Assembly: GCA_027010265.1 (NCBI GenBank)
Contig: JALVCE010000074.1
Span: 17,269 to 81,268 of the forward strand
Direction of reading: 5' to 3'
DNA from: Chromatiales bacterium
GTDB taxonomy: Bacteria > Pseudomonadota > Gammaproteobacteria > SZUA-152
DNA: 64,000 bases
The notes under the pieces are model-generated. The model had not been told where the DNA came from. It ran no database searches and saw only the letters and a program-made list of their open reading frames with translations. The translations under genes and the position numbers were made by a program. How positions within the stretch are numbered: position 1 is the first letter of the stretch; each line of letters opens with the position of its first letter. Below are positions 1 through 64,000 of this stretch, one piece after another.

Positions 1-451
1 CTTGCACGGCGATCATTGCCAGGTCGTCGCGTTCACGAATCTGCACCTCACGATCCTCGGCCTGTTGACGAATCCACGCCAGATCCTTGTCACGGGTGGC
101 GGCGTTGACCACCATGCGGTACCAATTGTCGTCCATGAAATAGACAATGAGATCATCGATCACCCCGCCACGTTCATTGAGCATGCAGGAATACAAGGCT
201 TTTCCGGGTGTCTGGATGCGGGCAACGTCGTTGGCCAGCAGTCTGCGCAGGAAATCCGTGACCTCGTTGCCGGTGAGATCCAGCACTACCATGTGGGAGA
301 CGTCGAACATGCCGGCGTCGTTGCGCACCTGATGGTGTTCTTCCAGTTGCGAGCCGTAGTGAATGGGCATTTCCCAGCCGGCGAAATCGACGAGCTTGGC
401 GCCTGAGGCGAGGTGCTGGGGATGAAGCGGGGTGCGCTGGGGTGTGGGCAT
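1..451 (-). CDS. gcvT: Glycine cleavage system aminomethyltransferase T (N-terminal part; runs off the window)
   Basis: Manual translation of the minus strand from ATG 451 gives [54 protein letters not shown]...[10 protein letters not shown], the GcvT signature. Not in the ORF track because it is truncated. Confidence 0.95.
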
Positions 452-517
452 GGTTTGGGCCTCTGGCGGTGTGGACTCGGGTTTGACATGCAGGGCAGTG
501 GTGCTGCTGTGCAGTGC

Positions 518-705
518 CGCCCCTCTGTCCATGGTGCCTGAGAGCTTGAGCCCCTTCGGCGGACGTGAAGCCGCTGGCTTCAGTCTCTCTCCAGAGTCAA
601 CGATCGTCTGCCTGCGGTCCGGTTGCCTGAGCGATTCCGGGCGGTTGCGCCTTCGGCGGTGGTCCGTGTCTGGCACATGCCAGTCTGCCACACTCTCCCG
701 CAGCG
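518..705 (-). promoter_or_regulatory. Tandem glycine riboswitch (two aptamers)
   Basis: Minus strand reads GCGGGAGAG...CGCCGAAGGCGCAA...GCTCAGG, then CTCTGGAGAG...CGCCGAAGGGG...CTCTCAGG...GGACAGAGGG, directly upstream of gcvT. Ends are approximate. Confidence 0.92.
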
Positions 706-916
706 ATTTTCCGTTGAACGGCGAAGTATACGCGCTGTCGGCCATGAAAACCAAGGCGGATTTGCGCAGGGTGTGGTGCGCCGGGGCATTCCGGGGTTGA
801 AGACGGGTGGAACAAATGTCGGTTTCGGTGCGTTTATGACTTTACACAGGCGAAAACCCATGAATCAGGAACCAGCGTGGTTTCAAGTTTTCATGGGCCC
901 GGCCCGATGCAGGCTT

Positions 917-932
917 TGTGACAAGCCGCACA
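917..932. promoter_or_regulatory. CRP/Vfr/Clp-type box (9/10 match)
   Basis: TGTGA-CAAGCC-GCACA about 85 bp upstream of the ATG at 1018; TAGTAT (-10-like) at 951-956. Confidence 0.5.
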
Positions 933-1017
933 GCAAATGACGCTAGGCTGTAGTATTCCTATTCCTAGGGTAGTGCGCATGGGCGCGGCGGGATTTTATC
1001 AGGAGCAGGGTGTTGGT

Positions 1018-3888
1018 ATGCGTTTTGGCGGTAATTCATTGAAATTCAAGAAATCGTGTTTACAGCGAGGGTTGGGTGCCGCCCTCCTGCTGGGGGTGTT
1101 GGCCGGTTGCACTCAGGGGCAGGATCAGACCATCCCCGATTTCGCCATTGCCTACGTCAAGCGCCCGGTTCAGCTTGAGACCCAAACGGTCACGGTGACG
1201 GTCAATGGCACCGATATGGACGTGGACATCCTGGCGCCGGTGGATCCGGATGTGCGCGAGGCCACGGAATTCAATGAGGGCGGTGATGTGTACCTGCGTG
1301 AGCGGGCCTCTACCATTGCCGAGGAACGCAACATCACCCTGTGTATCACGGATCTCGATGGTGACGGTATCGGCACCGGTGATGTGCGGGATCTTGAGAC
1401 CAATTATGACGGCACCAAACTGATCTTCTCCCTGCGCCTGGAGGATCTCACCAATGGCAACAATCCGCCCAAGTGGGATATCTACGAATACGATACCACA
1501 GTGGGCGGTTGTCCCCGGCGGGTGATCAGTGATGATCTGGCCGCTGCCAAGGGCGATGATGTGGCCCCCCATTACCTGCCTGACGGACGCATCGTCTTCA
1601 GTTCCAATGCGGCGGTGACCACGCGCCAGGTGGAACTGGATGCCGGCAAGAGCCAATTCTCTCCCTTTGACGAAGACTTGCGCGAGGCCGCGGTGACCCT
1701 GCATGTGATGGACGCCGATGGCACCAATATCAAGCAGATCTCCTTCAATCAGAGTCACGACCTGGACCCCTCGGTGCTGAGCAGTGGTGAGATCGTGTTC
1801 TCCCGCTGGGACGGCGCTGGCAACCGTAGCGCGATTCGGCTTTACACCATCCACCCGGATGGCACCGAACTCAAGGCGCTGTATGGCATCCATGAGGCCA
1901 ATGTGGGTACCGGTGGCAGTACCGTGCAGTTCCTTGATCCTCGCGAATTGAGTAACGGAAAATTGCTAGCCATGTTGAAGCCCTTCAACGGCTCCGCTGG
2001 CGGCGGTGCGCCGGTGGAGATCGACATCAGCAATTACGCGGACAACAGCCAGCCCACGGTCCCCAATCTCGGTATGCTCACTGGACCGGGACAGAGTCAG
2101 GCTATCAATCTGGATGTGCGCACCGACGGTAGCATTTCTCCCGCCGGTCGCTATCGTTCGGTGTATCCCCTGGCGGACGGCAGCAATCGCGCCCTGGTGA
2201 GCTGGTCGCAGTGCCGCCTGCAGCCCACGGATTCACTGGGTTTGCCCGATACCACGCAGCTTCCGGTGCCTTGCCCGGACACCATCAATCCGGGCGACTG
2301 GGAAGCCTATCCCCTGTATGGCATTTATGTGTTCGATTTTACCGAGGATACCCAGCTGCCTGTAGTGATCCCCGAGGAAGGCATTCTCGTGGACGAACCC
2401 GTGGTGCTCGCGCCCCGTCCCCGTCCCACGGTATTGCTGGACAAGGTGGTGGGTCTGGAGCTGGATCAGGCCCTGGCGGAAGAGGAATTTGTGGGTATTT
2501 TGCATATCCGCAGCGTGTATGACTTCGACGGCACTTTCAACGCACTGGGAGGCTCCGCAGCGAGCTTGGATGACATGGCCAATCCCACCCTCACCGATGC
2601 CGATCAGCGTCCGGCCCGTTACCTGCGGATCCTCAAGGCGGCAGCGATTCCCGACCCGCGGGACAATACTACCGAGTTTGATACCGGCGTGGCCTTCGGT
2701 GCCGGTGGTCGTCGCGGCGGCATGCGTGAGATCATCGGCTATGCGCCCATTGAACCTGATGGCTCGGTGATGACCAAGGTGCCCGCCAACGTACCCCTGG
2801 CCATCGAGGTGGTGGACAAGAACGGCCGCCGCATTGGTGCGCGCCATCTGAACTGGATACAGGTGCGAGATGGCGAAACCCTGGAATGTAACGGCTGCCA
2901 CACACACACTACCACGGCGCCGGCACTGCCCGTGCCCCATGGTTATAGAGATGCCCCCACGCCACTCAACAGCGGGGCACCTACGTCCCCATACACCTTT
3001 CCCGGTACCAATGGCACCTTCGTGGCCGAGATGAACGAAACCATGGCCGAGGCGCGCATCCGTGTGAGCTGCACCAATGCCAGCTTTGTCTACGACAAAC
3101 GCGATACCGGTTGCCCGGAATTGAGTCCCAATCCCAACCCGGTGTTCTTTGACCTGTGGGCCCCCGCGGGTAACGCCATCGCAGACGACCTGAGTCTGCG
3201 ATATAGCAACCTAGACGTGTCTATGGCCAACGGCGTACCCATCGACAACCAGTGCATCCCCGGCGCCATCCCGGGGGCCAAGTGGGATTTCACCTGCCGC
3301 ACCATTATCAATTACGAGAAGAGCATCCACCCCCTATGGAGTCTGCCGCGGACAGACACCGCCACGGGCATGATGGATTACACCTGTACGGTGTGCCACA
3401 ACAATGTGGATACCGGCGGCGCGCCCATGGTGCCCGCGGCCCAACTGGATCTTAGCGATGGTCTGCGCCAGGACAACCCCGATCATTTCAAGGCCTATCG
3501 GGAGCTGCTGATCCAGGATGACGTCCAGTGGCAGCTGGATGGCACCGGCGCCCTGGTGCCGGTAACACAGCAGGTGCAGTTGGTGATTGATGGTGTGCCG
3601 CAATTTCAAACCATGGATGACGGCATGGGCAACCAGGTGCCGGTATTGGATGCCAATGGCGATCCGATACCCATTCTGGTGACAGAAAATGTACCGCCCA
3701 CCCAGGGGCCCACCATGTCGGTCAATGGGGCCCTGGCCAGCGCCGCCTTCTTTGATCGCTTTGTGAATACCGGGCAGGGCGATTTGCACGAGGGGCTGTT
3801 GACCCCTGCGGAGTTGCGATTGCTGTATGAATGGCTGGATATGGGCGCGCAATATTTCAACAACAGCTTTGACGCACCACCGCCATAA
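1018..3888 (+). CDS. Large lipoprotein: TolB/PD40-like beta-propeller, HZS-alpha middle-domain-like region, two c-type haem motifs
   Basis: Lipobox LAG|C. Propeller motifs (DVAPHYLPDGRIVFSS, QISFNQSHDLDPSVLSSGEIVFSRWD). GYAPIEPDGSVMTKVPANVP followed by CNGCH; second motif CTVCH. Start moved to ATG 1018. Confidence 0.8.
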   Translation: MRFGGNSLKFKKSCLQRGLGAALLLGVLAGCTQGQDQTIPDFAIAYVKRPVQLETQTVTVTVNGTDMDVDILAPVDPDVREATEFNEGGDVYLRERASTIAEERNITLCITDLDGDGIGTGDVRDLETNYDGTKLIFSLRLEDLTNGNNPPKWDIYEYDTTVGGCPRRVISDDLAAAKGDDVAPHYLPDGRIVFSSNAAVTTRQVELDAGKSQFSPFDEDLREAAVTLHVMDADGTNIKQISFNQSHDLDPSVLSSGEIVFSRWDGAGNRSAIRLYTIHPDGTELKALYGIHEANVGTGGSTVQFLDPRELSNGKLLAMLKPFNGSAGGGAPVEIDISNYADNSQPTVPNLGMLTGPGQSQAINLDVRTDGSISPAGRYRSVYPLADGSNRALVSWSQCRLQPTDSLGLPDTTQLPVPCPDTINPGDWEAYPLYGIYVFDFTEDTQLPVVIPEEGILVDEPVVLAPRPRPTVLLDKVVGLELDQALAEEEFVGILHIRSVYDFDGTFNALGGSAASLDDMANPTLTDADQRPARYLRILKAAAIPDPRDNTTEFDTGVAFGAGGRRGGMREIIGYAPIEPDGSVMTKVPANVPLAIEVVDKNGRRIGARHLNWIQVRDGETLECNGCHTHTTTAPALPVPHGYRDAPTPLNSGAPTSPYTFPGTNGTFVAEMNETMAEARIRVSCTNASFVYDKRDTGCPELSPNPNPVFFDLWAPAGNAIADDLSLRYSNLDVSMANGVPIDNQCIPGAIPGAKWDFTCRTIINYEKSIHPLWSLPRTDTATGMMDYTCTVCHNNVDTGGAPMVPAAQLDLSDGLRQDNPDHFKAYRELLIQDDVQWQLDGTGALVPVTQQVQLVIDGVPQFQTMDDGMGNQVPVLDANGDPIPILVTENVPPTQGPTMSVNGALASAAFFDRFVNTGQGDLHEGLLTPAELRLLYEWLDMGAQYFNNSFDAPPP

Positions 3889-3958
3889 CTTTTTGCCGGT
3901 TTGGTGGTCACATAGGCTGGCGGCTGGTTGTGATGTTTGACAGCCAGTAAGATAATCC

Positions 3959-4001
3959 CGCGAAACCAGGAACTACAGGGGGTTCCTGGTTTCGCGTTTT
4001 T
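3959..4001 (+). terminator. Putative intrinsic terminator
   Basis: CGCGAAACCAGGAAC...GTTCCTGGTTTCGCG followed by TTTTT, downstream of the 1018..3888 gene. Confidence 0.65.
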
Positions 4002-4072
4002 GCTTGTCCGGTTGAGATGCAGTCTGCCGGTTTCGAATCCCCTTCAATTTTCAACCGATGATTTCGTTGGCG

Positions 4073-4088
4073 CGTGATCCCCATCACA
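4073..4088. promoter_or_regulatory. CRP-type box (9/10 match)
   Basis: CGTGA-TCCCCA-TCACA in the intergenic region upstream of the operon starting at 4214. Confidence 0.5.
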
Positions 4089-4213
4089 GGCCGTGACATC
4101 AACGTGGCGTAAAAACTAAATAACAATAAAGAAACTGGGCGCTTAGCCGTTGATTTAATAGTGAAAATCCAAGCCACAACAAACCATCCGGAAAACCACC
4201 CAAGGGTCGGCGC

Positions 4214-4963
4214 ATGAAAGCTGATTGGATGCGTGCAGGCCTGTGTGCTTTGTTGTTGCTGGCCACAAGCTGGGCCTGGGCCGAGGAGGAGGCCTATCCG
4301 GAGGTGAAGGTCGCCGAGCCTTACATTGAGATGCACACGGGCCCCGGTGCCGGCTATCCGATTTTTAACGTAGTGGATCGCGGCGATTATGTGGAGGTGA
4401 TCAAACGCAAGACGGATTGGTTCAAGGTGCGCACCAGCGATCACAAGATTGGCTGGGTGAATCGCGCCCAAATGGAAATGACCCTAACGCCAAGTGGTGA
4501 GCCAACAGCGTTCGCCGATGCAGGCCTGGGTGATTTCAGCAAGCGTCGTTGGGAAATGGGCCTGGTGGGTGGCACATTCAACGGGGCGCCGGTGATGACC
4601 TTGTATGGCGCCTATGCTTTGTCGGCCAACCTGTCGGCGGAGTTGTCCGCCTCGCAAGTGACCGGTGATTTTTTCAGCAGTGATCTGATAAACATCAACC
4701 TGCTGACGCAGCCATTCTCGAAGTGGCGTTATTCACCATTTTTCACCCTGGGGGTAGGGCAGATCACCACCAGCCCCAGTGTGACCCTGATCCAGACGGC
4801 AGACAGCCAGGATCTGATTGCCCACATGGGGCTAGGCTTCAAGATGTATCTGACCCGGCGCTTTATTTTACGCGCGGAATATAAAACCTACGTCGAGTTT
4901 TCCAGCGACGACGACAACGAGGAATTTGAAGAATGGAAGGCAGGCTTCGCATTCTTTTTCTAA
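4214..4963 (+). CDS. SH3-domain plus outer-membrane beta-barrel protein
   Basis: Signal peptide AWA; bacterial SH3-like segment YIEMHTGPGAGYPIF...DWFKVRT...GWV; amphipathic strands ending in C-terminal Phe (AFFF). Confidence 0.8.
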   Translation: MKADWMRAGLCALLLLATSWAWAEEEAYPEVKVAEPYIEMHTGPGAGYPIFNVVDRGDYVEVIKRKTDWFKVRTSDHKIGWVNRAQMEMTLTPSGEPTAFADAGLGDFSKRRWEMGLVGGTFNGAPVMTLYGAYALSANLSAELSASQVTGDFFSSDLININLLTQPFSKWRYSPFFTLGVGQITTSPSVTLIQTADSQDLIAHMGLGFKMYLTRRFILRAEYKTYVEFSSDDDNEEFEEWKAGFAFFF

Positions 4964-5592
4964 GCCGCCCCGTATTGGGTGTGGTGCTGCTTTTTCTAAG
5001 CACAGCGGCATGGTCAGCGGACAAGGTAGCGTCCCAGGCACAGGTGATCCAGCCGCAGATTGAGCGGCGAGTTATCGATGTGGACAAGATCGATACGGAA
5101 GACTTCGAGATCGGGGTCTTTTCCGGCTTACTCAGCACCGAAGATTTTGGTACCAACCTGGTGATTGGCGCACGTGCCGCCTATCACGTCACCGAAGGTA
5201 TCTTTTTTGAAGCCGCCTATGCCAAGTCGAATACCACTGAAACCAGCTATGAGCGCCTCAGTGGTGGCGCACCATTGTTAACAGATGCGCAGCGTGAACT
5301 GACCTACTACAACGTTTCCATTGGATACAACCTGCTGCCGGGAGAAGCATTCCTGGGTGAAGGCTGGGCCTTCAATACGGCGTTGTATGTGATCGGTGGT
5401 GTGGGGATTACCAGTTTTGCCGACGACGACCGGTTCACCGTCAACTTCGGGGCCGGATACCGTTTTTTGGCCACAGACTGGCTGGCGGTGCATCTGGATG
5501 TGCGCGATCACATTTTTGATATTGACTTATTGGGCAAGGCCAAGACTGCCCACAATCTGGAGCTTACCGGTGGGCTCACCGTGTTTTTTTAA
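4933..5592 (+). CDS. OmpA-like outer-membrane beta-barrel (GltA/B/H-like type)
   Basis: Signal peptide; 8-strand-type pattern (GARAAYH, YNVSIGYNLLPGE, NFGAGYRF); C-terminal FF. Overlaps the upstream gene by 31 nt. Confidence 0.8.
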   Translation: MEGRLRILFLSRPVLGVVLLFLSTAAWSADKVASQAQVIQPQIERRVIDVDKIDTEDFEIGVFSGLLSTEDFGTNLVIGARAAYHVTEGIFFEAAYAKSNTTETSYERLSGGAPLLTDAQRELTYYNVSIGYNLLPGEAFLGEGWAFNTALYVIGGVGITSFADDDRFTVNFGAGYRFLATDWLAVHLDVRDHIFDIDLLGKAKTAHNLELTGGLTVFF

Positions 5593-5686
5593 CGGCATAA
5601 CGACGTGTTGTGTATTGGCGTAACAGCGAGGTAGTGTGATGAAAAGTGTTATGAAATGTGTATTGAGTAATTTGCAAGGCAAGGTG

Positions 5687-6172
5687 ATGAAATCCATCGT
5701 ATTGCTGGTCATAGGTATGTTGTTCTCGGCAAGCATACAGGCAGAGGAAATTCAGGGTCCAGCACCGGATTTCACCCTGAAATCCCGCAGTGGTGAGAAT
5801 ATCAAACTCAGTGAGCTGCGTGGTGATGTGGTGATGATCAACTTCTGGGCTTCCTGGTGTGCACCTTGCCGCCAGGAGATGCCGCTACTGGAAGATATGT
5901 ATAAAAAATACAACGATCTCGGTTTTACACTGCTGGGGATCAATGTTGAGGAGGACTCCAGTAAGGCAGGTGAATTGTTACGTGAAATACCGGTGACCTT
6001 CCCGGTTCTTTACGACACCACCAACAAGGTGACAAAACTCTATAACGTGGTAGCCATGCCCAGCACGGTGATAGTGGATCGTGATGGCAATATGCGTTAT
6101 CTGCATCGTGGCTATCTTCCGGGCTACGAGGAAGAGTATGTCAAACAAATAAAGACATTGATTCGGGAGTGA
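5687..6172 (+). CDS. TlpA/ResA-family periplasmic thioredoxin
   Basis: APDFTL...INFWASWCAPCRQEMP motif; signal peptide from ATG 5687. Confidence 0.92.
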   Translation: MKSIVLLVIGMLFSASIQAEEIQGPAPDFTLKSRSGENIKLSELRGDVVMINFWASWCAPCRQEMPLLEDMYKKYNDLGFTLLGINVEEDSSKAGELLREIPVTFPVLYDTTNKVTKLYNVVAMPSTVIVDRDGNMRYLHRGYLPGYEEEYVKQIKTLIRE

Positions 6173-6399
6173 ATGGAGCGATGAGAAGGCTGTTTGCAGT
6201 GATAGTCTTGATGCTGCTGCTTTCGGGCTGTGGAATTCAGCCCTGGGTGAAACCTTATGAGCGCGCTAATCTGGCAGACCCGATCATGAGTTTCAGCCGT
6301 GATCCGGTAGCCAGCGCCTATATCAATCACGTCTTCGAAGCCCGTGAAGGTGCGCGTGGTGCCGAGGGTGGTGCAGGTGGTGGCTGTGGTTGCAACTAG
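6169..6399 (+). CDS. DUF4266-type small lipoprotein
   Basis: Lipobox LSG|C; VKPYERANLADPIM; characteristic C-terminal GGGCGCN. Confidence 0.88.
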   Translation: MNGAMRRLFAVIVLMLLLSGCGIQPWVKPYERANLADPIMSFSRDPVASAYINHVFEAREGARGAEGGAGGGCGCN

Positions 6400-7561
6400 A
6401 CTCACGCGATTCGTAGAGAAATTACCGGCGGTAAATTTTCGTTGGGGATTGGTGATGGCTGGTGCACTTGGCATGTGTGTGCCACTGATGGCCGCCGTAT
6501 TGCCGGAGGATCGGGCTGATGCCATGTATCATTCCTATTCCGGTGGCGGGCTGGAAGTGAACGGGCCTTCGATCCTGGCACGTAAATCCATTGGTAAGCA
6601 TGTCTCGGTATGGGGGAATTATTATGTGGACAGCATTACCTCGGCTACCATCGATGTCGTGACCAGCGCCAGCCAGTACACGGAAGAGCGTACCGAACAA
6701 ACCCTGGGTGCTGACTATCTCCACGACAATACCACCATGAGCCTTTCCTATACCAGTAGTATCGAAAATGACTTCGATGCCAAGGCCATGAACTTCAGCA
6801 TCAGCCAGTTGATGTTTGGTGATCTCACCACGGTTACCCTGGGCTATGCCCGTGGCTGGGACATCATAACCGCCACCGGATCGCCGAATTTTGAAGAAGA
6901 GGCAAATCGCCAGAAATACAAACTGGGACTGTCGCAGGTGTTTAGCAAAAACCTGCTCATGGATTTGAGCTTCGAGACTATTACCGATGAGGGTTATCTC
7001 AACAATCCTTATCGCTCCGTGCGCTATCTGGTGGACCCCACCAGTTACGCTACCGAAGGTGAAGTGTACCCCAACACCCGCACCAGTCATGCTGCTGCGG
7101 TGCGTGCCTTGTATTACCTGCCATACCGGGCGGCGATACGAACTGAGGTACGCGGCTACACAGACACCTGGGGTATCAATGGCGTGATGGCAGAACTGGG
7201 TTATATTCATCCAACGAAAAATGGCTGGACATTTGAAGGAAGCTATCGTGTTTACTCACAGGACAGCGCCAGTTTTTACAGTGATTTGTTCAATGCCCCC
7301 AATGAATTCATATATCGCGCGCGGGACAAGGAGTTAAGTGCGTACTCGACCCAGACCATTGGCTTTGGCGCCAGTTATGAATTTAAAAAACATGGCTGGG
7401 GTTTTATCGACAAGGGTAGTGCCAATATTTTTTATAACCATATTCAGATTGATTACGAAAACTTTCGTGACCTGCGGGTCACCGGCGTCACGCCCGGCAC
7501 CGAACCCCTGTACAGCCTGCAGGCCAATGTGCTGAGGCTGTTTATTTCGGTGTGGTATTGA
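6380..7561 (+). CDS. DUF3570-type outer-membrane beta-barrel protein
   Basis: VLPEDRADAMYHSYSGGG, VDSITSATIDVVTSAS, GYLNNPYRSV, RARDKELS motifs; aromatic C-terminus; follows TlpA-DUF4266. Start uncertain (GTG 6380 or ATG 6455). Confidence 0.85.
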   Translation: MAVVATRLTRFVEKLPAVNFRWGLVMAGALGMCVPLMAAVLPEDRADAMYHSYSGGGLEVNGPSILARKSIGKHVSVWGNYYVDSITSATIDVVTSASQYTEERTEQTLGADYLHDNTTMSLSYTSSIENDFDAKAMNFSISQLMFGDLTTVTLGYARGWDIITATGSPNFEEEANRQKYKLGLSQVFSKNLLMDLSFETITDEGYLNNPYRSVRYLVDPTSYATEGEVYPNTRTSHAAAVRALYYLPYRAAIRTEVRGYTDTWGINGVMAELGYIHPTKNGWTFEGSYRVYSQDSASFYSDLFNAPNEFIYRARDKELSAYSTQTIGFGASYEFKKHGWGFIDKGSANIFYNHIQIDYENFRDLRVTGVTPGTEPLYSLQANVLRLFISVWY

Positions 7562-7606
7562 CGATTATTTTATTGAACATAAAAACAAGGCCCTGATGCG
7601 AGTGCA

Positions 7607-8206
7607 ATGATGAAAAAATTCCAATTGAAATTATGGCTGTGTCTGCTGCTGTTCCTTGTGCCGGTGATCGGCCAAGCGGAAGATGCGGAGCCCACGGCGA
7701 TCAATCCCTATGTGCGAACTCCGGCGCCTGCGGCACAGACCAGCCCGCCTGCCCCGGATAACCGCACCCTCGATCAACGGGTACAGGATTTGAAGAAAGA
7801 AGTGAAGGCCTTGAATCGTGACCTGTTCATTCTTGAAGAGGAACTATTGTTTCCGTCCAGCACCCAACTGGCAGTGTTTTTGTCCGTTGATGTGGGCGAA
7901 TTTTTCCGCCTGGATTCCGTGCAGCTGAAAATAGACGACAAGGTGGTGGCCAATCATCTTTACACCAAACGTGAATTGGGTGCCTTGAAACGCGGCGGTG
8001 TGCAGCGACTATACATCGGTAACGTCAAAGCCGGTGAGCATGAGTTGATTGCCACCTTTCGTGGCCCGGGGCCCAACAACCGGGAATACCGTCGCGGCAC
8101 GACGGTGAAGTTCAAGAAGGGTTCGGCGGCAAAATTCATGGAGCTGCGTATCGTGGATGCCACACGAAAACTTCAGCCCGAGTTCGTGGTCAAAGAATGG
8201 GAATGA
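7607..8206 (+). CDS. Exported coiled-coil plus beta-sandwich hypothetical protein
   Basis: Signal peptide; LKKEVKALNRDLFILEEELLFP coiled coil; GGVQRLYIGN motif; no HTH. Confidence 0.75.
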   Translation: MMKKFQLKLWLCLLLFLVPVIGQAEDAEPTAINPYVRTPAPAAQTSPPAPDNRTLDQRVQDLKKEVKALNRDLFILEEELLFPSSTQLAVFLSVDVGEFFRLDSVQLKIDDKVVANHLYTKRELGALKRGGVQRLYIGNVKAGEHELIATFRGPGPNNREYRRGTTVKFKKGSAAKFMELRIVDATRKLQPEFVVKEWE

Positions 8207-8219
8207 CTGTACGGGGATA

Positions 8220-10112
8220 ATGGTGTTTTCATTCAGGTCGTTTCGTTGTTTGCTGCTTTTGCCCGGTGCGTTATTGGCGCTGCCAGTGATGGCCAGCGCA
8301 CCACTGCCACAGGCTGTGGAAGATCCCCACTATGGGGTAGTGCTGTATGAATTTTATCAGCAGAATTATTTTTCCGCCGCGGTAAATCTGCTGACCGCTC
8401 AGCAACTCAAACGCCTCAAGCATCACGAGGACGATGCGGAGATCCTACTGGGCGGCCTGTATCTCTCCTATGGCTTGCACAGCGAAGCCGAAGAAATCTT
8501 CAAGCGTCTGCTGGACAAGCGGGCGTCACCTTCCGTACGCGACCGAGCCTGGTTTTACCTGGGCAAGATCCGTTATCAGAAACAATTGTTCCCTGAAGCC
8601 GAGGCGGCTCTGGCCCAGGTAGGCGAAGCACTTGACCCTTCCTTGCAGGAAGAATTTCGCACCCTCAAGGCCAATCTGTTGATGGCGCAGAAGAAATACA
8701 CCGAAGCAGCAGAGGCCCTGCAGGGACTGGTGGAAGATGACGACGAGGAGGAAGCCAATTATGCGCGCTTCAACCTTGGTGTGGCGCTGATACGTGCCGG
8801 CCGGGAAAAGGAGGGTGCCGATCTGCTGCGCCAGGTAGCCGAACTGAAGTCCAGCGCCAGCGATCAAAAGGCCCTGCGTGACAAGGCCAACCTGGTACTG
8901 GGATTTTCCCTGTTGAAGTCCGCGCCGGTACTGGCCAAGGATTTCTTTCGCCGGGTACGTTTGAACGGGCCTTATTCCAACAAGGCGTTGTTGGGTCTGG
9001 GCTGGGCCGAAGTGGAGTTGCAACGTTACGAACAGGCACTGGTGCCCTGGGATGAACTGGCGACCCGGGAAAAAACCGATCCCGCGGTGTTCGAGGCCAT
9101 GCTGGCGCGTGGTAATGCACTTGAGCGGTTGCGCGCCTTTCCACAGGCCATGCGAGCCTACAGTAATGCCATTGTTGTCTTTGAACAGGAACTGGCCGCA
9201 TTGAACAGTACTGTGGCGGCAGTTAAGGCAGGACGTCTTTGGGCGGACCTGTTGTCGCAGGTTTCACGGGATGAGATGGGCTGGTTCTGGGAAGCCGAGT
9301 TATTGCCCGACACACCCGAGGCAAAATATTTGCCCACGGTAATGGCAGGGCATGGTTTTCACGAGGCCATCAAGAATCTGCGTGACCTGTGGTTCCTGGA
9401 CAGAAACCTGGCGCGCTGGTCCACGGAGGTGCCGGCATTACAAGACATGCTAGCCTTGCGCCGTACAACCTACGAAGACCAACTTGACAAGCTCACCCCG
9501 GAGCAGACTCTGAGCCATGTGCTGGATGTGCGCACCAGCCGGGACATCTACGCCGATGAATTGAAACGCATCGGAGAATCCGGGGATGCCTTTGCCCTGT
9601 TGAGTGGTGAAGAACAAAAACGCATGCAGCGGTTGGCCCGTGTGGAAGAACGCATCTGGCGTCTGTCCAGTCAGCCAGGGCGTCACAGCCGGCGATTGGC
9701 ATCCTGGCGGGAGAAATATCGCCTGTATAAGGGGCTGCTGGATTACGATGTTGAAACCACCTTTGCGATTCGTTATCGCAAGGTTCAGAAGAGTCTCAAT
9801 TCCCTGGATGCAGAACTGGAAGAAACGCTGCGCCGGCAGAATTCCCTGCAACGTGTGAGAGCCACCGCACCGGCGAACTTTGCTGGTTATGCCCAAGATA
9901 TTGAAAACAAGCGTCAGCGCATTGTCGGCCTGCGCAAAGATATCAAGGCAGCCTTTGATGAACAGCAGCGCCAATTGCAGTCCATGGCGGATGTGGAGCT
10001 GGATCGGCTGCGCCTGCGCCTGGTGGACTATCTGGATCAGGCACGCTTTTCCTTGGCACATTTGCAGGACCTGGCCACCGATGCGGCTGAATCGGGCAAG
10101 GAGCTGAAATGA
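8220..10112 (+). CDS. Periplasmic TPR/coiled-coil protein (GltC-like)
   Basis: Signal peptide; TPR motifs (RDRAWFYLGKIRY, YARFNLGVAL, ALLGLGWA); coiled-coil C-terminus. Confidence 0.8.
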   Translation: MVFSFRSFRCLLLLPGALLALPVMASAPLPQAVEDPHYGVVLYEFYQQNYFSAAVNLLTAQQLKRLKHHEDDAEILLGGLYLSYGLHSEAEEIFKRLLDKRASPSVRDRAWFYLGKIRYQKQLFPEAEAALAQVGEALDPSLQEEFRTLKANLLMAQKKYTEAAEALQGLVEDDDEEEANYARFNLGVALIRAGREKEGADLLRQVAELKSSASDQKALRDKANLVLGFSLLKSAPVLAKDFFRRVRLNGPYSNKALLGLGWAEVELQRYEQALVPWDELATREKTDPAVFEAMLARGNALERLRAFPQAMRAYSNAIVVFEQELAALNSTVAAVKAGRLWADLLSQVSRDEMGWFWEAELLPDTPEAKYLPTVMAGHGFHEAIKNLRDLWFLDRNLARWSTEVPALQDMLALRRTTYEDQLDKLTPEQTLSHVLDVRTSRDIYADELKRIGESGDAFALLSGEEQKRMQRLARVEERIWRLSSQPGRHSRRLASWREKYRLYKGLLDYDVETTFAIRYRKVQKSLNSLDAELEETLRRQNSLQRVRATAPANFAGYAQDIENKRQRIVGLRKDIKAAFDEQQRQLQSMADVELDRLRLRLVDYLDQARFSLAHLQDLATDAAESGKELK

Positions 10113-13018
10113 GCATGCGCCGTTTCCAAGAATATTGTTACGTAGCGCTACTTATTGTTATGCTGCTGTTGGCTGGTTGTGCCGGAAAGCAGACTATTGC
10201 AGACGATCCCACCATTCAGCAGTTGGCCAAGCGGGCCGCAAAAATAGAACCCCAGGCGTTGCCGCCACTGTCACGCGCCGATGTGCAGCGCACCTATGAA
10301 GAGCTGGCTTCCTCTACCAACAATCCTGCCTTGCGCGCTATCGCCCTGCAGCGCCTCGCCGACCTGGCACTGGAAAACAAACAGGCGGAACTGGCGGACG
10401 AGGGGGTGTCGAAAGAGGTGGCGGAGCAGGCAAGTCTTGCGAAAGCGGCGCAGGATCAGGCGGATGCTGCCAAACAGGAAGCGGCCCTGGAAGATATCGC
10501 TGAAGATCAGCGTGAACAGGCCCAGGTGGGCAGTGCCATCCATCAGTACGAGCGCCTGCTCAGCCTCTATCCGCAATATGAAGGAAACAACCGGGTGATG
10601 TATCAACTGGCTCGTGCCTATGAGTTGAACGGCGAGCTGGACAAGACCCTCAAGGTGCTAACCGGTCTGGTGACGAAATACCCCAATGAGCCCAATATGG
10701 ATGAGTTGCAGTTTAGGCGTGGCGAGATTCTCTTTACCTTCCGTGATTTCAGCGCGGCTGAAAAAGCCTACGCCAGTGTCCTGGCCATGGGCGAAACAAG
10801 TCCCTATTACGAACGCGCCATGTTCAAGCGTGGTTGGTCGGTGTTCAAACAGGGTGACACCGAGCGATCACTAGAATCTTATTTTGCGGTGCTGGATCGT
10901 AGTTTCGCCGGCGGACGCAAGCTGGCGGACTTCTCTCGCAGTGAATTGGAATTGCTGGAGGATACGCTGCGCATTGTCAGTCTGTCCTTTTCGTATCTGA
11001 AGGGGCCTGAAAGCATCGCCGCATTTTTCAAAAGCTATGGGCATCGGGATTATGAGTTCCGCATCTATCAACGCTTGGCGGATTTGTACCTGACCCAGGA
11101 TCGTCCAAGTGATGCTAGCGAGACCCTGATGGCCTTTGTGCGCCAATACCCCCAAGATCGCAACGCACCCCTGTTTACCGTGCGAGTCATCGACATCTAC
11201 AAACAGACCGGGCGTAAGGATGATCTGTTGCGCGCCAAGGCGGACCTGGTGACGGCCTACGGAGTGGGAACGGCCTTCTGGCAGAAACATGACAAGACAT
11301 TGCTGGCGCAATTACTGCCGCATCTGAAGTCGAACCTCGATGACTTGACGCGCTATTATCATGCCCAGGCGCAGCGCAGCAAAAAGCCGGCGGACTACCG
11401 TATCGCCGCACACTGGTATCGTACCTATGTGCGCTCCTTCCCCAAGGACAAAGAAACCCCGGCCAAGAACATGCTGCTGGCGGAAAGCCTGCTGGACAGT
11501 GGCGATGTGCAGGGCGCTGCTGCCGAGTTCGAATACACCGCCTATCAATATCCGCCACACAAGCAGAGCGCAGAGGCGGCCTATGCAGCCCTGCTGGCGC
11601 ATCGCGCCCAGGCCGAGTCACTGAGTGGTGCGGCGGCCGCGGTGAAACAACGCATTGCTATCGCCAGCGGCAAGCGTTTCGTGGCGACGTTCCCTGATGA
11701 TCCGCGGGCGGTGAGCGTGATGTCCAAGGCTGCGGAAGAGTTGCTGGCCCTGAAGGATTATGCCAATGCCGTGGGTACGGCCCACTATGTGGTGGGTCAT
11801 CCGCGAGTCATCAATAACGCCCCGGGTACACAAGACCTGGCGATGATCAACTGGGCCATCATCGCCCAGGGTGAATTTGAACTGGGGCATTACGTGCAGG
11901 CGGAAACCGCCACTCTCAAGCGTTTGCAGTTGGCGAGTGCGGACGACAAGGATCACAATGCGCACATGGAGCGGCTGGCCGCCGCCATTTACAAGCAGGG
12001 TGAACAGGCCAGAGCCGCGGGTAACTTACGCCTCGCCGCCAAGCATTTCCTGCGTGTGGGTAAGCTCACGCCCAAGGCAAGCATTCGCGCCAATGCTGAC
12101 TATGACGCCGCCGCCACGTTGTTTGCCAACAAGGACTGGGCGCTGGCCATTCCGGTACTGAAGGCCTTCATACAAACCTATCCCGGTCACAAGCTGCGTC
12201 TGGATGCGGACAAGAAACTGGCGCTGGCCTACGAGAAGAAGGGCGACTGGAAGCGTGCCGCGGATTCCATCGAGGTGTTGTACCGGGCGGAGACCGACAG
12301 CAACAAGAAACGCCTGCTATTATGGCAGATTGCCGAATTCTATGAAAAGGCCAGGCGACAGGATGAGGCCATTGAAGCGTACAAACGTTACGTGACAACC
12401 TTTCCCCGGCCCTTTGACGAAGCCATGGAAGCACGCCATCGGCTGGCGACACTGTATCAGAAAAAGAATCAGCCATTGTCCCGCAATTACTGGTTAGGCA
12501 AGATCATCGAGGCGGACAAAGAAGGGCCATCCACAGAACGCAGCCGTTTCCTGGCGGCCAATGCGGCGCTGGAGCTGGCACAGCCGACCTTTACCGTGTT
12601 TCATAAGGTGCGTCTGGTGCAGCCCCTGAAAGAAAACCTCAAGAAAAAGAAAAAGCTCATGCAGGAAAGCATTGCCGCTTTCACTGCGGCGGCCGATTAT
12701 GGCATCGAGGCGGTGACCACCGCCTCCACTTATCGCATAGCGGAAATCTACAGCGATTTCAGTAAGGGGTTGTTCGAATCAGAGCGGCCCAAGGGACTGA
12801 GTCCTGATGAATTGGAACAGTACGATATTCTGCTTGAAGAACAGGCCTTCCCCTTTGAAGAAAAGGCCATTGATGTGCATGGCGTGAATGCAGCACGGGT
12901 CTTTAAGGGGGTGTATGATCAGTGGGTGAAAAAGAGTTTCGAGGCATTACGCAAGCTGGATCCCATACGTTATGCCAAGTCTGAAAAAACAGCACAGGTG
13001 AGTCATGCCATTGAATAG
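10109..13018 (+). CDS. Large TPR lipoprotein (GltD/AgmU-like)
   Basis: Lipobox LAG|C; many TPRs (VMYQLARAYE, LQFRRGEILF, AMFKRGWS); C-terminal QYDILLEEQAFPFEEKAI...W motif as in GltD-type proteins. Confidence 0.8.
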   Translation: MSMRRFQEYCYVALLIVMLLLAGCAGKQTIADDPTIQQLAKRAAKIEPQALPPLSRADVQRTYEELASSTNNPALRAIALQRLADLALENKQAELADEGVSKEVAEQASLAKAAQDQADAAKQEAALEDIAEDQREQAQVGSAIHQYERLLSLYPQYEGNNRVMYQLARAYELNGELDKTLKVLTGLVTKYPNEPNMDELQFRRGEILFTFRDFSAAEKAYASVLAMGETSPYYERAMFKRGWSVFKQGDTERSLESYFAVLDRSFAGGRKLADFSRSELELLEDTLRIVSLSFSYLKGPESIAAFFKSYGHRDYEFRIYQRLADLYLTQDRPSDASETLMAFVRQYPQDRNAPLFTVRVIDIYKQTGRKDDLLRAKADLVTAYGVGTAFWQKHDKTLLAQLLPHLKSNLDDLTRYYHAQAQRSKKPADYRIAAHWYRTYVRSFPKDKETPAKNMLLAESLLDSGDVQGAAAEFEYTAYQYPPHKQSAEAAYAALLAHRAQAESLSGAAAAVKQRIAIASGKRFVATFPDDPRAVSVMSKAAEELLALKDYANAVGTAHYVVGHPRVINNAPGTQDLAMINWAIIAQGEFELGHYVQAETATLKRLQLASADDKDHNAHMERLAAAIYKQGEQARAAGNLRLAAKHFLRVGKLTPKASIRANADYDAAATLFANKDWALAIPVLKAFIQTYPGHKLRLDADKKLALAYEKKGDWKRAADSIEVLYRAETDSNKKRLLLWQIAEFYEKARRQDEAIEAYKRYVTTFPRPFDEAMEARHRLATLYQKKNQPLSRNYWLGKIIEADKEGPSTERSRFLAANAALELAQPTFTVFHKVRLVQPLKENLKKKKKLMQESIAAFTAAADYGIEAVTTASTYRIAEIYSDFSKGLFESERPKGLSPDELEQYDILLEEQAFPFEEKAIDVHGVNAARVFKGVYDQWVKKSFEALRKLDPIRYAKSEKTAQVSHAIE

Positions 13019-13328
13019 CACGTACACAAAAAAATTGTCAATCCTCCAATGCCTGTTTGCCTTTTGCCTGTGGTTGCTGCCGCTTGGCTACTTGATGGCC
13101 GAGGTGAAACTGGAGCTGGAGGAGACGGAGATTACCGGTGCCCGTGAATTACCCAAGGTGTTGTACATTGTGCCGTGGAAAAAAACCGCGCCGGATGCAC
13201 GCCCCCTGCCCATGAAAAGCATGATGAATGAAGTGCTGGAGCCCATTGATATGGATGTTTTCCGGCGCCAGGTGCGTTATTTCGAGTTCACCCATCCGGC
13301 CCCTGATCCGCAAGCAGCCCCACAATAG
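13005..13328 (+). CDS. Small exported protein (GltF/CglF-like)
   Basis: Signal peptide followed by LEETEITGARELPKVLYIVPW; follows the TPR genes. Confidence 0.65.
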   Translation: MPLNSTYTKKLSILQCLFAFCLWLLPLGYLMAEVKLELEETEITGARELPKVLYIVPWKKTAPDARPLPMKSMMNEVLEPIDMDVFRRQVRYFEFTHPAPDPQAAPQ

Positions 13329-13431
13329 GCGACCACTCACGCATCTTTGCGATATACTCCCGCCGAAGTCTACAGTTGGAGATGCCTTCGTTGCGGGATG
13401 TCTGTTTCACACGAGCGGGAGCCATTGTTGA

Positions 13432-14466
13432 ATGAGTGTCAGTGATCAACCCGGAAAACCGCAGGAATCCTTTGCCGCTCCCCTGTCCATTATTGTTCCG
13501 TTGTTCAATGAAGAAGACAGTGTCGTTCCGTTGATTCAGCGCGTCAACGAGGCGCTGGCTAATTACCCGGACAAGTGGGAGCTGCTGTTGGTGGACGACG
13601 GCAGTGTGGATGCAACGGTATCGCGGGTTTGCACTTATTTGCAGGAGCATAATATCCACCACGTGCGCCTTGTCGAATTGCAGCGTAATTTCGGACAGAC
13701 CGCGGCCATGCAGGCGGGTATCGATGCCTCCCGTGGCGAGGTAATCGTCACCATGGACGGCGATTTGCAAAATGACCCCATGGATATTCCGCGCATGGTG
13801 TCACGTATGTTGCGGGAAGAGCTGGATCTGTTGTCCGGCTGGCGCAAGGATCGCCAGGACAATTTGTTCTTGCGCAAGATTCCTTCGCAACTCGCCAACC
13901 GGCTGATTGGCAACATCACCGGTGTCCATCTGCACGATTACGGCTGCAGCCTCAAGGTGTACCGCGCCGCTATCATCAAAAGCGTGCGCCTGTACGGCGA
14001 GATGCATCGTTTCATTCCTGCCTGGGTGGCCTCCAATACCTCGCCGACGCGCATCAAGGAAGAAGTGGTGACCCACCATGCGCGGCAATTCGGTGAGTCC
14101 AAGTACGGTATCTCCCGTGCCTACCGGGTATTGCTGGATCTGCTGTTTGTGTATTTCTTTCTGCGCTTTCGGGCCCGGCCCGGTCATTTCTTCGGTCGCA
14201 TCGGGCTGGTGGTGGGCGCCATTGGCGGCGTGATTCTGGCCTACCTGGCTGTACTCAAGGTCCTTTTCGGTGAAGATATCGGCAACCGACCCTTGCTGTT
14301 GCTGGGTGTGCTGCTGGTGGTGGTGTCCATCCAGTTTTTTACCACCGGGATCATGAGCGAGATGATGGCTCGCACCTACTACGAGTCCTCGGATACCCAG
14401 CCTTACATGCTCAGTGTACGGGCCTGCCAGGACAGAGATAGCGTATCCTGGAAAGAGCCGGATTAA
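13432..14466 (+). CDS. GT2 glycosyltransferase, polyprenol-phosphate sugar transferase (ArnC/DPM-like)
   Basis: IIVPLFNEE, VDDGSVD, RNFGQTAA, MDGDLQNDP, GEMHRFIP; two C-terminal TM helices. Confidence 0.92.
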   Translation: MSVSDQPGKPQESFAAPLSIIVPLFNEEDSVVPLIQRVNEALANYPDKWELLLVDDGSVDATVSRVCTYLQEHNIHHVRLVELQRNFGQTAAMQAGIDASRGEVIVTMDGDLQNDPMDIPRMVSRMLREELDLLSGWRKDRQDNLFLRKIPSQLANRLIGNITGVHLHDYGCSLKVYRAAIIKSVRLYGEMHRFIPAWVASNTSPTRIKEEVVTHHARQFGESKYGISRAYRVLLDLLFVYFFLRFRARPGHFFGRIGLVVGAIGGVILAYLAVLKVLFGEDIGNRPLLLLGVLLVVVSIQFFTTGIMSEMMARTYYESSDTQPYMLSVRACQDRDSVSWKEPD

Positions 14467-15014
14467 CTCCTTCCCGACAGAAAAATGTGACCGCCGATTT
14501 CGCGGGTGACGTTGTGCACCTCGGCCCAGTAGGGGGCTGCCAGACGGGGGGCATAATAATGCAGCGCGCCCTTGGTGAGATCCAGGGCCTCGCGGATGCG
14601 CCGGGACAGCTTGCCATAGCGTTGATACGTGAATCGGGCGATCTTCTGCGCCAGGCGCCAGGCACGCTTGTCGGTGGGGCGGTCGCTCTTGCCGTCATGG
14701 GTCCAGCTGAACTGCCGCTTCTGCCACACCACGCCGCACACGCTGTTGGGGTAATGCCGGCTCTTCACCCGGTTCATGGTCACCATGGCCACCGCCAGTT
14801 GTCCTTCCGCTGGTTCCCCACGGGCCTCGAAATAGACATTCAAGGCCAGACAGCGCATTTCCTTGTTGGCCTGTTTTTGGGCGTTATCCTGCCCGGCGAG
14901 GGCAGGCGCGCCCGCGCTACCGAGTACGAGGCCGCCCAGGAACAGGAGAATGGGCTGCATGTGGCGTAAGCTAGTTACGGTTTGTTGGGTTCTTGCGTGT
15001 TTCATTGTGGCCAT
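14463..15014 (-). CDS. Cell wall hydrolase, SleB/Hydrolase_2 family
   Basis: CLALNVYFEARGE...GQLAVAMVTMNRV...YPNSVCGVV...QFSW...IGGHIF. Start uncertain (15014 or 15005). Confidence 0.9.
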   Translation of the reverse strand: MATMKHARTQQTVTSLRHMQPILLFLGGLVLGSAGAPALAGQDNAQKQANKEMRCLALNVYFEARGEPAEGQLAVAMVTMNRVKSRHYPNSVCGVVWQKRQFSWTHDGKSDRPTDKRAWRLAQKIARFTYQRYGKLSRRIREALDLTKGALHYYAPRLAAPYWAEVHNVTREIGGHIFLSGRS

Positions 15015-15102
15015 GACGGTTTTGCTTTTTGGCTGAATAGTAGCCCGTCGCGACACCCTCGGGATGGAACGGGCTGGTCAAATATTAACCATTGCCGCAC
15101 AT

Positions 15103-15120
15103 AAGCAAAATCCGGGCCAA
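15103..15120 (-). promoter_or_regulatory. Sigma54 (-24/-12) promoter of the SleB-like gene
   Basis: Minus strand TTGGCCCGGATTTTGCTT, i.e. GG-N10-GC. Confidence 0.7.
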
Positions 15121-15192
15121 GAATAATTAGGTGCGTGAGATCAATGGTTTAGGGGCTACTGATGAAAGGTGGCCCCGTGGGTGGGGGCGAAG

Positions 15193-15209
15193 TGTAAAGA
15201 AAACCGACA
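15193..15209. promoter_or_regulatory. Enhancer site TGT-N11-ACA (PrsR-type)
   Basis: TGTAAAGAAAACCGACA; 16/17 identical to the site at 18528. Confidence 0.7.
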
Positions 15210-15296
15210 GTTTTTATCAGCGGAAACTGATATTTTCAGAAGGGTTTTTGGGGCTCATTCGTTGCAATGGTCGCTGCGATGATTGGCCGTTGTGGC

Positions 15297-16529
15297 CTAC
15301 ATAGCGGATTTCACCAGGCGGCCGATGGTGAGTCCTTGCACCACAATGGAAAAAATCACGATGCTGTAGGTGATAGCGAGGATGACGTCCCGGGGTTCAC
15401 CGGCCGGTAATGACAACGCCAGGGCCACGGAGACACCGCCTCGCAGGCCGCCCCAGGTGAGAATTTTCACAGCGCCGGGGCTGAATTCACGCCGCAGGCG
15501 CAGCAGATTGACGGGCAGGCCCACGCTGATGAAGCGTGATGCCAGTACCAGCGGGATCAGCGCCAGCGAGGCCAGCAGTACATCCCGGGTGAATGGTAAC
15601 ACCAGAACCTCGAGGCCGATGAGGACAAACAGCACGGCATTGAGAATCTCGTCAATGAGCTCCCAAAAGGTATCGAGGTGTTCGCGGCTGTGTTCAGACA
15701 TGGCCAGCATGCGCCCCTGGTTGCCGATGAGCAGTCCGGCCACCACCACGGCGATGGGGCCCGAGGTGTGAATGGCAGAGGCCAGGGCGTAGCCGCCCAT
15801 TACCAGCGCCAGGGTGAGGAGGATTTCCACCTGGTAATTGTCCACCTGTTTGAGTAGCTGATAGGTGATCCAGCCGATAAGCAGGCCGAAAAGCACGCCG
15901 CCGACGGCCTCTTTGAGAAACAACAGGGCAATGTGCCCGGCACTGACATCCTGTCCGCCTGCAGCGATGCCCAACAGGACAATGAACACCACAACGGCCA
16001 TGCCGTCATTGAACAGCGATTCACCGGCGATCTTGGTTTCCAGACTCTTGGGAGCGTTGGCGGATTTGAGTATCCCCAGCACGGCGATGGGGTCAGTAGG
16101 GGAAATGAGCGCGCCGAACAGCAGGCAATAAATGAAATCCAGATGAATGCCCAAGGCGGACAACAAGTAATAGCTTGCTCCGCCCACCAGGAAGGTGGAG
16201 GTAAGTATGCCTATGGTGGCGAGGCTGGAAATCACCCATTTTTGTCTGGCGAGATCATCGAGATTGATGTGCAGCGCGCCGGCGAAAAGCAAAAAACTCA
16301 ACATGCCCTGCATCAGGGTTTCGTTGAAGTCGATAGAGTGCAACAGCAGGCGGGCATGTGATTCAAGATGTCCCCAGCCCAGCTTGCCGGCAGCGAGAAA
16401 GAGCAGTGAGACCACCAGGGAAATCAGCATCAGTCCAATAACGGTGGGGAGCTTGATGAAACGGTGGTTGATGAAACTGAACAGGGCGGATGCGGTGACA
16501 AGAATGGCGGCGATGTTGAGAATATCCAT
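15297..16529 (-). CDS. nhaP: Na+/H+ antiporter, CPA1 (NhaP) family
   Basis: [37 protein letters not shown] motifs; about 12 TM segments. Confidence 0.9.
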
Positions 16530-16710
16530 GAGGCGTCGATATAGAAGTTGTGCTGGTGGATTTGAATAGATTTTGGACGTAGTGGGTAGACGTAGTGGTT
16601 AGTGGAATAAGTGGAGTAAAGGTAACGGGAAAAACCCGCGTCAACAGGCCCTAGTATACCGACTGTGGTGACGGGTTTGTGAAGTCGTGTAACCGAGTTG
16701 GATAGATAAT

Positions 16711-17661
16711 ATGAAAAATCTGCTGACAGGAGCTCAACGTCCACTATTGTTATTCCTGCTGATGATAATCGTCCCCCAGTGGGTAGCGGCGGAGTCACTG
16801 GCGACCATGCTTGAAGCGGTGCGCAGTACGCAGGCCGGAGAATCAGACAGTGGCGGGTATACCCCCAGTGAAAAAGAATTAGCCATGGCGGAGGGATTGT
16901 TTCGCCGGGTGCTGGCCGGTGAAAGCGGGCCAAGGTTGAGACAGCAGTGGGCCGAGCTGGGCTTCGAGCTGACCGGGACGCGGAGTGAATCCATACCCAT
17001 GCTGGTATTGCAAGAGATTGGCGGTGGCTCAACACAAAGCAAATTTTTGGGTAAGGGTTTTTTTGCCTTTGCCGTGGGCCGGGAATCAAAAACCGTGTTG
17101 CAGGTACCGCACAGCTTTGCGGATGCGGACACTCGGGTCATCGCGCTGGAGTTAATGGCCCGGTACAATTTCCGTGCTGCGGCGTGGAATACAGCACCGG
17201 CGACATTGCCTGTGCATTCATCGCTGCCTCCGGATCTACAGCCACCCCCGAGGAAAGACTTCATGCTGGCATTCACGCGCGCGCTTTTGTTCGAGGAGCC
17301 GGAAAGCCGGGTAGTGCAATTACACAGCTTTGAAAAGACAAGAATGTACTCCAGTAATGCAAGACACGCGGATATCATTCTTAGTGGATATGGAGAGTCG
17401 TCAAATCAGGCCATTGGCTGGTTGAGCCGGTGTTTGAAGAAAAACCTGAACTACAAGGTGCGTACCTTTCCCTTTGAGGTGCAGGAGATGGGCGCAGGTA
17501 AGCGCATGGCTGGGGCGAATGAGAACCTCATTGGTGCAGTAATGCAGGCGTTTGATAGCCAGGGATTTCTGCATGTTGCCATGAGTGAAGGTTTTCGTGA
17601 GGAGCTGCGTGTTTACCCACAGGTGCAGAAAGCATTATTCGCCTGCCTTGGCCGGGAGTAA
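16711..17661 (+). CDS. Exported hypothetical protein (possible metallo-amidohydrolase-like fold)
   Basis: Long ORF with signal peptide; QVPH...D and VQLH motifs; function not assignable. Confidence 0.65.
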   Translation: MKNLLTGAQRPLLLFLLMIIVPQWVAAESLATMLEAVRSTQAGESDSGGYTPSEKELAMAEGLFRRVLAGESGPRLRQQWAELGFELTGTRSESIPMLVLQEIGGGSTQSKFLGKGFFAFAVGRESKTVLQVPHSFADADTRVIALELMARYNFRAAAWNTAPATLPVHSSLPPDLQPPPRKDFMLAFTRALLFEEPESRVVQLHSFEKTRMYSSNARHADIILSGYGESSNQAIGWLSRCLKKNLNYKVRTFPFEVQEMGAGKRMAGANENLIGAVMQAFDSQGFLHVAMSEGFREELRVYPQVQKALFACLGRE

Positions 17662-17729
17662 AACCGTCGAAATGAGATGAGGTCAGGGTCGGTGTTCAAT
17701 CCTGGTTAAGGTAGGATCAATCATAAAGC

Positions 17730-17756
17730 AAAAAAAACCCCGCCTGGTGGCGGGGT
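17730..17756 (-). terminator. Intrinsic terminator of the PEP-CTERM gene
   Basis: ACCCCGCC-TGGT-GGCGGGGT hairpin with an A-run on + (U-tract on -). Confidence 0.8.
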
Positions 17757-17782
17757 CAGTTGGCGCCCCTTTTGCGCTCTGA

Positions 17783-18406
17783 TTAAAGGGCGTTTTTCCT
17801 GCGAGCGAAACCCATGCCAACAAGTCCAAGTCCCAGCAGGGCGAGAGTTGCGGGTTCGGGCACCGAGGTGAACGGAGTCGAGAGGGTGCGATCGAAGTTG
17901 ACGGTCAGAGTGGATTTGCGGAAATACAAATCACCCAGGGTCACGGAAAGGTCGACGTTAAACAGGCCGGTGGCTTGCAGGCCGGAGAAGTCAAGACTGG
18001 AAAAATTCAGGGGATCGTAATCGATTTCGTACGTGCCAAGGTTGGTATCGTCCACGGTAACATTGAGGCCTTCGAGTTGACCGGAAGAGATGAGGTAGCG
18101 ATAACCGGAGTGACAATGAAAACTAAACCTGCTGCCATGGCAATAACCTGAACGGTAGCCGTAGCGATTGAAATCGGAGTCATAGTCATCAAACACATCA
18201 ATTTCCAATTGCACGGATGTGATTGTGTCCATGCTGGTGTCAAAACCATTGTCATTGATGTTATGGATGTAGCTGTACTTTATTGGAGCAGCCAGAAGGA
18301 GGTCTGGCTCCGGGTCAACGACGTTGGTGATCAGGCTGGCGCTGGCGCTGGCGACCCAGCAGAAAGTCAGCAGTGTGGCGAGGGGGAAAAGGCGAAAATA
18401 CGACAT
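17783..18406 (-). CDS. PEP-CTERM exosortase-sorted surface protein
   Basis: Signal peptide (ASASA); C-terminal VPEPATLALLGLGLVGMGFARRK; GGAG RBS before ATG 18406. Confidence 0.93.
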   Translation of the reverse strand: MSYFRLFPLATLLTFCWVASASASLITNVVDPEPDLLLAAPIKYSYIHNINDNGFDTSMDTITSVQLEIDVFDDYDSDFNRYGYRSGYCHGSRFSFHCHSGYRYLISSGQLEGLNVTVDDTNLGTYEIDYDPLNFSSLDFSGLQATGLFNVDLSVTLGDLYFRKSTLTVNFDRTLSTPFTSVPEPATLALLGLGLVGMGFARRKNAL

Positions 18407-18450
18407 GTTATGCACTCCAAAGCGTGAACAATAAACTGATATTTTCGACA

Positions 18451-18467
18451 AGCAGTATTTATGCCAA
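18451..18467 (-). promoter_or_regulatory. Sigma54 promoter of the PEP-CTERM gene
   Basis: Minus strand TTGGCATAAATACTGCT, GG-N10-GC. Confidence 0.75.
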
Positions 18468-18527
18468 CAATTTATCTATCTGTTTTTCAAGGAATAATTT
18501 TTGAGTATCTACATTTTTCATCTGATG

Positions 18528-18544
18528 TGTAAAGAAATCCGACA
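18528..18544. promoter_or_regulatory. Enhancer site TGT-N11-ACA (PrsR-type)
   Basis: TGTAAAGAAATCCGACA upstream of a sigma54 promoter of a PEP-CTERM gene, the known architecture for this regulon. Confidence 0.75.
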
Positions 18545-18611
18545 CCAGCGAAAAATACTGGTTGACTGGAAGGGCGGCGGTCGCCGCTTTCAGGATGATG
18601 ACGGGCTGACC

Positions 18612-19796
18612 CTAATTCAGCGCCTTGTCCATGAACAGTCGTTTGATGGGAGATAGGCGGTCGGTAAGTGCCAGCCCGGTGTTACGCAGTACGCACAGGC
18701 CAGGGAGGTTGTTGCTGAACAGCTGTTTGAACAGTCCCATGGCCTCGAGCATCAGCAGGTTTTCTCCGCGGCGGGCGCGCTCGTAACGGCGCAGGGTCTT
18801 GAAGCTGCCGATGGGTTGTTGCGCTGCCAGTGCGGCCAGCAGCGTCTCGGCGAGACACCGCGCATCGGCGAAACCCAGGTTGACGCCCTGCCCGGCCAGG
18901 GGGTGAATGGTGTGCGCCGCGTCGCCGATCAGTGCCAGATGGGGTTTGACGTAGTGCGTCGCGTGCCGGCCCTTGATGGGGAAGCGGGCGCGGGGGCCAC
19001 TGTGCACCACGGCGCCCAGTTTCTTTTCGAAGGCCTTTTCCAATTCGGTGTTGAAGGCGGTCTCGTCCAGCTCGCACTGGCGCACGGCCTCGTCGTCACT
19101 GGTGCTCCAGACGATGGAGCAGATGTGGGGGTCGCTCATGGGCAGCAAGGCCAGCGGCCCCGTGGGCAGGAAGCGCTGCCAGGCGGTGTGTTGATGCGGC
19201 AGCTCGGTGGTGACGTTGGCGACCACGGCGGTGTGGCGGTAGTCGCTGAGCTTGACGCCGATGTTGGCCTGCTCACGCACCCAGGAGCGTCCGCCATCGG
19301 CGCCCACCAGGAGCTCGCTGCGGAGTATTGTCCCGTCCGCTAATTCCAGTTGGGCGCCGTGGTTGTCCAGCTGGAGTCTGCCTGGAGTGCTGGGGCAGAA
19401 GATATCGATGTTGTGGAAATCGCCGGCGCGGGTGAACAGGGCCTTGGTGATGACCCGGTTCTCGATGATGTGGCCGAGGTTGGGCTCACCGATCTCGGCG
19501 CTGTCGAAGTGAATGCTGCCCGTGCCGGCGGCGTCCCACACGTGCATCTCGGTGAAAGGGGAAACGCGCATGTCGCACATGGCCTGCCACACGCCGAGCC
19601 GTGCAAAAAAATTCTGCGAGCCGCGGCTGATGGCGCTGACCCGCAAGTCCATGGAATCCTCGGGCCATTGCAGCAGGGGTTCGCGGCCCTCGATGAGGGC
19701 GATGGTCAGATCGCTGTCGCCCAGCGCACAGGCCAGGGCGCTGCCCACCATGCCGCCACCGACGATGACGATGTCGTAGTGTTTTTGCGTGCTCAC
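18612..19796 (-). CDS. ubiI: FAD-dependent ubiquinone biosynthesis hydroxylase (UbiI/VisC-like)
   Basis: GGGMVG; LIGDAAHTIHPLAGQGVNLG; downstream of ubiH. Confidence 0.85.
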   Translation of the reverse strand: MSTQKHYDIVIVGGGMVGSALACALGDSDLTIALIEGREPLLQWPEDSMDLRVSAISRGSQNFFARLGVWQAMCDMRVSPFTEMHVWDAAGTGSIHFDSAEIGEPNLGHIIENRVITKALFTRAGDFHNIDIFCPSTPGRLQLDNHGAQLELADGTILRSELLVGADGGRSWVREQANIGVKLSDYRHTAVVANVTTELPHQHTAWQRFLPTGPLALLPMSDPHICSIVWSTSDDEAVRQCELDETAFNTELEKAFEKKLGAVVHSGPRARFPIKGRHATHYVKPHLALIGDAAHTIHPLAGQGVNLGFADARCLAETLLAALAAQQPIGSFKTLRRYERARRGENLLMLEAMGLFKQLFSNNLPGLCVLRNTGLALTDRLSPIKRLFMDKALN

Positions 19797-21022
19797 AGCG
19801 GCAGTCCCCTTGCCAGCCGCGGCAGTCTGCCGGCCAGGCCCATGGCGTGGCGGGCCAGCAGGTGTTTCACGGGCGGTAACACGTCGGTGGCGATGAGCCC
19901 TAGGTTGCGCGCACAGGCCAGGGGCGGAAAGTCATTGGAGAAGGTCCGTACCAGGCTGTTGGTGAAGCCGATCACCTGGCGATGATCCCGTTGCCGCCAG
20001 TGTGCATATTGTTCCAGTACCGACAGTGCGCCGATGTCATCATTGTTGTGTTGGGTATCGACGATGCACTGCGCCAGGGCGGCCACGTCGCGCAGCCCCA
20101 GGTTGAAGCCCTGGCCGGCGATGGGGTGCAGGGTGTGCGCGGCGTTGCCGATGAGTGCCAGGCGCTGGCGCACCTGTTCCTCGGCGCGGATCAGTTGCAG
20201 CGGATAACCGTGGCGCCTGCCCACCCTGGTGAAGCGCCCCAGGCGGTTGCCGAAACAGGATTGTAGTTCGTTGAGAAAATCCGCCTCGTTCTCGTCCAGC
20301 AGGCGTTGCGCATCCTGCGGCGTGCGGGTCCACACCAGGGAGCAGCGATTGTCCGCCATGGGCAGCAGGGCCAGCGGGCCGTGGCGGGTGAAGCGTTCGT
20401 AGGCAACGTGTCCATGGGCTTTTTGCGGGGTGATATTGGCGATGATGGCGGTCTGGCCGTAGTCGTGGGCCGTGGTGTGGATGTCCAGCAGATTGCGCAC
20501 CGGCGAGTTGCCGCCGTCGGCGGCGACCAGCAGCCTGCACGTGAGCGCCTGTGTCTTACCGTTGTCGTGGTGGATTACCGCAGTGGCGTGATCGTCGCCC
20601 AGTTTCAGGTCACTCAGGGTGGCTGGACTCATTACAGTGAGATTTTCACAGGATTGCAGCCGGTCCATGAGTACCGCCCCCAGTTGGCGCGCGGTGACCA
20701 CGTAGCCCAGGGCTGCCACCTTTTCCTGTTGGGCATGCAGCCGGGTGAAGCCGAAGCGCCCCTGGTCGGAGACGTGGATGTGTTCGATGGCCGTGGCCTG
20801 GGGCGCGATGTCGGCCCACAGGCCCATGGCGTCGAAGATGCGCCGGCTGCCGAAAGACAGGGCGATGGCCCGGTCGTCGTAGTTGGCAGGGCCGGCATCG
20901 GTGCGCAGCGGCGCGGCCTCGATGAGGGCGATGCGCAGGGGCTGGCCGGCCAGGCTGATGGCCAGGCTGGCGCCCACCATGCCGCCGCCGACGATGATCA
21001 GGTCGTAGTCGGTATCACTCAT
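19793..21022 (-). CDS. ubiH: 2-octaprenyl-6-methoxyphenol hydroxylase
   Basis: DDRAIALSFGS, AYERFT, GNAAHTLHPIAGQGFNLGLRD; pepP-ubiH order. Confidence 0.92.
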   Translation of the reverse strand: MSDTDYDLIIVGGGMVGASLAISLAGQPLRIALIEAAPLRTDAGPANYDDRAIALSFGSRRIFDAMGLWADIAPQATAIEHIHVSDQGRFGFTRLHAQQEKVAALGYVVTARQLGAVLMDRLQSCENLTVMSPATLSDLKLGDDHATAVIHHDNGKTQALTCRLLVAADGGNSPVRNLLDIHTTAHDYGQTAIIANITPQKAHGHVAYERFTRHGPLALLPMADNRCSLVWTRTPQDAQRLLDENEADFLNELQSCFGNRLGRFTRVGRRHGYPLQLIRAEEQVRQRLALIGNAAHTLHPIAGQGFNLGLRDVAALAQCIVDTQHNNDDIGALSVLEQYAHWRQRDHRQVIGFTNSLVRTFSNDFPPLACARNLGLIATDVLPPVKHLLARHAMGLAGRLPRLARGLPL

Positions 21023-21036
21023 GGCCAGAACCCAGC

Positions 21037-21114
21037 CGTAGGGTGGGCATGTGGTTCATGCCCACGCGGAACCTGTCAGCATACACGTGGGCAATAATGC
21101 CGGCCCACTCTACG
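21037..21114. repeat. GTAG-type REP doublet
   Basis: CGTAGGGTGGGCA...TGCCCACG...CGTGGGCA...GCCCACTCTACG between pepP and ubiH. Confidence 0.7.
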
Positions 21115-21121
21115 AAAAGCG

Positions 21122-22465
21122 TCATTGCCTTGCCTCCGCCATCAGGGCCTCGATCTCGTCGATGGTCTTGGGCGCTTCCTTGCTCAGGATTTCACAGCCC
21201 TCCTTGGTGACCAGCACGTCGTCCTCGATGCGAATGCCGATACCCTGCCATTTCCTGGCCACGGCCCGCTTGCCCACCCGGGTGCCGGGGGCGATGTACA
21301 GTCCGGGCTCCACGGTGAGCACCATGCCCGGTTCCAGCTCACGCCAGGCATCGCCCACCTTGTAATCGCCCACGTCGTGCACGTCCAGGCCCAGCCAGTG
21401 GCCGGTGCGGTGCATGTAAAAGGTGCGGTAGGCCTCCTCCTTGATCAGCGTGCGCAGATTGCCCTTGAGCAGGCCGAGCTTGATCAGGCCGCGGGTCAAC
21501 ACGCGCACCGCGGCCTGGTGAGGATCGTTCCAGTGATTGCCGGGTTTGACCTTGTCGATGGCGGCCAGCTGGGCGTCGAGCACAACTTGATATAGCGCCT
21601 TTTGTTCCTTGCTGAACACGCCGTTCACCGGGAAGGTGCGGGTGATGTCGGCGGCGTAACACTCGTTTTCCGCACCAGCATCGATCAACAACAGATCACC
21701 GTCGCGCAGTTCGGCGTTGTTTTCCGTGTAATGCAGGATGCAGCCGTTCTCGCCGCCACCGATGATGGGGGTGTAGGCATGGTCGTAGTTGTGGCGTTTG
21801 AAGTGATACTGAAATTCCGCCTCGATCTCGAACTCCCATTTACCCGGTCGGCACTGCTGCATGGCGCGGATGTGGGCCTGGGCGGAGACCTTGGCCGCGC
21901 GGCGCATGGCGCTGATCTCGGCGCGGCTCTTGTACAGGCGCATGTCGTGCAACAGGTGGTCGAGGGCCACGAACTCGCCGGGGGTGTGCACCCCGGCGCG
22001 GGACTGGGCCTTGAGCCGGTTGACCCAGCCGGTGACCCGCTGGTCGAACTGGGTGTCGCAGCCCATGGCGTAAAACACCCGCTCGCTGCTCTCCAGCAGG
22101 CCGGGGAGGATGTCGTCGATGTCGCTGATGGGAAAGGCATCGTCGGCGCCGTAATGTTCCATCGCGCCTTCCAGCCCGGCGCGGCGGCCGTGCCAGGTTT
22201 CCATTTCCGGGTCGCGTTCGCGGCAGAACAGGATCACTTCACCGTGCTGGCGTTTGGGAATCAGCACCAGCACCGCGTCGGGTTCGTTGAAGCCGGTGAG
22301 ATAGTAGAAGTCGCTGTCCTGGCGATAGGGGTATTCGGCGTCGCGGTTGCGCAGCTTCTGCGGCGCGGCAGGGAGAATGGCCACGCTGGCCTTGCCCATC
22401 ATCTGCATCAGGCGTTTGCGCCGGCGGGCGAACTCGGCGGGTTTGATGTGCTGGGCGGGCTTCAT
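21122..22465 (-). CDS. pepP: Xaa-Pro aminopeptidase P
   Basis: YRQDSDFYYLTGF, LIDAGAE...YAADITRTFP, HWLGLDVHDVG, TVEPGLY, GIRIEDD. Confidence 0.96.
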   Translation of the reverse strand: MKPAQHIKPAEFARRRKRLMQMMGKASVAILPAAPQKLRNRDAEYPYRQDSDFYYLTGFNEPDAVLVLIPKRQHGEVILFCRERDPEMETWHGRRAGLEGAMEHYGADDAFPISDIDDILPGLLESSERVFYAMGCDTQFDQRVTGWVNRLKAQSRAGVHTPGEFVALDHLLHDMRLYKSRAEISAMRRAAKVSAQAHIRAMQQCRPGKWEFEIEAEFQYHFKRHNYDHAYTPIIGGGENGCILHYTENNAELRDGDLLLIDAGAENECYAADITRTFPVNGVFSKEQKALYQVVLDAQLAAIDKVKPGNHWNDPHQAAVRVLTRGLIKLGLLKGNLRTLIKEEAYRTFYMHRTGHWLGLDVHDVGDYKVGDAWRELEPGMVLTVEPGLYIAPGTRVGKRAVARKWQGIGIRIEDDVLVTKEGCEILSKEAPKTIDEIEALMAEARQ

Positions 22466-22501
22466 GCGGGGATTGTAGCGTTTATGGGCCTGGCGGCCCA
22501 A

Positions 22502-22611
22502 TTTCTAGTTTCTAGTTTCTAGTTTCTAGTGGCTAGGGGCTAGGGGCCAGGAACAGACACGAAAGGTGTGACGGCCCTTTCCTCGATACTCGCCCCTAGA
22601 AACTCGATACT
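22502..22611. repeat. Heptamer-periodic inverted repeat element, copy 1
   Basis: (TTTCTAG)4 TGGCTAG GGGCTAG GGGCCAG ... CTCGATA CTCGCCC CTAGAAA CTCGATA. Confidence 0.8.
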
Positions 22612-22617
22612 GCTTTA

Positions 22618-23202
22618 TCAGTGCAGCGTGGCGTCGGTATCCACCGTAATAGGCGCCGCCTGGGTCGGCTGCAGTTCCTCGTTGATGAGCAACACGCCTA
22701 CCCGCAGGTACTCCACCAGTTCGGCGTAGGCGTTTTCGTCCTCCTCGCTGCCTTCGAGGTCGTAGGAGCTGCCGGCACGGCTGATCTCCAGCATGTCATT
22801 GGCGATCTCCCGCGCATCCTCGGGCAACGGGGCGAAGTCCTTGACACCGCCGAGGCTGAGGCCCAGCAGAAAGCCCTGGCACCAGTCCCCCAGGGCGTGC
22901 ACCCGGATGTCCAGGCCGGCATCGTCGTCGGGCAGCAGCATCTCGAAATCACAGGTGGGGTCGTTGAGCTGCCGGCGGGTGGCCTCGTGGACCTGCTGGA
23001 ACACCTCGCGGGCCTCGGCGGCCAGCAGGTCGTCGCTGGGCAGGTTGGGCCACAGGGCCTGCTGCCAGACATCGGCCCCGGCGCCGGTATGGGCGCAGAG
23101 CAGGCCGGCGAGGGTGCCATGGACCTCGCTGGGGGTGACCTCGGTGTCCAGCCTGGTGAGGGCGTTGGTGAGGGTATGGTAGTCGGGCATGGTCTGGGGC
23201 AT
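22618..23202 (-). CDS. ygfB: UPF0149 family protein
   Basis: SEVHGTLAGLLC, ALGDWCQGFLLG, ELVEYLRV; upstream of pepP. Confidence 0.9.
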   Translation of the reverse strand: MPQTMPDYHTLTNALTRLDTEVTPSEVHGTLAGLLCAHTGAGADVWQQALWPNLPSDDLLAAEAREVFQQVHEATRRQLNDPTCDFEMLLPDDDAGLDIRVHALGDWCQGFLLGLSLGGVKDFAPLPEDAREIANDMLEISRAGSSYDLEGSEEDENAYAELVEYLRVGVLLINEELQPTQAAPITVDTDATLH

Positions 23203-23337
23203 GGCGGCGCCTGTGCTGAGGGCATGTGGGCGGCCGATTCTACCACCGGCGGGCGCCTACCGACAGTCGTTGACCGTTTTTGAGCCCCGCTCTATAGTGC
23301 GCTGAACGAACGCAAAACTGCCACGCAGGGTCGATGT

Positions 23338-23547
23338 ATGTCAGATACCGAAATGAGCAAACTGGAGCGGCGCATCGATGAATTGATTGCGCTCACCGAT
23401 CAGTTGAGTACCGAAAACAGTCTCATGCGTGAACGCCAAAACCTGTTGGTGGAGGAGCGTGCCCGGCTCATCGAAAAGGCCGAACTGGCGCGCTCCCGGG
23501 TGGAGTCCATGCTGGTGCGCCTCAAGGCCATGGAGTCCGAGGCATGA
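23338..23547 (+). CDS. Short coiled-coil protein (TIGR02449/ZapB-like)
   Basis: LERRIDELI...ARSRVESMLVRLKAME; directly upstream of zapA. Confidence 0.85.
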   Translation: MSDTEMSKLERRIDELIALTDQLSTENSLMRERQNLLVEERARLIEKAELARSRVESMLVRLKAMESEA

Positions 23548-23879
23548 ATGCCAAGGCCGCCAAAGCCAAGTCAGAGGACATCAAGGCCATCAGCATCCGT
23601 GTGCTGGACAAGGAATACCAGGTGGCCTGCCCGGCGGACGAGGAGCCGGCGCTATTGGAGTCCGCCCGCCTGCTGGACGAAAAGATGCGTGAGATCCGCG
23701 ACACGCGCAAGATGATCGGCGCAGACCGCATCGCTGTCATGGCGGCGCTGAACCTGGCCCACGACCTGATCCAGGCGCAGACCGACAGCGCTGGCGGCCC
23801 GAGCTTCGAATCCAAGCTGCGCAGCCTGCAGAGCAAGGTGGAGGCCGCCATTACCCGCGGCCGGCAGTTGGAGTTATAA
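23544..23879 (+). CDS. zapA: Cell division protein ZapA
   Basis: VLDKEYQVACP...RIAVMAALNLAHDL. Confidence 0.93.
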   Translation: MNAKAAKAKSEDIKAISIRVLDKEYQVACPADEEPALLESARLLDEKMREIRDTRKMIGADRIAVMAALNLAHDLIQAQTDSAGGPSFESKLRSLQSKVEAAITRGRQLEL

Positions 23880-23901
23880 TTTGCTCAATGTTTTCAAGAA
23901 T

Positions 23902-24087
23902 GGCGCCGCCTGCGGTGTTCGACACTGTATCGGAATTTTCTTGGCCTATGCTTAACCCTGTTGGGGACATTACATCGGTGTTGTGTGCACGTCCGCGCCG
24001 CGGAAAGCCTGATACGCCGATTGTTGTGCCCACTTTATCGCTCCGGTCCCAAGAGCGACGATGCAACCGGCACGTGTGGGTGGCGCC
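23902..24087 (+). ncRNA. ssrS: 6S RNA
   Basis: About 185 nt between zapA and ygfA (canonical position); ends pair (GGCGCCGCCTGCGGTG / CACGTGTGGGTGGCGCC); central CGGAAAGCCT. Ends are approximate. Confidence 0.85.
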
Positions 24088-24116
24088 TCTTATTTCTTTT
24101 CTCCCGAGTTGTTTGC

Positions 24117-24707
24117 GTGGTTGAGCGCAAGGCCCTGCGCCAGCAGCTGCGCGCTGCGCGCCGCGCCCTGGATGCCCATGAGCACGCCCGGCGCAGTGCG
24201 GACATTTGCCGGCAACTGGTCAATCATCACCGCTTTCGTGCCGCGCAACACATCGCGTGTTACCTGCCCAATGATGGCGAGGTGGATCTGCTGGCATTGA
24301 TGGATGCCACCTGGGCCATGGGCAAGACCCTGTACCTGCCAGTGCTCAGCCACATTCACCACAACCGTCTATATTTTCTACCTTACGCGCCAGGTGAGTT
24401 GCTCATGACTAACCGGTTTGGTATTCCGGAGCCAGTATTACGTTCACGCCGGACGCCGGTTGTGGCAAAACTGGATTTGGTGCTCGCGCCCCTGGTGGGC
24501 TTTGATGCCCAGGGCAACCGGCTGGGCATGGGTGGCGGGTTTTATGACCGCACCTTCGCCTATTTGCGCCGCCGCCACCACTGGCGCAAACCCCATCTGC
24601 TGGGGGTGGCCTTTGAGTTGCAGTACTGTGTCTCCGGCCTGGCCAGTGAGCCGTGGGATGTGCCCCTGGAGGGGGTGGTGACAGAGGCCGGCGTGCGGAT
24701 GTTTTAA
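24117..24707 (+). CDS. ygfA: 5-formyltetrahydrofolate cyclo-ligase
   Basis: RKALRQQLRAARRAL, NRFGIPEP, PLVGFDAQGNRLGMGGGFYDRT; start at GTG 24117. Confidence 0.93.
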   Translation: MVERKALRQQLRAARRALDAHEHARRSADICRQLVNHHRFRAAQHIACYLPNDGEVDLLALMDATWAMGKTLYLPVLSHIHHNRLYFLPYAPGELLMTNRFGIPEPVLRSRRTPVVAKLDLVLAPLVGFDAQGNRLGMGGGFYDRTFAYLRRRHHWRKPHLLGVAFELQYCVSGLASEPWDVPLEGVVTEAGVRMF

Positions 24708-24801
24708 GGGCCCCTGTGGACGGGTGCAAAACGGGTGCAAAAAAGGCGATGTGTGTGCCGCACATCGCCTTTTATTGATCGTCTCAAAATAATTGTTATT
24801 G

Positions 24802-25053
24802 CACTGCTGTCCCACTAACCTCCATTTTGTTTTGATGGGGTTGGTGAAGTCATTGGGGAGCAGAGAGATTGGCGAAATCTAAGACATGAATATTGCTGCT
24901 CTTTATTCCGTCATCCCGGCGAGGGCCGGGATCCAGTAACTCATTGACACCACTGGATTCCGGCTTCGGCAACTGCTCCTGCGTTGCTCTACCTCCTGCA
25001 TCCATGCAGTCGTTCGCCGGAATGACGAATCTCAAGTTAATGGGACAGCAGTG
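24802..25053. mobile_element. MITE-like element (252 bp) with 18-bp terminal inverted repeats
   Basis: Left end CACTGCTGTCCCACTAAC; right end GTTAATGGGACAGCAGTG (17/18 match); TTG on both flanks; no transposase. Confidence 0.75.
24909..25027. repeat. CGTC-type REP interrupted by a ~44-bp insert
   Basis: CGTCATCCCGGCGAGGGCCGGGATCCAG...CTGGATTCCGGCTT[insert 24967-25012]TTCGCCGGAATGACG; compare the intact copies at 47879 and 57607. Confidence 0.8.
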
Positions 25054-25076
25054 TTGTTACAGGGTTATTTCCTCCG

Positions 25077-25127
25077 TGTGGGAGCGCCTTTCCAGGCGCG
25101 AATCCCGCCTGGAAAGGCGCTCCCACA
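25077..25127. repeat. GTGG/GTAG-type REP doublet (REPIN-like)
   Basis: TGTGGGAGCGCCTTTCCAGGCGCGAATCCCGCCTGGAAAGGCGCTCCCACA; near-identical copy at 62812. Confidence 0.85.
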
Positions 25128-25215
25128 GCATTTGGCATGGTATAAGTGCGCCATGGGATTAGGGCCTGTTAAAGCAAACTTGAGACCCTCAGAAATTTCC
25201 GGATCCTGCCCCCAC

Positions 25216-26865
25216 TCAGCGGATGGGGTCAAAGGCCGTGAGGCTCATCATGTGTGCATCGGTGCCCAGGTCGTTGTTGGGGAACAGGCTGCGATAGACG
25301 TTGCGGTAATCGGTGCCATGCAAGGCCAGGTAATTGAGCACCACGGTGTCCACCAGCAGGTTGACGTTGTTGGCGGCTACGGAGGAAGCGGTTTCCACTG
25401 AGCCGTCGGCGCGGAACCAGCCGAGCTGCTGATGACGTTCCGGGCCCAGGGTGTCGCCGCTGAACAGTGTGGCTTGTCCGCCATTTTCCGTGGGGTTGTA
25501 GACTAGGAAAAAGGCGCCGGCGGTGGAAGAGTTGTCGCCGGTCCACACACCCTTGCCGCGGCCATCTACCGAGCCGTCGGTGGAGCCATTGCTGGCAACG
25601 GAACCGTCGCTGAAGACATAAAGCATCAGGGGCATGCGCATGCGTGCGGCATATTCCAGGCAGGCGCCCATGCAGCGTCCGGCGCGCAGGTCGCGGCGTT
25701 CGCCGGTGGAACGGTCGCCGGTGTGGTAGTCGAAGCCCCCCATGGTGATGGTGCCGGCTCCGGCGTGACCATCGATGACCATTTTCATCACGGCGGCGGT
25801 TTTGCGGAATTCCCCTTCGTTGTCGAATTCATTCTGGTCGAAGATGGCATTGCCGCTGTTAGTGGGATCTACAATATTGCTGTCCGTGGCGGGATCCACG
25901 TCCACACCTACGAAGCGGTCGGCGATGTCCGCCGCATTGAGATAACCACAGTTCACCAGGTCTTTCACGACGGTGGCGGCATTGATATTCGCGACTTTCT
26001 TGTCGCTGAGGCGGGCGATGGATTCCATTACCGCCTTGGCGTCGGTTTCAGTCAACACGGCGGTGAGATCTCCGGTGTCCACCATGCCGGTAACGTCCGA
26101 GGGTCGATCAACCTTAGTGGGTCGGATGGAGGGGTCGATGCTGTCCGGCGGGGCCATGGAATTGCCGCCGGACTCGGAATTACGCGAGCCGATCAGCGTG
26201 ACCACGTCACCATCGGCGCCGGTGGCAGCGATGCGGTACATGGGGTTGTGCGGGTTGTTGCCGGTGTCATTGTCGGAACGGGCGGGAATCACGGCGCCGT
26301 TCACGAAGGGCGCGGTACCCGTGAGGCTGATTTTTTCCAGGATGCCGCGCAGAAAGCCGCTGTCGGAATGAAAGGGCAGGCCCAGGCGGGTGTCGATCCA
26401 GTCATTGTTGGGGCCACTCATGGCCGAGGCGGCGGCATCCACCACGCCGGGCACCATGTCGCCGGGAATGCCCATCTTGCTGTAGCCCGCGGCGCTGATG
26501 GGATCGTTGAGATAGCCGCCCTGACCTCCGGCTAGCACGTTGGAGCCGATGATGTTGGAGCCGCCGGCCAGATCAAAACAAATAAAAGGCACCTTGGTGC
26601 CAATGGCACCCAGGGAGCAGCCGGGGAGGCTGTTGGCCAGGGTGCTCAGATCCGATGACAGGGCCGCCTGCGCGGCACGCGGATTAGTGAACAGACTGAA
26701 TACCGAGCCGCCGAGGGTGATGCCTGCGCCGGTGAGAAAGCCCTGACGCAGGAAGTCCCGTCGCGTCACCGGGCGCTTGTGATCCTGATGCAGCAGGGGT
26801 GCATCGGGTGAGAGCCCGTGGCGATTCTTCTTCAGGCGTCGCGCGGTGGATGTTTTCTTGGCCAT
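25216..26865 (-). CDS. Tat-exported protein (DUF1501/DUF1552-like motifs)
   Basis: Twin-arginine signal VTRRDFLRQG...AAQA; FICFDLAGG, GGFDYH and YVFSDG motifs reminiscent of DUF1501-type proteins. Confidence 0.75.
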   Translation of the reverse strand: MAKKTSTARRLKKNRHGLSPDAPLLHQDHKRPVTRRDFLRQGFLTGAGITLGGSVFSLFTNPRAAQAALSSDLSTLANSLPGCSLGAIGTKVPFICFDLAGGSNIIGSNVLAGGQGGYLNDPISAAGYSKMGIPGDMVPGVVDAAASAMSGPNNDWIDTRLGLPFHSDSGFLRGILEKISLTGTAPFVNGAVIPARSDNDTGNNPHNPMYRIAATGADGDVVTLIGSRNSESGGNSMAPPDSIDPSIRPTKVDRPSDVTGMVDTGDLTAVLTETDAKAVMESIARLSDKKVANINAATVVKDLVNCGYLNAADIADRFVGVDVDPATDSNIVDPTNSGNAIFDQNEFDNEGEFRKTAAVMKMVIDGHAGAGTITMGGFDYHTGDRSTGERRDLRAGRCMGACLEYAARMRMPLMLYVFSDGSVASNGSTDGSVDGRGKGVWTGDNSSTAGAFFLVYNPTENGGQATLFSGDTLGPERHQQLGWFRADGSVETASSVAANNVNLLVDTVVLNYLALHGTDYRNVYRSLFPNNDLGTDAHMMSLTAFDPIR

Positions 26866-26913
26866 GGTCTTGTCCTCAGTACGTCTGTCTGTTGCTGTTG
26901 TGTCAGTGTGGGC

Positions 26914-29688
26914 CTATTGAATGATCATCGCCGCGCTGCCCAGTACTGCGGTACACAGCGCCTTGACCACCGACGGGGTGCGTGCGGCATCATTGCTGCA
27001 ACTGGCGTCGGCCTGGCAGGCATTGTACAGGCGGTCGTACAGATTGCCCGGGTGGCCAGCCGGTGCGGCGGCATCATCGGGGCCCACCAGTTCGGTACGC
27101 AGTTCCGTGCGGCTGGGCATGTTGCTCAGCGAGACACCGCCGATACCCACCATCTTGTCGTAGAGGGCATCCACGATCTGGTTTTTCTCGGTGCTGCCAG
27201 CAAAGGCTGTGGCCACCGGTGAGTTGAAGGCGAAGCTGCCGAAGAAGTTGTCGCGCAACGTGGTGTCGTCCACCAATGCGTCACAGTAGGCGATGGCCAG
27301 TTGGGCCACGGCCATTTCATGGGCGGCGAGGAAGCCGTTGATATTCTCGTCGGTGGGCAGGGCCTGTTTGATGCCGGTGACGGTGCCGGTGCTTTCGTCG
27401 TAATAGGTTTTCAGCACCTTGGGGTGGCGCGCCGTGTCGTAGGGATCCACTCCGGTCATGGCTGACATGGAGGCGAGGATCTCCTCAAAGGTGCGCAGAC
27501 CCACTTCGGGTACAGGGGTACCATCTACGGCGGTGGTGGTGCAGGTGATGTTGCTGCCGCACACTTCGGGCACACGGGTATTCTGGTTGCCATCGATATC
27601 CTCGAAGGTGAGGAAGAACTCATCGCTCCCCGCGCCCTTTTGCAGTTCGATGATGGTGCCGGTGTTCGACAGCACCTGCTGACCGGTGGCAGTGTCAAAC
27701 GCGGTACCCCCCAGGGTGGTGTCGAGGTTGACGTAGGCCTGGCCCACCGAGGGTTCCTTGCCATTGAGTCCGATACGCATGCCCTTGATCACCGTGCCGC
27801 TGGGGGTGAAGGCCGGATTGAGGCTGAGGAAGGTGGGCTGGGTGAACAGATAGCTGTAGTTGTCGAACTGACTGGCGATGAAGTAAATGAAACACTGGTG
27901 CTCGCCGTTGACGATGCACTCGGGGTTGTTGGCCTGCATTAGCTCGCTGACACTGAACAGCAGGTAGAATTTCTGGCCCACGCCGGCATCGAAATTCTGT
28001 TGCACCTGGCTGGGTGTCATGGCGCGGTTGTGGATGGCCACCAAGCGCAGTTTGCCTTCCCAGGGCTCGCTGAAGTCTGCCTCGTTGCCCATGCTGAAGG
28101 CGTAGGTGGGATCCCAGTTGATCAGGTTGCCCGGGGGGAGCAGGGGATCCACATCGGCATTGCCGGTGGTGGAGACGTCCACACCGTTCACATAGACTTT
28201 ACGCCCGGTCGTTTGATCAAAGGTGACCACCACGTGTTGTTGGGTGGATTGCAGGTCTTCATCCGCATCATCGGTGAGCATGGTGTTGCCGTTGGCGCTG
28301 GCCTCGGCGGAGCTGCGATTCATGAAGGCGTAGCGGTATTCGGCCTGTCCCAGGGTGAAATTGCGCTCATTGGCGCCACCGGAATAGTTGATGATGCGTG
28401 CCGGGTCATTGGCATCGCCTTGAGAGATATTGGCGGGAACCACCCAGGCCTCGATGGAATAGGCGCTGCTGCCAAGGATGGAGGTGAGCAGCTTACGGCT
28501 GTCTTGCGTGGTGGCCTGGGCCTTGGCGCTGCCGGTGAGGAATTCCACACCCCAGCCGCCTACCCAACGATAGTCCGTACCCTCGTTGCCATAGAGCTTG
28601 AGATTCAGGGGTACGCCCACGCCGCTGGTGTCATAAATAGTGGTGCCGGAGCCGGCCTTGAACTCATACAGGGCGATGGTGCTGGAATCGTCCCGGGTGC
28701 CGCCGCTGGCGACGATGCCGTCCAGCAGGGTCAGTGCCTTGCTGACCTTCCAGCTGGCGTCCACCGCGGTGGTGGTGATGGTGCCGGCAAAGGCCTCGAT
28801 GGCCTGCTGCATGAGAATGGCACAGTTCTTACGGCCCTCGGTAACGGCCTGTTGCAGGGTGCTGCTGAGATCCCAGCAGTTGTGGCCCTCGTCCATGCGC
28901 GCCACCAGGCGGGAATCCCGCGGGGTGTCCAGGCTGATCTTCTGACTGGCGACGATAGCGGCGTAGGAGACATCGCGGTCGGTGTCGGCAAAGAAGGGTG
29001 TTTGCGGGACCGAGGCGGACTCGGTGTGACAATTGACACAATACTGGGTTAACAGGCTGTGCACGCCGTCATAACCGGCGGGGGCGGTGGCGGGAAAGTT
29101 CTTGCTTTGCCCCGTATCCTTGATGGTGGGTGAGCTGAGGGTTATCACATTGGTCTGGCTGCCCGTGCCGGCGCCGGCCACACCGCCGTTGGCCCAATTG
29201 GTGATGTAGGTGGTGGCGTTGGTGGCCAGGGTGCTGCAGGCACTGGGACTGCCGCAGTTGTGGCCGTTGTTGATCCTGGTGATGATGGCGGAGTTAGCCG
29301 GATTGGATTTGTCCACCAGATTGCGGCTGATCACCTGGCCGTAGGCGGTGTTGATGTCCGCGGTATCCATGAAATAGGGTTCCTGGCTGCCGGTTTCGGT
29401 GTTGTGGCAGTTCTCGCAATCGGCGGCATCGAGCATCTTGGCCCAGAATTCGGTCTGGAAATTGCAGATGTCTTCCACGGTATTGGGATCGGTGCTGACT
29501 TCGTTACAGGCCTGGCCGGTGTAGGCCGCGGCGCTGGTGCCGCTGCCGCCGCCAGTCACGGAAGGCGCCTGGGGGACGCTGTCACAGGCCGAGAGCAACA
29601 GGCCACTGAACAGGAGGGTCAGCGTCCACCCGGCCTGACGGCGGGCATGGTGAATGGCGCGGGGAGTGGTACGGCTTGGATTGTTCAT
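26914..29688 (-). CDS. Lipoprotein with two c-type haem domains and a LamG/concanavalin-A-like domain
   Basis: Lipobox LSA|C; CENCH and CVNCH, each followed about 50 aa later by GHNC; LamG motifs (YSIEAWVVP, QHVVVTFD...KVYVNG, WEGKLRLVAIHNRAMT). GGAG RBS supports ATG 29688. Confidence 0.82.
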   Translation of the reverse strand: MNNPSRTTPRAIHHARRQAGWTLTLLFSGLLLSACDSVPQAPSVTGGGSGTSAAAYTGQACNEVSTDPNTVEDICNFQTEFWAKMLDAADCENCHNTETGSQEPYFMDTADINTAYGQVISRNLVDKSNPANSAIITRINNGHNCGSPSACSTLATNATTYITNWANGGVAGAGTGSQTNVITLSSPTIKDTGQSKNFPATAPAGYDGVHSLLTQYCVNCHTESASVPQTPFFADTDRDVSYAAIVASQKISLDTPRDSRLVARMDEGHNCWDLSSTLQQAVTEGRKNCAILMQQAIEAFAGTITTTAVDASWKVSKALTLLDGIVASGGTRDDSSTIALYEFKAGSGTTIYDTSGVGVPLNLKLYGNEGTDYRWVGGWGVEFLTGSAKAQATTQDSRKLLTSILGSSAYSIEAWVVPANISQGDANDPARIINYSGGANERNFTLGQAEYRYAFMNRSSAEASANGNTMLTDDADEDLQSTQQHVVVTFDQTTGRKVYVNGVDVSTTGNADVDPLLPPGNLINWDPTYAFSMGNEADFSEPWEGKLRLVAIHNRAMTPSQVQQNFDAGVGQKFYLLFSVSELMQANNPECIVNGEHQCFIYFIASQFDNYSYLFTQPTFLSLNPAFTPSGTVIKGMRIGLNGKEPSVGQAYVNLDTTLGGTAFDTATGQQVLSNTGTIIELQKGAGSDEFFLTFEDIDGNQNTRVPEVCGSNITCTTTAVDGTPVPEVGLRTFEEILASMSAMTGVDPYDTARHPKVLKTYYDESTGTVTGIKQALPTDENINGFLAAHEMAVAQLAIAYCDALVDDTTLRDNFFGSFAFNSPVATAFAGSTEKNQIVDALYDKMVGIGGVSLSNMPSRTELRTELVGPDDAAAPAGHPGNLYDRLYNACQADASCSNDAARTPSVVKALCTAVLGSAAMIIQ

Positions 29689-29740
29689 GGTCATGCTCCA
29701 GAAAAACCTTTTGTTAGTCTCGGCCCGGTAATGCCGTGCG

Positions 29741-30973
29741 TTAGTTGCCCTTGCAGAATGCGGCGGAGTCGGCAAATACCTGTTTCAGTTTGTGGCCATT
29801 GCCCTGAAAGGTATTGATCATGGTGTTGATCTGGTCTCGGTCGCTCTGATCCACAGGGCCACGCAGGCAGACCGCCTTGAAGACTTTCTCCACCTGGCAG
29901 CGGGCGAAGGCGTCGCTGTGCGCCAGTTCCTGCCCCATGGAGGCGGCACCGCTGCCACTGCCCGGCAGGGCTCCATCCCATCCCAGGGCGCTGTTGCTGC
30001 CGGTGCGCCAGTAGTTGTCCCAGTTATCGTTGGGGGTGACAAAACCGTACTCAAAATTGCTGCTGTTTTGCAGGTACTTGGGCTGCACGCTGCCGGGGGT
30101 GTAGACCAGTTGGCCGGCGTCATAATTCGGGTCGCCATTGCCATCCAGCGGATAGCTGTAGTCATAGTAGGCGAAGGCCTGGGTCATGGGGTCCATGCCG
30201 CTATGGCAGCCAACACAAGCGTTCATGAAGATGCGGCTGTCACCACCGGGGCTGCGTGAGACGTCCTGGCGGATACGATCCGGCGGGTAGCTGGGGTCCT
30301 TTACCTGTTCCATGTCCTTGCACAGGTGGTTGAGCATGGTGAAACGGAACATGGCGCGATTGGTGCCGTCCACGAAAAAGGCCTTGGCGGCGGCGCGGCT
30401 GGTGAGCACCCCGGCGGGGGCGGCGAGGCCCGTGGCCGCGGACTGGGTGGTGCGGGTAAGCACGGCCTGCAGGTCGGCGCCCGAGTCTTCCAGCGCCTTG
30501 TAATGGCTGTTACCGGTGGTCAAAACCGCAGCGCTGGGATTGCCCGGGCCGGTATAGAGGACGTCATCGTAAAGGATCTTGCGGAAGTCATCGTCGTCCC
30601 GGATGATACCTATCACCGTGGCAGTGTAGTCATTGAGTGGGGCGAAGACGGTCTGTTCTTCATTGGTCCAGGGAGTGATGAAGTTTTTCAGAGTCACACG
30701 ATAGAAATCGGCGCCGATGCAGGCGTCCGTGCCGCCATCGTTGGTGATGGCGTCCATCGCGGCGCCGGCGGCATCGTTGGCGATGACCTTGGTTTCCAGT
30801 TGATCCAGGCAGGCGGCGCTAGGAGGGGTGCCCACCAGGCGGTCATGAATACGCTTGGCCTGTTCGCGCGTACCCGCCAGGGTGTTGCCGGCGGCCAGCA
30901 CAGACATCACCAGTGCAAGACTGACGCCAGCGGTTCGTTGCGCAAAAGAGAGTGGGGAATGTTGTGTACTCAT
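29741..30973 (-). CDS. Exported mono-haem c-type protein (DUF1585-like C-terminus)
   Basis: Signal peptide; CVGCH; C-terminal GQELAHSDAFARCQVEKVFKAVCLR. Confidence 0.78.
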   Translation of the reverse strand: MSTQHSPLSFAQRTAGVSLALVMSVLAAGNTLAGTREQAKRIHDRLVGTPPSAACLDQLETKVIANDAAGAAMDAITNDGGTDACIGADFYRVTLKNFITPWTNEEQTVFAPLNDYTATVIGIIRDDDDFRKILYDDVLYTGPGNPSAAVLTTGNSHYKALEDSGADLQAVLTRTTQSAATGLAAPAGVLTSRAAAKAFFVDGTNRAMFRFTMLNHLCKDMEQVKDPSYPPDRIRQDVSRSPGGDSRIFMNACVGCHSGMDPMTQAFAYYDYSYPLDGNGDPNYDAGQLVYTPGSVQPKYLQNSSNFEYGFVTPNDNWDNYWRTGSNSALGWDGALPGSGSGAASMGQELAHSDAFARCQVEKVFKAVCLRGPVDQSDRDQINTMINTFQGNGHKLKQVFADSAAFCKGN

Positions 30974-31378
30974 GATGTGCATCCTTAAAACGGGACTGGG
31001 TGAAAACGGCTGGGTGTTCAGGCGTGGCGATGCCGGCGTTGGCGCCGCAGTGCATGAGAAGTGTGTGTAACTGCTTGTTGTGTGTACCGCATGTGTATCT
31101 ACCCCTATTCGTTACCTTCTCGTTACCGACAGTTGCCGTATTGTTGTTAATGGCATGCTTTACTGCTTGTTCTCTATTCTCATTCTCACTTTTTCAGGAC
31201 GCCTTTTTTGTCTGTAGCGGCCCGATGGCGTCTCAATCTGCGCAGAACATCACGTTTTAGCGCTTTGGGCACGGTCTTTTTTCTGCCTGGGCCCCGGCTA
31301 TTCAACGTCAGCTTTTGGGGCGCTGCGCCACGCCTTGTGTGCGTGTCTCACATGCTCCGGGAAAACCGACAGAAACAC

Positions 31379-31394
31379 TGTGATGAGGGTCACA
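31379..31394. promoter_or_regulatory. CRP-type box (perfect match)
   Basis: TGTGA-TGAGGG-TCACA in the ~590-bp non-coding region upstream of the locus B operon. Confidence 0.65.
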
Positions 31395-31568
31395 TCATCA
31401 ACAGGATTTCTCGAAATCGGGAAAAGCCCACAGGGCTTTATTGTTGATATCAATGCAGTTTTTTATCGATTAACAGGCTATTAACGCTTTTGCACGGCAT
31501 CCGGTTCCCTTTGTGTCGAAATTGAGGGTTGTGGGATGATGTGTTCACCACGGCCAGCCGGCCCCTGT

Positions 31569-32726
31569 TCAGTGCCCGGTAGGGATGCCGGCTTTTTGGC
31601 GCAGGGTAGCCAGTTCCATGGCCACGCCCCACTGTCGCTGTTCATCGGCATATTCCAGCAGGGGCAGAAGCTGCTCGAGAATGACGGTCAGATGGGGAGT
31701 CAGTTTTTGCGGATCGCCGCTGGCGAGGATGCGCAGGGCGGCATCGATACTGACGCGTTTTTTGGTAGCGGGCTTGCCGGGCTCGGCGGGGTGCAGGCGT
31801 TGCCCCCCTGCCTCCTGAGCGCTGGCTGCCCGTTGTTCCGCGCGGTTGAGGAATTCCTCGAAATGCGTGCAGTTGTCCAGCCCAGGGTTGCTCAGGCCCA
31901 GGCTGGCGGTGACAGGGATCGCTTGTTCATTGACGATAACGGGTTCAGCAGCGATCTGCCGGAGGATACGCCGGCTCACCATAAAGGCTTCTGCGCCCCC
32001 CAGGGTGGGTGCGATGATGGCGAACTGGCTGGAACCGATGCGCGCCAGGGTATCTTCCTTGCGAATGGTGGCTTGCAGGATGGCCGCCACCGCGGTGAGC
32101 AAGGGATCCAGCACCGCCTCCCCGTATTTGCGAGCCAGTTCAGACGCCTGATCCAGGGCGATCACCAAAACGGAAATATCCTGGCTATGGCGTCTGGCGA
32201 AGGCCAGGTCCTGCTCGCCGCGTTTGAGTAGATAACGCCGGCTGCGCACCCCGGTGAGGGCGTCATCCGTGGCTTGTTCCACCAGGGCCTCGGCGGTTTG
32301 CGCCAGGTCGCGGCTGGTCTGGTCGAAACGGGCCTGGGCACGCACCCGGGCCAGCAGTTGCGCCTTGTCGAAGGGTTTGGTGATAAAGTCCGTGGCCCCC
32401 AGTGCCAGTGCCCGCTGGCGGGCTTCCTCGTCCTCGGCGGCTGTGACCATGTTTACCGGGATCCCGCTGATACGCTCGTCGTCATGGGCGCGGATGCGTT
32501 CGATCAGGGCGTAGCCATCCAGCCGAGGCATGCCGGCGTCGGTTAGCACCACCTGGATGTGTTCATCGGCCAGCAGCGCCTCCCAGCCCGCCTCACCGTC
32601 TTCGGCCTCGATGATCTCGAATTCGTTTTTCAGTACCTTTTTCAGTGATATGCGCACCACGCGGGAGTCGTCGATCACCAGCACCCGGGGCCGGCTGGGG
32701 GCTGAAGGGTTGTCGTGTTGGCTCAT
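31569..32726 (-). CDS. REC plus degenerate GGDEF protein (probable c-di-GMP effector)
   Basis: Intact receiver domain (DD, D, T, K). Active site reads RIGSSQF instead of RxGG[D/E]EF; I-site RKED is retained. Confidence 0.88.
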   Translation of the reverse strand: MSQHDNPSAPSRPRVLVIDDSRVVRISLKKVLKNEFEIIEAEDGEAGWEALLADEHIQVVLTDAGMPRLDGYALIERIRAHDDERISGIPVNMVTAAEDEEARQRALALGATDFITKPFDKAQLLARVRAQARFDQTSRDLAQTAEALVEQATDDALTGVRSRRYLLKRGEQDLAFARRHSQDISVLVIALDQASELARKYGEAVLDPLLTAVAAILQATIRKEDTLARIGSSQFAIIAPTLGGAEAFMVSRRILRQIAAEPVIVNEQAIPVTASLGLSNPGLDNCTHFEEFLNRAEQRAASAQEAGGQRLHPAEPGKPATKKRVSIDAALRILASGDPQKLTPHLTVILEQLLPLLEYADEQRQWGVAMELATLRQKAGIPTGH

Positions 32727-32878
32727 TGTGTCTCCCGCCTGTGGGCTGAAGAGGGGTTTGTGGTCTGTCTTAATTTACCCGGCAATCATCAAGTAGCTCA
32801 GGAGGATCTATTTGATGGCCTGGTTAATAGTAACGGCGGGATGCCGTGGAAATTCAATGGGCTGATGAAGCTGGGTGG

Positions 32879-33670
32879 TCAAAAAATACCGCTGCCGGGT
32901 GGGTTTTGCTCCCGCAGGCGTTGGAATGCCTCTGCAAACGGCACTGGCCACTGCCGGCTCAGTGCCGGCAGGCGCGCCTCTGCTTCCTCGACGGTGAAAG
33001 GATCCTGGAAGCCGAAGACCAGCACGTTGTGATGCTCGGGTACGGAAAGACAGGCGGTGGCATCGGGAAAGGCCTGTCGCAGGCGGCCGAGTTGCTGGGC
33101 AAATTCATCATCGTGGTGGGGGATGAGGTTGACGACAAACACGGCGGTATGGGCAAGCCGCTGATGGCAATGGCTGAGAAAGTTACTGTCTGTGACCCAT
33201 GCAGGGGTGTGTTGACCCTGGGCGATGTCCAGAATGACCAGATCGTAGCGTCCGGGAGTGTGTTCGACGAAGTGCCGGGCATCGCCGAGATGCAAGCGCC
33301 AACGGCTGGCGAGATCCGGGAAGTCAAAAAACTGCCGGGCGATATGGATTACCGCGGCGGATCGTTCCACCGCAACTCCCTTGCAGCCCGGCACGTGGTG
33401 AGCGAAAAACCGGGCCAGTGCACCGCCTCCTGTACCCAGCAGCAGTATGTTGCGGGGCGTGGGAACAAACAGCAGGCCGGCCAAAATGGCCTGATTGTGA
33501 GGAGACACCAGCCGCTCGGGCTGCGCTGGGGCGATGATGCTTTGTATGCCGCCGTCGCCAAAATCCAGCCAGCGCAGGCCGTCGGTCTCGTGCACTTCAA
33601 TAGACAATCCATCGGCAATTTGCCGATGCAAGAGGCTTGTTTTCGTATCCGCACCCATGTTGCGTCCCAC
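32879..33670 (-). CDS. Spermidine-synthase-like SAM-dependent transferase
   Basis: RWLDFGDGGIQS, ILLLGTGGGALARF, LGDARHFV, YDLVILD. Confidence 0.85.
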   Translation of the reverse strand: MGRNMGADTKTSLLHRQIADGLSIEVHETDGLRWLDFGDGGIQSIIAPAQPERLVSPHNQAILAGLLFVPTPRNILLLGTGGGALARFFAHHVPGCKGVAVERSAAVIHIARQFFDFPDLASRWRLHLGDARHFVEHTPGRYDLVILDIAQGQHTPAWVTDSNFLSHCHQRLAHTAVFVVNLIPHHDDEFAQQLGRLRQAFPDATACLSVPEHHNVLVFGFQDPFTVEEAEARLPALSRQWPVPFAEAFQRLREQNPPGSGIF

Positions 33671-33803
33671 ATTTCACAATCCAGGTGAGATTGTGCCGGA
33701 AATACCCCGCCAATGTTGACGTTTTATTCATTTTCTTCCCCGGGAACTCAAGCCAGGGCGGCAGGGTGTCGCTAGTGGGATAGGCGCAACCATTCATCCG
33801 CTG

Positions 33804-33819
33804 CGGCATGAAATTTGCT
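33804..33819 (+). promoter_or_regulatory. Sigma54 promoter upstream of the msh operon
   Basis: CGGCATGAAATTTGCT, GG-N10-GC; close to TGGCACG-N4-TTGCW. Confidence 0.6.
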
Positions 33820-33943
33820 GCATGCCCGTGAGGTGGTGTGCCGGCATGGAAATGACATTTATTTGACGCCAATCAGCCGGTTGGCCACAGAAATTAGAAA
33901 CGGCTTCAGCACGCCGAATAAACGCCGAACCACGAGGACGCCC

Positions 33944-34591
33944 GTGCACGCGAAGATCAACCAGCAGGTCAACTTGTTTCAGCCCATGTTTCGCAAGGAG
34001 CGAAAGCTGCTGTCGTTCAAGGTGTTGGTGCAGGCCTGCGCAGCGGTGTTGGTAGTACTGATGATGATGTTTGGCTGGAGTGTGCAGCAGACCAGCCAGA
34101 TGCGCGTGGATCTGGCGCAGCTGAAGGCCAAGCAGGCGCGCATGTCAGCGCAGCTTACACAGGTGAAAACCCGCCTCGTCGGGATGAAAACCGACACCAC
34201 CCAGCAGCGTGCCCTGGCGGAACTGGAGGCAGAGCTACTGGCTCGGCAAAGGGTGGTGAATGCACTGCATCGCGTGAAAAACAATTTCACCCAGGGTGTA
34301 TCGGCCTATCTGGAAAGTTTTTCCCGCCAGGCTCCCAAGGGTGTGTGGCTCACCGGGTTCACTGTGCAGGCCGGTGGCGAAGGGCTGGTGATCCGTGGCG
34401 GCTCACTGGAGCCGGCGCTGGTGCCGGCCTTTTTGGAAAAATTATCCAGTGAAAGTGCGTTGCGGGGTACCGAATTCGGTCTGTTGCAAATCCAGCGGGA
34501 GGATCCCCGAACCCACTACGTAAATTTCACGGTGTACACCGGCAGTGAACCGCCAGCGCCGAGCAGCTTGCTGGAGGAGACACCGTCATGA
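33944..34591 (+). CDS. mshI: MSHA biogenesis PilN-like protein (C-terminal half of MshI)
   Basis: QQVNLFQP, one TM, coiled coil, GVWLTGF; GAGGA RBS before GTG 33944; first gene of the msh operon. Confidence 0.8.
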   Translation: MHAKINQQVNLFQPMFRKERKLLSFKVLVQACAAVLVVLMMMFGWSVQQTSQMRVDLAQLKAKQARMSAQLTQVKTRLVGMKTDTTQQRALAELEAELLARQRVVNALHRVKNNFTQGVSAYLESFSRQAPKGVWLTGFTVQAGGEGLVIRGGSLEPALVPAFLEKLSSESALRGTEFGLLQIQREDPRTHYVNFTVYTGSEPPAPSSLLEETPS

Positions 34592-35271
34592 AGGAGCGTA
34601 TTTCAGCCTGGGCGGAACGCTTCGAGGCCTTTTCCTTGCGGGAGCGTGTGTTGATTGCGGTGGGAATGATTGCCGTGTTGTTCATGCTCTGGGATGCCCT
34701 ATTACTCAGCCCGCAGGAAATGGAACAACGCAGGATTGTTAACGAGATGCACGGCATCAACCAGGAGACCGCCACGCTGACTGCAGAAATTCAGGCCATG
34801 ACCGCGGCCTTGCAGGGAGGGGAAAGCGCGCACATCAAGACGCGCATGAGCGAGTTACAAACGGAGCTCGGCCGGCTCAAGCAACAGCAGAAGGAACTGA
34901 CCATCGAATTCATTCGACCCGTGCAAATGGCCAGGGTGCTGCGTGACATGTTGCGTGCGGAGGGAGGCCTGCGCCTGGCGAGACTGGAAAGTCTGGGTGT
35001 GGAGCCCCTGTTCCCGGTAGAGGAGGGCAAGCAAACCGACAACGAACAAAAACAGCAGCGCACACGCCGGCCGGAAATATTCAAGCATGGGCTGCGGATT
35101 GTTTTCGAAGGTGATTATTTCAAGACATTGAAATATCTCCGCGCCCTGGAGGCCATGCCATGGCGCTTGTACTGGGACAATGTGGAATACCAAGTGCTGG
35201 AGTATCCCAAGGCGCGGGTGGCCATCACCGTGCATACCCTGAGTCTGGACGAGGGCTGGATCGGTGTTTAG
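34588..35271 (+). CDS. mshJ: MSHA biogenesis protein MshJ
   Basis: SLRERVLI, FKHGLRIVFEGDYFKTLKYLRALEAMPWRLYW, HTLSLDEGWIGV. Confidence 0.88.
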   Translation: MKERISAWAERFEAFSLRERVLIAVGMIAVLFMLWDALLLSPQEMEQRRIVNEMHGINQETATLTAEIQAMTAALQGGESAHIKTRMSELQTELGRLKQQQKELTIEFIRPVQMARVLRDMLRAEGGLRLARLESLGVEPLFPVEEGKQTDNEQKQQRTRRPEIFKHGLRIVFEGDYFKTLKYLRALEAMPWRLYWDNVEYQVLEYPKARVAITVHTLSLDEGWIGV

Positions 35272-35647
35272 GGCGGCCATAAAAAACTGCTGCTGCGCAG
35301 GCCTTGTGGGATTGTTCGCGGTGATGTCTGCGCAGGCAGCGCTGAATGATCCCACCAAGCCACCCACCGCCCATGCCAAGGTGTACGTCAGCAAAAAGAA
35401 AGACAAACGACAGCGATGGGTGCTGAGTTCAACGTTGGTGTCGGCACAACGGCGGACGGCTGTGATCAATGATCGGGTGGTGGCGGTGGGTGACCATGTG
35501 AACGGTGCAAGAGTGGTAAGCATCCAGCCATCGGCGGTTCGCCTGCGCATGGGTCGACGGGAGATTAGCTTGATGATGCTGAAAAAGAAGATCAAAACAT
35601 TGTCTCGGGTGGCGGACTCACTGCCTGTGCAGAGACAAGGGAAATAA
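35264..35647 (+). CDS. mshK: MSHA biogenesis protein MshK
   Basis: LNDPTKPP, LSSTLVS...RTAVINDRVVAVGD. Confidence 0.85.
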   Translation: MFRAAIKNCCCAGLVGLFAVMSAQAALNDPTKPPTAHAKVYVSKKKDKRQRWVLSSTLVSAQRRTAVINDRVVAVGDHVNGARVVSIQPSAVRLRMGRREISLMMLKKKIKTLSRVADSLPVQRQGK

Positions 35648-35649
35648 CC

Positions 35650-37425
35650 ATGAATAAACATAACGGCATAAAGCGGTCATTTTGTCTGGTGGTGGGTGGC
35701 CTGTTGTTATCGGCCTGTGCCGCACATCCACCTCGAGGTGGCAATGTTGCAAATGATATCAACAAGTCATTACAGGAAAGCAGTCGTCAGGCATCCAGTG
35801 CTGCGCCGCTGGAACCACCTGCTGCAGTGAACGCTGCCCTGATGCCACGGCTGAATGTTGAGCTGTCAGGTGTCAGCAAGACGCCCGTGGAACGGCGCTT
35901 CGATATTACCGTGAACCGGGCAAAGGCACGCACCTTTTTCATGAGTCTGGTAAAAGGTACGCCCTACAACATGGTGGCGCACCCGGATATCAAAGGAAGT
36001 ATTTCCCTTGATCTGAAAAATGTGACCATCGATGAAGTAATGGAAACAGTGCGCAACGTGTACGGCTATGACTTCAAACGTACGCGCAATGGTTATGAAG
36101 TATTGCCCGCCAAGCTGCGCTCTAAAATATTTACCATTGATTATCTCAATGTCAAACGTTCGGGCTTGTCCAATGTGCGGGTGAGTTCGGGGCAGGTGTC
36201 ATCGGCGGCCAATAATAATAGCGATAGCAATAACAATAACGATAGTCGCAGTGGTTCGACGGATTCCGCTGACAGCGTCTCAGGCAGTCAGGTCAGTACG
36301 GCGTCCGAGTCAGATTTTTGGGTAGAGTTGACCGCGGCCTTGCAGGCGATCATTGGCATTGAGAATGGGCGGAAGATAATCGTCAATGCACAATCTGGGA
36401 TTGTGGTGGTGCGCGCCATGCCCATGGAATTGCGCGCGGTGGAAAATTATTTGCGCACAACCCAGGGGATTATTGAACGCCAGGTGATCCTTGAAGCAAA
36501 GATTCTCGAAGTGGATCTCAGTGACGGTTTTCAATCTGGTGTTAACTGGTCAGCCCTGGGTAGGGGGAATAATGGTGACAGTATAATCGCCGGCCAGTTC
36601 GGAGGTTCCAGTGTGTTTTCCACGGGTGTGAGCAACCTGGCGGGACAAACCGATGCCCTGAATCCGGGTAATCTTTCTCAACTGCGCTCCGATGTGGCAT
36701 CGGCCTTTGGTGGTATGTTTGCCATGAGTCTGGACATTGGTGATTTTACCGGCTTTTTGGAATTCCTTGAAACCCAGGGTGACGTGCATGTGCTGTCCAG
36801 CCCGCGGGTGTCCACGGTGAACAACCAGAAGGCGGTGATCAAGGTAGGTACGGATGAGTTCTTTGTCACCGATGTAAACACCAATAATAATTTTTCATCG
36901 AGCTCGGCCACATCAAGCCAGTCGGTTAATGTGGAATTAACGCCATTCTTTTCCGGTGTGGCTTTGGATGTGATTCCACAGATCAGTGAGGATGGTGTGG
37001 TTACGTTGCACATTCACCCCTCGGTAAGTGAAGTGAATGAGCGGGTGAAATCAATCACCTTGTCGGCGAGCAGCGAATTGAGTGTACCTCTTGCGCTAAG
37101 CACCATTCGCGAGTCCGACAGTATTGTGCGCGCACGCAGTGGTCAGGTGGTGGTTATCGGTGGACTCATGCAAAACCAGACAAAGGACAGTACTTCGTCC
37201 GTGCCCCTGTTAGGTGACTTGCCTTTGATCGGCGGCCTGTTCCGGCACAAGCAGCAAGCGACCCGCAAGAGTGAGCTGGTAATTCTTTTGCGTCCCATCG
37301 TGGTGGATAACGATAAGACCTGGGTGGACGAAGTGCAAAAGGCAACGCGGAGTTTTGGCAAGATTACGCAGTTGTCCCAGCCGGCCGCGAGCGCTGGATC
37401 CGTGCCAAAACAGGGCGCGAAATAA
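35650..37425 (+). CDS. mshL: MSHA secretin MshL
   Basis: Lipobox LSA|C; RQVILEAKILEV, NNQKAVIKVGTDEFFVT, LTPFFSGVALDVIPQI. Confidence 0.95.
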   Translation: MNKHNGIKRSFCLVVGGLLLSACAAHPPRGGNVANDINKSLQESSRQASSAAPLEPPAAVNAALMPRLNVELSGVSKTPVERRFDITVNRAKARTFFMSLVKGTPYNMVAHPDIKGSISLDLKNVTIDEVMETVRNVYGYDFKRTRNGYEVLPAKLRSKIFTIDYLNVKRSGLSNVRVSSGQVSSAANNNSDSNNNNDSRSGSTDSADSVSGSQVSTASESDFWVELTAALQAIIGIENGRKIIVNAQSGIVVVRAMPMELRAVENYLRTTQGIIERQVILEAKILEVDLSDGFQSGVNWSALGRGNNGDSIIAGQFGGSSVFSTGVSNLAGQTDALNPGNLSQLRSDVASAFGGMFAMSLDIGDFTGFLEFLETQGDVHVLSSPRVSTVNNQKAVIKVGTDEFFVTDVNTNNNFSSSSATSSQSVNVELTPFFSGVALDVIPQISEDGVVTLHIHPSVSEVNERVKSITLSASSELSVPLALSTIRESDSIVRARSGQVVVIGGLMQNQTKDSTSSVPLLGDLPLIGGLFRHKQQATRKSELVILLRPIVVDNDKTWVDEVQKATRSFGKITQLSQPAASAGSVPKQGAK

Positions 37426-37442
37426 ATCAAAGAGGTGACGGT

Positions 37443-38348
37443 ATGTATCTGGAACACTTTGCCATGCGGGACATGCCCTTTGCGATCACGCCTGATACCT
37501 CCTATTTCTACAATTATGGCAGCCACCAGGAAGGGCTGAACGTATTGTTAGTGGCACTGCGTAGTGGTGAGGGTTTTATCAAGGTTAGCGGTGAAGTGGG
37601 TACCGGTAAAACGCTGCTGTGCCGTAAGGTGTTAAATACATTGGATGAGTCGTTTGTAACGGCCTATCTGCCCAATCCCTGTCTGACCCCTGCTGGATTA
37701 CGCATGGCCTTGGCTGATGAGCTGGAGATCAAGTATGCACGTAACATGGGGCAGCACCGTATCCTGAAGTTGATCAATGACAGGTTGATCGAGATAAATA
37801 CGCAGGGTAAGCAGGTGGTGTTGTTTCTGGATGAGGCGCAGGCCTTGCCCGATGACTCCATGGAGGCGCTGCGCCTGCTGACCAATCTGGAAACGGAAAA
37901 AAGCAAATTGTTGCAGGTGGTGCTGTTTGGCCAGCCGGAACTGGATGATCGTTTGGCGCAGAGCAAGCTGCGTCAGTTGCGCCAGCGTATTACCTTTTCT
38001 CAACAATTACAGACCATCGATGCCACGGGCATTGAGGGTTATCTTGCCCATCGTCTGTTGGTGGCGGGGTATCACGGAAAACCCTTGTTCCAGCGCGAGG
38101 CGGCGCTAGGGTTGCATCAGATCAGTGGCGGGGTGCCGCGGATCATCAATGTTCTGGCGCACAAGATGCTGATGGCGGCCTATGGCCAGGGTGCGTCAAC
38201 GGTGACCGTACAGCATTTACAGTTGGCGGCGGATGATACCGAAGGTGTGGCACCCTTGCCGGTGACAAGAATATCCCGGGTGGGGGCCGCTGTGGTGTCC
38301 GCCATGGGTGCGGCGGCAGCGGCGGCTGCCATGAGTCTTGGGGCCTGA
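37443..38348 (+). CDS. mshM: ExeA-family AAA ATPase MshM
   Basis: MYLEHFAM, GEVGTGKTLLCR, DEAQ, LRLLTNLETE. Confidence 0.92.
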   Translation: MYLEHFAMRDMPFAITPDTSYFYNYGSHQEGLNVLLVALRSGEGFIKVSGEVGTGKTLLCRKVLNTLDESFVTAYLPNPCLTPAGLRMALADELEIKYARNMGQHRILKLINDRLIEINTQGKQVVLFLDEAQALPDDSMEALRLLTNLETEKSKLLQVVLFGQPELDDRLAQSKLRQLRQRITFSQQLQTIDATGIEGYLAHRLLVAGYHGKPLFQREAALGLHQISGGVPRIINVLAHKMLMAAYGQGASTVTVQHLQLAADDTEGVAPLPVTRISRVGAAVVSAMGAAAAAAAMSLGA

Positions 38349-38351
38349 ATC

Positions 38352-39593
38352 ATGAGTCTGATTAACCAGATGCTGCGTGACCTGGAACAACGCCGTACCG
38401 CGGAGGCCGGTGTCTCACCCTTGGGCGGCTTGAGTGCCAGCGGTCCGGTTAACCCGTCTTTTACTTTCACCCTGAATTATCCTTTCCTTCTGTTACTGCT
38501 CGTGCTGTTTTTCGTGGTGAGCGTGGTGGTGGCCTATATTCTCGGAGAGAGGCAACAGGACGCTGGTGTGCAATCAGCGTCAATTTCCCGTGTTGAGCAA
38601 AAACCACTTCAGGTGTTGGCGCCGACCGGTTCGGTGAGTGTGGTGTCCGTTGCGGGGCCGTCGCGCGCGGTGAGTACGGCGGCGCTCGTTGCGCAGGAAC
38701 AGTCTCATCATGAGACAGCACAAAAACAGAACCAGGGGGTATCACAACAGGCCGTACCCGTGCAGGCGGTGAAAAAGCCGATGCAGTCCGGCAAGGCCAT
38801 TGCTGCGGCTGTTTCACCTCTAGTTGAACCCACAAAGCAAAAAGACACAGCCGGCAGTGTACAGGTAACGCCGGCGAGGATGCAGGTCTCTGCTGAAATC
38901 ACTGGCGAGGCATCATCACCGGTGGGGGAAAAAGAGATCAACAAAACCCTTAGGCCATTGACCGATGAACAGCGTGCACAGCTGGGTTTTCAACGCGCGG
39001 TGAAGCTGTTGGGCAACGGCAAGACTGCGGCGGCGCAGGTGACACTTGAGGAGGCCTTGGCCATTTCCCCTGGTCATGTCCAGGCGCGGGAAACCCTTGC
39101 GGCAGTGTTGCTGAATTCGGGACGGGTCAGCGAGGCGGCCAGCCGTCTGCGTGAAGGCTTGCAAATCGCGCCCGGGGCAACCCCATTGGCCCGCTTGTAT
39201 GCGCGCATCCTGGTGGATCAGGGTGATGTGAGTGGCGCCGTGAATGTGCTGGAACGCGCCGGCCCGGCGGTGTCGGAGGATCCCGATTATTATGCCTTGC
39301 TTGCCGCTTTGTACCGGCAGGAACAAAAGCATGCGCAAGCGGCACAGGTGTATCAGCAGATACTCATGCAACGTCCCGGGGTGGCTTCCTGGTGGATGGG
39401 GTTGGCCCTGTCGCAGGACGCCATGGGTGAAGCGCCTGCTGCCTTGAAGGCCTACCAGCGTGCCCAACGTGCCGGGGGTTTGAGTGGCGAGGTATTAGCT
39501 TACGTACGATCGCGCATCGCTGCATTGACTCCGGTGGAAAGGGCCGTCGTGGCAGAAGGTGTTGGCGGCGACATGGACGAGTTTGAGGAATAG
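38352..39593 (+). CDS. mshN: MSHA biogenesis TPR protein MshN
   Basis: MSLINQMLRDLEQR N-terminus; C-terminal TPRs with WWMGLAL. Confidence 0.88.
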   Translation: MSLINQMLRDLEQRRTAEAGVSPLGGLSASGPVNPSFTFTLNYPFLLLLLVLFFVVSVVVAYILGERQQDAGVQSASISRVEQKPLQVLAPTGSVSVVSVAGPSRAVSTAALVAQEQSHHETAQKQNQGVSQQAVPVQAVKKPMQSGKAIAAAVSPLVEPTKQKDTAGSVQVTPARMQVSAEITGEASSPVGEKEINKTLRPLTDEQRAQLGFQRAVKLLGNGKTAAAQVTLEEALAISPGHVQARETLAAVLLNSGRVSEAASRLREGLQIAPGATPLARLYARILVDQGDVSGAVNVLERAGPAVSEDPDYYALLAALYRQEQKHAQAAQVYQQILMQRPGVASWWMGLALSQDAMGEAPAALKAYQRAQRAGGLSGEVLAYVRSRIAALTPVERAVVAEGVGGDMDEFEE

Positions 39594-39595
39594 AC

Positions 39596-41302
39596 ATGTC
39601 AGCACAGCCAAAACGAATCCGTCTGGGTGATTTGCTGGTAGAGCACAAGCTCATCTCCGAGAGCCAGTTGAATGCGGCTCTGGAGGAACAGAAAAAGTCT
39701 GGTCACAAGCTGGGCCGGGTGTTGATCGAAAACGGCTTCGTCAAGGAAGACGACGTGTTGAATCTGCTGTCGCGTCAGCTCAACGTGCCGTTTGTGGATC
39801 TGAGCAATTTTCAGTTCAAGCCCGAGGTGGTGAACAAGCTGCCGGAGACCGCGGCGCGGCGTTTTCGCGCACTGGCCCTGGAGGAGACCCCGGAGGGCCT
39901 GCTGGTGGGCATGGCGGATCCCACCAATATCTTCGCCTATGACGACCTGGTGCGTGTGGTGAAGGGTCCGATCAAGGTGGCGGTGGTGAAGGAAGGCGAC
40001 CTGGTGGCGGCCATCGACAAGGTCTACCAGCATGGCGCCGAGATCCAGAACCTCGCCACGGAGATCGGTGAGGACATGGCGGAAAATGTCTTCGACCTGA
40101 GTTCACTGGACCAGGTGGTGAGCCAGTCCGATGCACCTGTGGTGAGGCTCATCGAGACCGTGTTCGAGGACGCCCTGGCGGCCAATGCCTCGGATATTCA
40201 TATCGAGCCGGACGAAACCGTGTTGCGCATCCGCCGGCGCATCGATGGCGTGTTGCAGGAGCAGGTGATGGACGAGAAATCTATCGTACCGGCCCTGGTA
40301 TCGCGCCTGAAACTCATGGCCGGGTTGGACATTGCCGAGCGCCGTCTGCCCCAGGATGGGCGCTTCAATATCAAGCTGAAGAACAAGACGGTGGACGTGC
40401 GCTTCTCCACCATGCCTACGCAATACGGCGAGGCAGTGGTGATGCGCCTGCTGGACCATTCCGCCGGCGTGCAGGGCCTGGACCGGATCGGCCTGTCCGA
40501 CGAACTGCGCACGCGCATCGACAAGGCCATCCGCCGGCCCCATGGCCTGTTGCTGGTCACCGGCCCCACCGGAAGCGGCAAGACCACCACCCTGTACGCC
40601 GCACTCAATGAACTGAACGTGCCGGAGAAAAAGATCATCACCGTGGAGGATCCGGTGGAGTATCGTCTGCCGCGCATCAATCAGGTGCAGATCAATCAAA
40701 AGGTGGGCCTGGACTTTGCCCGCGTGCTGCGCACCACATTACGTCAGGACCCGGACATCATCCTGGTGGGCGAGATCCGTGACCAGGAAACCGCGGAGAT
40801 CGCCCTGCGCGCCTCTATCACCGGCCACCTGGTGATGTCCACCCTGCACACCAATGATGCCATCAGCACCGCCCTGCGCCTCATCGACATGGGTGTGGAG
40901 GGTTTTCTGGTGGCTTCGGCGGTACACGCCATCGTCGCCCAGCGTCTGGTGCGGCGGATCTGTGACAAGTGTATCGCGGAGCAGCAACTGGATGCGGGTC
41001 AGCAGGCCTGGCTCAAATCTGCGGTGGGTGAGGAACGCGCCGCGACAATGACTTTTCACCACGGAACGGGGTGTCCCACCTGTGGCCATACCGGGTACCG
41101 TGGGCGTGCCGCGGTGCATGAAATGCTGGATATTACCAGTGACCTGGCCGACGCCTTGCGTAACCAGGATTATGCAGCCTTCAAGCAGCGCGCCCTGGAA
41201 CAGGAGCAGTTCACACCGCTGGTGGAAAGCGGCCTGAGCCTGACTGATCAGGGGATTACTACCATCGACGAAGTGATTCGCATCAGCGGTTGGATCGAAT
41301 AG
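39596..41302 (+). CDS. mshE: MSHA extension ATPase MshE with MshEN c-di-GMP-binding domain
   Basis: RLGDLLVEHKLISESQLNAALEEQ...KLGRVLIENG; GPTGSGKTTT; LRQDPD; Zn-binding Cys motifs. Confidence 0.95.
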   Translation: MSAQPKRIRLGDLLVEHKLISESQLNAALEEQKKSGHKLGRVLIENGFVKEDDVLNLLSRQLNVPFVDLSNFQFKPEVVNKLPETAARRFRALALEETPEGLLVGMADPTNIFAYDDLVRVVKGPIKVAVVKEGDLVAAIDKVYQHGAEIQNLATEIGEDMAENVFDLSSLDQVVSQSDAPVVRLIETVFEDALAANASDIHIEPDETVLRIRRRIDGVLQEQVMDEKSIVPALVSRLKLMAGLDIAERRLPQDGRFNIKLKNKTVDVRFSTMPTQYGEAVVMRLLDHSAGVQGLDRIGLSDELRTRIDKAIRRPHGLLLVTGPTGSGKTTTLYAALNELNVPEKKIITVEDPVEYRLPRINQVQINQKVGLDFARVLRTTLRQDPDIILVGEIRDQETAEIALRASITGHLVMSTLHTNDAISTALRLIDMGVEGFLVASAVHAIVAQRLVRRICDKCIAEQQLDAGQQAWLKSAVGEERAATMTFHHGTGCPTCGHTGYRGRAAVHEMLDITSDLADALRNQDYAAFKQRALEQEQFTPLVESGLSLTDQGITTIDEVIRISGWIE

Positions 41303-41319
41303 GACTCCCGGAAACAGTT

Positions 41320-42540
41320 ATGCCCCTCTTCCAGTACAAGGCGCGCGGTAATCGTGGAGACGCCATCGAAGGCACCATCGAGGCGGTGAGCGCCGATGCG
41401 GTGGCCTCGCAATTACTGGAAAGCGGCGTGACTCCCATCGACATTCGTATCGCCCAGACAGGCGCGTCAACGGAGATCGATTTTTCCAAACTGTTCGTGG
41501 AAAAAGTCACGGATACCGATATCATCCAGTTTTCCCGGCAGATGCACAGCCTGACCAAGGCCGGTGTACCCATGCTGAGCGCCATGCACGGACTTTCACA
41601 ATCCACGAAGAACCCAACCCTGGCAGAAGCGATTACGAACATCACCTTGAGCCTCGAATCCGGGCGTGACCTGGCAACCTCGTTTAATGAGCATCCAAAG
41701 ATTTTTTCGTTGTTTTATGTTTCGATGATCCGTATTGGTGAGACCACCGGCCAGTTGGATGTGATTTTCGATCAATTGGCGCGTTACCTGGAGCGAGACA
41801 AACGTACCCGGGACCAGATCAAGTCTGCCTTGCGTTATCCCAGTTTTGTGCTCATTGCCATCGCCATCGCCATCGCCGTGATCAACCTGTTCGTGATACC
41901 GGCCTTTGCCGGTGTCTTCGCCCGGTTCCAAGCCGAACTACCCTTGCCCACCCGAATACTGATGGCGATATCCGAATTCAGCGTCACCTACTGGCCGCAA
42001 TTACTGGGTGTGTTGGTGGTGATACTGCTGGGCATCAGGCATTACATAAATACCGATGAGGGTCGCTATCGCTGGGATAAATTCAAGCTCAGACTGCCCC
42101 TGGCGGGAGACATTATTTACCGTGCAACACTGGCGCGGTTTTCACGCCTGTTTTCCATGTCAATCAAGGCCGGGGTACCCCTGATCACCGCGCTCACCGT
42201 AGTGGCCAAGGCGCTGGACAATACCTATGTGGAGGAGCGCCTGCTGGGTATGCAGACCGGCATCGAGCGGGGTGAGTCCATTACCCGTACTGCATCGGCC
42301 ACCGGGATGTTCGATGCGCTGGTGTTACAAATGATGGCGGTGGGTGAAGAAACCGGCTCCATTGACACCCTGCTGGGTGAGGTGGCCGAATTTTACGAAG
42401 CGGAAGTGGAAAATGATATCGACAAACTCAGTGCGCGCATCGAGCCTATTCTGACCGTGGTGATCGCCGGCATCGTGCTGGTGCTGGCCCTGGGTGTGTT
42501 CTTACCAATGTGGAACCTGGGTGAGGTGGCGATCAAGTAA
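41320..42540 (+). CDS. mshG: MSHA inner-membrane platform protein MshG (GspF/PilC family)
   Basis: MPLFQYKAR, GETTGQLD, ALRYPSF, VGEETGSID, LGVFLPMW. Confidence 0.94.
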   Translation: MPLFQYKARGNRGDAIEGTIEAVSADAVASQLLESGVTPIDIRIAQTGASTEIDFSKLFVEKVTDTDIIQFSRQMHSLTKAGVPMLSAMHGLSQSTKNPTLAEAITNITLSLESGRDLATSFNEHPKIFSLFYVSMIRIGETTGQLDVIFDQLARYLERDKRTRDQIKSALRYPSFVLIAIAIAIAVINLFVIPAFAGVFARFQAELPLPTRILMAISEFSVTYWPQLLGVLVVILLGIRHYINTDEGRYRWDKFKLRLPLAGDIIYRATLARFSRLFSMSIKAGVPLITALTVVAKALDNTYVEERLLGMQTGIERGESITRTASATGMFDALVLQMMAVGEETGSIDTLLGEVAEFYEAEVENDIDKLSARIEPILTVVIAGIVLVLALGVFLPMWNLGEVAIK

Positions 42541-42704
42541 AGCCTCTGAAAAGCCCAAGTAAAAAAAATCGATAATTCGTAAAGTTTTTCTCAGCCAAGT
42601 CCGATAGTTACAACGAATGGGGCAAGATCAGTGCAATCAAGGCACATAAATGGGTACAGCCGCCCCTAACCATTGAATCACTAGCAAAAGTTGGAGACAG
42701 GAAC

Positions 42705-43136
42705 ATGAAAAAGCAAAGCGGTTTTACCCTCATTGAGTTGGTAATGGTAATCGTTATTTTGGGCATTCTCGCGGCCACGGCATTGCCGAAGTTCGCCGAT
42801 TTGACGGGGGATGCGCGTCAGGCATCAGTGGAAGGATTGTTGGGCGCAGTGAACTCCACTATGGCTATCGTTCACGCCCAGGCCCTGGTGGACAACGTGG
42901 CGACGTCCGCATCCGGTGATAGCGTCACCATCGAAGGCCAAACTATCAATCTGGTGTACGGCTATCCGGATGATGCCGATATCGATAACGCCCTGAATTT
43001 CTCTACTGATTTTACATTTGCAGCGACAGGCACTAGCTCCACGTTTACCCTGCAGACCAACTGCCTGGTAACATACAATGAAGCAACCAGCGCCACCGTT
43101 CCTGCAACGGCTTCCGTGACAGTGTCTGGCTGTTAA
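42705..43136 (+). CDS. mshA: MSHA major pilin
   Basis: MKKQSG|FTLIELVMVIVILGILAATALPKF; C-terminal Cys pair; GGAG RBS; downstream terminator. Confidence 0.88.
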   Translation: MKKQSGFTLIELVMVIVILGILAATALPKFADLTGDARQASVEGLLGAVNSTMAIVHAQALVDNVATSASGDSVTIEGQTINLVYGYPDDADIDNALNFSTDFTFAATGTSSTFTLQTNCLVTYNEATSATVPATASVTVSGC

Positions 43137-43198
43137 CAGGTCGCTGAATGCACGAAAAGATCATGGTCAGGCGCCATGATCGATAAATGCTGACATTG

Positions 43199-43235
43199 AT
43201 AAGCCAGGTCGCGAAAGCCGCCTGGCTTATTTTTT
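43199..43235 (+). terminator. Intrinsic terminator/attenuator after mshA
   Basis: ATAAGCCAGG...CCTGGCTTAT followed by TTTTT. Confidence 0.7.
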
Positions 43236-43239
43236 GAAA

Positions 43240-46200
43240 ATGAAACCAATGTGTCTATTCATGTCGACATTGTCAAACCGGCTTCTCCTGTGCTGGGTGC
43301 TGCTTTTCGTGCCGGGTATGGTACAGGCCGCGAGTTACACGTTTGATGACACGGTGCCCTTTGCCTGGGAAACGGCCAGCACCGATGTGGTCTGGGAGCA
43401 GGTGGACACCGCTTATCCCATCGATGATGACAAGCAATTGGTGAATATCGGATTTACCTTCAACTTTGGTGGTATTGATTACACCCAGGTGCGAATACTT
43501 TCCAATGGCGCACTGCATTTCGGCGCCAATCAGGGATTCCACAAGGACTGGAATAACGAGAACATGCCCATTACTACGGCGCAAAACGGGCCGGGTTTCG
43601 AAGAGCCTGCTGACCGGGTGATTGCACCTTATTGGGATGATCTGCAACCCGGGTCAGGTGGAACAGTGCGTTACAGTCTGTTGGGCAGTGCACCCAATAG
43701 GCGTTTTGTGGTGAGTTGGGAAGCGGTTCCACATTACAATCTATCAGGACTGTACACAGCGCAAGTCATCCTCTATGAAAATGGTGATATAAAGTTTCAG
43801 TATGGTGGTGGTGCGACGAATGGCACCAGTGCAACCATTGGTGTGGAGGTGAATGATAGCGATTTCACCCAATACTCTTTTGAAACCAATGCCGTTACCA
43901 ATGGCGATGCGATTCTGTTCTCGCCGACACGGCATTACGCCATCAGCCACGGCGGTTTTGCCGATCTTTGCACAGCAACAAACATTGCTATCAGTCGTCA
44001 TTATGGTTCGCACATAACGGATAGTAGTGGTTTCACCGGCACGATCAATCTTTCTACTTCCACGGGCAATGGCAGCTGGTCGCTGGTAACCGGCAGTGGA
44101 ACACTGACCGATCTGGGTGGCGGCAATGCCACCTATGCCTATGCGGCGGGTGATGCCGGGCAGGTGGTTCTGGGTTTGCGGAATACCGTAGCCGAGACCC
44201 TGAATATCAATCTCAGTGACGGCACCAACAGCGAAGACCCCAGCGAGGATGCCGACCTGGTGTTTTCCAATACTGGGAGCGCCACCTTTCTGGACACCTT
44301 TGGATCGAACTCCTATGCAGGCAACGATGGCACCAACAACTGGACCGGTGATTGGGTAGAGTTCAATGATAACAATAATTCCAATAGTGGTGACGAGCGC
44401 ATTCGCAATGACCAGGGTAGCCGGCGCCTCCAGGTGCAGGATAACGATGGTGGTGGCGAGGGTGTCTGGCGGGAGGCGGATCTGTCGGGTTTCCCGGCTG
44501 GAGCCACGGCGACGCTGAGTTTTGATTACCGTCGGCGGGGTCTGGATAACGTGAATGATTACGTAGCCATTCAGGTGTCTGCCGATGGTGGAAGCAGTTG
44601 GAGCGAATTGGGGCGTCTCAGCGGGCCGGCAAACGATGGCGGTTATACAACGACCAGCTACGATATTACCGCGGCCATGGCGGCCAATACCCGCATCCGT
44701 TTCATCACATCACCGACCATGGGGAATAATGATCGCGTCTATTTTGATAATGTCCAGATTGCCGTCGACTGGACGGTCAGCTGTCCGACGCTGGATCATT
44801 TTGTCCTCAGCCATAACGGCACGGGGATTCATTGCTTGGCCGAGGGCATTGCAGTCAGTGCCCGCCTGGCCGACAACAGCGTGGACACCTCTTACGTGGG
44901 CACCATTGTCCTGGATACCCAGAGTGGTGCGGGAAGCTGGACGCTGAGCAGCGGCGCCGGGGTATTCAGCGACGCCACGCCCAACGACGGCCTGGCCACT
45001 TACACCTTTGCCGCAGCCGACAATGGCGCGGCCAGTTTCCTGCTTGATTATCAGACCGGCACGCCCAGCATCGATGTGGATGCCTATGATGGCGCGATTC
45101 GCGACGACGATAGCGAGGGGCTGCTGGTATTTTCCCCCAGTGGCTTTACCGTTACCGCAGCGGCCTTGAGCAATCCGCCACCAGGCACCATTGATACCAC
45201 CATCCCGGCGCAAACGGCGGCCAGCGATTTCCCGTTATACCTCGCCGCCTATGGCACCACAGCCAATGATCCCGTGTGCGGCATCATCGAATCCTACACC
45301 GGGGCGAAGAACCTCAAGTTCTGGTCCAGCTATATTGATCCGGCCACGGGCACCCTTCCCGTGCAGGTGGATACGGTCAACGCATTTGGCAGCGAGGCGG
45401 CGGCGGATGCGGGCGCCAGCCAGAGCGTCACCTTCAGCAGTGGCCAGGCGGTGATCACCGTCAATTATGCGGATGTGGGCCAGATAAGCCTGGCCATGAA
45501 GGACGACACGGTGACGGCCGATCTGCCCACGGGGATCCGCGGCACGAGCAATGCCTTTGTGGTCAAGCCCGCCGGTTTTGTGCTGAGCGCCATTCAGCGC
45601 ACCAGCGATGGCTTTGCCAACCCCGGCACGGCAACGGACGAAAACGGTGCGGCCTTCATGGCGGCGGGCGATGATTTTTCCGTGACCGTCACCGCGGTGA
45701 ACAGCCTGGGCAATGCCACGCCCAACTATGGCCAGGAGAGCACGCCGGAGACGGTGCTGCTTACGCCCTCCCTGGTGGCGGCGGGGGCGGCGAACAATCC
45801 CGCCATCGCCTTTACCACGGGGTTTGATGGCTTCGTCAATGGCGTGGACACCGGCACCGATTTTCACTGGGACGAGGTGGGCATCATCACCCTCACCCCC
45901 AGCGTGGGTGATGGCGATTATCTTGGCGGCGGGGATGTCACCGGCACGGTGAGCGCCAATGTGGGGCGTTTTTACCCGGATCATTTCGTCACCGCAACGA
46001 CCCAAGGCAGCTTCGCCAATGCCTGTACCAGCGGCGCCGGGTTTACTTACATCGGGCAAAGCTTCGGCTATCTGGGTAGTCCCACGGTAACCGCCACGGC
46101 GCAAAGCGCGGTGAACACCACCACCGCCAATTACACCGGTGCCTGGGCCAAACTGACCGTGGGTGGAGTCACTCTGGCTTATCCCACGGCCGACAATTCC

Positions 46201-46881
46201 CAGTTAGACGAGAATGGCGTGCTGGCCATTGCTGTCAACAGCACGGCGGGCACGCCGTCCCGCACCGACAACGCCGATGGCTCTCTGACGTTCACCCTGG
46301 GTGGCGCCAGTGCCGACAGTTTCGCCTATGCGCGCAGCGCCGGCCAGGTGCCGCCCTTTTCCAGTGATCTGAGCATTTCCTTGACCGCCGTCAGCGATGG
46401 CGAGGCCAGCGCCGGCGATACCCCGCGCAGTATCAATCCCGTGGGTAATCTGCAGCGATTTGGCCGCGGCTTCGCCCAGGATGTGTACGGCACCATGAGC
46501 CAGGTGGGAGACAGCCTGGTGATGCCCGTGGGTGCCTGGTACCTGACGGCGGGGAATGTGTGGGCCCAGAATACCGATGACTCGTGCTCTACTTACAGTT
46601 ATACCAAGACCGATACCGACATCAGCGCCACAGCGGCGCCTGCCAGTCCGGTGACGCTGAGCAGCGGCGCGGGTGATTTGACCCTGACCCTGACGGGTGG
46701 GGGCAACCCCGGTGGCAGCAGCCTGGTGGACACCGTCTGGCCCAGTTGGTTGCAGTTCGACTATGACGGTGTGGACCAGCTGTCCGATGGCAACAGCTAC
46801 GACGACAATAGCTCGGCCACCGCCACCTTCGGCATCTTCCGCGGCGACGACCGTTACCTGTATTGGCGCGAGGCCCCCTAG
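43240..46881 (+). CDS. mshQ: MshQ-like pilus tip adhesin (nidogen-like and jelly-roll N-terminal domains, conserved MshQ-type C-terminus)
   Basis: Signal peptide; IGFTFNFGG...SNG...IAPYWDDL; NVGRFYPDHF; C-terminal ATFGIFRGDDRYLYWRE. Start uncertain (43240-43261). Confidence 0.8.
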   Translation: MKPMCLFMSTLSNRLLLCWVLLFVPGMVQAASYTFDDTVPFAWETASTDVVWEQVDTAYPIDDDKQLVNIGFTFNFGGIDYTQVRILSNGALHFGANQGFHKDWNNENMPITTAQNGPGFEEPADRVIAPYWDDLQPGSGGTVRYSLLGSAPNRRFVVSWEAVPHYNLSGLYTAQVILYENGDIKFQYGGGATNGTSATIGVEVNDSDFTQYSFETNAVTNGDAILFSPTRHYAISHGGFADLCTATNIAISRHYGSHITDSSGFTGTINLSTSTGNGSWSLVTGSGTLTDLGGGNATYAYAAGDAGQVVLGLRNTVAETLNINLSDGTNSEDPSEDADLVFSNTGSATFLDTFGSNSYAGNDGTNNWTGDWVEFNDNNNSNSGDERIRNDQGSRRLQVQDNDGGGEGVWREADLSGFPAGATATLSFDYRRRGLDNVNDYVAIQVSADGGSSWSELGRLSGPANDGGYTTTSYDITAAMAANTRIRFITSPTMGNNDRVYFDNVQIAVDWTVSCPTLDHFVLSHNGTGIHCLAEGIAVSARLADNSVDTSYVGTIVLDTQSGAGSWTLSSGAGVFSDATPNDGLATYTFAAADNGAASFLLDYQTGTPSIDVDAYDGAIRDDDSEGLLVFSPSGFTVTAAALSNPPPGTIDTTIPAQTAASDFPLYLAAYGTTANDPVCGIIESYTGAKNLKFWSSYIDPATGTLPVQVDTVNAFGSEAAADAGASQSVTFSSGQAVITVNYADVGQISLAMKDDTVTADLPTGIRGTSNAFVVKPAGFVLSAIQRTSDGFANPGTATDENGAAFMAAGDDFSVTVTAVNSLGNATPNYGQESTPETVLLTPSLVAAGAANNPAIAFTTGFDGFVNGVDTGTDFHWDEVGIITLTPSVGDGDYLGGGDVTGTVSANVGRFYPDHFVTATTQGSFANACTSGAGFTYIGQSFGYLGSPTVTATAQSAVNTTTANYTGAWAKLTVGGVTLAYPTADNSQLDENGVLAIAVNSTAGTPSRTDNADGSLTFTLGGASADSFAYARSAGQVPPFSSDLSISLTAVSDGEASAGDTPRSINPVGNLQRFGRGFAQDVYGTMSQVGDSLVMPVGAWYLTAGNVWAQNTDDSCSTYSYTKTDTDISATAAPASPVTLSSGAGDLTLTLTGGGNPGGSSLVDTVWPSWLQFDYDGVDQLSDGNSYDDNSSATATFGIFRGDDRYLYWREAP

Positions 46882-47321
46882 TGCACGGCTGCCGGCAAGC
46901 GGGGTTCACCCTGGTGGAGGTGGTGATGGTGATGATCATCATCGGCGCCCTGTCGGTGATAGCCGTGAGCAAGTACAACCGCGATGCCTTCGATGTGGCA
47001 GCCGCGGCCGGCGAGCTGGTACAGGCGATTCGCTATGCCCAGGACAAGTCCATGACCCATTCCGGGGCGACCAATTATCAGATCGAGATCAGCGCCTCGG
47101 GCTATAGCGTCACCCAGGGGGGCACCGCCATCGTGCACCCCGTGACCGGCGCCGCCGGCTACAGCAGGACCTGGTCGGACATCGGTTTCTCGCCCACGGC
47201 CACCATCGTCTTCGATGCCTATGGCGACCCGGGGTTGGCAACGCCGCTGAGCATTACCGTGAGCAAGGGGGCGGACAGCGACACGGTCACCGTGGAAGAC
47301 GTCACGGGGTTTGCACGATGA
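46881..47321 (+). CDS. mshC: Minor pilin MshC-like
   Basis: G|FTLVEVVMV; IRYAQ; FDAYGDP; GTG start overlaps the mshQ stop. Confidence 0.75.
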   Translation: MHGCRQAGFTLVEVVMVMIIIGALSVIAVSKYNRDAFDVAAAAGELVQAIRYAQDKSMTHSGATNYQIEISASGYSVTQGGTAIVHPVTGAAGYSRTWSDIGFSPTATIVFDAYGDPGLATPLSITVSKGADSDTVTVEDVTGFAR

Positions 47322-47845
47322 GGTCGCGTTTGTCACAAGGCGGTTTCACCCTGGTGGAAACCATCATCGTCATCGTCCTGTTGGGGGCCATGCTGGCGGG
47401 GATGACGGCGCTGTTCACGAACAATGTGGGCAAAAGTTACCGGCCTTATCTGCGCCAGCGGGCGCTGGCGGTGGCCAATGCCTTCATGGACGAGATCCTC
47501 AACAAGCGCTGGAATGAGGCCACCCCCCTGGGCGGTGGCTGTGTGAACACGGGCAGTGGCGCCTGTCCCACGGGGCCGGCGGCGGTGGCCATCGGCGCGG
47601 ATGGCGAGAGCCGCGCCACCTTCGACGACATCGATGACTACCACGGGCTCAATCAAACCCCGCCGCAGGATTCCTCGGGAGTGAACATGCCAGGCTACGG
47701 CGGGTACAGTGTTGCGGTGAGCGTGACCCAGCCGGGCGCGGCCTGGAATGGCGTGCCCGCCGCCGATGTGCGCCTGATTACCGTTAGCGTCACCTCCTCC
47801 AGCAATGAAACCATCACGGTTTCGGCCTACCGGGTGAATTTCTGA
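47318..47845 (+). CDS. mshD: Minor pilin MshD-like
   Basis: G|FTLVETII; GESRATFDDIDDYHG; C-terminal AYRVNF. Confidence 0.85.
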   Translation: MRSRLSQGGFTLVETIIVIVLLGAMLAGMTALFTNNVGKSYRPYLRQRALAVANAFMDEILNKRWNEATPLGGGCVNTGSGACPTGPAAVAIGADGESRATFDDIDDYHGLNQTPPQDSSGVNMPGYGGYSVAVSVTQPGAAWNGVPAADVRLITVSVTSSSNETITVSAYRVNF

Positions 47846-48798
47846 TGGCAGGCGAAGACACAAAAACGTTATTTGTTCCGTCATTCCGGCGAAGGCCGGA
47901 ATCCAGCGGGCTTGGATGGCATTTGGATTCCGGCCTTCGCCGGAATGACGAAAGTAAAAAATACGGGGCTCACGTCAAAAAAACGAAAGGTTTCACCCTG
48001 ATCGAACTGGTCACGGTGATCGTCCTGCTGGGCATCATCGCCGGCATCCTCACGCCCTTCATCGCCAAGGCCATGCAGGCCTATACCCACAGCAAGGCGC
48101 GGGCCATGCTGGTGGCCAAGGGGCGCCTCGCCCTGGAGCGCCTGGCCCGCGAGATTCACCAGGCGGTGCCCAACAGTCTCTCCGTGCTGGCCGGCGGGAC
48201 GGGTATCGAGTTTGTGCGCAGCCGTACGGGCGGGCGTTACGTGGCCCGCTTCGATGACTTCGGCAGCGAATTCTCCCGTATCAATCGGCGCTTCCGCAAA
48301 AACGCCAATCTCTCTGCTCTTTACGTGGTGGGCACCGGCCTGAGTCTGGCCGCCAATGATGTGCTGGTGATCGGCAACACCTCCCCGGCGGATCTGCAGG
48401 CGGGCAATACCTCGGCGGCGCTCACCGGCATCAGCGCCACCACAATGGGGGCGGATGGCACCACCAACGGGCAGATCCTGAGTTTTGCTTCCCAGCAGTT
48501 CAGTGTGGAATCACCGGGCAAACACTTCAGCATCGCGGATCAAACCGTGGAAGTGGGGCAGACGGGCGACGTCCTGCGCTGGTTCAGTTCCGCCGGTCTG
48601 ACCGACTACGATGGGGCCGTGGACTGGAGTAGTGCCGATCCGGCGCTGGTCGACGGGGTCTCCACGGTGGGCTTTACCTATTCGCCGGGCACACCGCAGT
48701 CCAGCGGGGTGCTGCGCGTGGACCTGCAGCTTGCCGATGCCGCCACCGGCCAGGCCATCCGGCTCTACCGGGAAATCCATGTGAGGAACACGCCATGA
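47845..48798 (+). CDS. mshO: Minor pilin MshO-like (leader contains a REP insertion)
   Basis: G|FTLIELVTV; ALERLAREIHQAVPNS; C-terminal EIHVRNTP; TGATG coupling with mshD. Confidence 0.85.
   Translation: MAGEDTKTLFVPSFRRRPESSGLGWHLDSGLRRNDESKKYGAHVKKTKGFTLIELVTVIVLLGIIAGILTPFIAKAMQAYTHSKARAMLVAKGRLALERLAREIHQAVPNSLSVLAGGTGIEFVRSRTGGRYVARFDDFGSEFSRINRRFRKNANLSALYVVGTGLSLAANDVLVIGNTSPADLQAGNTSAALTGISATTMGADGTTNGQILSFASQQFSVESPGKHFSIADQTVEVGQTGDVLRWFSSAGLTDYDGAVDWSSADPALVDGVSTVGFTYSPGTPQSSGVLRVDLQLADAATGQAIRLYREIHVRNTP
47879..47950. repeat. CGTC-type REP (72 bp) inside the mshO 5' end
   Basis: CGTCATTCCGGCGAAGGCCGGAATCCAG...TGGATTCCGGCCTTCGCCGGAATGACG. Confidence 0.88.
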
Positions 48799-49217
48799 TA
48801 AAGCCCCGCCCTCCACTGCCGCTATTGCATAAAGAGCTGCCTGCCCGGCAACGGGGCGCGGCGCTGATTGCGGCGATTTTCGTGATCACCGCCCTGGCGG
48901 CCCTGGGTGGCCTGATGACCCAGTTTCTGACCCTGGGTTCGAAGCAGACCATCGACGAGTGGTATTCGACCCAGGCCCTGTACGCGGCGGAAAGTGGCGT
49001 GCAATGGGCGATCTGGGATCTGACGGTAAACGGTGGCGGCGGCACGGTGAGCAATGCCACGGTGGTGAACAACCAGGCCTGGATGAGCACCACGGTGAGC
49101 GCCCTCACGGTGAACGGCACAAACAATCTGTACACCATCACCAGTACCGGTACCGCGGGGGGCACGGCCTCCAGCCCGCGGGCCCAACGACAAATAGTGG
49201 TTCAATACATGCCCTGA
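48795..49217 (+). CDS. mshP: MshP/PilX-like minor pilin
   Basis: RQRG|AALIAAIFVI; QALYAAESGVQWA. Confidence 0.82.
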   Translation: MIKPRPPLPLLHKELPARQRGAALIAAIFVITALAALGGLMTQFLTLGSKQTIDEWYSTQALYAAESGVQWAIWDLTVNGGGGTVSNATVVNNQAWMSTTVSALTVNGTNNLYTITSTGTAGGTASSPRAQRQIVVQYMP

Positions 49218-49247
49218 GCGGGTGGCGCAAGCAACGGAGTCAAGACC

Positions 49248-50204
49248 ATGTTTTCAATCCTGGGAAAAAACAAAAAACGTTCCATCGCCGCCGTGGTGCC
49301 GGACGAGGTGGGGATCACCATCGCCAGGCTGGATCTCGAGGGCGAAAAACCCCGCGTGCAGGTTTGTGACTTCTCGCCCTGGGAGGAAGGCGGCGAGCAC
49401 GAAAAACAACTGGCCAGAAAGGCCAAGGAATTTTCCCTGGCCAAGCACGACGTCACCACGGTGATGGGCCTGGGCGAATACAGCGTGCTGAGCGTGGATG
49501 CGCCGGACGTGCCGCCCGCCGAGTTGCGCGCCGCGGTGCGCTGGCAGGTGAAAGACCTCATCGATTTTCATATCGACGACGCGGTGATCGACGTCTTCGA
49601 TGCCCCGGCCAGCGCCGCCCATGGCCAGCAGCACAAACTCTATGTGGTGGCCTCCAAGACCTCCACGGTGCGTCGTCACGTGGACGAGTTGCAGGAGGCG
49701 GAGATCAACCTCACCACCATCGACATTCCCGAGCTGGTGCTGCGCAACATCGCCGCGCGCTTGCCTGAAAACGAGGCCGGCGTAGCCATGATCTATCTCA
49801 CCCGCGAGCGCGGCCTTATCGTGGTGGCGCGCCAGTCCACCCTGTATTTTGCCCGCACCCTGGACATGGGTTACGGCTATCTCAACCAGGGTGTGAATGA
49901 GGGCGATGAACTCAGCCTGGAGAATAATGCCGCCTTCGACCGGCTGGTGCTGGAGGTGCAGCGCTCACTGGACTATTACGACCGCTATTTCTCCCAGCCG
50001 CCGGTGGCGGGCCTGGTGCTGGCGCCCACCGAGGTGCCCATCCCCGGTCTGGCGGAATATCTCAACAATGCCCTCGGCCTGCCCGCCCGCAACCTGGATC
50101 TCGCCGAGATAGTGGATTGCGAGCACTCGCTATCCAGCGTCCAGCAGGCCCACTGTCTGCCGGCCATTGGCGCCGCCCTGCGCGAGGAGCAGACCGTACT
50201 CTAG
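49248..50204 (+). CDS. PilM-like actin-fold protein (N-terminal half of MshI)
   Basis: APDVPPAELRAAVRWQVKDLID, IDIPELVLRN, LEVQRSLDYYDRYF, AIGAALR. Confidence 0.82.
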   Translation: MFSILGKNKKRSIAAVVPDEVGITIARLDLEGEKPRVQVCDFSPWEEGGEHEKQLARKAKEFSLAKHDVTTVMGLGEYSVLSVDAPDVPPAELRAAVRWQVKDLIDFHIDDAVIDVFDAPASAAHGQQHKLYVVASKTSTVRRHVDELQEAEINLTTIDIPELVLRNIAARLPENEAGVAMIYLTRERGLIVVARQSTLYFARTLDMGYGYLNQGVNEGDELSLENNAAFDRLVLEVQRSLDYYDRYFSQPPVAGLVLAPTEVPIPGLAEYLNNALGLPARNLDLAEIVDCEHSLSSVQQAHCLPAIGAALREEQTVL

Positions 50205-50230
50205 GCACCTGTTCGGGCTGTGAATAACCG

Positions 50231-50256
50231 GAAACTGTGACGGGCGTCACAGTTTC
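50231..50256. promoter_or_regulatory. Extended palindromic CRP-type box
   Basis: GAAACTGTGAC-GGGC-GTCACAGTTTC, with perfect core TGTGA-N6-TCACA at 50236-50251. Confidence 0.7.
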
Positions 50257-50372
50257 GCCCATTCCCCATTGTCGACATTTCTCCCGCGCCGCTAAACCCG
50301 GTGGAGGCCCTGGTTTTACACGAGCCGGGCGCATGGTAATCCCGCCGCTGGCGGGTACGGGAGAAAAAAGAC

Positions 50373-50735
50373 ATGAAAAAGACAATGCGAGGAATGACCT
50401 TCATCGAATTACTCATCGGCATGGTGCTCATCGGCGTGGTGGTCGCCATGGCCGTGCCGCGTTACGTGGATGCCGCCCAGCAGGCCAGGGATGATGCGCT
50501 GTGGGCGCAGAGCGTGGTGGTGAAGAACGCCCATGACGCGGTGTTGAACACGGGCGCCCAGCCCTCGGTGTCCGCCCTGGCGGCCAAGGTGGGCGGCAAG
50601 GCCGTGGACGGCGGCGTGCAGGTGCAGATCTCGGGGACAAGCTACATGGTTCCCACCTATGCCAACGGCCTGTGCACGGAACCCACCAAGAGCGTGGATG
50701 ATAAAGTCGGTTGTGTGGGGGCGATTGCTGGGTAA
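50373..50735 (+). CDS. Additional short type IV pilin
   Basis: MKKTMRG|MTFIELLIG with Glu5; AVPRY; C-terminal Cys pair. Confidence 0.82.
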   Translation: MKKTMRGMTFIELLIGMVLIGVVVAMAVPRYVDAAQQARDDALWAQSVVVKNAHDAVLNTGAQPSVSALAAKVGGKAVDGGVQVQISGTSYMVPTYANGLCTEPTKSVDDKVGCVGAIAG

Positions 50736-50741
50736 CGATAG

Positions 50742-50874
50742 TTTCTAGTATCGAGTTCAAGTATCGAGGGGCGAGGAAAAGCGATTCCTCGCCCTTTTCT
50801 GTTAGTGTGGGACGAGCTTTCCCCGGTTGGTAATAGGGTGTTTCCTCGTCACTCGCCCCTCGTCACTAGACACT
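50742..50874. repeat. Heptamer-periodic inverted repeat element, copy 2 (contains a terminator-like hairpin)
   Basis: TTTCTAG TATCGAG TTCAAG TATCGAG GGGCGAG ... CTCGTCA CTCGCCC CTCGTCA CTAGACA; inner hairpin GGGCGAGGAA...TTCCTCGCCC followed by TTTT. Confidence 0.75.
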
Positions 50875-50878
50875 ATTT

Positions 50879-52294
50879 TCACGCCGCACTGGTTTCCTCC
50901 ATCCCCAATTCCTTGATCTTGCGGGTCAGGGTGTTTCTTCCCCAGCCCAGCAGTTTGGCCGCATCCTGGCGGCGGCCACCGGTGTGCTTTAAGGCAATCT
51001 CGATCATGATGCGCTCGAAACGGGGCACGGCGTCGGTGAGCAGGGCCACTTCGCCCTGGGCGAAGCGCTGGTCGGCCCAGCGGCGCAGGCTGGCTTCCCA
51101 GTTGTCGTTTTCAATACCGCTCTTGGTGGCCTGTTTCAGCTCGGCGGGCAGGTCGTCCATGTGGATGGTCTGTCCCGGGGACATGACGGTGAGCCAGCGG
51201 CAGGTGTTTTCCAGTTCCCGCACGTTGCCCGGCCATTCCTGCCGGGCCAGGTAGCGGGCGGTTTCCTCGTCCAGTTGCTTGGGCTCCATGTTGAGTTCGC
51301 GGGCGGCCTCGGTGAGGAAGTGCCTGGCCAGCAGGGGGATATCTTCCTGGCGCTCGCGCAGCGGTGGCATGTGCACGCGGATCACGTTGAGGCGGTGGAA
51401 CAGATCCTCGCGGAACTGACCGTCCCTGACTCGCTGTTCCAGGTTCTGGTGGGTGGCGGCGACAATGCGTACATCAACTTTTGTGGGTGTGTGCCCACCC
51501 ACCCGATAGAACTCACCGTCGGCCAGTACGCGCAGCAGGCGGGTCTGCAGTTCGGCGGGCATGTCGCCTATCTCGTCCAGGAACAGGGTACCGCCGTCGG
51601 CCTGTTCGAAGCGGCCGACACGGGCGCTTTGTGCGCCGGTAAAGGCGCCGCGTTCGTGGCCGAAGAGTTCGGACTCCAGCAGGTCCTTGGGGATGGCCGC
51701 GGTGTTCAGGGCGATGAAGGGCTTGTTGGCGCGGGGGCTGTGGCGGTGCAGGGCGCGGGCCACCAGTTCTTTGCCGGTGCCGGACTCGCCGTTGATGAGC
51801 ACGGTGATCTTGGAGCGGGCCAGGCGGCCGATGGCGCGGAACACTTCCTGCATGGAGGGGGCCTCGCCGATGATCTCCGGCGCGGCGGCCTGGGGGCTGG
51901 CGCTGGCATCGCCGGGTAGTTGCTGGCCGTGCTGGATGGCGCGGTTCACCAGCTCCACGGCCTCGTCCACGTCGAAGGGCTTGGGCAGATATTCGAAGGC
52001 GCCGCCCTGGTAGGCGGAGACGGCACTGTCCAGGTCCGAGTGGGCGGTCATGATGATCACCGGCAGTTCGGGGTAATGTTTGCCGATTTGCTCCATGAGC
52101 TGCAGGCCGTCCATGCCGGGCATGCGCACGTCGGTGACGATGGCGGCGGGTTGTTCGCGTTCGAGCCTGTCCAGCACCCCCTCGGCACTTTCGAAGCTGG
52201 TGACGGCCAGGCCGGCCTGTTTCAGGGCGCGTTCCAGCACCCAGCGAATGGAGCGGTCGTCGTCGATGATCCAGGTGGTGTGTGTGTCTGTCAT
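50879..52294 (-). CDS. ntrC: Nitrogen regulation response regulator NtrC
   Basis: WIIDDDRSIRWVLE, GESGTGKE, ESELFGHERGAFTGA, LGWGRNTLTRK; start at ATG 52294. Confidence 0.96.
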   Translation of the reverse strand: MTDTHTTWIIDDDRSIRWVLERALKQAGLAVTSFESAEGVLDRLEREQPAAIVTDVRMPGMDGLQLMEQIGKHYPELPVIIMTAHSDLDSAVSAYQGGAFEYLPKPFDVDEAVELVNRAIQHGQQLPGDASASPQAAAPEIIGEAPSMQEVFRAIGRLARSKITVLINGESGTGKELVARALHRHSPRANKPFIALNTAAIPKDLLESELFGHERGAFTGAQSARVGRFEQADGGTLFLDEIGDMPAELQTRLLRVLADGEFYRVGGHTPTKVDVRIVAATHQNLEQRVRDGQFREDLFHRLNVIRVHMPPLRERQEDIPLLARHFLTEAARELNMEPKQLDEETARYLARQEWPGNVRELENTCRWLTVMSPGQTIHMDDLPAELKQATKSGIENDNWEASLRRWADQRFAQGEVALLTDAVPRFERIMIEIALKHTGGRRQDAAKLLGWGRNTLTRKIKELGMEETSAA

Positions 52295-53427
52295 GCGCTG
52301 TGTCTCAGTGTTGCGGGTTGATGCGGTTCGGTGATGGCGCCGCGCTGGGGGCTGCCGGCGCGGTGGCCGGCTTGGTCCAGTGGCAACAGCAGGCTGAAGC
52401 GGGTGCGCCCGGGGCGGGATTCGCACTGGATCAGCCCGCCGTGCTGGTTGATCAATGACTGGGCGATGGACAGGCCCAGGCCGGTGCCGTCGGCGCGGCC
52501 GGTGACCATGGGGAAGAAGATGCTCTCCAGCATGTCTTCGGGGATGCCGGGGCCGTTGTCGATGATCTCCACCCGGCAGACCAGTTTGTGGCAGGTCTGG
52601 CCGATGGTGAACTGGCGCTGGGCGCGGGTGCGCAGGATGATCTCGCCCTGCTTGCCGATGGCCTGTACGGCATTGCCGACGATGTTCAGCACCGCCTGCA
52701 CCAGCTGGTCGCGGTCGCCAAGGATTTCGGGGATGCTGGGGTCGTAGTCGCTGACGAAAGTGATGTCGCCGGATTTCTCCACGCTCACCAGCTGGCGCAC
52801 GTGTTCCAGCACCTGATGAATGTTCACCGGCTCTTTTTGTGGCAGGGCGTTGGGGCCGAGCATGGTGTCCACCAGGTTACGCAGGCGGTCTGCCTCGCCG
52901 ATGATGATGTTGGTGTATTCCTTGAGCGCCGGGTCGGGCAGCTCGCGTTCCAGCAGTTGCGCCGCGCCGCGCAGGCCGCCCAGGGGGTTCTTGATCTCGT
53001 GGGCCAGGCCGCGCACCAGCGAACGCAGGGTTTCCTGCTGGGCCAGTTGCTGGCCCTCGCGGGCGATGCGCAACTGGCGGTCCATTTGCTGTAGTTCCAC
53101 CAGCAGACCGGAATCGCTGCCCGCGGCGGCCAGGGGGATGACGGTGCAGTCCACGGTAAGTTCGCGGCGCCCGGGCAGGGTGATCTGCACCTCGTGCTCG
53201 GTGAAGGGGTGGCCGCTGTCGCGGCCCTTTTCGATGGCTTCCAGCAAGTGACTGTCAGCCGGCAGCAGAGCCGGCGCACACTGGCCGATGAGGCGCTTGG
53301 CGCTGACCGCAAAGAGCATTTCCCCCGCGGGGTTGATGAAGTCCAGGCACAGGTTGGCATCGAACATGAGCACGGCGTGCGTCAGATTGTCGAGGATGCG
53401 TTGATGCATGGCGTTGGTCGTGGGCAT
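52291..53427 (-). CDS. ntrB: Nitrogen regulation sensor kinase NtrB
   Basis: PAS domain; GLAHEIKNPLGGLRGAAQLL; DYDPSIP; GTGLGLSIAQ. Confidence 0.96.
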   Translation of the reverse strand: MPTTNAMHQRILDNLTHAVLMFDANLCLDFINPAGEMLFAVSAKRLIGQCAPALLPADSHLLEAIEKGRDSGHPFTEHEVQITLPGRRELTVDCTVIPLAAAGSDSGLLVELQQMDRQLRIAREGQQLAQQETLRSLVRGLAHEIKNPLGGLRGAAQLLERELPDPALKEYTNIIIGEADRLRNLVDTMLGPNALPQKEPVNIHQVLEHVRQLVSVEKSGDITFVSDYDPSIPEILGDRDQLVQAVLNIVGNAVQAIGKQGEIILRTRAQRQFTIGQTCHKLVCRVEIIDNGPGIPEDMLESIFFPMVTGRADGTGLGLSIAQSLINQHGGLIQCESRPGRTRFSLLLPLDQAGHRAGSPQRGAITEPHQPATLRHSA

Positions 53428-53470
53428 GTTGCTTAACTATCCAAAGGCTCGTTGATGGCGACCAGTGAAT

Positions 53471-53486
53471 TGCAAGAACCAAACCA
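53471..53486 (-). promoter_or_regulatory. Sigma54-like promoter upstream of ntrB
   Basis: Minus strand TGGTTTGGTTCTTGCA, GG-N10-GC. Confidence 0.55.
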
Positions 53487-53648
53487 GCTTGGCTGAAGAT
53501 TCACGGTATTTCCCGGTAATGAATAAGCTGAGAAATAAAAATCAATAATAACAGTGTGTTATATTAAATTTCCTGTGAGTGGAGAGGAATCATATATGCC
53601 TGGAACATATTGATTGCTTCCCAAAAGATAGCGCAAACCGGCACAATG

Positions 53649-53665
53649 CGCACCAAATTAGTGCG
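53649..53665. promoter_or_regulatory. NtrC binding site upstream of ntrB
   Basis: CGCACCAAATTAGTGCG versus consensus TGCACCA-N3-TGGTGCA. Confidence 0.7.
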
Positions 53666-53695
53666 CAGGTAAGCGGTAAAGTTCAGATCTGGGAA

Positions 53696-54214
53696 TTATT
53701 TTGCGCCTTTGGGGCGTATGGCAGAAAATCGGTGCAGATAAATGCTTACGCTGGGTGCGCTGATGAGCACCTTGCCTTGGGCGTCCACCACCTGTGCGCT
53801 GAGTGTATGCTCGCCGCGATCCACGTTTTTAAGCGTGAAATCGCCCGTGGTGGATTCCGTTTTTGCGGCGCCATCGAGCAGTAGCACTAGGCGATGCCCG
53901 GATTGCAGACCTGGCTTGACGGCAACGCTTACCTTGAGAGTGCCGCTGTTTTCGCGGATGCTGGCTTCGTTCGCCGGGCTGGTGATGCGCAGTTCAGTGT
54001 ATTTGGCCTGCGTGCTTGGAGTTTGCGGGGTGCTGGTTGGTGGCGGCACCGGCGGCGGGGTAAAGGTGCTCATGGGACGCAGGGGTACAGGCTTGTCGTC
54101 CTGTTTGCCGGGAACGTCACTGAATTCCACGCTGCCATCGGGATTGACGCGTTTGTATACTTCGGCGCTGGCGTTGCCGATGAGCAGGATGAGAAGAATG
54201 AGGAACAGGCGCAT
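53696..54214 (-). CDS. DUF4124-type exported protein with Ig-like C-terminus
   Basis: AEVYKRVNPDGSVEFSDVP; NVDRGEHTL; lies between glnA and ntrB. Confidence 0.85.
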   Translation of the reverse strand: MRLFLILLILLIGNASAEVYKRVNPDGSVEFSDVPGKQDDKPVPLRPMSTFTPPPVPPPTSTPQTPSTQAKYTELRITSPANEASIRENSGTLKVSVAVKPGLQSGHRLVLLLDGAAKTESTTGDFTLKNVDRGEHTLSAQVVDAQGKVLISAPSVSIYLHRFSAIRPKGAK

Positions 54215-54268
54215 GCCCTGATTCTAGCGTAAAGCGCCGCGGGAGATAAAAGGAAATCGGTTTTTTGA

Positions 54269-54347
54269 TGAGTATCGAGTTTCGAGGGGCTAGGAAAAAC
54301 ACCACGAGTCCATTGCCTGGATACTCGCCCCTAGAAACTAGTCACTC
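54269..54347. repeat. Heptamer-periodic inverted repeat element, copy 3
   Basis: TGAG TATCGAG TTTCGAG GGGCTAG ... CTGGATA CTCGCCC CTAGAAA CTAGTCA CTC. Confidence 0.75.
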
Positions 54348-54394
54348 AAAAAAAGGGAAAGAGCCGGGGGCCAACCCCCTTTGCTCTTTCCCCT
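54348..54394 (-). terminator. glnA intrinsic terminator
   Basis: A-run followed by GGGAAAGAGC...GCTCTTTCCC hairpin just past the glnA stop. Confidence 0.75.
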
Positions 54395-54413
54395 TTATGC
54401 TTTTCCCTGCCGT

Positions 54414-55823
54414 CTAGCAGCTATAGTACATGTCGAACTCAACCGGATGCGTGCTCATGCGCAGACGGGTGATTTCTTCCATCTTCAGGTCGATGTAGGC
54501 GTTGATCATGTCGTCGGTGAACACACCGCCGGCGGTGAGGAAGCCGCGATCGGTATCCAGCGCTTCCAGGGCCTGGTCGAAGGAATGACAGACCTGCGGG
54601 ATCTCGGCGGCTTCTTCCGCAGGCAGGTCGTACAGATCCTTGTCCATGGCGTCGCCCGGGTGGATCTTGTTCTGGATGCCGTCCAGGCCGGCCATCATCA
54701 TGGCGGAGAAGGCCAGGTAGGGGTTGGCGGTGGGATCCGGGAAGCGCACCTCGATGCGCCGACCCTTGGGATTGCTGACAAACGGGATGCGGATGGAGGC
54801 GGAGCGGTTGCGGGCGGAATAGGCCAGCATCACCGGGGCCTCGAAGCCGGGCACCAGACGCTTGTAGCTGTTGGTGGAGGCATTGGTGAAGGCGTTCAGT
54901 GCGCGGGCATGCTTGATGATGCCGCCGATGTAGTACAGGGCGGTTTCACTCAGGCCGCCGTATTCGTCACCGGCGAACAGGTTGTTGCCGTCCTTGAACA
55001 GGGACTGGTGCACGTGCATGCCGGAACCGTTGTCACCCACCAGCGGCTTGGGCATAAAGGTGGCCGTCTTGCCGTAGGCGTGGGCCACGTTGTGGGTGCA
55101 GTATTTCTGGATCTGCACCCAGTCGGCACGCTTGGTGAGGGTGGCGAACTTGGTGCCGATTTCGCATTGGCCGGCGGTGGCCACTTCGTGGTGATGCACC
55201 TCCACCTCGACGCCCATTTCTTCCATGGCCAGGCACATGGCGGCGCGGATGTCGTGCAGGCTGTCCACTGGCGGCACGGGGAAGTAACCGCCCTTGACGC
55301 CGGGACGGTGACCGATGTTACCGTCTTCGTAGACCTTCTCGGAGTTCCACTCGGATTCCTCGGAGTCCACTTTGTAGAAGGCGCCGGCCATGGTGGCGCC
55401 CCAACGTACGTCGTCGAGGATGAAGAATTCGGGCTCGGGGCCGAAGAAGGCCTGGTCGGCGACGCCGGTGCTCTTCAGATAGGCCTCGGCGCGGTCGGCA
55501 ACGGAACGGGGGTCACGGTCGTAACCCTGGCCTGTAGCGGGTTCAACGATGTTGCAGGTGATGTTGAGCATGGCCTCATCGGAGAAGATGTCCATCACCG
55601 CGGTAGAGGTGTCGGGCATGAGAATCATGTCGGACTCGTTGATGCCCTTCCAGCCCTGGATGGAGGAACCGTCGAACATCTTGCCTTCGGTGAATACGTC
55701 TTCGTCCACCTGGCTGGCCGGCACGGTGACGTGCTGCTCTTTGCCGTGGGTATCGGTGAAGCGGAAGTCCACAAACTTCGCCTCGTTGTCTTTGATCATT
55801 TTTAATACGTCTTGTGCAGACAT
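54414..55823 (-). CDS. glnA: Glutamine synthetase type I
   Basis: [39 protein letters not shown]-type adenylylation site (DLYDLP). Confidence 0.98.
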
Positions 55824-55942
55824 GATGGACTCTCCTGATTGCTTTTGCTTATTGATATAGATTGAAAAAAGTGTGCAGTTCGTTGAAATGAGGGTGTTCT
55901 CTGATGCTCTCTGTTTATTATTGAGCCTTCGTGGCTCGAATT

Positions 55943-55958
55943 AGCACGAAATATGCCA
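55943..55958 (-). promoter_or_regulatory. Sigma54 promoter of glnA
   Basis: Minus strand TGGCATATTTCGTGCT, GG-N10-GC. Confidence 0.8.
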
Positions 55959-56067
55959 CCGCCCCTGGCAGGGGTTTTGCGGCGCCGTGCCCAGGCAAAA
56001 ACGGCGGCACACTGCGGGGTGGCGGGGGACACACAGCTTACGTGCCTTCGCGTCGCAGGGAAACCAT

Positions 56068-56114
56068 TGCACAAAATTAGTGCGCCAGTTGTACCGCCGC
56101 ACAAAATCCGTGCG
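56068..56114. promoter_or_regulatory. Two NtrC enhancer sites for glnA
   Basis: TGCACAAAATTAGTGCG (56068-56084) and CGCACAAAATCCGTGCG (56098-56114), 30 bp apart and about 110-155 bp from the -24 element. Confidence 0.75.
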
Positions 56115-56120
56115 AGGTGT

Positions 56121-57302
56121 TCAGTGAAAACACACCCGCACCTCGACGATATATTCTGTGCCGGGCTGCTCGATGACCCGCTCGGCCATTTCCCGTTCCA
56201 CCGCCTGTGCACTGGCGATGTCTCCCATGCAGGCGAGCGGCAATAATACCTCCACATGAATTTTGCCGTCCAGATAGTGCAGGACGATTTCTTCCATGTG
56301 CCGGGTGGCATCGATATCCGCCCAGCGTTGTTTGAGCTTGGCCACCACTTCCTCGCGCAGGGGCAGGCCCATGCTGGGGGCGGCCACCTCATCGTCTTCG
56401 GGGTCGATGTGCACCATGACGTCGGTGACGGCCTCCACCTGGCGCATGATCTGTGCCCGCACGGTGTCGCCAATGCGATGCCCCTCGGAAACGCTGATCC
56501 GGGGATTCACCAGGATGTGTACGTCCACCAGGCCCTTGTCGCCCATGCGCCGGGTGCGCAGCATGTGCAGGGCTTCCACGCCGTCCACGGATTGGATGGC
56601 CGTGCGGATCTGCGCCACCTGCTCCGGATCCATGGCGGTATCGATAAGCTCCTGGGCGCTGTGCCAGGCCAGCTTGGCGCCGATCCAGGCCACCATCAGC
56701 GCCACGCCAATGGCCGCCACGGCGTCCAGGTAGTCTAGCCCGCCCATGCTGCCCAGCACGCCAACGACCACGATCACCGAAGAGATGGCGTCGGAGCGGC
56801 TGTGCCAGGCATTGGCGCGCAGCAGACTGGAGCTCAGCTTGTTGGCCACATGCAGGGTGTAATGATAAATGGCCTCTTTGGAGACGATGGAGATGGCGGC
56901 CACCACCAGGGCCAACCAGCCGGGGTGCAGCAACAGGTCGGGATGCATGAGCCGCAGCACGGCATCCCAGGCGATGCCCAGAGCAATGCCGATAAGCGCG
57001 ACGCCCAGGGAGATGGTGGCCAGGGTCTCGATACGGCCGTGGCCGTAGGGGTGATCCTCGTCGGCCTCGCGGGAGCCGTGCTTCATGGCCACCAGGACCA
57101 CGGCGTCGGTGGCCAGGTCGGACAGGGAATGTACGCCATCGGCGATCAGCGCCTGGGAACTGCCGACATAACCGACAATGATCTTCGCCACCCCCAGCAG
57201 CAGATCGATCACCGAACCGATGAGGGTGACCTTGCGCGCTGCTCGGTAGCGTTCGTCGCCCTCCACGGCTTCCGGCAGGTGATGCTGGTGGTCGTGGCCC
57301 AT
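56121..57302 (-). CDS. Cation diffusion facilitator (FieF-like) transporter
   Basis: ALIADGVHSLSD, HPYGHGRIET, ANAWHSRSDA; His-rich N-terminus; start at 57302. Confidence 0.92.
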   Translation of the reverse strand: MGHDHQHHLPEAVEGDERYRAARKVTLIGSVIDLLLGVAKIIVGYVGSSQALIADGVHSLSDLATDAVVLVAMKHGSREADEDHPYGHGRIETLATISLGVALIGIALGIAWDAVLRLMHPDLLLHPGWLALVVAAISIVSKEAIYHYTLHVANKLSSSLLRANAWHSRSDAISSVIVVVGVLGSMGGLDYLDAVAAIGVALMVAWIGAKLAWHSAQELIDTAMDPEQVAQIRTAIQSVDGVEALHMLRTRRMGDKGLVDVHILVNPRISVSEGHRIGDTVRAQIMRQVEAVTDVMVHIDPEDDEVAAPSMGLPLREEVVAKLKQRWADIDATRHMEEIVLHYLDGKIHVEVLLPLACMGDIASAQAVEREMAERVIEQPGTEYIVEVRVCFH

Positions 57303-57532
57303 CAGCCGCCCACCCGAATGGTGATCAACACCTCTTCGTCTTCGTTGACCCCCGCTTCCAGCACCTCGTGGCCGTTGATACGGCACCAGGCGGGGATGTC
57401 CAGCAAGGCGCCCGGGTCGGTGCAGGTGACGAGCAGGGTGTCGCCGGGGGCCAGTTCCTGCACCTTGTTCTGCGCACGGATCACCGGCATGGGGCAGAGC
57501 AGGCGGCGGGCGTCGAGCTGGTGGTGGCTCAT
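57302..57532 (-). CDS. TusA/SirA-family sulfur carrier
   Basis: LDARRLLCPMPVIR...TDPGALLDIPAWC. Confidence 0.9.
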   Translation of the reverse strand: MSHHQLDARRLLCPMPVIRAQNKVQELAPGDTLLVTCTDPGALLDIPAWCRINGHEVLEAGVNEDEEVLITIRVGG

Positions 57533-57606
57533 GACGTGCCCCTTGTCGGCACAGGTTGACCCTGTTGGCACAGCGATTGAGGTTTTGTGAGGAGACATAA
57601 AATTGC

Positions 57607-57683
57607 CGTCATTCCGGCGCAGGCCGGAATCCAGTGTGGCAAGGTGGCCGTTTCTCTGGATTCCGGCCTGCGCCGGAATGACG
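57607..57683. repeat. CGTC-type REP
   Basis: CGTCATTCCGGCGCAGGCCGGAATCCAG...CTGGATTCCGGCCTGCGCCGGAATGACG. Confidence 0.88.
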
Positions 57684-57743
57684 AAAAAAAGAGAGTGCGT
57701 GGGAAATAGCAGCCCACGTTGAGATTTTTTGCGGGCAAGGCGC

Positions 57744-58787
57744 TCACAAATACCACTCCACGGGAATCTCGTCATTGGTCAGCGGCACTACGTCCAGCTC
57801 GCGTTGTTCCGCCCCTTTTTCATGCAGCTCCACGCGCACCGTGTCGGCATTTTTGCCCTGACTGAAACGGGCCGCCAGGCGCGCGGCCAGTTGCAGATCC
57901 TCGCTGTCGGCCTCACCGTCCAGCAGCACAAGCGGCCCGGGATGGCTGGTGGTGTACAGGTGGGTGAACTGCTTGCGATAACCCTCGAGAAACCTGTTTT
58001 CCCCCTCTTCGCGACCGACGATGAGTTTGAAATGGGGCCGTGGGCGCAGGTGCCGGCCCACCTTGAGCAGCATGATGTCGTCGATCTCGTAACGGCGCTC
58101 GCCGCGGGCCTGCCACAGGTCGGCCAGCTTGCTGGAATAGGCGGCGTCGGTGAGGAAACAGCAGCCGCCGGCGGGCTGGGCGAAATCCTCGATGCCCATC
58201 TTTTTCGCCAGGGCGATCTGCGGCTTGCGCCCACGGCCACTGAAATCGAAGAGTTTTTCGCGATCTACCCAGCCCTCGCGCTCGGGCAGGGTAGGGGGTA
58301 GGATCTTCGCGCACAGCGGGCGCAGCAGGCGGTCCTCGGCGCCGGATTCGCGCTGGATCACCGGCATGGTATCGCGGCGCTGGGACATGGGCCGCTGGCC
58401 CACCACCTCGCCGGTGATGATGAAATCGAAGCCGTGTTGTTCGATCCACTCGTGGGCCTTGCGCACCATGAAGCACTTGCAGTCCAGGCAGGGATTCAGG
58501 TTGGAGCCGTAGCCATGCTTGGGGTTGAGTACCACGTCCTTGTATTCGTCGATGACGTCGATGATGTGCAGCTTGATACCCAGCTGCTCCGCCACCCACA
58601 GGGCGTTGTTGCGCTTGGGTTTGGCCTTGTCCCGCTTACGGATCGCGTGAGTGTGGCCCTCCACGCAGAAACCGGTGAAAAAGTTGATGCCTTCCACGTG
58701 GATGCCCTGGTCCAGCATGGCCTGGGTGGCCAGCATGGAATCCAGGCCGCCGGAGATCAGCGAAACGGCTTTGCGTTGAGTGCTCAT
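57744..58787 (-). CDS. PP-loop tRNA thiolation enzyme (ThiI/MnmA-like, DUF814-type C-terminus)
   Basis: SGGLDS PP-loop; NPCLDC; TGEVVGQRPMSQ; PAGGCCFLTD; adjacent to a TusA-like gene. Confidence 0.85.
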   Translation of the reverse strand: MSTQRKAVSLISGGLDSMLATQAMLDQGIHVEGINFFTGFCVEGHTHAIRKRDKAKPKRNNALWVAEQLGIKLHIIDVIDEYKDVVLNPKHGYGSNLNPCLDCKCFMVRKAHEWIEQHGFDFIITGEVVGQRPMSQRRDTMPVIQRESGAEDRLLRPLCAKILPPTLPEREGWVDREKLFDFSGRGRKPQIALAKKMGIEDFAQPAGGCCFLTDAAYSSKLADLWQARGERRYEIDDIMLLKVGRHLRPRPHFKLIVGREEGENRFLEGYRKQFTHLYTTSHPGPLVLLDGEADSEDLQLAARLAARFSQGKNADTVRVELHEKGAEQRELDVVPLTNDEIPVEWYL

Positions 58788-58947
58788 GGGTCTGTGGGTC
58801 GGGCGCTTTGATTCTGAAAATGGGCCGGTGATTATAGCCGAAAAGCGCCGCCGGAACCCCATTTTTAACGCCCCTGCCAGAGTGGTGAGATTTTGCTAAA
58901 ATTCGTCGTTCAGGCCGTTTTGGTCAAGCTGCAAAGAAGTGGAATCC

Positions 58948-59298
58948 ATGACCCAGCAAGACACCCTCACCATCATTCAGCAAATCAAAAAGACCCTGGA
59001 AAATTTCATGATCAGCCTCGGCATATTGTGCGGCATGACGCTGATCATTTACTTTTTCACCTATGGCGCGCTGGTGGATGCGGTGGGCAGCTCGCTGATC
59101 TGGTTCGAGGTGGTCTCCAGCGTGTTCATTGTCCTGGTACTGATCTTTCTGCGGCGGGTCTGCTTTTTTCTGACCCGGCTCAAGCTGGGACGCCGGCCGG
59201 GCTATGGGGCCGTGTTCAGGCAGTTGTCTGCCGGGGACTTGTTGCAGGAGGAAGAGACCCTGCTGGCCCGTCTGGGGGGTGAAGGCCGGGCGGGCTAA
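58948..59298 (+). CDS. Small membrane hypothetical protein
   Basis: Two hydrophobic segments; fills the gap between neighbouring genes. Confidence 0.6.
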   Translation: MTQQDTLTIIQQIKKTLENFMISLGILCGMTLIIYFFTYGALVDAVGSSLIWFEVVSSVFIVLVLIFLRRVCFFLTRLKLGRRPGYGAVFRQLSAGDLLQEEETLLARLGGEGRAG

Positions 59299-59885
59299 TG
59301 ACGGCGGGATTTGTCCGGCGATTCGCTGGCAGCCAGGGGTGAGCCGCCACTGATGTCTTGCAGGTAACGCCGCGCCTGCGAGCTGTCCGTGTATTGCCAC
59401 AGTTCGTGCGCGGTCAGCGGGTCCAGCACATTCTGTGCGCCATCCAGGTTGCGCATGGCTTGTAACACATCCATGGCCGGCACAAAGCCTTCATAAAGGT
59501 GTTCGTACAGCCGGCCCTGGTGATGGGCGGTATTGTGGTGTAACTGGTAATAGGCACCCACGCCGAGGTCCACATAATATTTCACGCTCAGCCGCCGGCG
59601 CCGTGCGCGTTGCGGGAAAAAGCCGGCATACAATAGGCACAGATCTCCCACCTCGCGCAGCCTGGCGATCTGCCGTTGCCCGGCGATGCGAAAACTTTTC
59701 AGGTAATCCAGGGCGAGAACACGTCCGGCCAGGTCCGGTCTGTCGAGAAAACGCTGCAGCAAAAACACCAGATAGCTTTGCAGCTCCTCTCCCAGGCTGC
59801 GCTGCGACTGGTGTTCCGCCTCGCACACCAGCTTGTGCCAGTGCGCAGTGGATGTGGGTTGCAAATCGAGCTTGCGCATACACAC
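59295..59885 (-). CDS. Conserved hypothetical protein
   Basis: SYLVFLL, LREVGDLCLLYAGFFPQRARRR..SVKYY motif; helical; next to plsY. Confidence 0.75.
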   Translation of the reverse strand: MCMRKLDLQPTSTAHWHKLVCEAEHQSQRSLGEELQSYLVFLLQRFLDRPDLAGRVLALDYLKSFRIAGQRQIARLREVGDLCLLYAGFFPQRARRRRLSVKYYVDLGVGAYYQLHHNTAHHQGRLYEHLYEGFVPAMDVLQAMRNLDGAQNVLDPLTAHELWQYTDSSQARRYLQDISGGSPLAASESPDKSRRH

Positions 59886-59958
59886 CTCCTAATAACCACA
59901 TTCTTATTTAAAGCTATCGGCTGAAAATGACAAGGCCTTGAATGGCTTAGTGAGGGGG

Positions 59959-60543
59959 TTAATCGCGGATCTTGCCCTCGGTGCCCGCCAGCAGGTTTTT
60001 GATATTGGAACGATGACGCCACACCAGCAACACGGTGATCACCACGGCCAGTACGATAAACTCGGGCTGCGGCGCCAGTAGCCACATGTACAGCGGTGAA
60101 AGAGCGGCGGCGATCAGGGCCGACAGCGAAGAGATATTGAACAGCTTGGCCATCACCAACCAGGTGGCCAGCACAGCCAGTCCCACCGGCCAGGCCAGGG
60201 CCAGCAGCACGCCGAAGGCGGTGGCCACCCCCTTGCCGCCACGGAAGCCGAAAAGCACCGGGTAAAGATGGCCGAGAAAGGCCGCCAGGCCCACCAGTGC
60301 CAGGGTCTGCGCCGAGGCGTCCAGCCACTGTGCCACCACCACCGGGATCACCCCCTTGATGGCGTCGCCCAGCAGGGTGAAGGCCGCGGCCTTTTTACCA
60401 CCCACCCGTAGCACATTGGTGGCGCCGGGATTACCGGAGCCCTGTGTGCGCGGGTCTGCCAGGCCCATGAGTTTACAGGTGATGATGGCGGCGGACAGGG
60501 AACCCATCAGGTAGCCGCCGATGATCAGAGCAATATCCAGCAT
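59959..60543 (-). CDS. plsY: Glycerol-3-phosphate acyltransferase PlsY
   Basis: GSGNPGATNVLR, GHLYPVLFGFRGGKGVAT, RHRSNI. Confidence 0.96.
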   Translation of the reverse strand: MLDIALIIGGYLMGSLSAAIITCKLMGLADPRTQGSGNPGATNVLRVGGKKAAAFTLLGDAIKGVIPVVVAQWLDASAQTLALVGLAAFLGHLYPVLFGFRGGKGVATAFGVLLALAWPVGLAVLATWLVMAKLFNISSLSALIAAALSPLYMWLLAPQPEFIVLAVVITVLLVWRHRSNIKNLLAGTEGKIRD

Positions 60544-60653
60544 GGGTGTATTATCGCGTACTTTTTGCAGCGCGTCGCTGTTGGCTCTTGCTGGTCTGGT
60601 TTTTGGCAACGCGGTATAGTGCGGGCACACTCACGCGGAGCCGTTAGTCCCCC

Positions 60654-61010
60654 ATGGATATCATTTTTCTCCACGACCTCACCATTGAAACCATCATTGG
60701 CATCTACGACTGGGAACGCAAGGAAAAGCAGTCCATCATCCTCGACCTGGACATGGCGGCGGACATCCCCCGCGCCGCGGCCAGCGACGCCATCGAAGAC
60801 ACCCTCAACTACAAGGCGGTGGCCAAGCGGCTCATCGACTTTGTGGGCAACAGCGACTTCCAGTTAGTGGAGACCCTGGCCGAGCGGGTGGCGGCCATCG
60901 TGCTCGACGAGTTCGACGTCAAGTGGCTGCGCCTGCGGGTCAACAAGAAAGGTGCGGTGCGTTATGCCGGCGATGTGGGGGTGATTATCGAACGCGGAGT
61001 GAAAGACTGA
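60654..61010 (+). CDS. folB: Dihydroneopterin aldolase
   Basis: IGIYDWER, LNYKAV, LVETLAE, VGVIIER. Confidence 0.96.
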   Translation: MDIIFLHDLTIETIIGIYDWERKEKQSIILDLDMAADIPRAAASDAIEDTLNYKAVAKRLIDFVGNSDFQLVETLAERVAAIVLDEFDVKWLRLRVNKKGAVRYAGDVGVIIERGVKD

Positions 61011-61011
61011 T

Positions 61012-61500
61012 ATGCCGCGCGTGTTTGTGGGCATCGGCAGCAACATCGACCGCGAGCGCAGTATCCGTGCCGGGGTGGCGGACCTGCGCCAGCATTTCGG
61101 TGAGTTACAGTTATCGTCGGTCTATGAGAGCGAAGCCGTGGGCTTCGAGGGGGATGCGTTTTACAACCTGGTGGCGGCCTTCGATATCGCTGACAGCATT
61201 GAACAGGTGGTGGCCGTCCTCGCCGAGATCGAGGATCGGCATGGCCGGGTGCGCAACGGCGAGCGCTTCGCACCACGTACGCTCGATATCGATTTACTGC
61301 TATACGGCGATGCTGTTATCACTGCTGATAATTATCACGTACCGCGGGACGAGATTCCCCGTTATGCCTTTGTCCTCTGGCCGCTGGCGGAGCTGGCGCC
61401 GCAGGCCGTGCATCCCGAGCTGGGCGAAACCTATTCCGTGTTGTGGGAAAAATTCGACAAAAGAAATCAGCACCTGCGGCCGATAGAATTTCAGTGGTAA
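61012..61500 (+). CDS. folK: HPPK (2-amino-4-hydroxy-6-hydroxymethyldihydropteridine pyrophosphokinase)
   Basis: VGIGSNI, PRTLDIDLLLYG, FVLWPLAEL. Confidence 0.94.
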   Translation: MPRVFVGIGSNIDRERSIRAGVADLRQHFGELQLSSVYESEAVGFEGDAFYNLVAAFDIADSIEQVVAVLAEIEDRHGRVRNGERFAPRTLDIDLLLYGDAVITADNYHVPRDEIPRYAFVLWPLAELAPQAVHPELGETYSVLWEKFDKRNQHLRPIEFQW

Positions 61501-61557
61501 GATCGGTGTTCGACCTGTCACCGGTTTTCTGAACAACCAGTAAACCAGCCTAAAAAA

Positions 61558-62718
61558 ATGAACCAGATACCTGGCACCAAACCCCTGATCCTTATTGTTG
61601 ATGACTCACCCACCATTCGTCTGTCATTGAGCCGCGCCTTGCAGGACGAGTTCATGCCAGTGGAGGCTGTGGATGGCGAACAGGCCTGGGAATTTCTCAA
61701 CAGCGACAGCCGCATCGAGGTGGTGATCACCGACCTGTCCATGCCTAAGCTGGACGGTCTTGGCCTGGTGAAGCGCATGCGTGACAGCGTGGTGACGCGG
61801 GTGTGCAACATGCCGGTGATCATGGTCACTGGCGATGATGACACCGCGGCCCGCGAGGCCGCCTTCAAGGCGGGCGTCAACGATTTTGTCGCCAAGACCA
61901 GTGATCGCGTTGAGCTGCTGGCCCGGCTGCGCGCCCATCGCAAGCTTGCCGTGACCCTGCGTGAACTGGAAGAGAGTCAGCGAGAACTGCGTGAACAAGC
62001 CAATACCGATCCCCTCACCCGGCTGGCCAATCGGCGCTTCTTCACACAGATTGCCAACAAGGAATTGTCACTCATGCGCCGGCAGAAGGAACACTACGCC
62101 GTGCTGATGCTGGACATCGACCACTTCAAAAACACCAACGACAGCTTTGGTCATCCCGCCGGTGATCATGTGCTGAAGCAGGTGGCGCGGGTGTTATCGG
62201 AAAACATTCGTGAAGAAGACACCGTAGCCCGGGTGGGTGGCGAGGAGTTTGTGGTCAGTTCACCCTACACCAACCGGCTGGCCGCCATCGTCCTGGCCGA
62301 GCGCTTGCGCAAGGCTGTGGAGGCCCTGGATATTCAGTACGAAGGCAACAGCATTCCCGTGACTATCAGTATCGGCATCGCCATGCAACCGCAGGACGGC
62401 GACACATTGGATGCCCTGTTGGCCGCCGCCGACGAGCGCCTTTACACTGCGAAGAATGCCGGCCGCAACCGTTTCTGTGCCGCCAGCAAACATCAGACGG
62501 AACAGACGGTGGATGCCGACAAGGTCTGCCCCAAGCTGGATGAGGCCATTACCATGATCAAACATGGCAACCTGCAACGTCTCATGCCGCACATGCCGAA
62601 ACTGTTGGAGGAGTTGATTCCCCTGTTTGAATTGGCTAACGAGGAATCGCCGGTGCAGATCGACGTGGATGAAGTGCGCGGGGCGATCATTGCCTTGAAG
62701 GCCAAGGGTGGAAATTAA
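61558..62718 (+). CDS. Response-regulator diguanylate cyclase (REC-GGEEF)
   Basis: REC domain; TDPLTRLANRR, DIDHFKNTNDSFGH, REED I-site, RVGGEEF, AKNAGRN. Confidence 0.93.
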   Translation: MNQIPGTKPLILIVDDSPTIRLSLSRALQDEFMPVEAVDGEQAWEFLNSDSRIEVVITDLSMPKLDGLGLVKRMRDSVVTRVCNMPVIMVTGDDDTAAREAAFKAGVNDFVAKTSDRVELLARLRAHRKLAVTLRELEESQRELREQANTDPLTRLANRRFFTQIANKELSLMRRQKEHYAVLMLDIDHFKNTNDSFGHPAGDHVLKQVARVLSENIREEDTVARVGGEEFVVSSPYTNRLAAIVLAERLRKAVEALDIQYEGNSIPVTISIGIAMQPQDGDTLDALLAAADERLYTAKNAGRNRFCAASKHQTEQTVDADKVCPKLDEAITMIKHGNLQRLMPHMPKLLEELIPLFELANEESPVQIDVDEVRGAIIALKAKGGN

Positions 62719-62742
62719 AAGACCTGAGCAACCATCCTATTC

Positions 62743-62881
62743 CGTCATTCCGGCTCCAGGCCGGAACATATTAATCGTCTCAAAATGATTTCTATAGGGA
62801 TATTTCCTCGTGTAGGAGCGCCTTTCCAGGCGCGAATCGCGCCTGGAAAGGCGCTCCTACCATGTTTTACCCTTTTGAGAT
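62743..62881. repeat. Partial CGTC REP plus intact copy of the element carrying a GTAG REP doublet
   Basis: CGTCATTCCGGCTCCAGGCCGGAA; then ATCGTCTCAAAAT...TATTTCCTCG and GTAGGAGCGCCTTTCCAGGCGCGAATCGCGCCTGGAAAGGCGCTCCTAC (62812-62860). Confidence 0.8.
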
Positions 62882-63466
62882 TTTCTCCCACACCAAAATA
62901 GTATTATTCGCCGGCATTTCGTGTGTTGCGATGCGTGACATCCCTGCTGCCTCCGCCAACTTATCCAGTTCCGCCTGATCGCGAATCCCGCTCTTGGGGT
63001 TCTGCTCCTTCAACCACAATTCAAACCGTGCATTGCTTTGCGAGGTAAACTCGCCGTCCACATTGAACGGCCCGTAAAGGCAAAACCGTCCACCTGTGGT
63101 CAGTACCCGGCCGATACCCTCAAACATCCTTTCCACCTCCGGCCAACCCATAATGTGCACGGTGTTGGCGCTGAACACCGCATCGAAGGCAGTATCGGGC
63201 CAGGAGTCACGTTGCACATCAAGACTCAGTGGTGGGCGCACATTGTCCGTGCCCTCATCGGCAATCCATGCATGAATACCCGGATGATTGTCTGTCACGT
63301 CGCTGGTCTGCCAGATGAGATGCGGCAGGGCGCGGGCAAAAAACACCGCATGCTGACCGGTGCCGCTGCCGATTTCCAGCACGTGTTTCACCGCAGCAAA
63401 TTCCTGTTGCAGTACCTCGAGAATGACATGCTGGTTTTGTGCACAGGATTCGGCGAAGGGTTTCAT
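62867..63466 (-). CDS. DUF938-family SAM-dependent methyltransferase
   Basis: VLEIGSGTGQH, WQTSD, YGPFN, MPANN. Confidence 0.9.
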   Translation of the reverse strand: MKPFAESCAQNQHVILEVLQQEFAAVKHVLEIGSGTGQHAVFFARALPHLIWQTSDVTDNHPGIHAWIADEGTDNVRPPLSLDVQRDSWPDTAFDAVFSANTVHIMGWPEVERMFEGIGRVLTTGGRFCLYGPFNVDGEFTSQSNARFELWLKEQNPKSGIRDQAELDKLAEAAGMSRIATHEMPANNTILVWEKISKG

Positions 63467-63762
63467 GATGGTCGTATTTGTGATGTCAGCTTCTCGCCTG
63501 ACATGCATTGCAGGTCTTCGAGGACACTGGGCCTTGCGCTTTCTATACTGTCAAAGATAGAGCCGCTTTCATATTCATTCCAGTAGCCTTCACCGATATA
63601 GTCGAAGTCTGTTGTATCCCAGGTGTAGATGAAATGGGTGAACGTGGAATCGGGCCTTTTAGCAATAATTGCGATTGCCTTGCCATTGGGAGTTTCTATT
63701 CTTTCGACTTGATCAAATCCATCTCGAGTGAAAGTAAATTTTTTGGGAAGGGGTAACGTCAT
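63463..63762 (-). CDS. Small hypothetical protein (lower GC)
   Basis: 99-aa ORF with 4-nt overlap onto the DUF938 start; no recognised motif. Confidence 0.55.
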   Translation of the reverse strand: MTLPLPKKFTFTRDGFDQVERIETPNGKAIAIIAKRPDSTFTHFIYTWDTTDFDYIGEGYWNEYESGSIFDSIESARPSVLEDLQCMSGEKLTSQIRPS

Positions 63763-63807
63763 ATCGATTTACCGAGCACCAGGGAAAACCAGACAAATTG
63801 ACTTTTT

Positions 63808-63834
63808 GTCATTCCGGCCTTCGCCGGAATGACG
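63808..63834. repeat. Contracted CGTC-type REP
   Basis: GTCATTCCGGCCTTCGCCGGAATGAC palindrome. Confidence 0.8.
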
Positions 63835-63850
63835 GAATAATCAGCCCTTC

Positions 63851-64000
63851 CTAACTATTCAACGACCGCCCACCATCCACCGTAATCACCTGCCCGCTGG
63901 TGTAATCCGCATCACGAATCAAGAACAATGCAGCACGGGCGATGTCCTCGGGATTGCCCTGGCGCTTGAGAAAGGTGCGGGAGACGATGCGTTGCTGGGT
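63851..64000 (-). CDS. Pteridine reductase / SDR (C-terminal part)
   Basis: Manual translation [49 protein letters not shown]; folate gene neighbourhood. Confidence 0.8.

Follow-up and report, generated by a model that had tools for sequence, protein, structure and literature searches.

Four conserved intergenic boxes are probable sites of a cAMP-dependent CRP/Vfr-type activator in an uncultured marine gammaproteobacterium

Introduction

The cAMP-CRP complex of E. coli acts at class I and class II promoters, in which the canonical site is centred at -61.5 and -41.5, respectively. A sigma-54-dependent type IV pilus promoter is exemplified by pilA with RpoN/PilR in Pseudomonas. For P. aeruginosa, Coggan et al. 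(2022, PMC8787478) report that cAMP-Vfr directly activates the type IV pilus operon fimU-pilVWXY1Y2E. As for MSHA pili and their control by CRP, the accessible portions of PMC8938473 and PMC11980369 name MSHA only in their reference lists.

Here we analyze a 64-kb stretch of DNA (the window) in which CRP-type boxes had been predicted. The predicted regulatory system resembles the Vfr regulon in that the regulator is the nearest sequence match to Vfr and carries an identical helix stretch, a class I adenylate cyclase is encoded, a conserved site lies at a pilin gene, and surface or envelope genes are among the targets. It differs from the Vfr regulon in that the pilus is of the MSHA type, the site stands before a single pilin gene instead of an operon of minor pilins, the biogenesis operon in this genome has a sigma-54-type promoter without a site, and the regulation is predicted from sequence. 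The host, unlike P. aeruginosa, is an uncultured marine gammaproteobacterium. With E. coli CRP the system shares the 16-bp TGTGA-N6-TCACA core, a protein that passes the CRP equivalog model, and predicted spacings that fit the canonical classes (three promoters near -41.5, one near -61.5), whereas its predicted targets belong to the envelope, the pilus and redox functions rather than to sugar catabolism and its start sites are predicted ones. The likeness to sigma-54 type IV pilus promoters lies in a GG-N10-GC element (GGCATGAAATTTGC) before the first pilus gene, which is conserved in the genus, with rpoN present in the genome; unlike the case of Pseudomonas pilA, this element stands before the biogenesis operon rather than before the gene for the major pilin.

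Results

Occurrence of the palindrome in the window and in the genome

A scan of the window found perfect TGTGA-N6-TCACA at 31379-31394 and 50236-50251, the two intergenic copies that the original prediction had named. In 100 dinucleotide-preserving shuffles the mean number of perfect sites was 0.08, and no shuffle reached two. The earlier chance figure of 0.06 was about right. One mismatch each was seen in the boxes at 917-932, whose right half is GCACA, and at 4073-4088, whose left half is CGTGA. All four box sequences stood where they had been placed. Matches with at most one mismatch numbered 6 in the window against 1.87 expected, a count reached by none of 100 shuffles; with up to two mismatches there was no excess in the window (21 against 24.8 expected). 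Two of the one-mismatch matches fall within genes:

15456..15471, no strand assigned: one-mismatch match within a Na+/H+ exchanger gene
29025..29040, no strand assigned: one-mismatch match within a LamG-domain gene

We regarded both as chance matches because one-mismatch sites in coding DNA are frequent genome-wide (56). The intergenic boxes at 917, 4073, 31379 and 50236 are called P1, P2, P3 and P4 below.

The whole genome contains 13 perfect sites. Eleven are intergenic, against 0.43-0.47 expected (an enrichment of about 25-fold), and 2 are in coding DNA, against 2.6 expected, as divided by our own crude gene caller, which called 83% of the DNA coding and made at least two errors that we noticed within the window. 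By the same division, intergenic one-mismatch sites are two-fold enriched (29 against 13.8 expected) and intergenic two-mismatch sites number 201 against 206 expected. When 5120 pentamer palindromes were scanned without bias, the box ranked 28th (P 4e-12), mostly below GC-rich REP-like repeats. The window holds 4 of the intergenic sites with at most one mismatch and the 3.27-Mb genome 40, which gives the window about five times the average density; on contig C10, 4 sites within 36 kb form a comparable cluster. Of the 11 perfect intergenic sites, nine fall outside the loci in the window. Seven of these nine have a candidate target within 600 nt, in each case an unrelated or unnamed gene, and two have no assigned target. 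Targets predicted for the other high-confidence sites include a multicopper oxidase, FlgM, a multihaem cytochrome, a LysR regulator (LysR/Sel1), an SLT lytic transglycosylase and a JmjC-domain protein. This set is heterogeneous, and therefore the factor looks global.

P1 and P2 precede the di-haem gene and the barrel/TPR operon

The region of the first two boxes contains the following features:

917..932: CRP-type box P1, TGTGACAAGCCGCACA, one mismatch; centre 93.5 nt upstream of ATG 1018
951..959, plus strand: predicted -10-like TAGTAT/TATTCC (TATTAA in relatives), 26.5-29.5 nt from the P1 centre
1018..3888, plus strand: gene for a di-haem lipoprotein with an HZS_alpha middle domain (Pfam PF18582, E 9e-15)
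3959..3996, plus strand: strong intrinsic terminator, 16-bp stem and T-run, closing the HZS-like transcription unit
4073..4088: CRP-type box P2, CGTGATCCCCATCACA, one mismatch; 133.5 nt upstream of ATG 4214
4110..4115, plus strand: predicted -10-like TAAAAA, first base 29.5 nt from the P2 centre (class II geometry)
4214..13328, plus strand: SH3/OM-barrel/TPR operon, from profile matches

The gene called a haem-propeller gene in the original prediction is the HZS_alpha-middle-domain gene at 1018..3888. Its product has a lipoprotein-type signal and CXXCH at residues 624 and 790, and ATG 1018 is its likely true start, with orthologues aligning from residue 1. That P1 precedes this gene, and P2 the barrel/TPR operon, agrees with what had been proposed. 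Throughout the family, gcvT and the HZS-like gene are arranged divergently, as in the loci of 10 of the 11 genus relatives (the eleventh ends at a contig end), and synteny was thus indecisive between the two genes as the owner of P1. We assigned P1 to the HZS-like gene because of its distance and the conserved -10-like block; the prediction of the -10-like element comes from a GTAGTATTAATG block conserved in the alignments.

P1 aligns with a TGTGAC-N5-TC[T/G]C[A/G] block in 11/11 genus relatives and in 12 of the 14 analyzed relatives of other genera, these counts, like those given below, being taken over kin and not independent genomes. In the 11 genus relatives a box stands at the aligned place with one mismatch (five) or two (six). 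The right half is kept in a non-consensus form (TCTCG/TCTCA) and the spacer is partly conserved; within this degenerate half, only two C positions are invariant in the alignment of relatives. In CRP-DNA structures, the main base contacts are at these two positions. The asymmetry of the box could reflect a different or additional binding protein.

P2 stands beyond the terminator at 3959-3996 and ahead of the SH3/OMP gene at 4214, the first of an operon that encodes an SH3/OM-barrel protein, an OM-barrel protein, a ResA-like thiol-disulfide oxidoreductase, a DUF3570 protein, a protein of unknown function, two long TPR proteins and a small ORF. All 12 genus relatives have a box with at most one mismatch at the aligned place (9 perfect), with a different spacer in each, and so do 2 of 5 genomes of other genera. 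The TA.A.A pattern of the -10-like element is kept in the alignment. Because P1 and P2 each have a mismatch, and about half of such intergenic sites are expected by chance, the support for these two boxes rests on their conservation.

P3 faces a minus-strand operon

P3 had been placed upstream of the operon of locus B, the second part of a proposed split system. The gene map around it is as follows:

31379..31394: perfect CRP-type box P3, assigned to the minus-strand operon and not to the pilus operon
31352..31357, minus strand: predicted -10-like GAGCAT, first base 29.5 nt from the P3 centre
25216..30982, minus strand: operon for a 413-aa conserved hypothetical protein, a 953-aa LamG-domain protein and a 549-aa protein of unknown function
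31569..32726, minus strand: response-regulator/GGDEF gene (Pfam Response_reg and GGDEF), between P3 and the pilus operon
32879..33670, minus strand: spermidine-synthase-like gene (NCBIfam NF003380, E 8.8e-42), directly divergent from the pilus operon

P3 as a box of the pilus operon was rejected: two minus-strand genes intervene and the conserved -10-like block points the other way. For the plus-strand ORFs 31536-32231 and 32846-33688 the family searches gave no match, and a terminator-like hairpin lies at 31423-31439. The box faces the operon running from 30982 to 25216 instead, and is 404.5 nt upstream of its first gene (29741-30982). Orthologues of this gene have a perfect box upstream in 7/7 genomes of genus g4 and in all 10 of the genus relatives whose upstream sequence is long enough, and on the minus-strand side a CCGGAG.AT block is kept across two genera at a fixed distance from P3. 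The 404 nt between P3 and the start codon imply a leader of about 360 nt; in this 400-nt stretch before the start codon at 30982 we found no convincing small ORF. The 413-aa product of the first gene has a weak DUF1585 match and at least 8000 relatives, all unnamed.

The pilus operon has a sigma-54-type element, and P4 precedes a lone pilin gene

The remaining features of interest lie downstream:

33805..33818, plus strand: sigma-54-type -24/-12 element GGCATGAAATTTGC, ahead of the MSHA pilus operon
33944..50204, plus strand: MSHA-type type IV pilus operon, from family matches
50236..50251: perfect CRP-type box P4, 129.5 nt upstream of the pilin ATG 50373
50293..50298, plus strand: predicted -10-like TAAACC, first base 49.5 nt from the P4 centre (class I, -61.5)
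50373..50735, plus strand: lone 120-aa type IV pilin gene (Pfam N_methyl), convergent with ntrC

The pilus operon, whose start at GTG 33944 was taken from the orthologue alignment, encodes a PilN-like protein, an MshL secretin, an AAA_22 ATPase, a TPR protein, an MshE-type ATPase with a c-di-GMP motif, a PilC/GspF protein, pilins, a DUF6701 protein and a PilM-like protein. No CRP box with up to two mismatches was found between 32457 and 37044, an interval that takes in the sequence upstream of the pilus operon. In the predicted promoter, ten bases separate a GG at -24 from a GC at -12, and perfect GGCAYG-N4-TTGC occurs in the window only here and at none of the other promoters. Of 12 aligned genomes, 9 retain the GG and 11 the TGC; rpoN is present in the genome analyzed here. 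As read from these elements, the pilus operon promoter is sigma-54-type without a CRP box. About 42 nt upstream of the -24 element, however, 7 of 11 genus relatives do have a box with one mismatch.

P4 is nested in a longer palindrome, GAAACTGTGAC-N4-GTCACAGTTTC, an inverted repeat with 11-bp arms. Six of 7 genus relatives have a perfect box at the aligned position, and the pilin orthologue in genome G004 is without it. The TAAACC falls in a conserved GCCGYTAAA block. The pilin gene sits at the end of locus B.

Comparison of orthologous promoters, the check proposed with the original prediction, thus found all four boxes kept, with half-sites held while the 6-bp spacer drifts. Majority-base frequencies in half-sites, spacer and flanks were 0.93, 0.72 and 0.63 for P1; 0.97, 0.53 and 0.63 for P2; 1.00, 0.65 and 0.74 for P3; and 1.00, 0.67 and 0.53 for P4.

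The genome encodes a CRP orthologue and adenylate cyclases

A CRP orthologue is encoded on contig C142. It matches Vfr (E 1.7e-91) and E. coli CRP (E 2e-89), it passes the NCBIfam CRP equivalog model NF008732 with 352 bits (cut-off 266), and in the alignment it shares with Vfr an identical recognition-helix stretch, RIVGCSREMVGRVLK. Within the family the orthologue shows 82-97% identity and occurs in 26 of 32 genomes, including 17/17 high-quality ones. The genome also encodes a class I adenylate cyclase (PF01295, 424 bits) and two class III cyclase domains.

A second Crp-family paralogue, of 230 aa, is encoded on contig C75 and found in 31/32 family genomes at 55-89% identity; both proteins being near-universal in the family, the phyletic pattern did not serve to choose between them. 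The helix of the second protein is ASREMVSR, in which the R-E-x-x-x-R pattern is kept, and its score on the CRP equivalog model is 138 bits against the cut-off of 266. The nearest solved transcription factors are 3d0s, 3i54, 3r6s and 4byy (about 110-116 bits), deposited as actinobacterial-type Crp/Fnr regulators. These regulators recognize the same TGTGA-N6-TCACA core.

Discussion

With a probability of about 0.8, the four intergenic boxes are sites of a cAMP-dependent CRP/Vfr-type activator, each before its own activator-dependent sigma-70 promoter. An activator dimer would occupy each box; we infer both the binding and its sense, activation and not repression. P1 would drive the di-haem HZS-like lipoprotein gene, P2 the SH3/OM-barrel/TPR operon, P3 the minus-strand operon from 30982 to 25216, and P4 the lone pilin gene. 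The centres of P1 to P3 lie about 40 nt (about -41.5) upstream of the predicted starts, a class II arrangement in which the box replaces the -35 element, and that of P4 about 61.5 nt upstream, a class I geometry; these assignments depend on -10 elements that are weak matches picked by conservation and spacing. No consensus sigma-70 promoter was found beside any box, as is expected of activator-dependent promoters. The MSHA biogenesis operon would be read from its sigma-54 promoter without a CRP box. The start sites are predictions, as is the choice between the two Crp-family proteins as the binder. That a CRP/Vfr-type factor lies behind the boxes, as originally proposed, is made probable by the encoded orthologue and cyclase, the intergenic enrichment and the promoter conservation.

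The palindromes might instead be chance matches or structural hairpins, such as REP elements or terminators, and not protein sites. The genome is indeed rich in REP-like palindromes (CGCCT-N4-AGGCG has 213 intergenic copies), P4 lies within its 11-bp-arm inverted repeat, and one-mismatch sites are merely two-fold enriched. Yet the roughly 25-fold enrichment of perfect sites is confined to intergenic DNA, the arms are invariant without compensatory changes while the spacers drift, the flanks differ among copies, unlike those of REP copies, no T-run follows any box, and the boxes keep a fixed distance to conserved -10-like blocks; we consider this reading hardly credible. It is unlikely, too, that the main binder is the second Crp-family protein, perhaps with another ligand. 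Its helix keeps the Arg-Glu...Arg pattern, its nearest solved relatives are actinobacterial-type Crp/Fnr factors that share the core, it is in 31 of 32 family genomes, and the conserved asymmetric box P1 could be its preferred site, but it falls far below the equivalog cut-off and is less conserved in the family than the CRP orthologue, whose helix is identical to the one in a protein for which a matching site is known.

The original prediction went further and held that the boxes at 917, 4073 and 31379 head three units of one split system, loci A and B being a dedicated regulon of a CRP-family factor. The first two boxes do head their units; the third does not. All boxes are real and conserved, the site density in the window is about five times the genome average, P4 would drive the pilin gene with which locus B ends, and 7 of 11 genus relatives have a one-mismatch box at the pilus operon. 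Against a dedicated regulon, two minus-strand genes part box 31379 from the pilus operon and its -10-like block is oriented oppositely, no box with up to two mismatches lies at 32457-37044, where the pilus promoter is sigma-54-type, and the other perfect sites precede unrelated genes, with a similar cluster on contig C10. A common global regulator, moreover, does not define a system. We therefore find a dedicated A and B regulon very unlikely: with the pilus operon lacking a box and targets elsewhere being heterogeneous, the shared boxes do not show that the loci form one system, and what they reflect looks like ordinary global regulation. P4 at the pilin gene and the box upstream of the pilus operon in 7 of the 11 relatives weakly suggest some co-regulation of the two loci.

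Taking the boxes as sites of the CRP/Vfr-type activator, we tentatively consider it possible, if doubtful, that in this family, from vents or sediments, cAMP-CRP runs a conserved surface-colonization programme with no obvious sugar-catabolite role. Such a programme would co-activate the uncharacterized di-haem beta-propeller lipoprotein, the outer-membrane barrel/TPR envelope module, the LamG operon and the MSHA pilin, and in many congeners the pilus machinery, which is next to a diguanylate cyclase, as well; in that case pilus attachment would have the propeller/barrel module as its functional partner, and control by cAMP and by c-di-GMP would meet at this locus.

The analysis offers four well-supported predicted CRP/Vfr-dependent promoters that are experimentally addressable, for a lineage represented solely by metagenome bins, together with a corrected gene map in which box 31379 is no longer wrongly tied to the pilus operon. 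Whether the pilus promoter has a CRP box varies within the genus, which makes it a modest natural example of a rewired regulon. Finally, the di-haem propeller gene together with the barrel/TPR operon, and likewise the LamG operon, are sets of genes without known function that stand under predicted boxes, and a probable cAMP switch narrows the conditions in which their role may be sought.

CRP-type boxes in the window and in the genome

A pattern search of the window found two perfect TGTGA-N6-TCACA palindromes, at 31379-31394 and 50236-50251; 100 dinucleotide-preserving shuffles averaged 0.08, and no single one gave two. Allowing one mismatch added 917-932, 4073-4088, 15456-15471 and 29025-29040, making six matches against 1.87 expected (no shuffle reached six), and at up to two mismatches the window showed no surplus (21 vs 24.8 expected). 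Because the matches and the shuffle counts agree with it, the original prediction, made by eye, was correct in its coordinates, sequences and chance estimate. The one-mismatch matches at 15456-15471, inside a Na+/H+ exchanger gene, and 29025-29040, inside a LamG-domain protein gene, were taken as chance. The promoters with boxes at 917, 4073, 31379 and 50236 are referred to as P1 to P4.

The surrounding assembly (3.27 Mb, 162 contigs) contains 13 perfect sites. Intergenic and coding DNA were separated with our own crude codon-bias gene map (2684 genes, 83% coding), which is imperfect; in the window, ntrB was missed and the spermidine-synthase-like gene rightly chosen.

Table. Sites in the genome, observed and expected
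Intergenic, perfect: observed 11; expected 0.43-0.47 (first-order Markov simulation and analytic estimate)
Intergenic, one mismatch: observed 29; expected 13.8
Intergenic, two mismatches: observed 201; expected 206
Coding, perfect: observed 2; expected 2.6

From the intergenic counts, a perfect intergenic site is almost certainly functional, and a one-mismatch site has roughly even odds of function until further evidence is added. As a guard against by-eye selection, the scan was extended to the full set of 5120 pentamer palindromes (spacer 4-8); TGTGA-N6-TCACA ranked 28 (P 4e-12), and the higher ranks went mostly to GC-rich REP-like repeats in overlapping registers. Of the 40 intergenic sites in the genome with at most one mismatch, four lie within the window, about 5 times the average density, and contig C10 holds a comparable cluster.

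Two other intergenic patterns were seen. The REP-like family around CGCCT-N4-AGGCG has 213 intergenic copies genome-wide (136 fit a longer pattern), two of them in the window at about 25073-25110 and 62807-62844. GCACA-N4-TGTGC is likewise over-represented between the genes of this genome (13 vs 0.68 expected) and may be the site of a different regulator.

Genes served by the boxes

Pfam, NCBIfam and Rfam scans gave the following layout.

515-710 (-), tandem glycine riboswitch preceding gcvT (-); 61 and 42 bits (Rfam)
1018 (+), likely start ATG of a 956-aa HZS_alpha-domain protein (the propeller gene) with a lipoprotein-type signal and two CXXCH motifs
3959-3996, terminator with a 16-bp stem
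from 4214, operon for an SH3/OM-barrel protein, an OM-barrel, a ResA-like redoxin, DUF3570 and two long TPR proteins
23904-24086 (+), 6S RNA gene (86 bits) adjoining a 5-formyltetrahydrofolate cyclo-ligase gene, the usual ssrS-ygfA arrangement
30982-25216 (-), operon for a 413-aa conserved hypothetical, a 953-aa LamG protein and a 549-aa unknown
31569-32726 (-), response-regulator/GGDEF gene
32879-33670 (-), spermidine-synthase-like gene (NF003380, E 8.8e-42)
ending at 50204 (+), MSHA-type pilus operon, including MshL secretin, MshE-type ATPase with c-di-GMP-binding motif, PilC/GspF, pilins and DUF6701
50373-50735, lone 120-aa pilin gene, convergent with ntrC

The riboswitch position indicates a gcvT start near 370, which would make the first ~128 codons of ORF 2..754 noncoding. 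ATG 1018 is the likely start of the propeller gene because the alignment of its nearest orthologues begins at residue 1 from there. The plus-strand ORFs 31536-32231 and 32846-33688, on which an upstream position of box 31379 relative to locus B would depend, had no family match in Pfam or NCBIfam; the overlapping minus-strand ORFs did match. An inverted repeat, CACAATC-N7-GATTGTG (33675-33695), lies immediately before the start codon of the spermidine-synthase-like gene.

Assignment of the boxes at 917 and 4073 to the propeller gene and the barrel/TPR operon (together locus A) was right. The box at 31379 had been placed upstream of the pilus operon (locus B), which is wrong: two minus-strand genes intervene, and a conserved -10-like block sits on the minus-strand side of the box. 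This block, together with the gene map, predicts that the box belongs to the minus-strand operon 30982-25216. The ~360 nt from the predicted P3 start to the start codon at 30982 (30983-31351, -) contain no convincing ORF. Seven genus relatives have ~400 nt between P3 box and ATG; in four more the distance is 150-215 nt.

Conservation of the boxes

Orthologous loci were taken from 13 other genomes of the genus and from the remainder of the family; these are kin, so that the conservation counts overstate independence. At 4073, a box with at most one mismatch occupies the aligned place in 12/12 genus relatives that have the SH3/OMP gene, 133-168 nt upstream of its start codon (9 perfect, 3 one-mismatch), and the spacer differs in every one. 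Of five genomes from other genera, two carry a one-mismatch box near -96 and three lack one. Upstream of the orthologue of minus-strand gene 29741-30982, the box is perfect in all 10 genus relatives whose upstream sequence is long enough, a count that leaves out two whose contig ends within 300 nt; a perfect box is also found in 7/7 genomes of a second genus (g4), and farther genera are mixed. The box at 50236 is perfect in six of the seven genus relatives whose pilin orthologue is full-length; the relative G004 has none within two mismatches, and two orthologues from a further genus (g3) are also without it.

The box at 917 is present at the aligned place in 11/11 analysed genus relatives (5 one-mismatch, 6 two-mismatch, 0 perfect) and in 12/14 from other genera, four more loci having been left out since the protein match started far inside. 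Its left half, TGTGA[C/T], is invariant across relatives; the right half reads GCACA, TCTCG, TCTCA, TCGCA or TCGCG, with only its two C positions fixed.

Table. Majority-base frequencies in alignments anchored on the box
P1 (917): half-sites 0.93; spacer 0.72; flanks 0.63
P2 (4073): half-sites 0.97; spacer 0.53; flanks 0.63
P3 (31379): half-sites 1.00; spacer 0.65; flanks 0.74
P4 (50236): half-sites 1.00; spacer 0.67; flanks 0.53

The spacers have diverged, so neutral positions had time to change. Arms that stay constant around a drifting spacer, free of compensatory changes, mark a protein-binding site, and on the same pattern we rejected an RNA or DNA hairpin reading of the boxes.

Predicted promoter architecture

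At P1, P2 and P3 the alignments show a conserved -10-like hexamer that starts 29.5 nt from the box centre.

954, P1: TATTCC (TATTAA in relatives), overlapping TAGTAT three bases earlier
4110, P2: TAAAAA (TA.A.A in relatives)
31357-31352 (-), P3: GAGCAT; CCGGAG.AT is kept across two genera

This spacing would put the three boxes near -41.5, the class II position. At P4, TAAACC in a conserved GCCGYTAAA block lies 49.5 nt from the box centre, and the box would fit -61.5, the class I position. A consensus scan found no good sigma-70 promoter adjoining any box, which would fit activator dependence.

Just past the predicted P2 start, at 4121-4167 (+), are two blocks near-invariant in the genus, ATAACAATAAAGAAAC, which is A-rich, and TTAGCCGTTGATTT.ATAGTGAAAA; both are much more conserved than the remaining leader. 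They match no Rfam family; a leader RNA element, an Hfq-type A-R-N tract and a second operator are possible identities.

The pilus operon promoter

Orthologues of the first pilus gene begin to align at ~residue 47 of its longest ORF, so that the start is probably GTG 33944. Upstream of it, GGCATGAAATTTGC at 33805-33818 (+) is the window's only perfect GGCAYG-N4-TTGC. In a 12-genome alignment of this -24/-12 element GG is kept in 9/12 and TGC in 11/12, and the genome encodes rpoN. We read the element as a putative sigma-54 promoter of the MSHA pilus operon.

No CRP-type match within two mismatches lies between 32457 and 37044. In 7/11 genus relatives a one-mismatch box (e.g. CGTGAGCCACATCACA) is found ~42 nt upstream of the -24 GG; in six of these the pilus operon and the GGDEF gene are immediate divergent neighbours, no spermidine-synthase-like gene separating them, and in the seventh, G002, the neighbour is an orthologue of the minus-strand 413-aa gene. 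The box is absent, with a 10-nt alignment gap at its place, in our genome and four relatives, three of which have the spermidine-synthase-like neighbour, as ours does. This distribution indicates that the pilus machinery is a variable regulon member within the genus and, by its promoter sequence, not a member here.

The pilus ATPase (39596-41302, +) carries an MshE-type c-di-GMP-binding motif (NF053729, 77.5 bits), and the response-regulator diguanylate cyclase (31569-32726, -) is encoded beside the locus. The motif and its neighbour make c-di-GMP control of pilus assembly, alongside cAMP control of the pilin gene, likely.

The regulator and its targets

Three proteins in the genome have a Crp/Fnr-type HTH. 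One, of 212 aa on contig C142, matches Vfr, the Pseudomonas aeruginosa CRP-type regulator (E 1.7e-91), and E. coli CRP (2e-89), and passes the NCBIfam CRP equivalog model with 352 bits (cut-off 266). In its alignment with Vfr the stretch RIVGCSREMVGRVLK is the same, and the GE, RS and TS positions, known as cAMP contacts, are present. Orthologues (E <=1e-40, identity 82-97%) occur in 26/32 family genomes, including 17/17 high-quality ones. The genome also encodes a class I adenylate cyclase and two class III cyclase domains. A second Crp-family protein, on contig C75, could possibly bind the boxes instead: it keeps the Arg-Glu...Arg helix pattern, the solved structures of transcription factors closest to it were deposited as Crp/Fnr regulators, and it stays a candidate because it is present in 31/32 family genomes. 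We conclude that the four boxes of P1 to P4 are genuine and conserved sites of the CRP/Vfr type.

The candidate targets of the genome's other sites (34 proteins) were scanned against Pfam. Downstream of perfect sites were a multicopper oxidase, FlgM, a paired-CXXCH cytochrome, a lytic transglycosylase, a JmjC/ROXA-like protein, several unknowns, and a LysR regulator divergent from a Sel1-repeat protein. One-mismatch targets include a TSP3/PKD surface protein with a LuxR-type response regulator, an Ig-domain protein, MgtE, nuoA and a 1563-aa cNMP-binding protein. The last, which also has a rhodanese domain, lies 107 nt downstream of its box (C119:38754), a possible feedback link inside cyclic-nucleotide signalling.

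This range suggests a global regulator leaning to envelope, surface and redox functions. Control of both loci by one global cAMP regulator would amount to real co-regulation, but it is weak evidence that loci A and B form a single system. The link to locus B appears to run through the pilin gene by the box at 50236, which the original prediction touched on only in passing. The closest known case comes from P. aeruginosa, where cAMP-Vfr controls type IV pilus genes (PMC8787478); here the organism is an uncultured marine gammaproteobacterium.

Follow-up and report, generated by a model that had tools for sequence, protein, structure and literature searches.

Two dispersed loci of a Chromatiales bacterium form one conserved gene set and point to an undescribed outer-envelope redox machine

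Comparison of gene order and gene co-occurrence across Gammaproteobacteria shows that two loci of a Chromatiales bacterium (SZUA-152; assembly GCA_027010265.1) are dispersed parts of one conserved gene set, which travels with the proteobacterial Glt core complex. Their thirteen genes, taken together with a Tol/Glt-type motor cluster, point to an undescribed outer-envelope redox machine. The window, i.e., the whole stretch of DNA that was analysed, is 64,000 nt long (contig JALVCE010000074.1, positions 17,269–81,268, forward strand). Locus A (1018–13328) has ten genes, all on the plus strand, and locus B (25216–30973) has three genes on the minus strand. A preliminary description of the window had listed 12 exported proteins. 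All of its open reading frames were found where it had placed them and all of the products have export signals, but the ten and three genes make 13 exported-protein genes. In the translations, four of the 13 proteins are lipoproteins, with the lipoboxes LAGC (A1 and A8), LSGC (the DUF4266 protein) and LSAC (B2). Ordinary signal peptides are present in A2, A3, TlpA, A6, A7 and B1, a hydrophobic stretch is found at the N-terminus of A5 (from an internal Met at 6455) and of A9, and B3 carries the twin-arginine motif TRRDFL.

Within the window, the 11.9-kb gap between the loci, filled by housekeeping genes, and their opposite strands count against reading them as one unit; a search of the window for an upstream motif common to both loci found none. 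In other Gammaproteobacteria, however, the A and B genes adjoin each other. All eight loci fetched for the contiguity test (six family codes) consist of a single cluster in which B3-B2-B1 is divergent from A1 to A9. The A-side order is A1-A2-A3-TlpA-DUF4266-DUF3570-A6-TPR-TPR-TPR-A9, with an optional ApbE gene between DUF3570 and A6 in the relatives. ExbB follows A9 in the three of the eight loci that stretch that far, and ExbD-ExbD-TonB-like come after ExbB in loci that extend far enough. In locus L117, B1-B2-B3-A1 and the genes through DUF3570 are all on one strand. Among 47 B3-anchored places, 15 (in 15 further genomes) have a type II operon, with B1-B2-B3 immediately upstream of, and co-directional with, A6-A7-A8, and two more have the B trio convergent with the core. 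Only an ApbE and/or a TlpA-like gene, or less than approximately 2 kb, separates B3 from the co-directional A6, and this holds in many family codes. The B trio joins the core in three arrangements (divergent, upstream and convergent). Among 80 A8-anchored loci, the type II operon is present in 19 and the type I operon in 21 (17 of these with all six genes from A1 to DUF3570), and in none do the two gene sets occur together within 10 kb. The distance between the B trio and the core is 31 to 193 kb in several genomes.

The genes also tend to occur in the same genomes. In a sample of approximately 400 Gammaproteobacteria genomes, A8 is present in 77 of the 400, B3 in 48 (46 of them with A8) and A1 in 51 (50 with A8), although these figures overstate the support because related genomes are not independent. 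By a hand tally of family codes, 30 of the 32 families with B3 also have A8, versus 49 of approximately 240 families overall. The core is not dedicated to B3 and its partners, since 31 of the 77 genomes with A8 lack B3; in 22 of the 77, A1 is missing as well. A1 and A8 occur without B3 in nine sampled genomes, type I clusters occur in the absence of any B3 in three of five genomes checked, and G062, a complete genome, has the B trio and fragments of A1 without A8. The clustering and the co-occurrence with A8 lend strong comparative support to the earlier claim that loci A and B belong together.

The conserved core block opens with A6 (7607–8206), a secreted 199-aa protein that has no Pfam or NCBIfam match, lies upstream of A7 in most core loci and falls in Atlas clusters that are automatically named 'AraC family' and have no Pfam domain. 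A7 (8157–10112; probable start 8220), a secreted TPR protein (TPR_16, 1.9e-15) whose tail is long and helical, has a 489-aa paralogue on contig C101. A8 (10109–13018) is a 969-aa TPR lipoprotein with YfiO (7.7e-17) and tol_pal_ybgF (1e-30) matches and 547 relatives in the genome contig collection searched. The Pfam TPR models agree with the description of both as TPR proteins. By size and position, A7 may be called GltE-like and A8 GltD-like; the NCBIfam search gave no Glt-specific match for either. A9 (13005–13328; 107 aa), the putative GltF-like protein of the preliminary description, matches no Pfam or NCBIfam family and has a conserved position in complete clusters, between the small TPR gene and ExbB, and a paralogue on C101.

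Locus A lacks a small (GltC-like) TPR gene, ExbB, ExbD and a TonB-like gene, whereas contig C101 has a complete paralogous cluster with a small TPR gene, ExbB, two ExbD and a TonB-like gene. The window's lineage has a split form of the gene set, in which the scaffold copy beside the cargo genes has lost its motor. The motor-less A1–A9 layout recurs in all four other family members examined, and three further genomes (three family codes) have motor-less, B-linked copies, each accompanied by a second, motor-bearing core copy. Judging from its divergence from L008 (pN 0.07–0.13, pS 0.66–0.82), the motor-less copy is maintained. As described in the text of Luciano 2011 (PMC3169522), the Glt 'core complex', which extends to Gammaproteobacteria, comprises ExbB, two ExbD, a TonB-like protein and three TPR proteins. 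The Glt-like reading of the preliminary description fits this composition, but locus A alone does not amount to a trans-envelope scaffold.

All five c-type haem motifs reported earlier were found, two each in A1 and B2 and one in B1, and are retained in relatives. A1 (1018–3888) is the first gene of the type I operon and is divergent from B1 in relatives. It encodes a lipoprotein that combines a beta-propeller, a hydrazine-synthase-alpha-like middle domain with CNGCH (Pfam HZS_alpha, 8.8e-15) and a C-terminal haem domain with CTVCH; both motifs are retained in 12 of 12 relatives from the fetched loci. Its sole PDB relative is hydrazine synthase alpha (5c2v_A, 3.3e-8), with collinear matched pieces and CNGCH aligned to CSGCH. 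B1 (29741–30973 or 30982, minus strand, for the two candidate starts) is a secreted mono-haem protein whose CVGCH is retained in 18 of 18 relatives from the fetched loci. A sub-threshold C-terminal match to PSD2 (DUF1585; 5.2e-5) is its only family match; in its family, PSD2 is matched in 7 of 18 members and PSCyt3, weakly, in 5 of 18. The lipoprotein B2 (26914–29775, minus strand) combines CENCH and CVNCH, each retained in 19 of 20 relatives (the lone miss is a mis-called short ORF), with a LamG domain (Laminin_G_3, 2.4e-16; matched in 19 of 19 family members). The genome encodes CcmE.

The third gene of locus B encodes B3 (25216–26865, minus strand), a Tat-exported 549-aa protein whose very large, unnamed family comprises at least 7995 clusters of the protein collection. 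None of the 120 clusters listed has a Pfam domain, those with a source-given name are called 'hypothetical protein', no Pfam model matched any of 20 family members, and NCBIfam likewise gave no match to B3. A Foldseek search with the AF2 model of B3 (pLDDT 69) gave no match down to E 0.001, and the best 50 matches listed are weak (best E 0.023) and comprise alkaline-phosphatase-superfamily enzymes and PorX. The model suggests that B3 probably has an alkaline-phosphatase-superfamily fold. Among named Atlas clusters, the nearest to B3 are DUF1501 (score 0.92).

Among the three outer-membrane barrels predicted in the preliminary description, A3 (4933–5592) matches TIGR04565 OMP_myx_plus (2e-50, the sole full match to this model in the genome), and A5 (6344–7561, probable start 6455), a predicted barrel, matches Pfam DUF3570 (2.4e-32). 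In A2 (4214–4963), which conservedly adjoins A3 in type I loci, an SH3 domain (SH3_3, 3.9e-10, above cut-off) is fused to a putative small barrel, for which the match is below cut-off (OMP_b-brl, 9.2e-5, 23.1 of 28.7 bits) and that to TIGR04565 is weak. The thioredoxin and the CGC-tailed lipoprotein were both confirmed. TlpA (A4, 5636–6172, probable start 5687) is of the periplasmic type, has the motif CAPC and matches AhpC-TSA (1.7e-30) and Redoxin (3.1e-27); its CxxC is retained in type I relatives, whereas type II relatives have AGDS or similar. The lipoprotein A4b (6169–6399; Pfam DUF4266, 8.4e-23) ends in GGGCGCN, with the CGC retained in 21 of 21 relatives. DsbD is encoded in the genome, and on contig C102 a TlpA-like match lies approximately 800 bp past the DsbD_TM match.

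The tandem DSITSAT and DVVTSAS sites of A5 have TSAT and TSAS where the canonical flavinylation motif is [S/T]GA[S/T], so the Gly is absent. Among relatives, the motif columns are conserved and the canonical-site Gly is mostly N, S or T. A second DUF3570 protein of this genome has DVLTGAS and is encoded on contig C14, the site of a solitary canonical TlpA-DUF4266-DUF3570-ApbE cluster. An ApbE gene is missing from locus A, and two are found elsewhere in the genome. Flavin involvement is plausible because ApbE (2.2e-81) recurs in relatives' clusters (34 of 135 loci, at several positions within the cluster).

We consider it slightly more probable than an even chance that these genes encode a Glt-core machine, i.e., a TPR scaffold and motor carrying haem, thiol and flavin cargo for an outer-envelope redox reaction. 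The Glt core comprises a proton-driven motor of the Tol/Exb type (ExbB, two ExbD and a TonB-like anchor) and secreted TPR scaffold proteins. A7 and A8 would span the periplasm to an outer-membrane platform of A2, A3 and DUF3570. The haem lipoproteins A1 and B2 would be held or exposed by this platform and have B1 and B3 as their partners. A comparable arrangement is described for Myxococcus in the text of two papers (PMC11761067; PMC3169522): CglB, a beta-propeller lipoprotein, is exposed by the GltA/GltB barrels and GltK, and a TPR protein, GltC, connects these to the motor. TlpA and the CXC lipoprotein DUF4266 may pass on thiol reductant drawn from DsbD, ApbE encoded elsewhere in the genome may flavinylate DUF3570, and the whole ensemble would carry out a redox reaction on a substrate at the outer envelope. 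The motor-less scaffold copy would have either to borrow the motor of the C101 cluster or to serve as a static scaffold. Extracellular electron transfer and uptake of a LamG-bound substrate, the examples offered earlier, are conjecture.

The same genes might instead serve energised uptake, with the ExbB/ExbD/TonB-like motor driving nutrient or metal import through DUF3570 or the small barrels. In that case the substrate, for example ferric chelates, would be reduced or released in the periplasm by the haem, thiol and flavin proteins, with LamG of B2 binding it and the phosphatase-fold B3 processing it. The anchor protein of complete clusters does have a TonB_C domain, there are three barrels, LamG is a carbohydrate-binding-type domain, and almost all of B3's weak Foldseek matches are to alkaline-phosphatase-superfamily enzymes. 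Meheust 2021 (PMC8238504) reports 25 DUF3570 clusters with a VIT1 iron transporter and ties flavinylation to iron reduction, and He 2017 (PMC5615132) suggests a carbohydrate role for LamG-bearing PVC cytochromes. However, the conserved neighbours lack a TonB-dependent receptor, an inner-membrane transporter and a binding protein, A2 and A3 (approximately 220–250 aa) are small for transport barrels, three large TPR scaffold proteins are a Glt/Tol trait and not one of Ton uptake, and the fold assignment of B3 is weak at the Foldseek threshold given above. We regard uptake as unlikely.

Somewhat less probable still is that the core, TlpA/DUF4266/DUF3570, A1 and the B trio have separate envelope functions and are neighbours through co-regulation or co-transfer, with no joint complex. 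Such independence would accommodate the existence of loci with the core alone (the 22 genomes above), with type I and with type II genes, the solitary C14 cluster, the distant B trios and the housekeeping genes between A and B. It sits poorly with the tight co-directional order in many family codes (B3 to A6, and DUF3570 to A6), with the near-complete nesting of B3 and A1 in core-bearing genomes and with the three ways in which B attaches to the core. We give the lowest probability, and consider very improbable, a role in envelope biogenesis, whereby a Tol-Pal-like paralogue inserts, matures or tethers outer-membrane lipoproteins and cytochromes without a catalytic redox chain and TlpA is the dedicated reductant of apocytochrome CxxCH cysteines. 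TlpA-type thioredoxins are reductants of apocytochromes and copper proteins, TolB has a beta-propeller as A1 does, A8 matches YbgF/CpoB (a Tol-Pal partner) and BamD profiles, and four of the 13 proteins are lipoproteins. Yet system I cytochrome maturation is already encoded in the genome, and matches to the TlpA query occur on 12 contigs besides the window's own. Moreover, ApbE, DUF4266 and DUF3570 recur, and in a relative DUF3570 has been proven to be a flavoprotein substrate (Meheust 2021; PMC8238504), which argues for electron transfer over assembly only.

Parts of the redox machine proposed here resemble several known systems. A1 matches hydrazine synthase alpha weakly but collinearly along the whole chain, significantly in the propeller part and around the middle-domain CxxCH, and both proteins have two haem motifs. 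In contrast to that enzyme, A1 is a lipoprotein, has no beta- or gamma-like partner gene nearby and scores 50.5 bits against an 800-bit equivalog cut-off. No function is known for the homologues found outside anammox bacteria (Hagglund 2025; PMC12758564), and the main text of that paper contains neither 'Gammaproteobacteria' nor 'Pseudomonadota'. The B trio recalls the PSCyt/PSD cytochromes of the PVC superphylum, which in He 2017 (PMC5615132) have LamG and pair with the Tat-signal families DUF1501/DUF1552: here, too, haem-motif proteins with Laminin_G_3 and a PSD2-like end adjoin a Tat-exported protein. However, PSCyt models give no match, PSD2 is sub-threshold, the domains are divided between two genes, and the DUF1501 model does not detect B3.

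The ApbE-associated clusters of Meheust 2021 (PMC8238504) share with locus A a TlpA-type thioredoxin, DUF4266 with a C-terminal CXC and DUF3570 in identical order, and many relatives of locus A have ApbE inside the cluster. These clusters (DsbD / thioredoxin-like / DUF4266 / DUF3570) are given no known function there, and a link to ExbB, TolQ or TPR proteins is not mentioned in the paper's main text. Here, by contrast, the trio sits among haem proteins and barrels in a Glt-like operon, and locus A has neither ApbE nor DsbD and has the TSAT and TSAS sites.

With Tol-Pal, the gene set shares a proton-driven TolQ/TolR-type stator, an anchor protein with a TonB/TolA-like C-terminus, a YbgF/CpoB-like TPR match (in A8) and a periplasmic or outer-membrane beta-propeller partner. 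It differs in its far larger TPR scaffold, two ExbD-type genes and haem proteins, and no Pal-type peptidoglycan-binding lipoprotein was identified in it. Agl-Glt, as described in the text of Luciano 2011 (PMC3169522), is matched by complete clusters in having, in one region, genes for one TolQ/ExbB-like and two TolR/ExbD-like proteins, a TonB-like anchor and three secreted TPR proteins that match in size, plus extra small genes. The small barrels that adjoin a beta-propeller lipoprotein recall GltA/GltB with CglB (PMC11761067) in composition; GltA, GltB and GltF are, in the text of Luciano 2011 (PMC3169522), restricted to Myxococcales and Bdellovibrionales. The gliding-specific GltI, GltJ, GltK, GltH and AglZ were not seen here, and neither the motor nor the GltC-like gene is present in the window's copy. 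Where Agl-Glt carries an adhesin, the cargo here consists of haem, thiol and flavin proteins.

The genes of loci A and B are present, their cofactor motifs are conserved, and in many lineages they are linked to a Tol/Exb-type motor and a tetratricopeptide repeat (TPR) scaffold, with the flavin transferase gene apbE associated. Locus A consists of ten co-directional genes that overlap or lie close together, the one exception being a gap of 325 bp behind the first of them, A1 (1018–3888, plus strand); the last, A9, ends at 13328. Locus B is a minus-strand trio running from B3 (25216–26865) to B1, which extends up to 30973/30982. The open reading frames (ORFs) lie where the preliminary description had placed them, and all of its exported-protein genes carry export signals, but their number is 13 (ten in locus A and three in locus B) rather than 12. 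Read from the translations of all 13 proteins, these signals are lipoboxes in four cases (A1, the DUF4266 protein, A8, and B2) and a signal peptide or hydrophobic N-terminus in the others, among which B3 has the Tat motif TRRDFL. The five reported CxxCH motifs also proved to be real and to be kept among relatives: both motifs of A1 in 12/12, that of B1 in 18/18, and each of the two in B2 in 19/20, the sole miss being a mis-called short ORF.

Among the other locus A products, A2 combines an SH3 domain with a small barrel, A3 is an OMP_myx_plus barrel (TIGR04565, 2e-50), and A7 (651 aa) and A8 (969 aa) are large TPR proteins with signal sequences. A8 also matches YbgF/CpoB and BamD profiles; the NCBIfam search yielded generic TPR, YbgF, and BamD matches and none specific to Glt. 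A6 (7607–8206) and A9 have no family match in Pfam or NCBIfam. The Atlas clusters of B3 and A6 are automatically named ‘GspF family’ and ‘AraC family’, respectively, without Pfam support, and both names are likely propagated misannotations. A complex prediction for the A2 and A3 barrels, each supplied as an alignment, scored 0.27 against a mark of 0.32.

In the source genome, where the window spans C74:17269–81268, gcvT-H-P and a tandem glycine riboswitch lie 5′ of A1; the riboswitch (515–710, minus strand; two aptamers of 61 and 42 bits) is located ahead of gcvT, approximately 300 bp from the A1 start. Beyond A9, the last gene of locus A, a GT2 gene opens an interval that also contains a cell-wall hydrolase gene, two unknowns (one of them a PEP-CTERM protein; 17783–18451, minus strand, 4.7e-8), a UPF0149 gene, 6S RNA, a 5-formyl-THF cyclo-ligase gene, and, named from translations alone, Na+/H+ exchanger-like, two ubiquinone-hydroxylase-like (ubiI/ubiH), and aminopeptidase-P-like ORFs. 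Because these genes intervene, A and B are not one operon in the window. The 6S/SsrS RNA (23904–24086, plus strand, 86 bits) is situated between the UPF0149 and cyclo-ligase genes, and the listed 23961 start of the cyclo-ligase ORF is therefore too far upstream. In Escherichia coli, gcvTHP and ubiI-ubiH-pepP-ygfB-ssrS-ygfA form one block; in the window (1–24707) and in L002, locus A and five other genes lie between gcvT and ubiI, as if inserted. A shared-word search of the regions upstream of A1 and B1 recovered only 9–10-mers of chance size. Immediately 5′ of B1, in the same orientation, is a response-regulator/GGDEF gene (31569–32726, minus strand), which possibly regulates the B trio in the window's lineage.

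To place A8 in its genomic context, we used a five-sequence alignment that retrieved 547 relatives from a collection of species-representative genomes; the best 80 of the 547 were taken with 10-kb flanks and searched by tblastn with all window proteins and the proteins of contig C101 of the source genome. Among these best 80 loci, genes of the A1-to-DUF3570 set are found directly upstream of A6 in 21 (type I), with all six genes in the window's order in 17 of the 21. ExbB lies downstream in 17/21 type I loci, and the other four end within 1 kb of A8. In a further 19/80 loci (type II), B1-B2-B3 immediately precede A6 in the same orientation, with A1 divergent from B1 in 15 of them and often with a TlpA-like gene lacking CxxC between B3 and A6. 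In L020, L043, L048, L075, and other type II loci, the CxxC of this gene is replaced (by AGDS, EGDS, or similar), and DUF4266 and DUF3570 are missing. None of the 80 loci carries both gene sets within its 10-kb flanks. Type I loci come from Burkholderiales metagenome-assembled genomes (MAGs), an Aquabacterium isolate, Acidiferrobacteraceae, and a Thiogranum MAG; most type II loci are from Steroidobacteraceae, and the others represent three further lineages. Named isolates among the genomes matched include Aquabacterium sp. A7-Y, with a type I operon and its motor, and Peristeroidobacter agariperforans KA5-B, with B3 and the Glt-like core (Tol/Exb-type motor plus TPR scaffold).

A 20-sequence B3 profile matched 48 genomes in an even sample of 400 from the class, and 47 B3 places in 44 genomes were fetched. 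B1, B2, and B3 occur together in 45 of the 47 places, the two exceptions being cut by contig ends, and in 31 of the 47 A1 runs divergently from B1. Eighteen places have the core within reach: it follows immediately in the same orientation in 15 and is convergent in two, and in L117 B1-B2-B3-A1...DUF3570 share one strand with A6-A7 divergent. In further B3 places, A8 is 12–14 kb distant from B3 in the direction of A1, and eight such loci, with six family codes, were fetched. In all eight, B3-B2-B1 are divergent from A1-A2-A3-TlpA-DUF4266-DUF3570-A6-A7-A8 (the A7 match being sub-threshold in L138), followed, where the stretch reaches, by the small TPR gene, A9, and ExbB (the last in 3/8). The contiguity of A and B genes in other Gammaproteobacteria, which the preliminary description had named as a check on its single machine, is thus borne out in 8/8 fetched loci. 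That B is an independent module, which we had initially judged probable, was dropped after the A8- and B3-anchored results.

In the profile sample of approximately 400 class genomes, A8 is present in 77, A1 in 51 (50 of them also with A8), and B3 in 48 (46 also with A8); related genomes are not independent, and no P-value is attached to these counts. A1 is present in 42 of the 48 B3 genomes, nine sampled genomes have A1 and A8 without B3, and 22 have A8 only. B3 is absent from the whole genome in three of five type I genomes checked. By a hand tally of family codes, A8 occurs in 30/32 B3 families versus 49 of approximately 240 overall. The pattern is nested: the cargo genes (here represented by A1 and B3) depend on the core, and not the reverse. 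Two B3 genomes are without A8. One (G020) has a fragment at a contig end; the other (G062) is complete and may represent a system in decay. At its locus (L101; G062:C1:1998710–2018709), the B trio is accompanied by an A1 that looks broken into two pieces, and the complete genome gave no A8 match.

The window's own scaffold lacks a motor: locus A is without the small TPR gene, ExbB, the ExbD genes, and the TonB-like gene, all of which are found on C101 in a paralogous cluster ordered A6′-A7′(489 aa)-A8′-small TPR-A9′-ExbB-ExbD-ExbD-TonB-like, followed by a SprA-related gene. The C101 TonB-like protein matches TonB_C at 2.8e-5. A TonB/TolA-like anchor gene is also present in the clusters of relatives, and ExbB and two ExbD genes recur in their type I, type II, and divergent clusters. 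The motor-less A1–A9 arrangement is shared by all four other members of the window's family that were examined, two of which reproduce the entire gene order of the window, with B following the cyclo-ligase gene, and one of which (G017) has B adjoining its plain core instead. Between the window's copy and that of L008, pN (0.07–0.13) is far below pS (0.66–0.82), and the motor-less copy is therefore under purifying selection. In three other genomes (G199, G186, and G308), a B-linked scaffold has no ExbB within approximately 7 kb, and in each of the three a second core copy carries the motor. Since split copies occur in several genomes, the separation of a cargo-bearing scaffold from a motor-bearing core is recurrent. 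The loci with motor-less, cargo-bearing scaffold copies in other families are L091, L093, L099, L072, and L150–L152. In a tree of A8, built by a quick method with SH-aLRT support only, the window's copy groups with the type I copies of its own family and the C101 copy falls in a separate plain-core clade; the tree rejects an origin of the C101 core from the Steroidobacteraceae type II clade.

The genes for TlpA (CAPC; AhpC-TSA, 1.7e-30), the 76-aa DUF4266 lipoprotein (6169–6399; Pfam DUF4266, 8.4e-23), and DUF3570 (2.4e-32) adjoin in locus A, and the C-terminal CGC of DUF4266 is kept in 21/21 relatives. Locus A is without ApbE, and the two apbE genes of the genome are on contigs C12 and C14. 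The C14 copy belongs to a lone canonical cluster (C14:3529–6781, minus strand) of TlpA (CPPC), DUF4266 (CGCN), DUF3570 (DVLTGAS), and ApbE, which makes the trio of locus A a diverged paralogue. The window's DUF3570 has TSAT and TSAS (within DSITSAT and DVVTSAS), the site-1 Gly is found in 1/23 family members, and almost all members of the Glt-linked DUF3570 subfamily have N, S, or T in place of the canonical-site Gly. When unassigned ORFs were clustered, ApbE (2.2e-81) emerged as one large extra family, present in 34/135 loci. Its position varies: it may lie in the B3–A6 or the DUF3570–A6 interval, ahead of TlpA-A6 (in Woeseiaceae cores) or of A1, or immediately behind B3. This recurrence makes flavinylation a plausible part of the system in relatives. 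CcmE and DsbD are encoded elsewhere in the source genome. In Meheust (2021; PMC8238504), a TlpA/DUF4266/DUF3570 trio is described next to ApbE, often with DsbD and with its function left open, and one DUF3570 protein is flavinylated at two [S/T]GA[S/T] sites; locus A has the same three neighbors, but neither ApbE in the cluster nor the two motifs.

A1, likened for its propeller to TolB, contains the middle domain of hydrazine synthase alpha (HZS_alpha, PF18582, 8.8e-15) with its CxxCH. Its only PDB relative is hydrazine synthase alpha (5c2v_A, 3.3e-8), whose sequence the matched pieces follow collinearly, starting in the propeller and reaching the C-terminal helix, with CNGCH aligned on CSGCH. 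With NF052339, A1 scores 50.5 bits, far under the equivalog cut-off of 800 bits; no hydrazine synthase beta- or gamma-like genes were found among the conserved neighbors in these loci.

For the B trio, Laminin_G_3, corresponding to the LamG domain, is the only Pfam match of B2. B1 scores 23.3 bits with PSD2 (under the cut-off of 25.8) and E 0.067 with PSCyt3; within its family, PSD2 appears in 7/18 members at E up to 0.1 and PSCyt3 weakly in 5/18. The AF2 model of B1 is poor (pLDDT 53), and hhalign of B1 against B2 aligned the haem motif alone (probability 3 per cent). Profile searches of the PDB returned nothing significant for the B1 family and, for the B2 family, one marginal match (E 0.0044) to a short stretch of an uncharacterized protein. 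B3 has no Pfam match in 20/20 members and no PDB sequence match, by single sequence or family profile; its family comprises at least 7995 clusters, of which the 120 listed have no Pfam domain and, where named by their source, are called ‘hypothetical protein’. A Foldseek search with the B3 AF2 model (pLDDT 69, pTM 0.72) found nothing at E 0.001 or better, the 50 matches listed being weak ones to alkaline phosphatases, MCR-1, cofactor-independent phosphoglycerate mutases, and sulfatases, plus PorX. An Atlas feature search placed DUF1501 clusters near B3 at 0.92, and the DUF1501 model misses B3 even at E 10. The PSCyt/PSD cytochromes of PVC bacteria are marked by PSCyt and PSD domains, which B1 and B2 do not match above cut-off, and by a Tat-signal neighbor of family DUF1501 or DUF1552; the neighbor of B1 and B2 is B3, which has a Tat motif and no Pfam family match.

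In the Myxococcus model, as set out in PMC11761067, the barrels GltA, GltB, and GltH together with GltK expose CglB, a beta-propeller lipoprotein, and GltC ties the barrels to GltD, GltE, GltF, GltG, and the motor. An analogous outer-membrane platform would here consist of A2, A3, and DUF3570, its lipoprotein cargo being A1 and B2 and their partners B1 and B3. Following the proposal of Meheust (2021), TlpA, DUF4266, and flavin on DUF3570 might act as a reductant relay from DsbD. The preliminary description had coupled one Glt-like scaffold to a surface haem/flavin redox chain. A speculative proposal, which we consider rather improbable as it stands, is that the proteobacterial Glt core natively serves to energize or place a redox enzyme complex of the outer membrane, in which motor and TPR scaffold would gate or expose the haem lipoproteins A1 and B2 through GltA/B-like barrels, and a thiol-to-flavin relay (DsbD, TlpA, DUF4266, and DUF3570) would carry electrons across the periplasm.

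Three rival explanations place the same genes differently. They might form a biogenesis device, a reading for which the role of TlpA in cytochrome maturation is relevant. Independent modules might simply share a neighborhood. The genes might also serve an energized uptake system. Vibrio TonB2/Ttp clusters were set aside as a comparison because their gene content appears to differ.

If the Glt core does serve a redox complex, then four large orphan sets, namely this core, the DUF3570 set, the HZS-alpha-like proteins, and the PSCyt-like/Tat pairs, would belong to one extracellular or surface redox machine, and Myxococcus gliding would be a later re-use of it. Like the Glt core, the DUF3570/DUF4266 set, the hydrazine-synthase-alpha-like proteins, and the B3 family are orphans, and since these gene sets recur together in a single cluster in many families of Gamma- and Betaproteobacteria, they all share a testable context. 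A physical link would amount to a new coupling of proton-motive force to cell-surface chemistry. In the literature, we found no paper linking these gene sets (DUF3570/DUF4266, Glt, PSCyt/DUF1501, and HZS-like), although supplementary tables may list such clusters. The main text of PMC8238504 has no ExbB, TolQ, or tetratricopeptide term, and in that of PMC12758564, on HZS-like proteins, the terms Gammaproteobacteria and Pseudomonadota do not occur.

Among the closest known systems is the gammaproteobacterial core complex, for which Luciano (2011; PMC3169522) describes a single region that unites aglR, aglQ, and aglS with gltC, gltD, gltE, gltG, and one more gene. The role of the complex in non-gliding bacteria was left open there, and we found no later answer in the literature. 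Locus A has counterparts of the two large secreted TPR proteins, A8 and A7 being likened by size and type to GltD (~1191 aa) and GltE (~471 aa; PMC3169522, Table 1), but it has neither the TolQ/ExbB-type channel with two TolR/ExbD-type genes nor a membrane-anchored TonB/TolA-like (GltG-like) protein. Both are found on C101, where the cluster has the same composition as the core complex described in that source.
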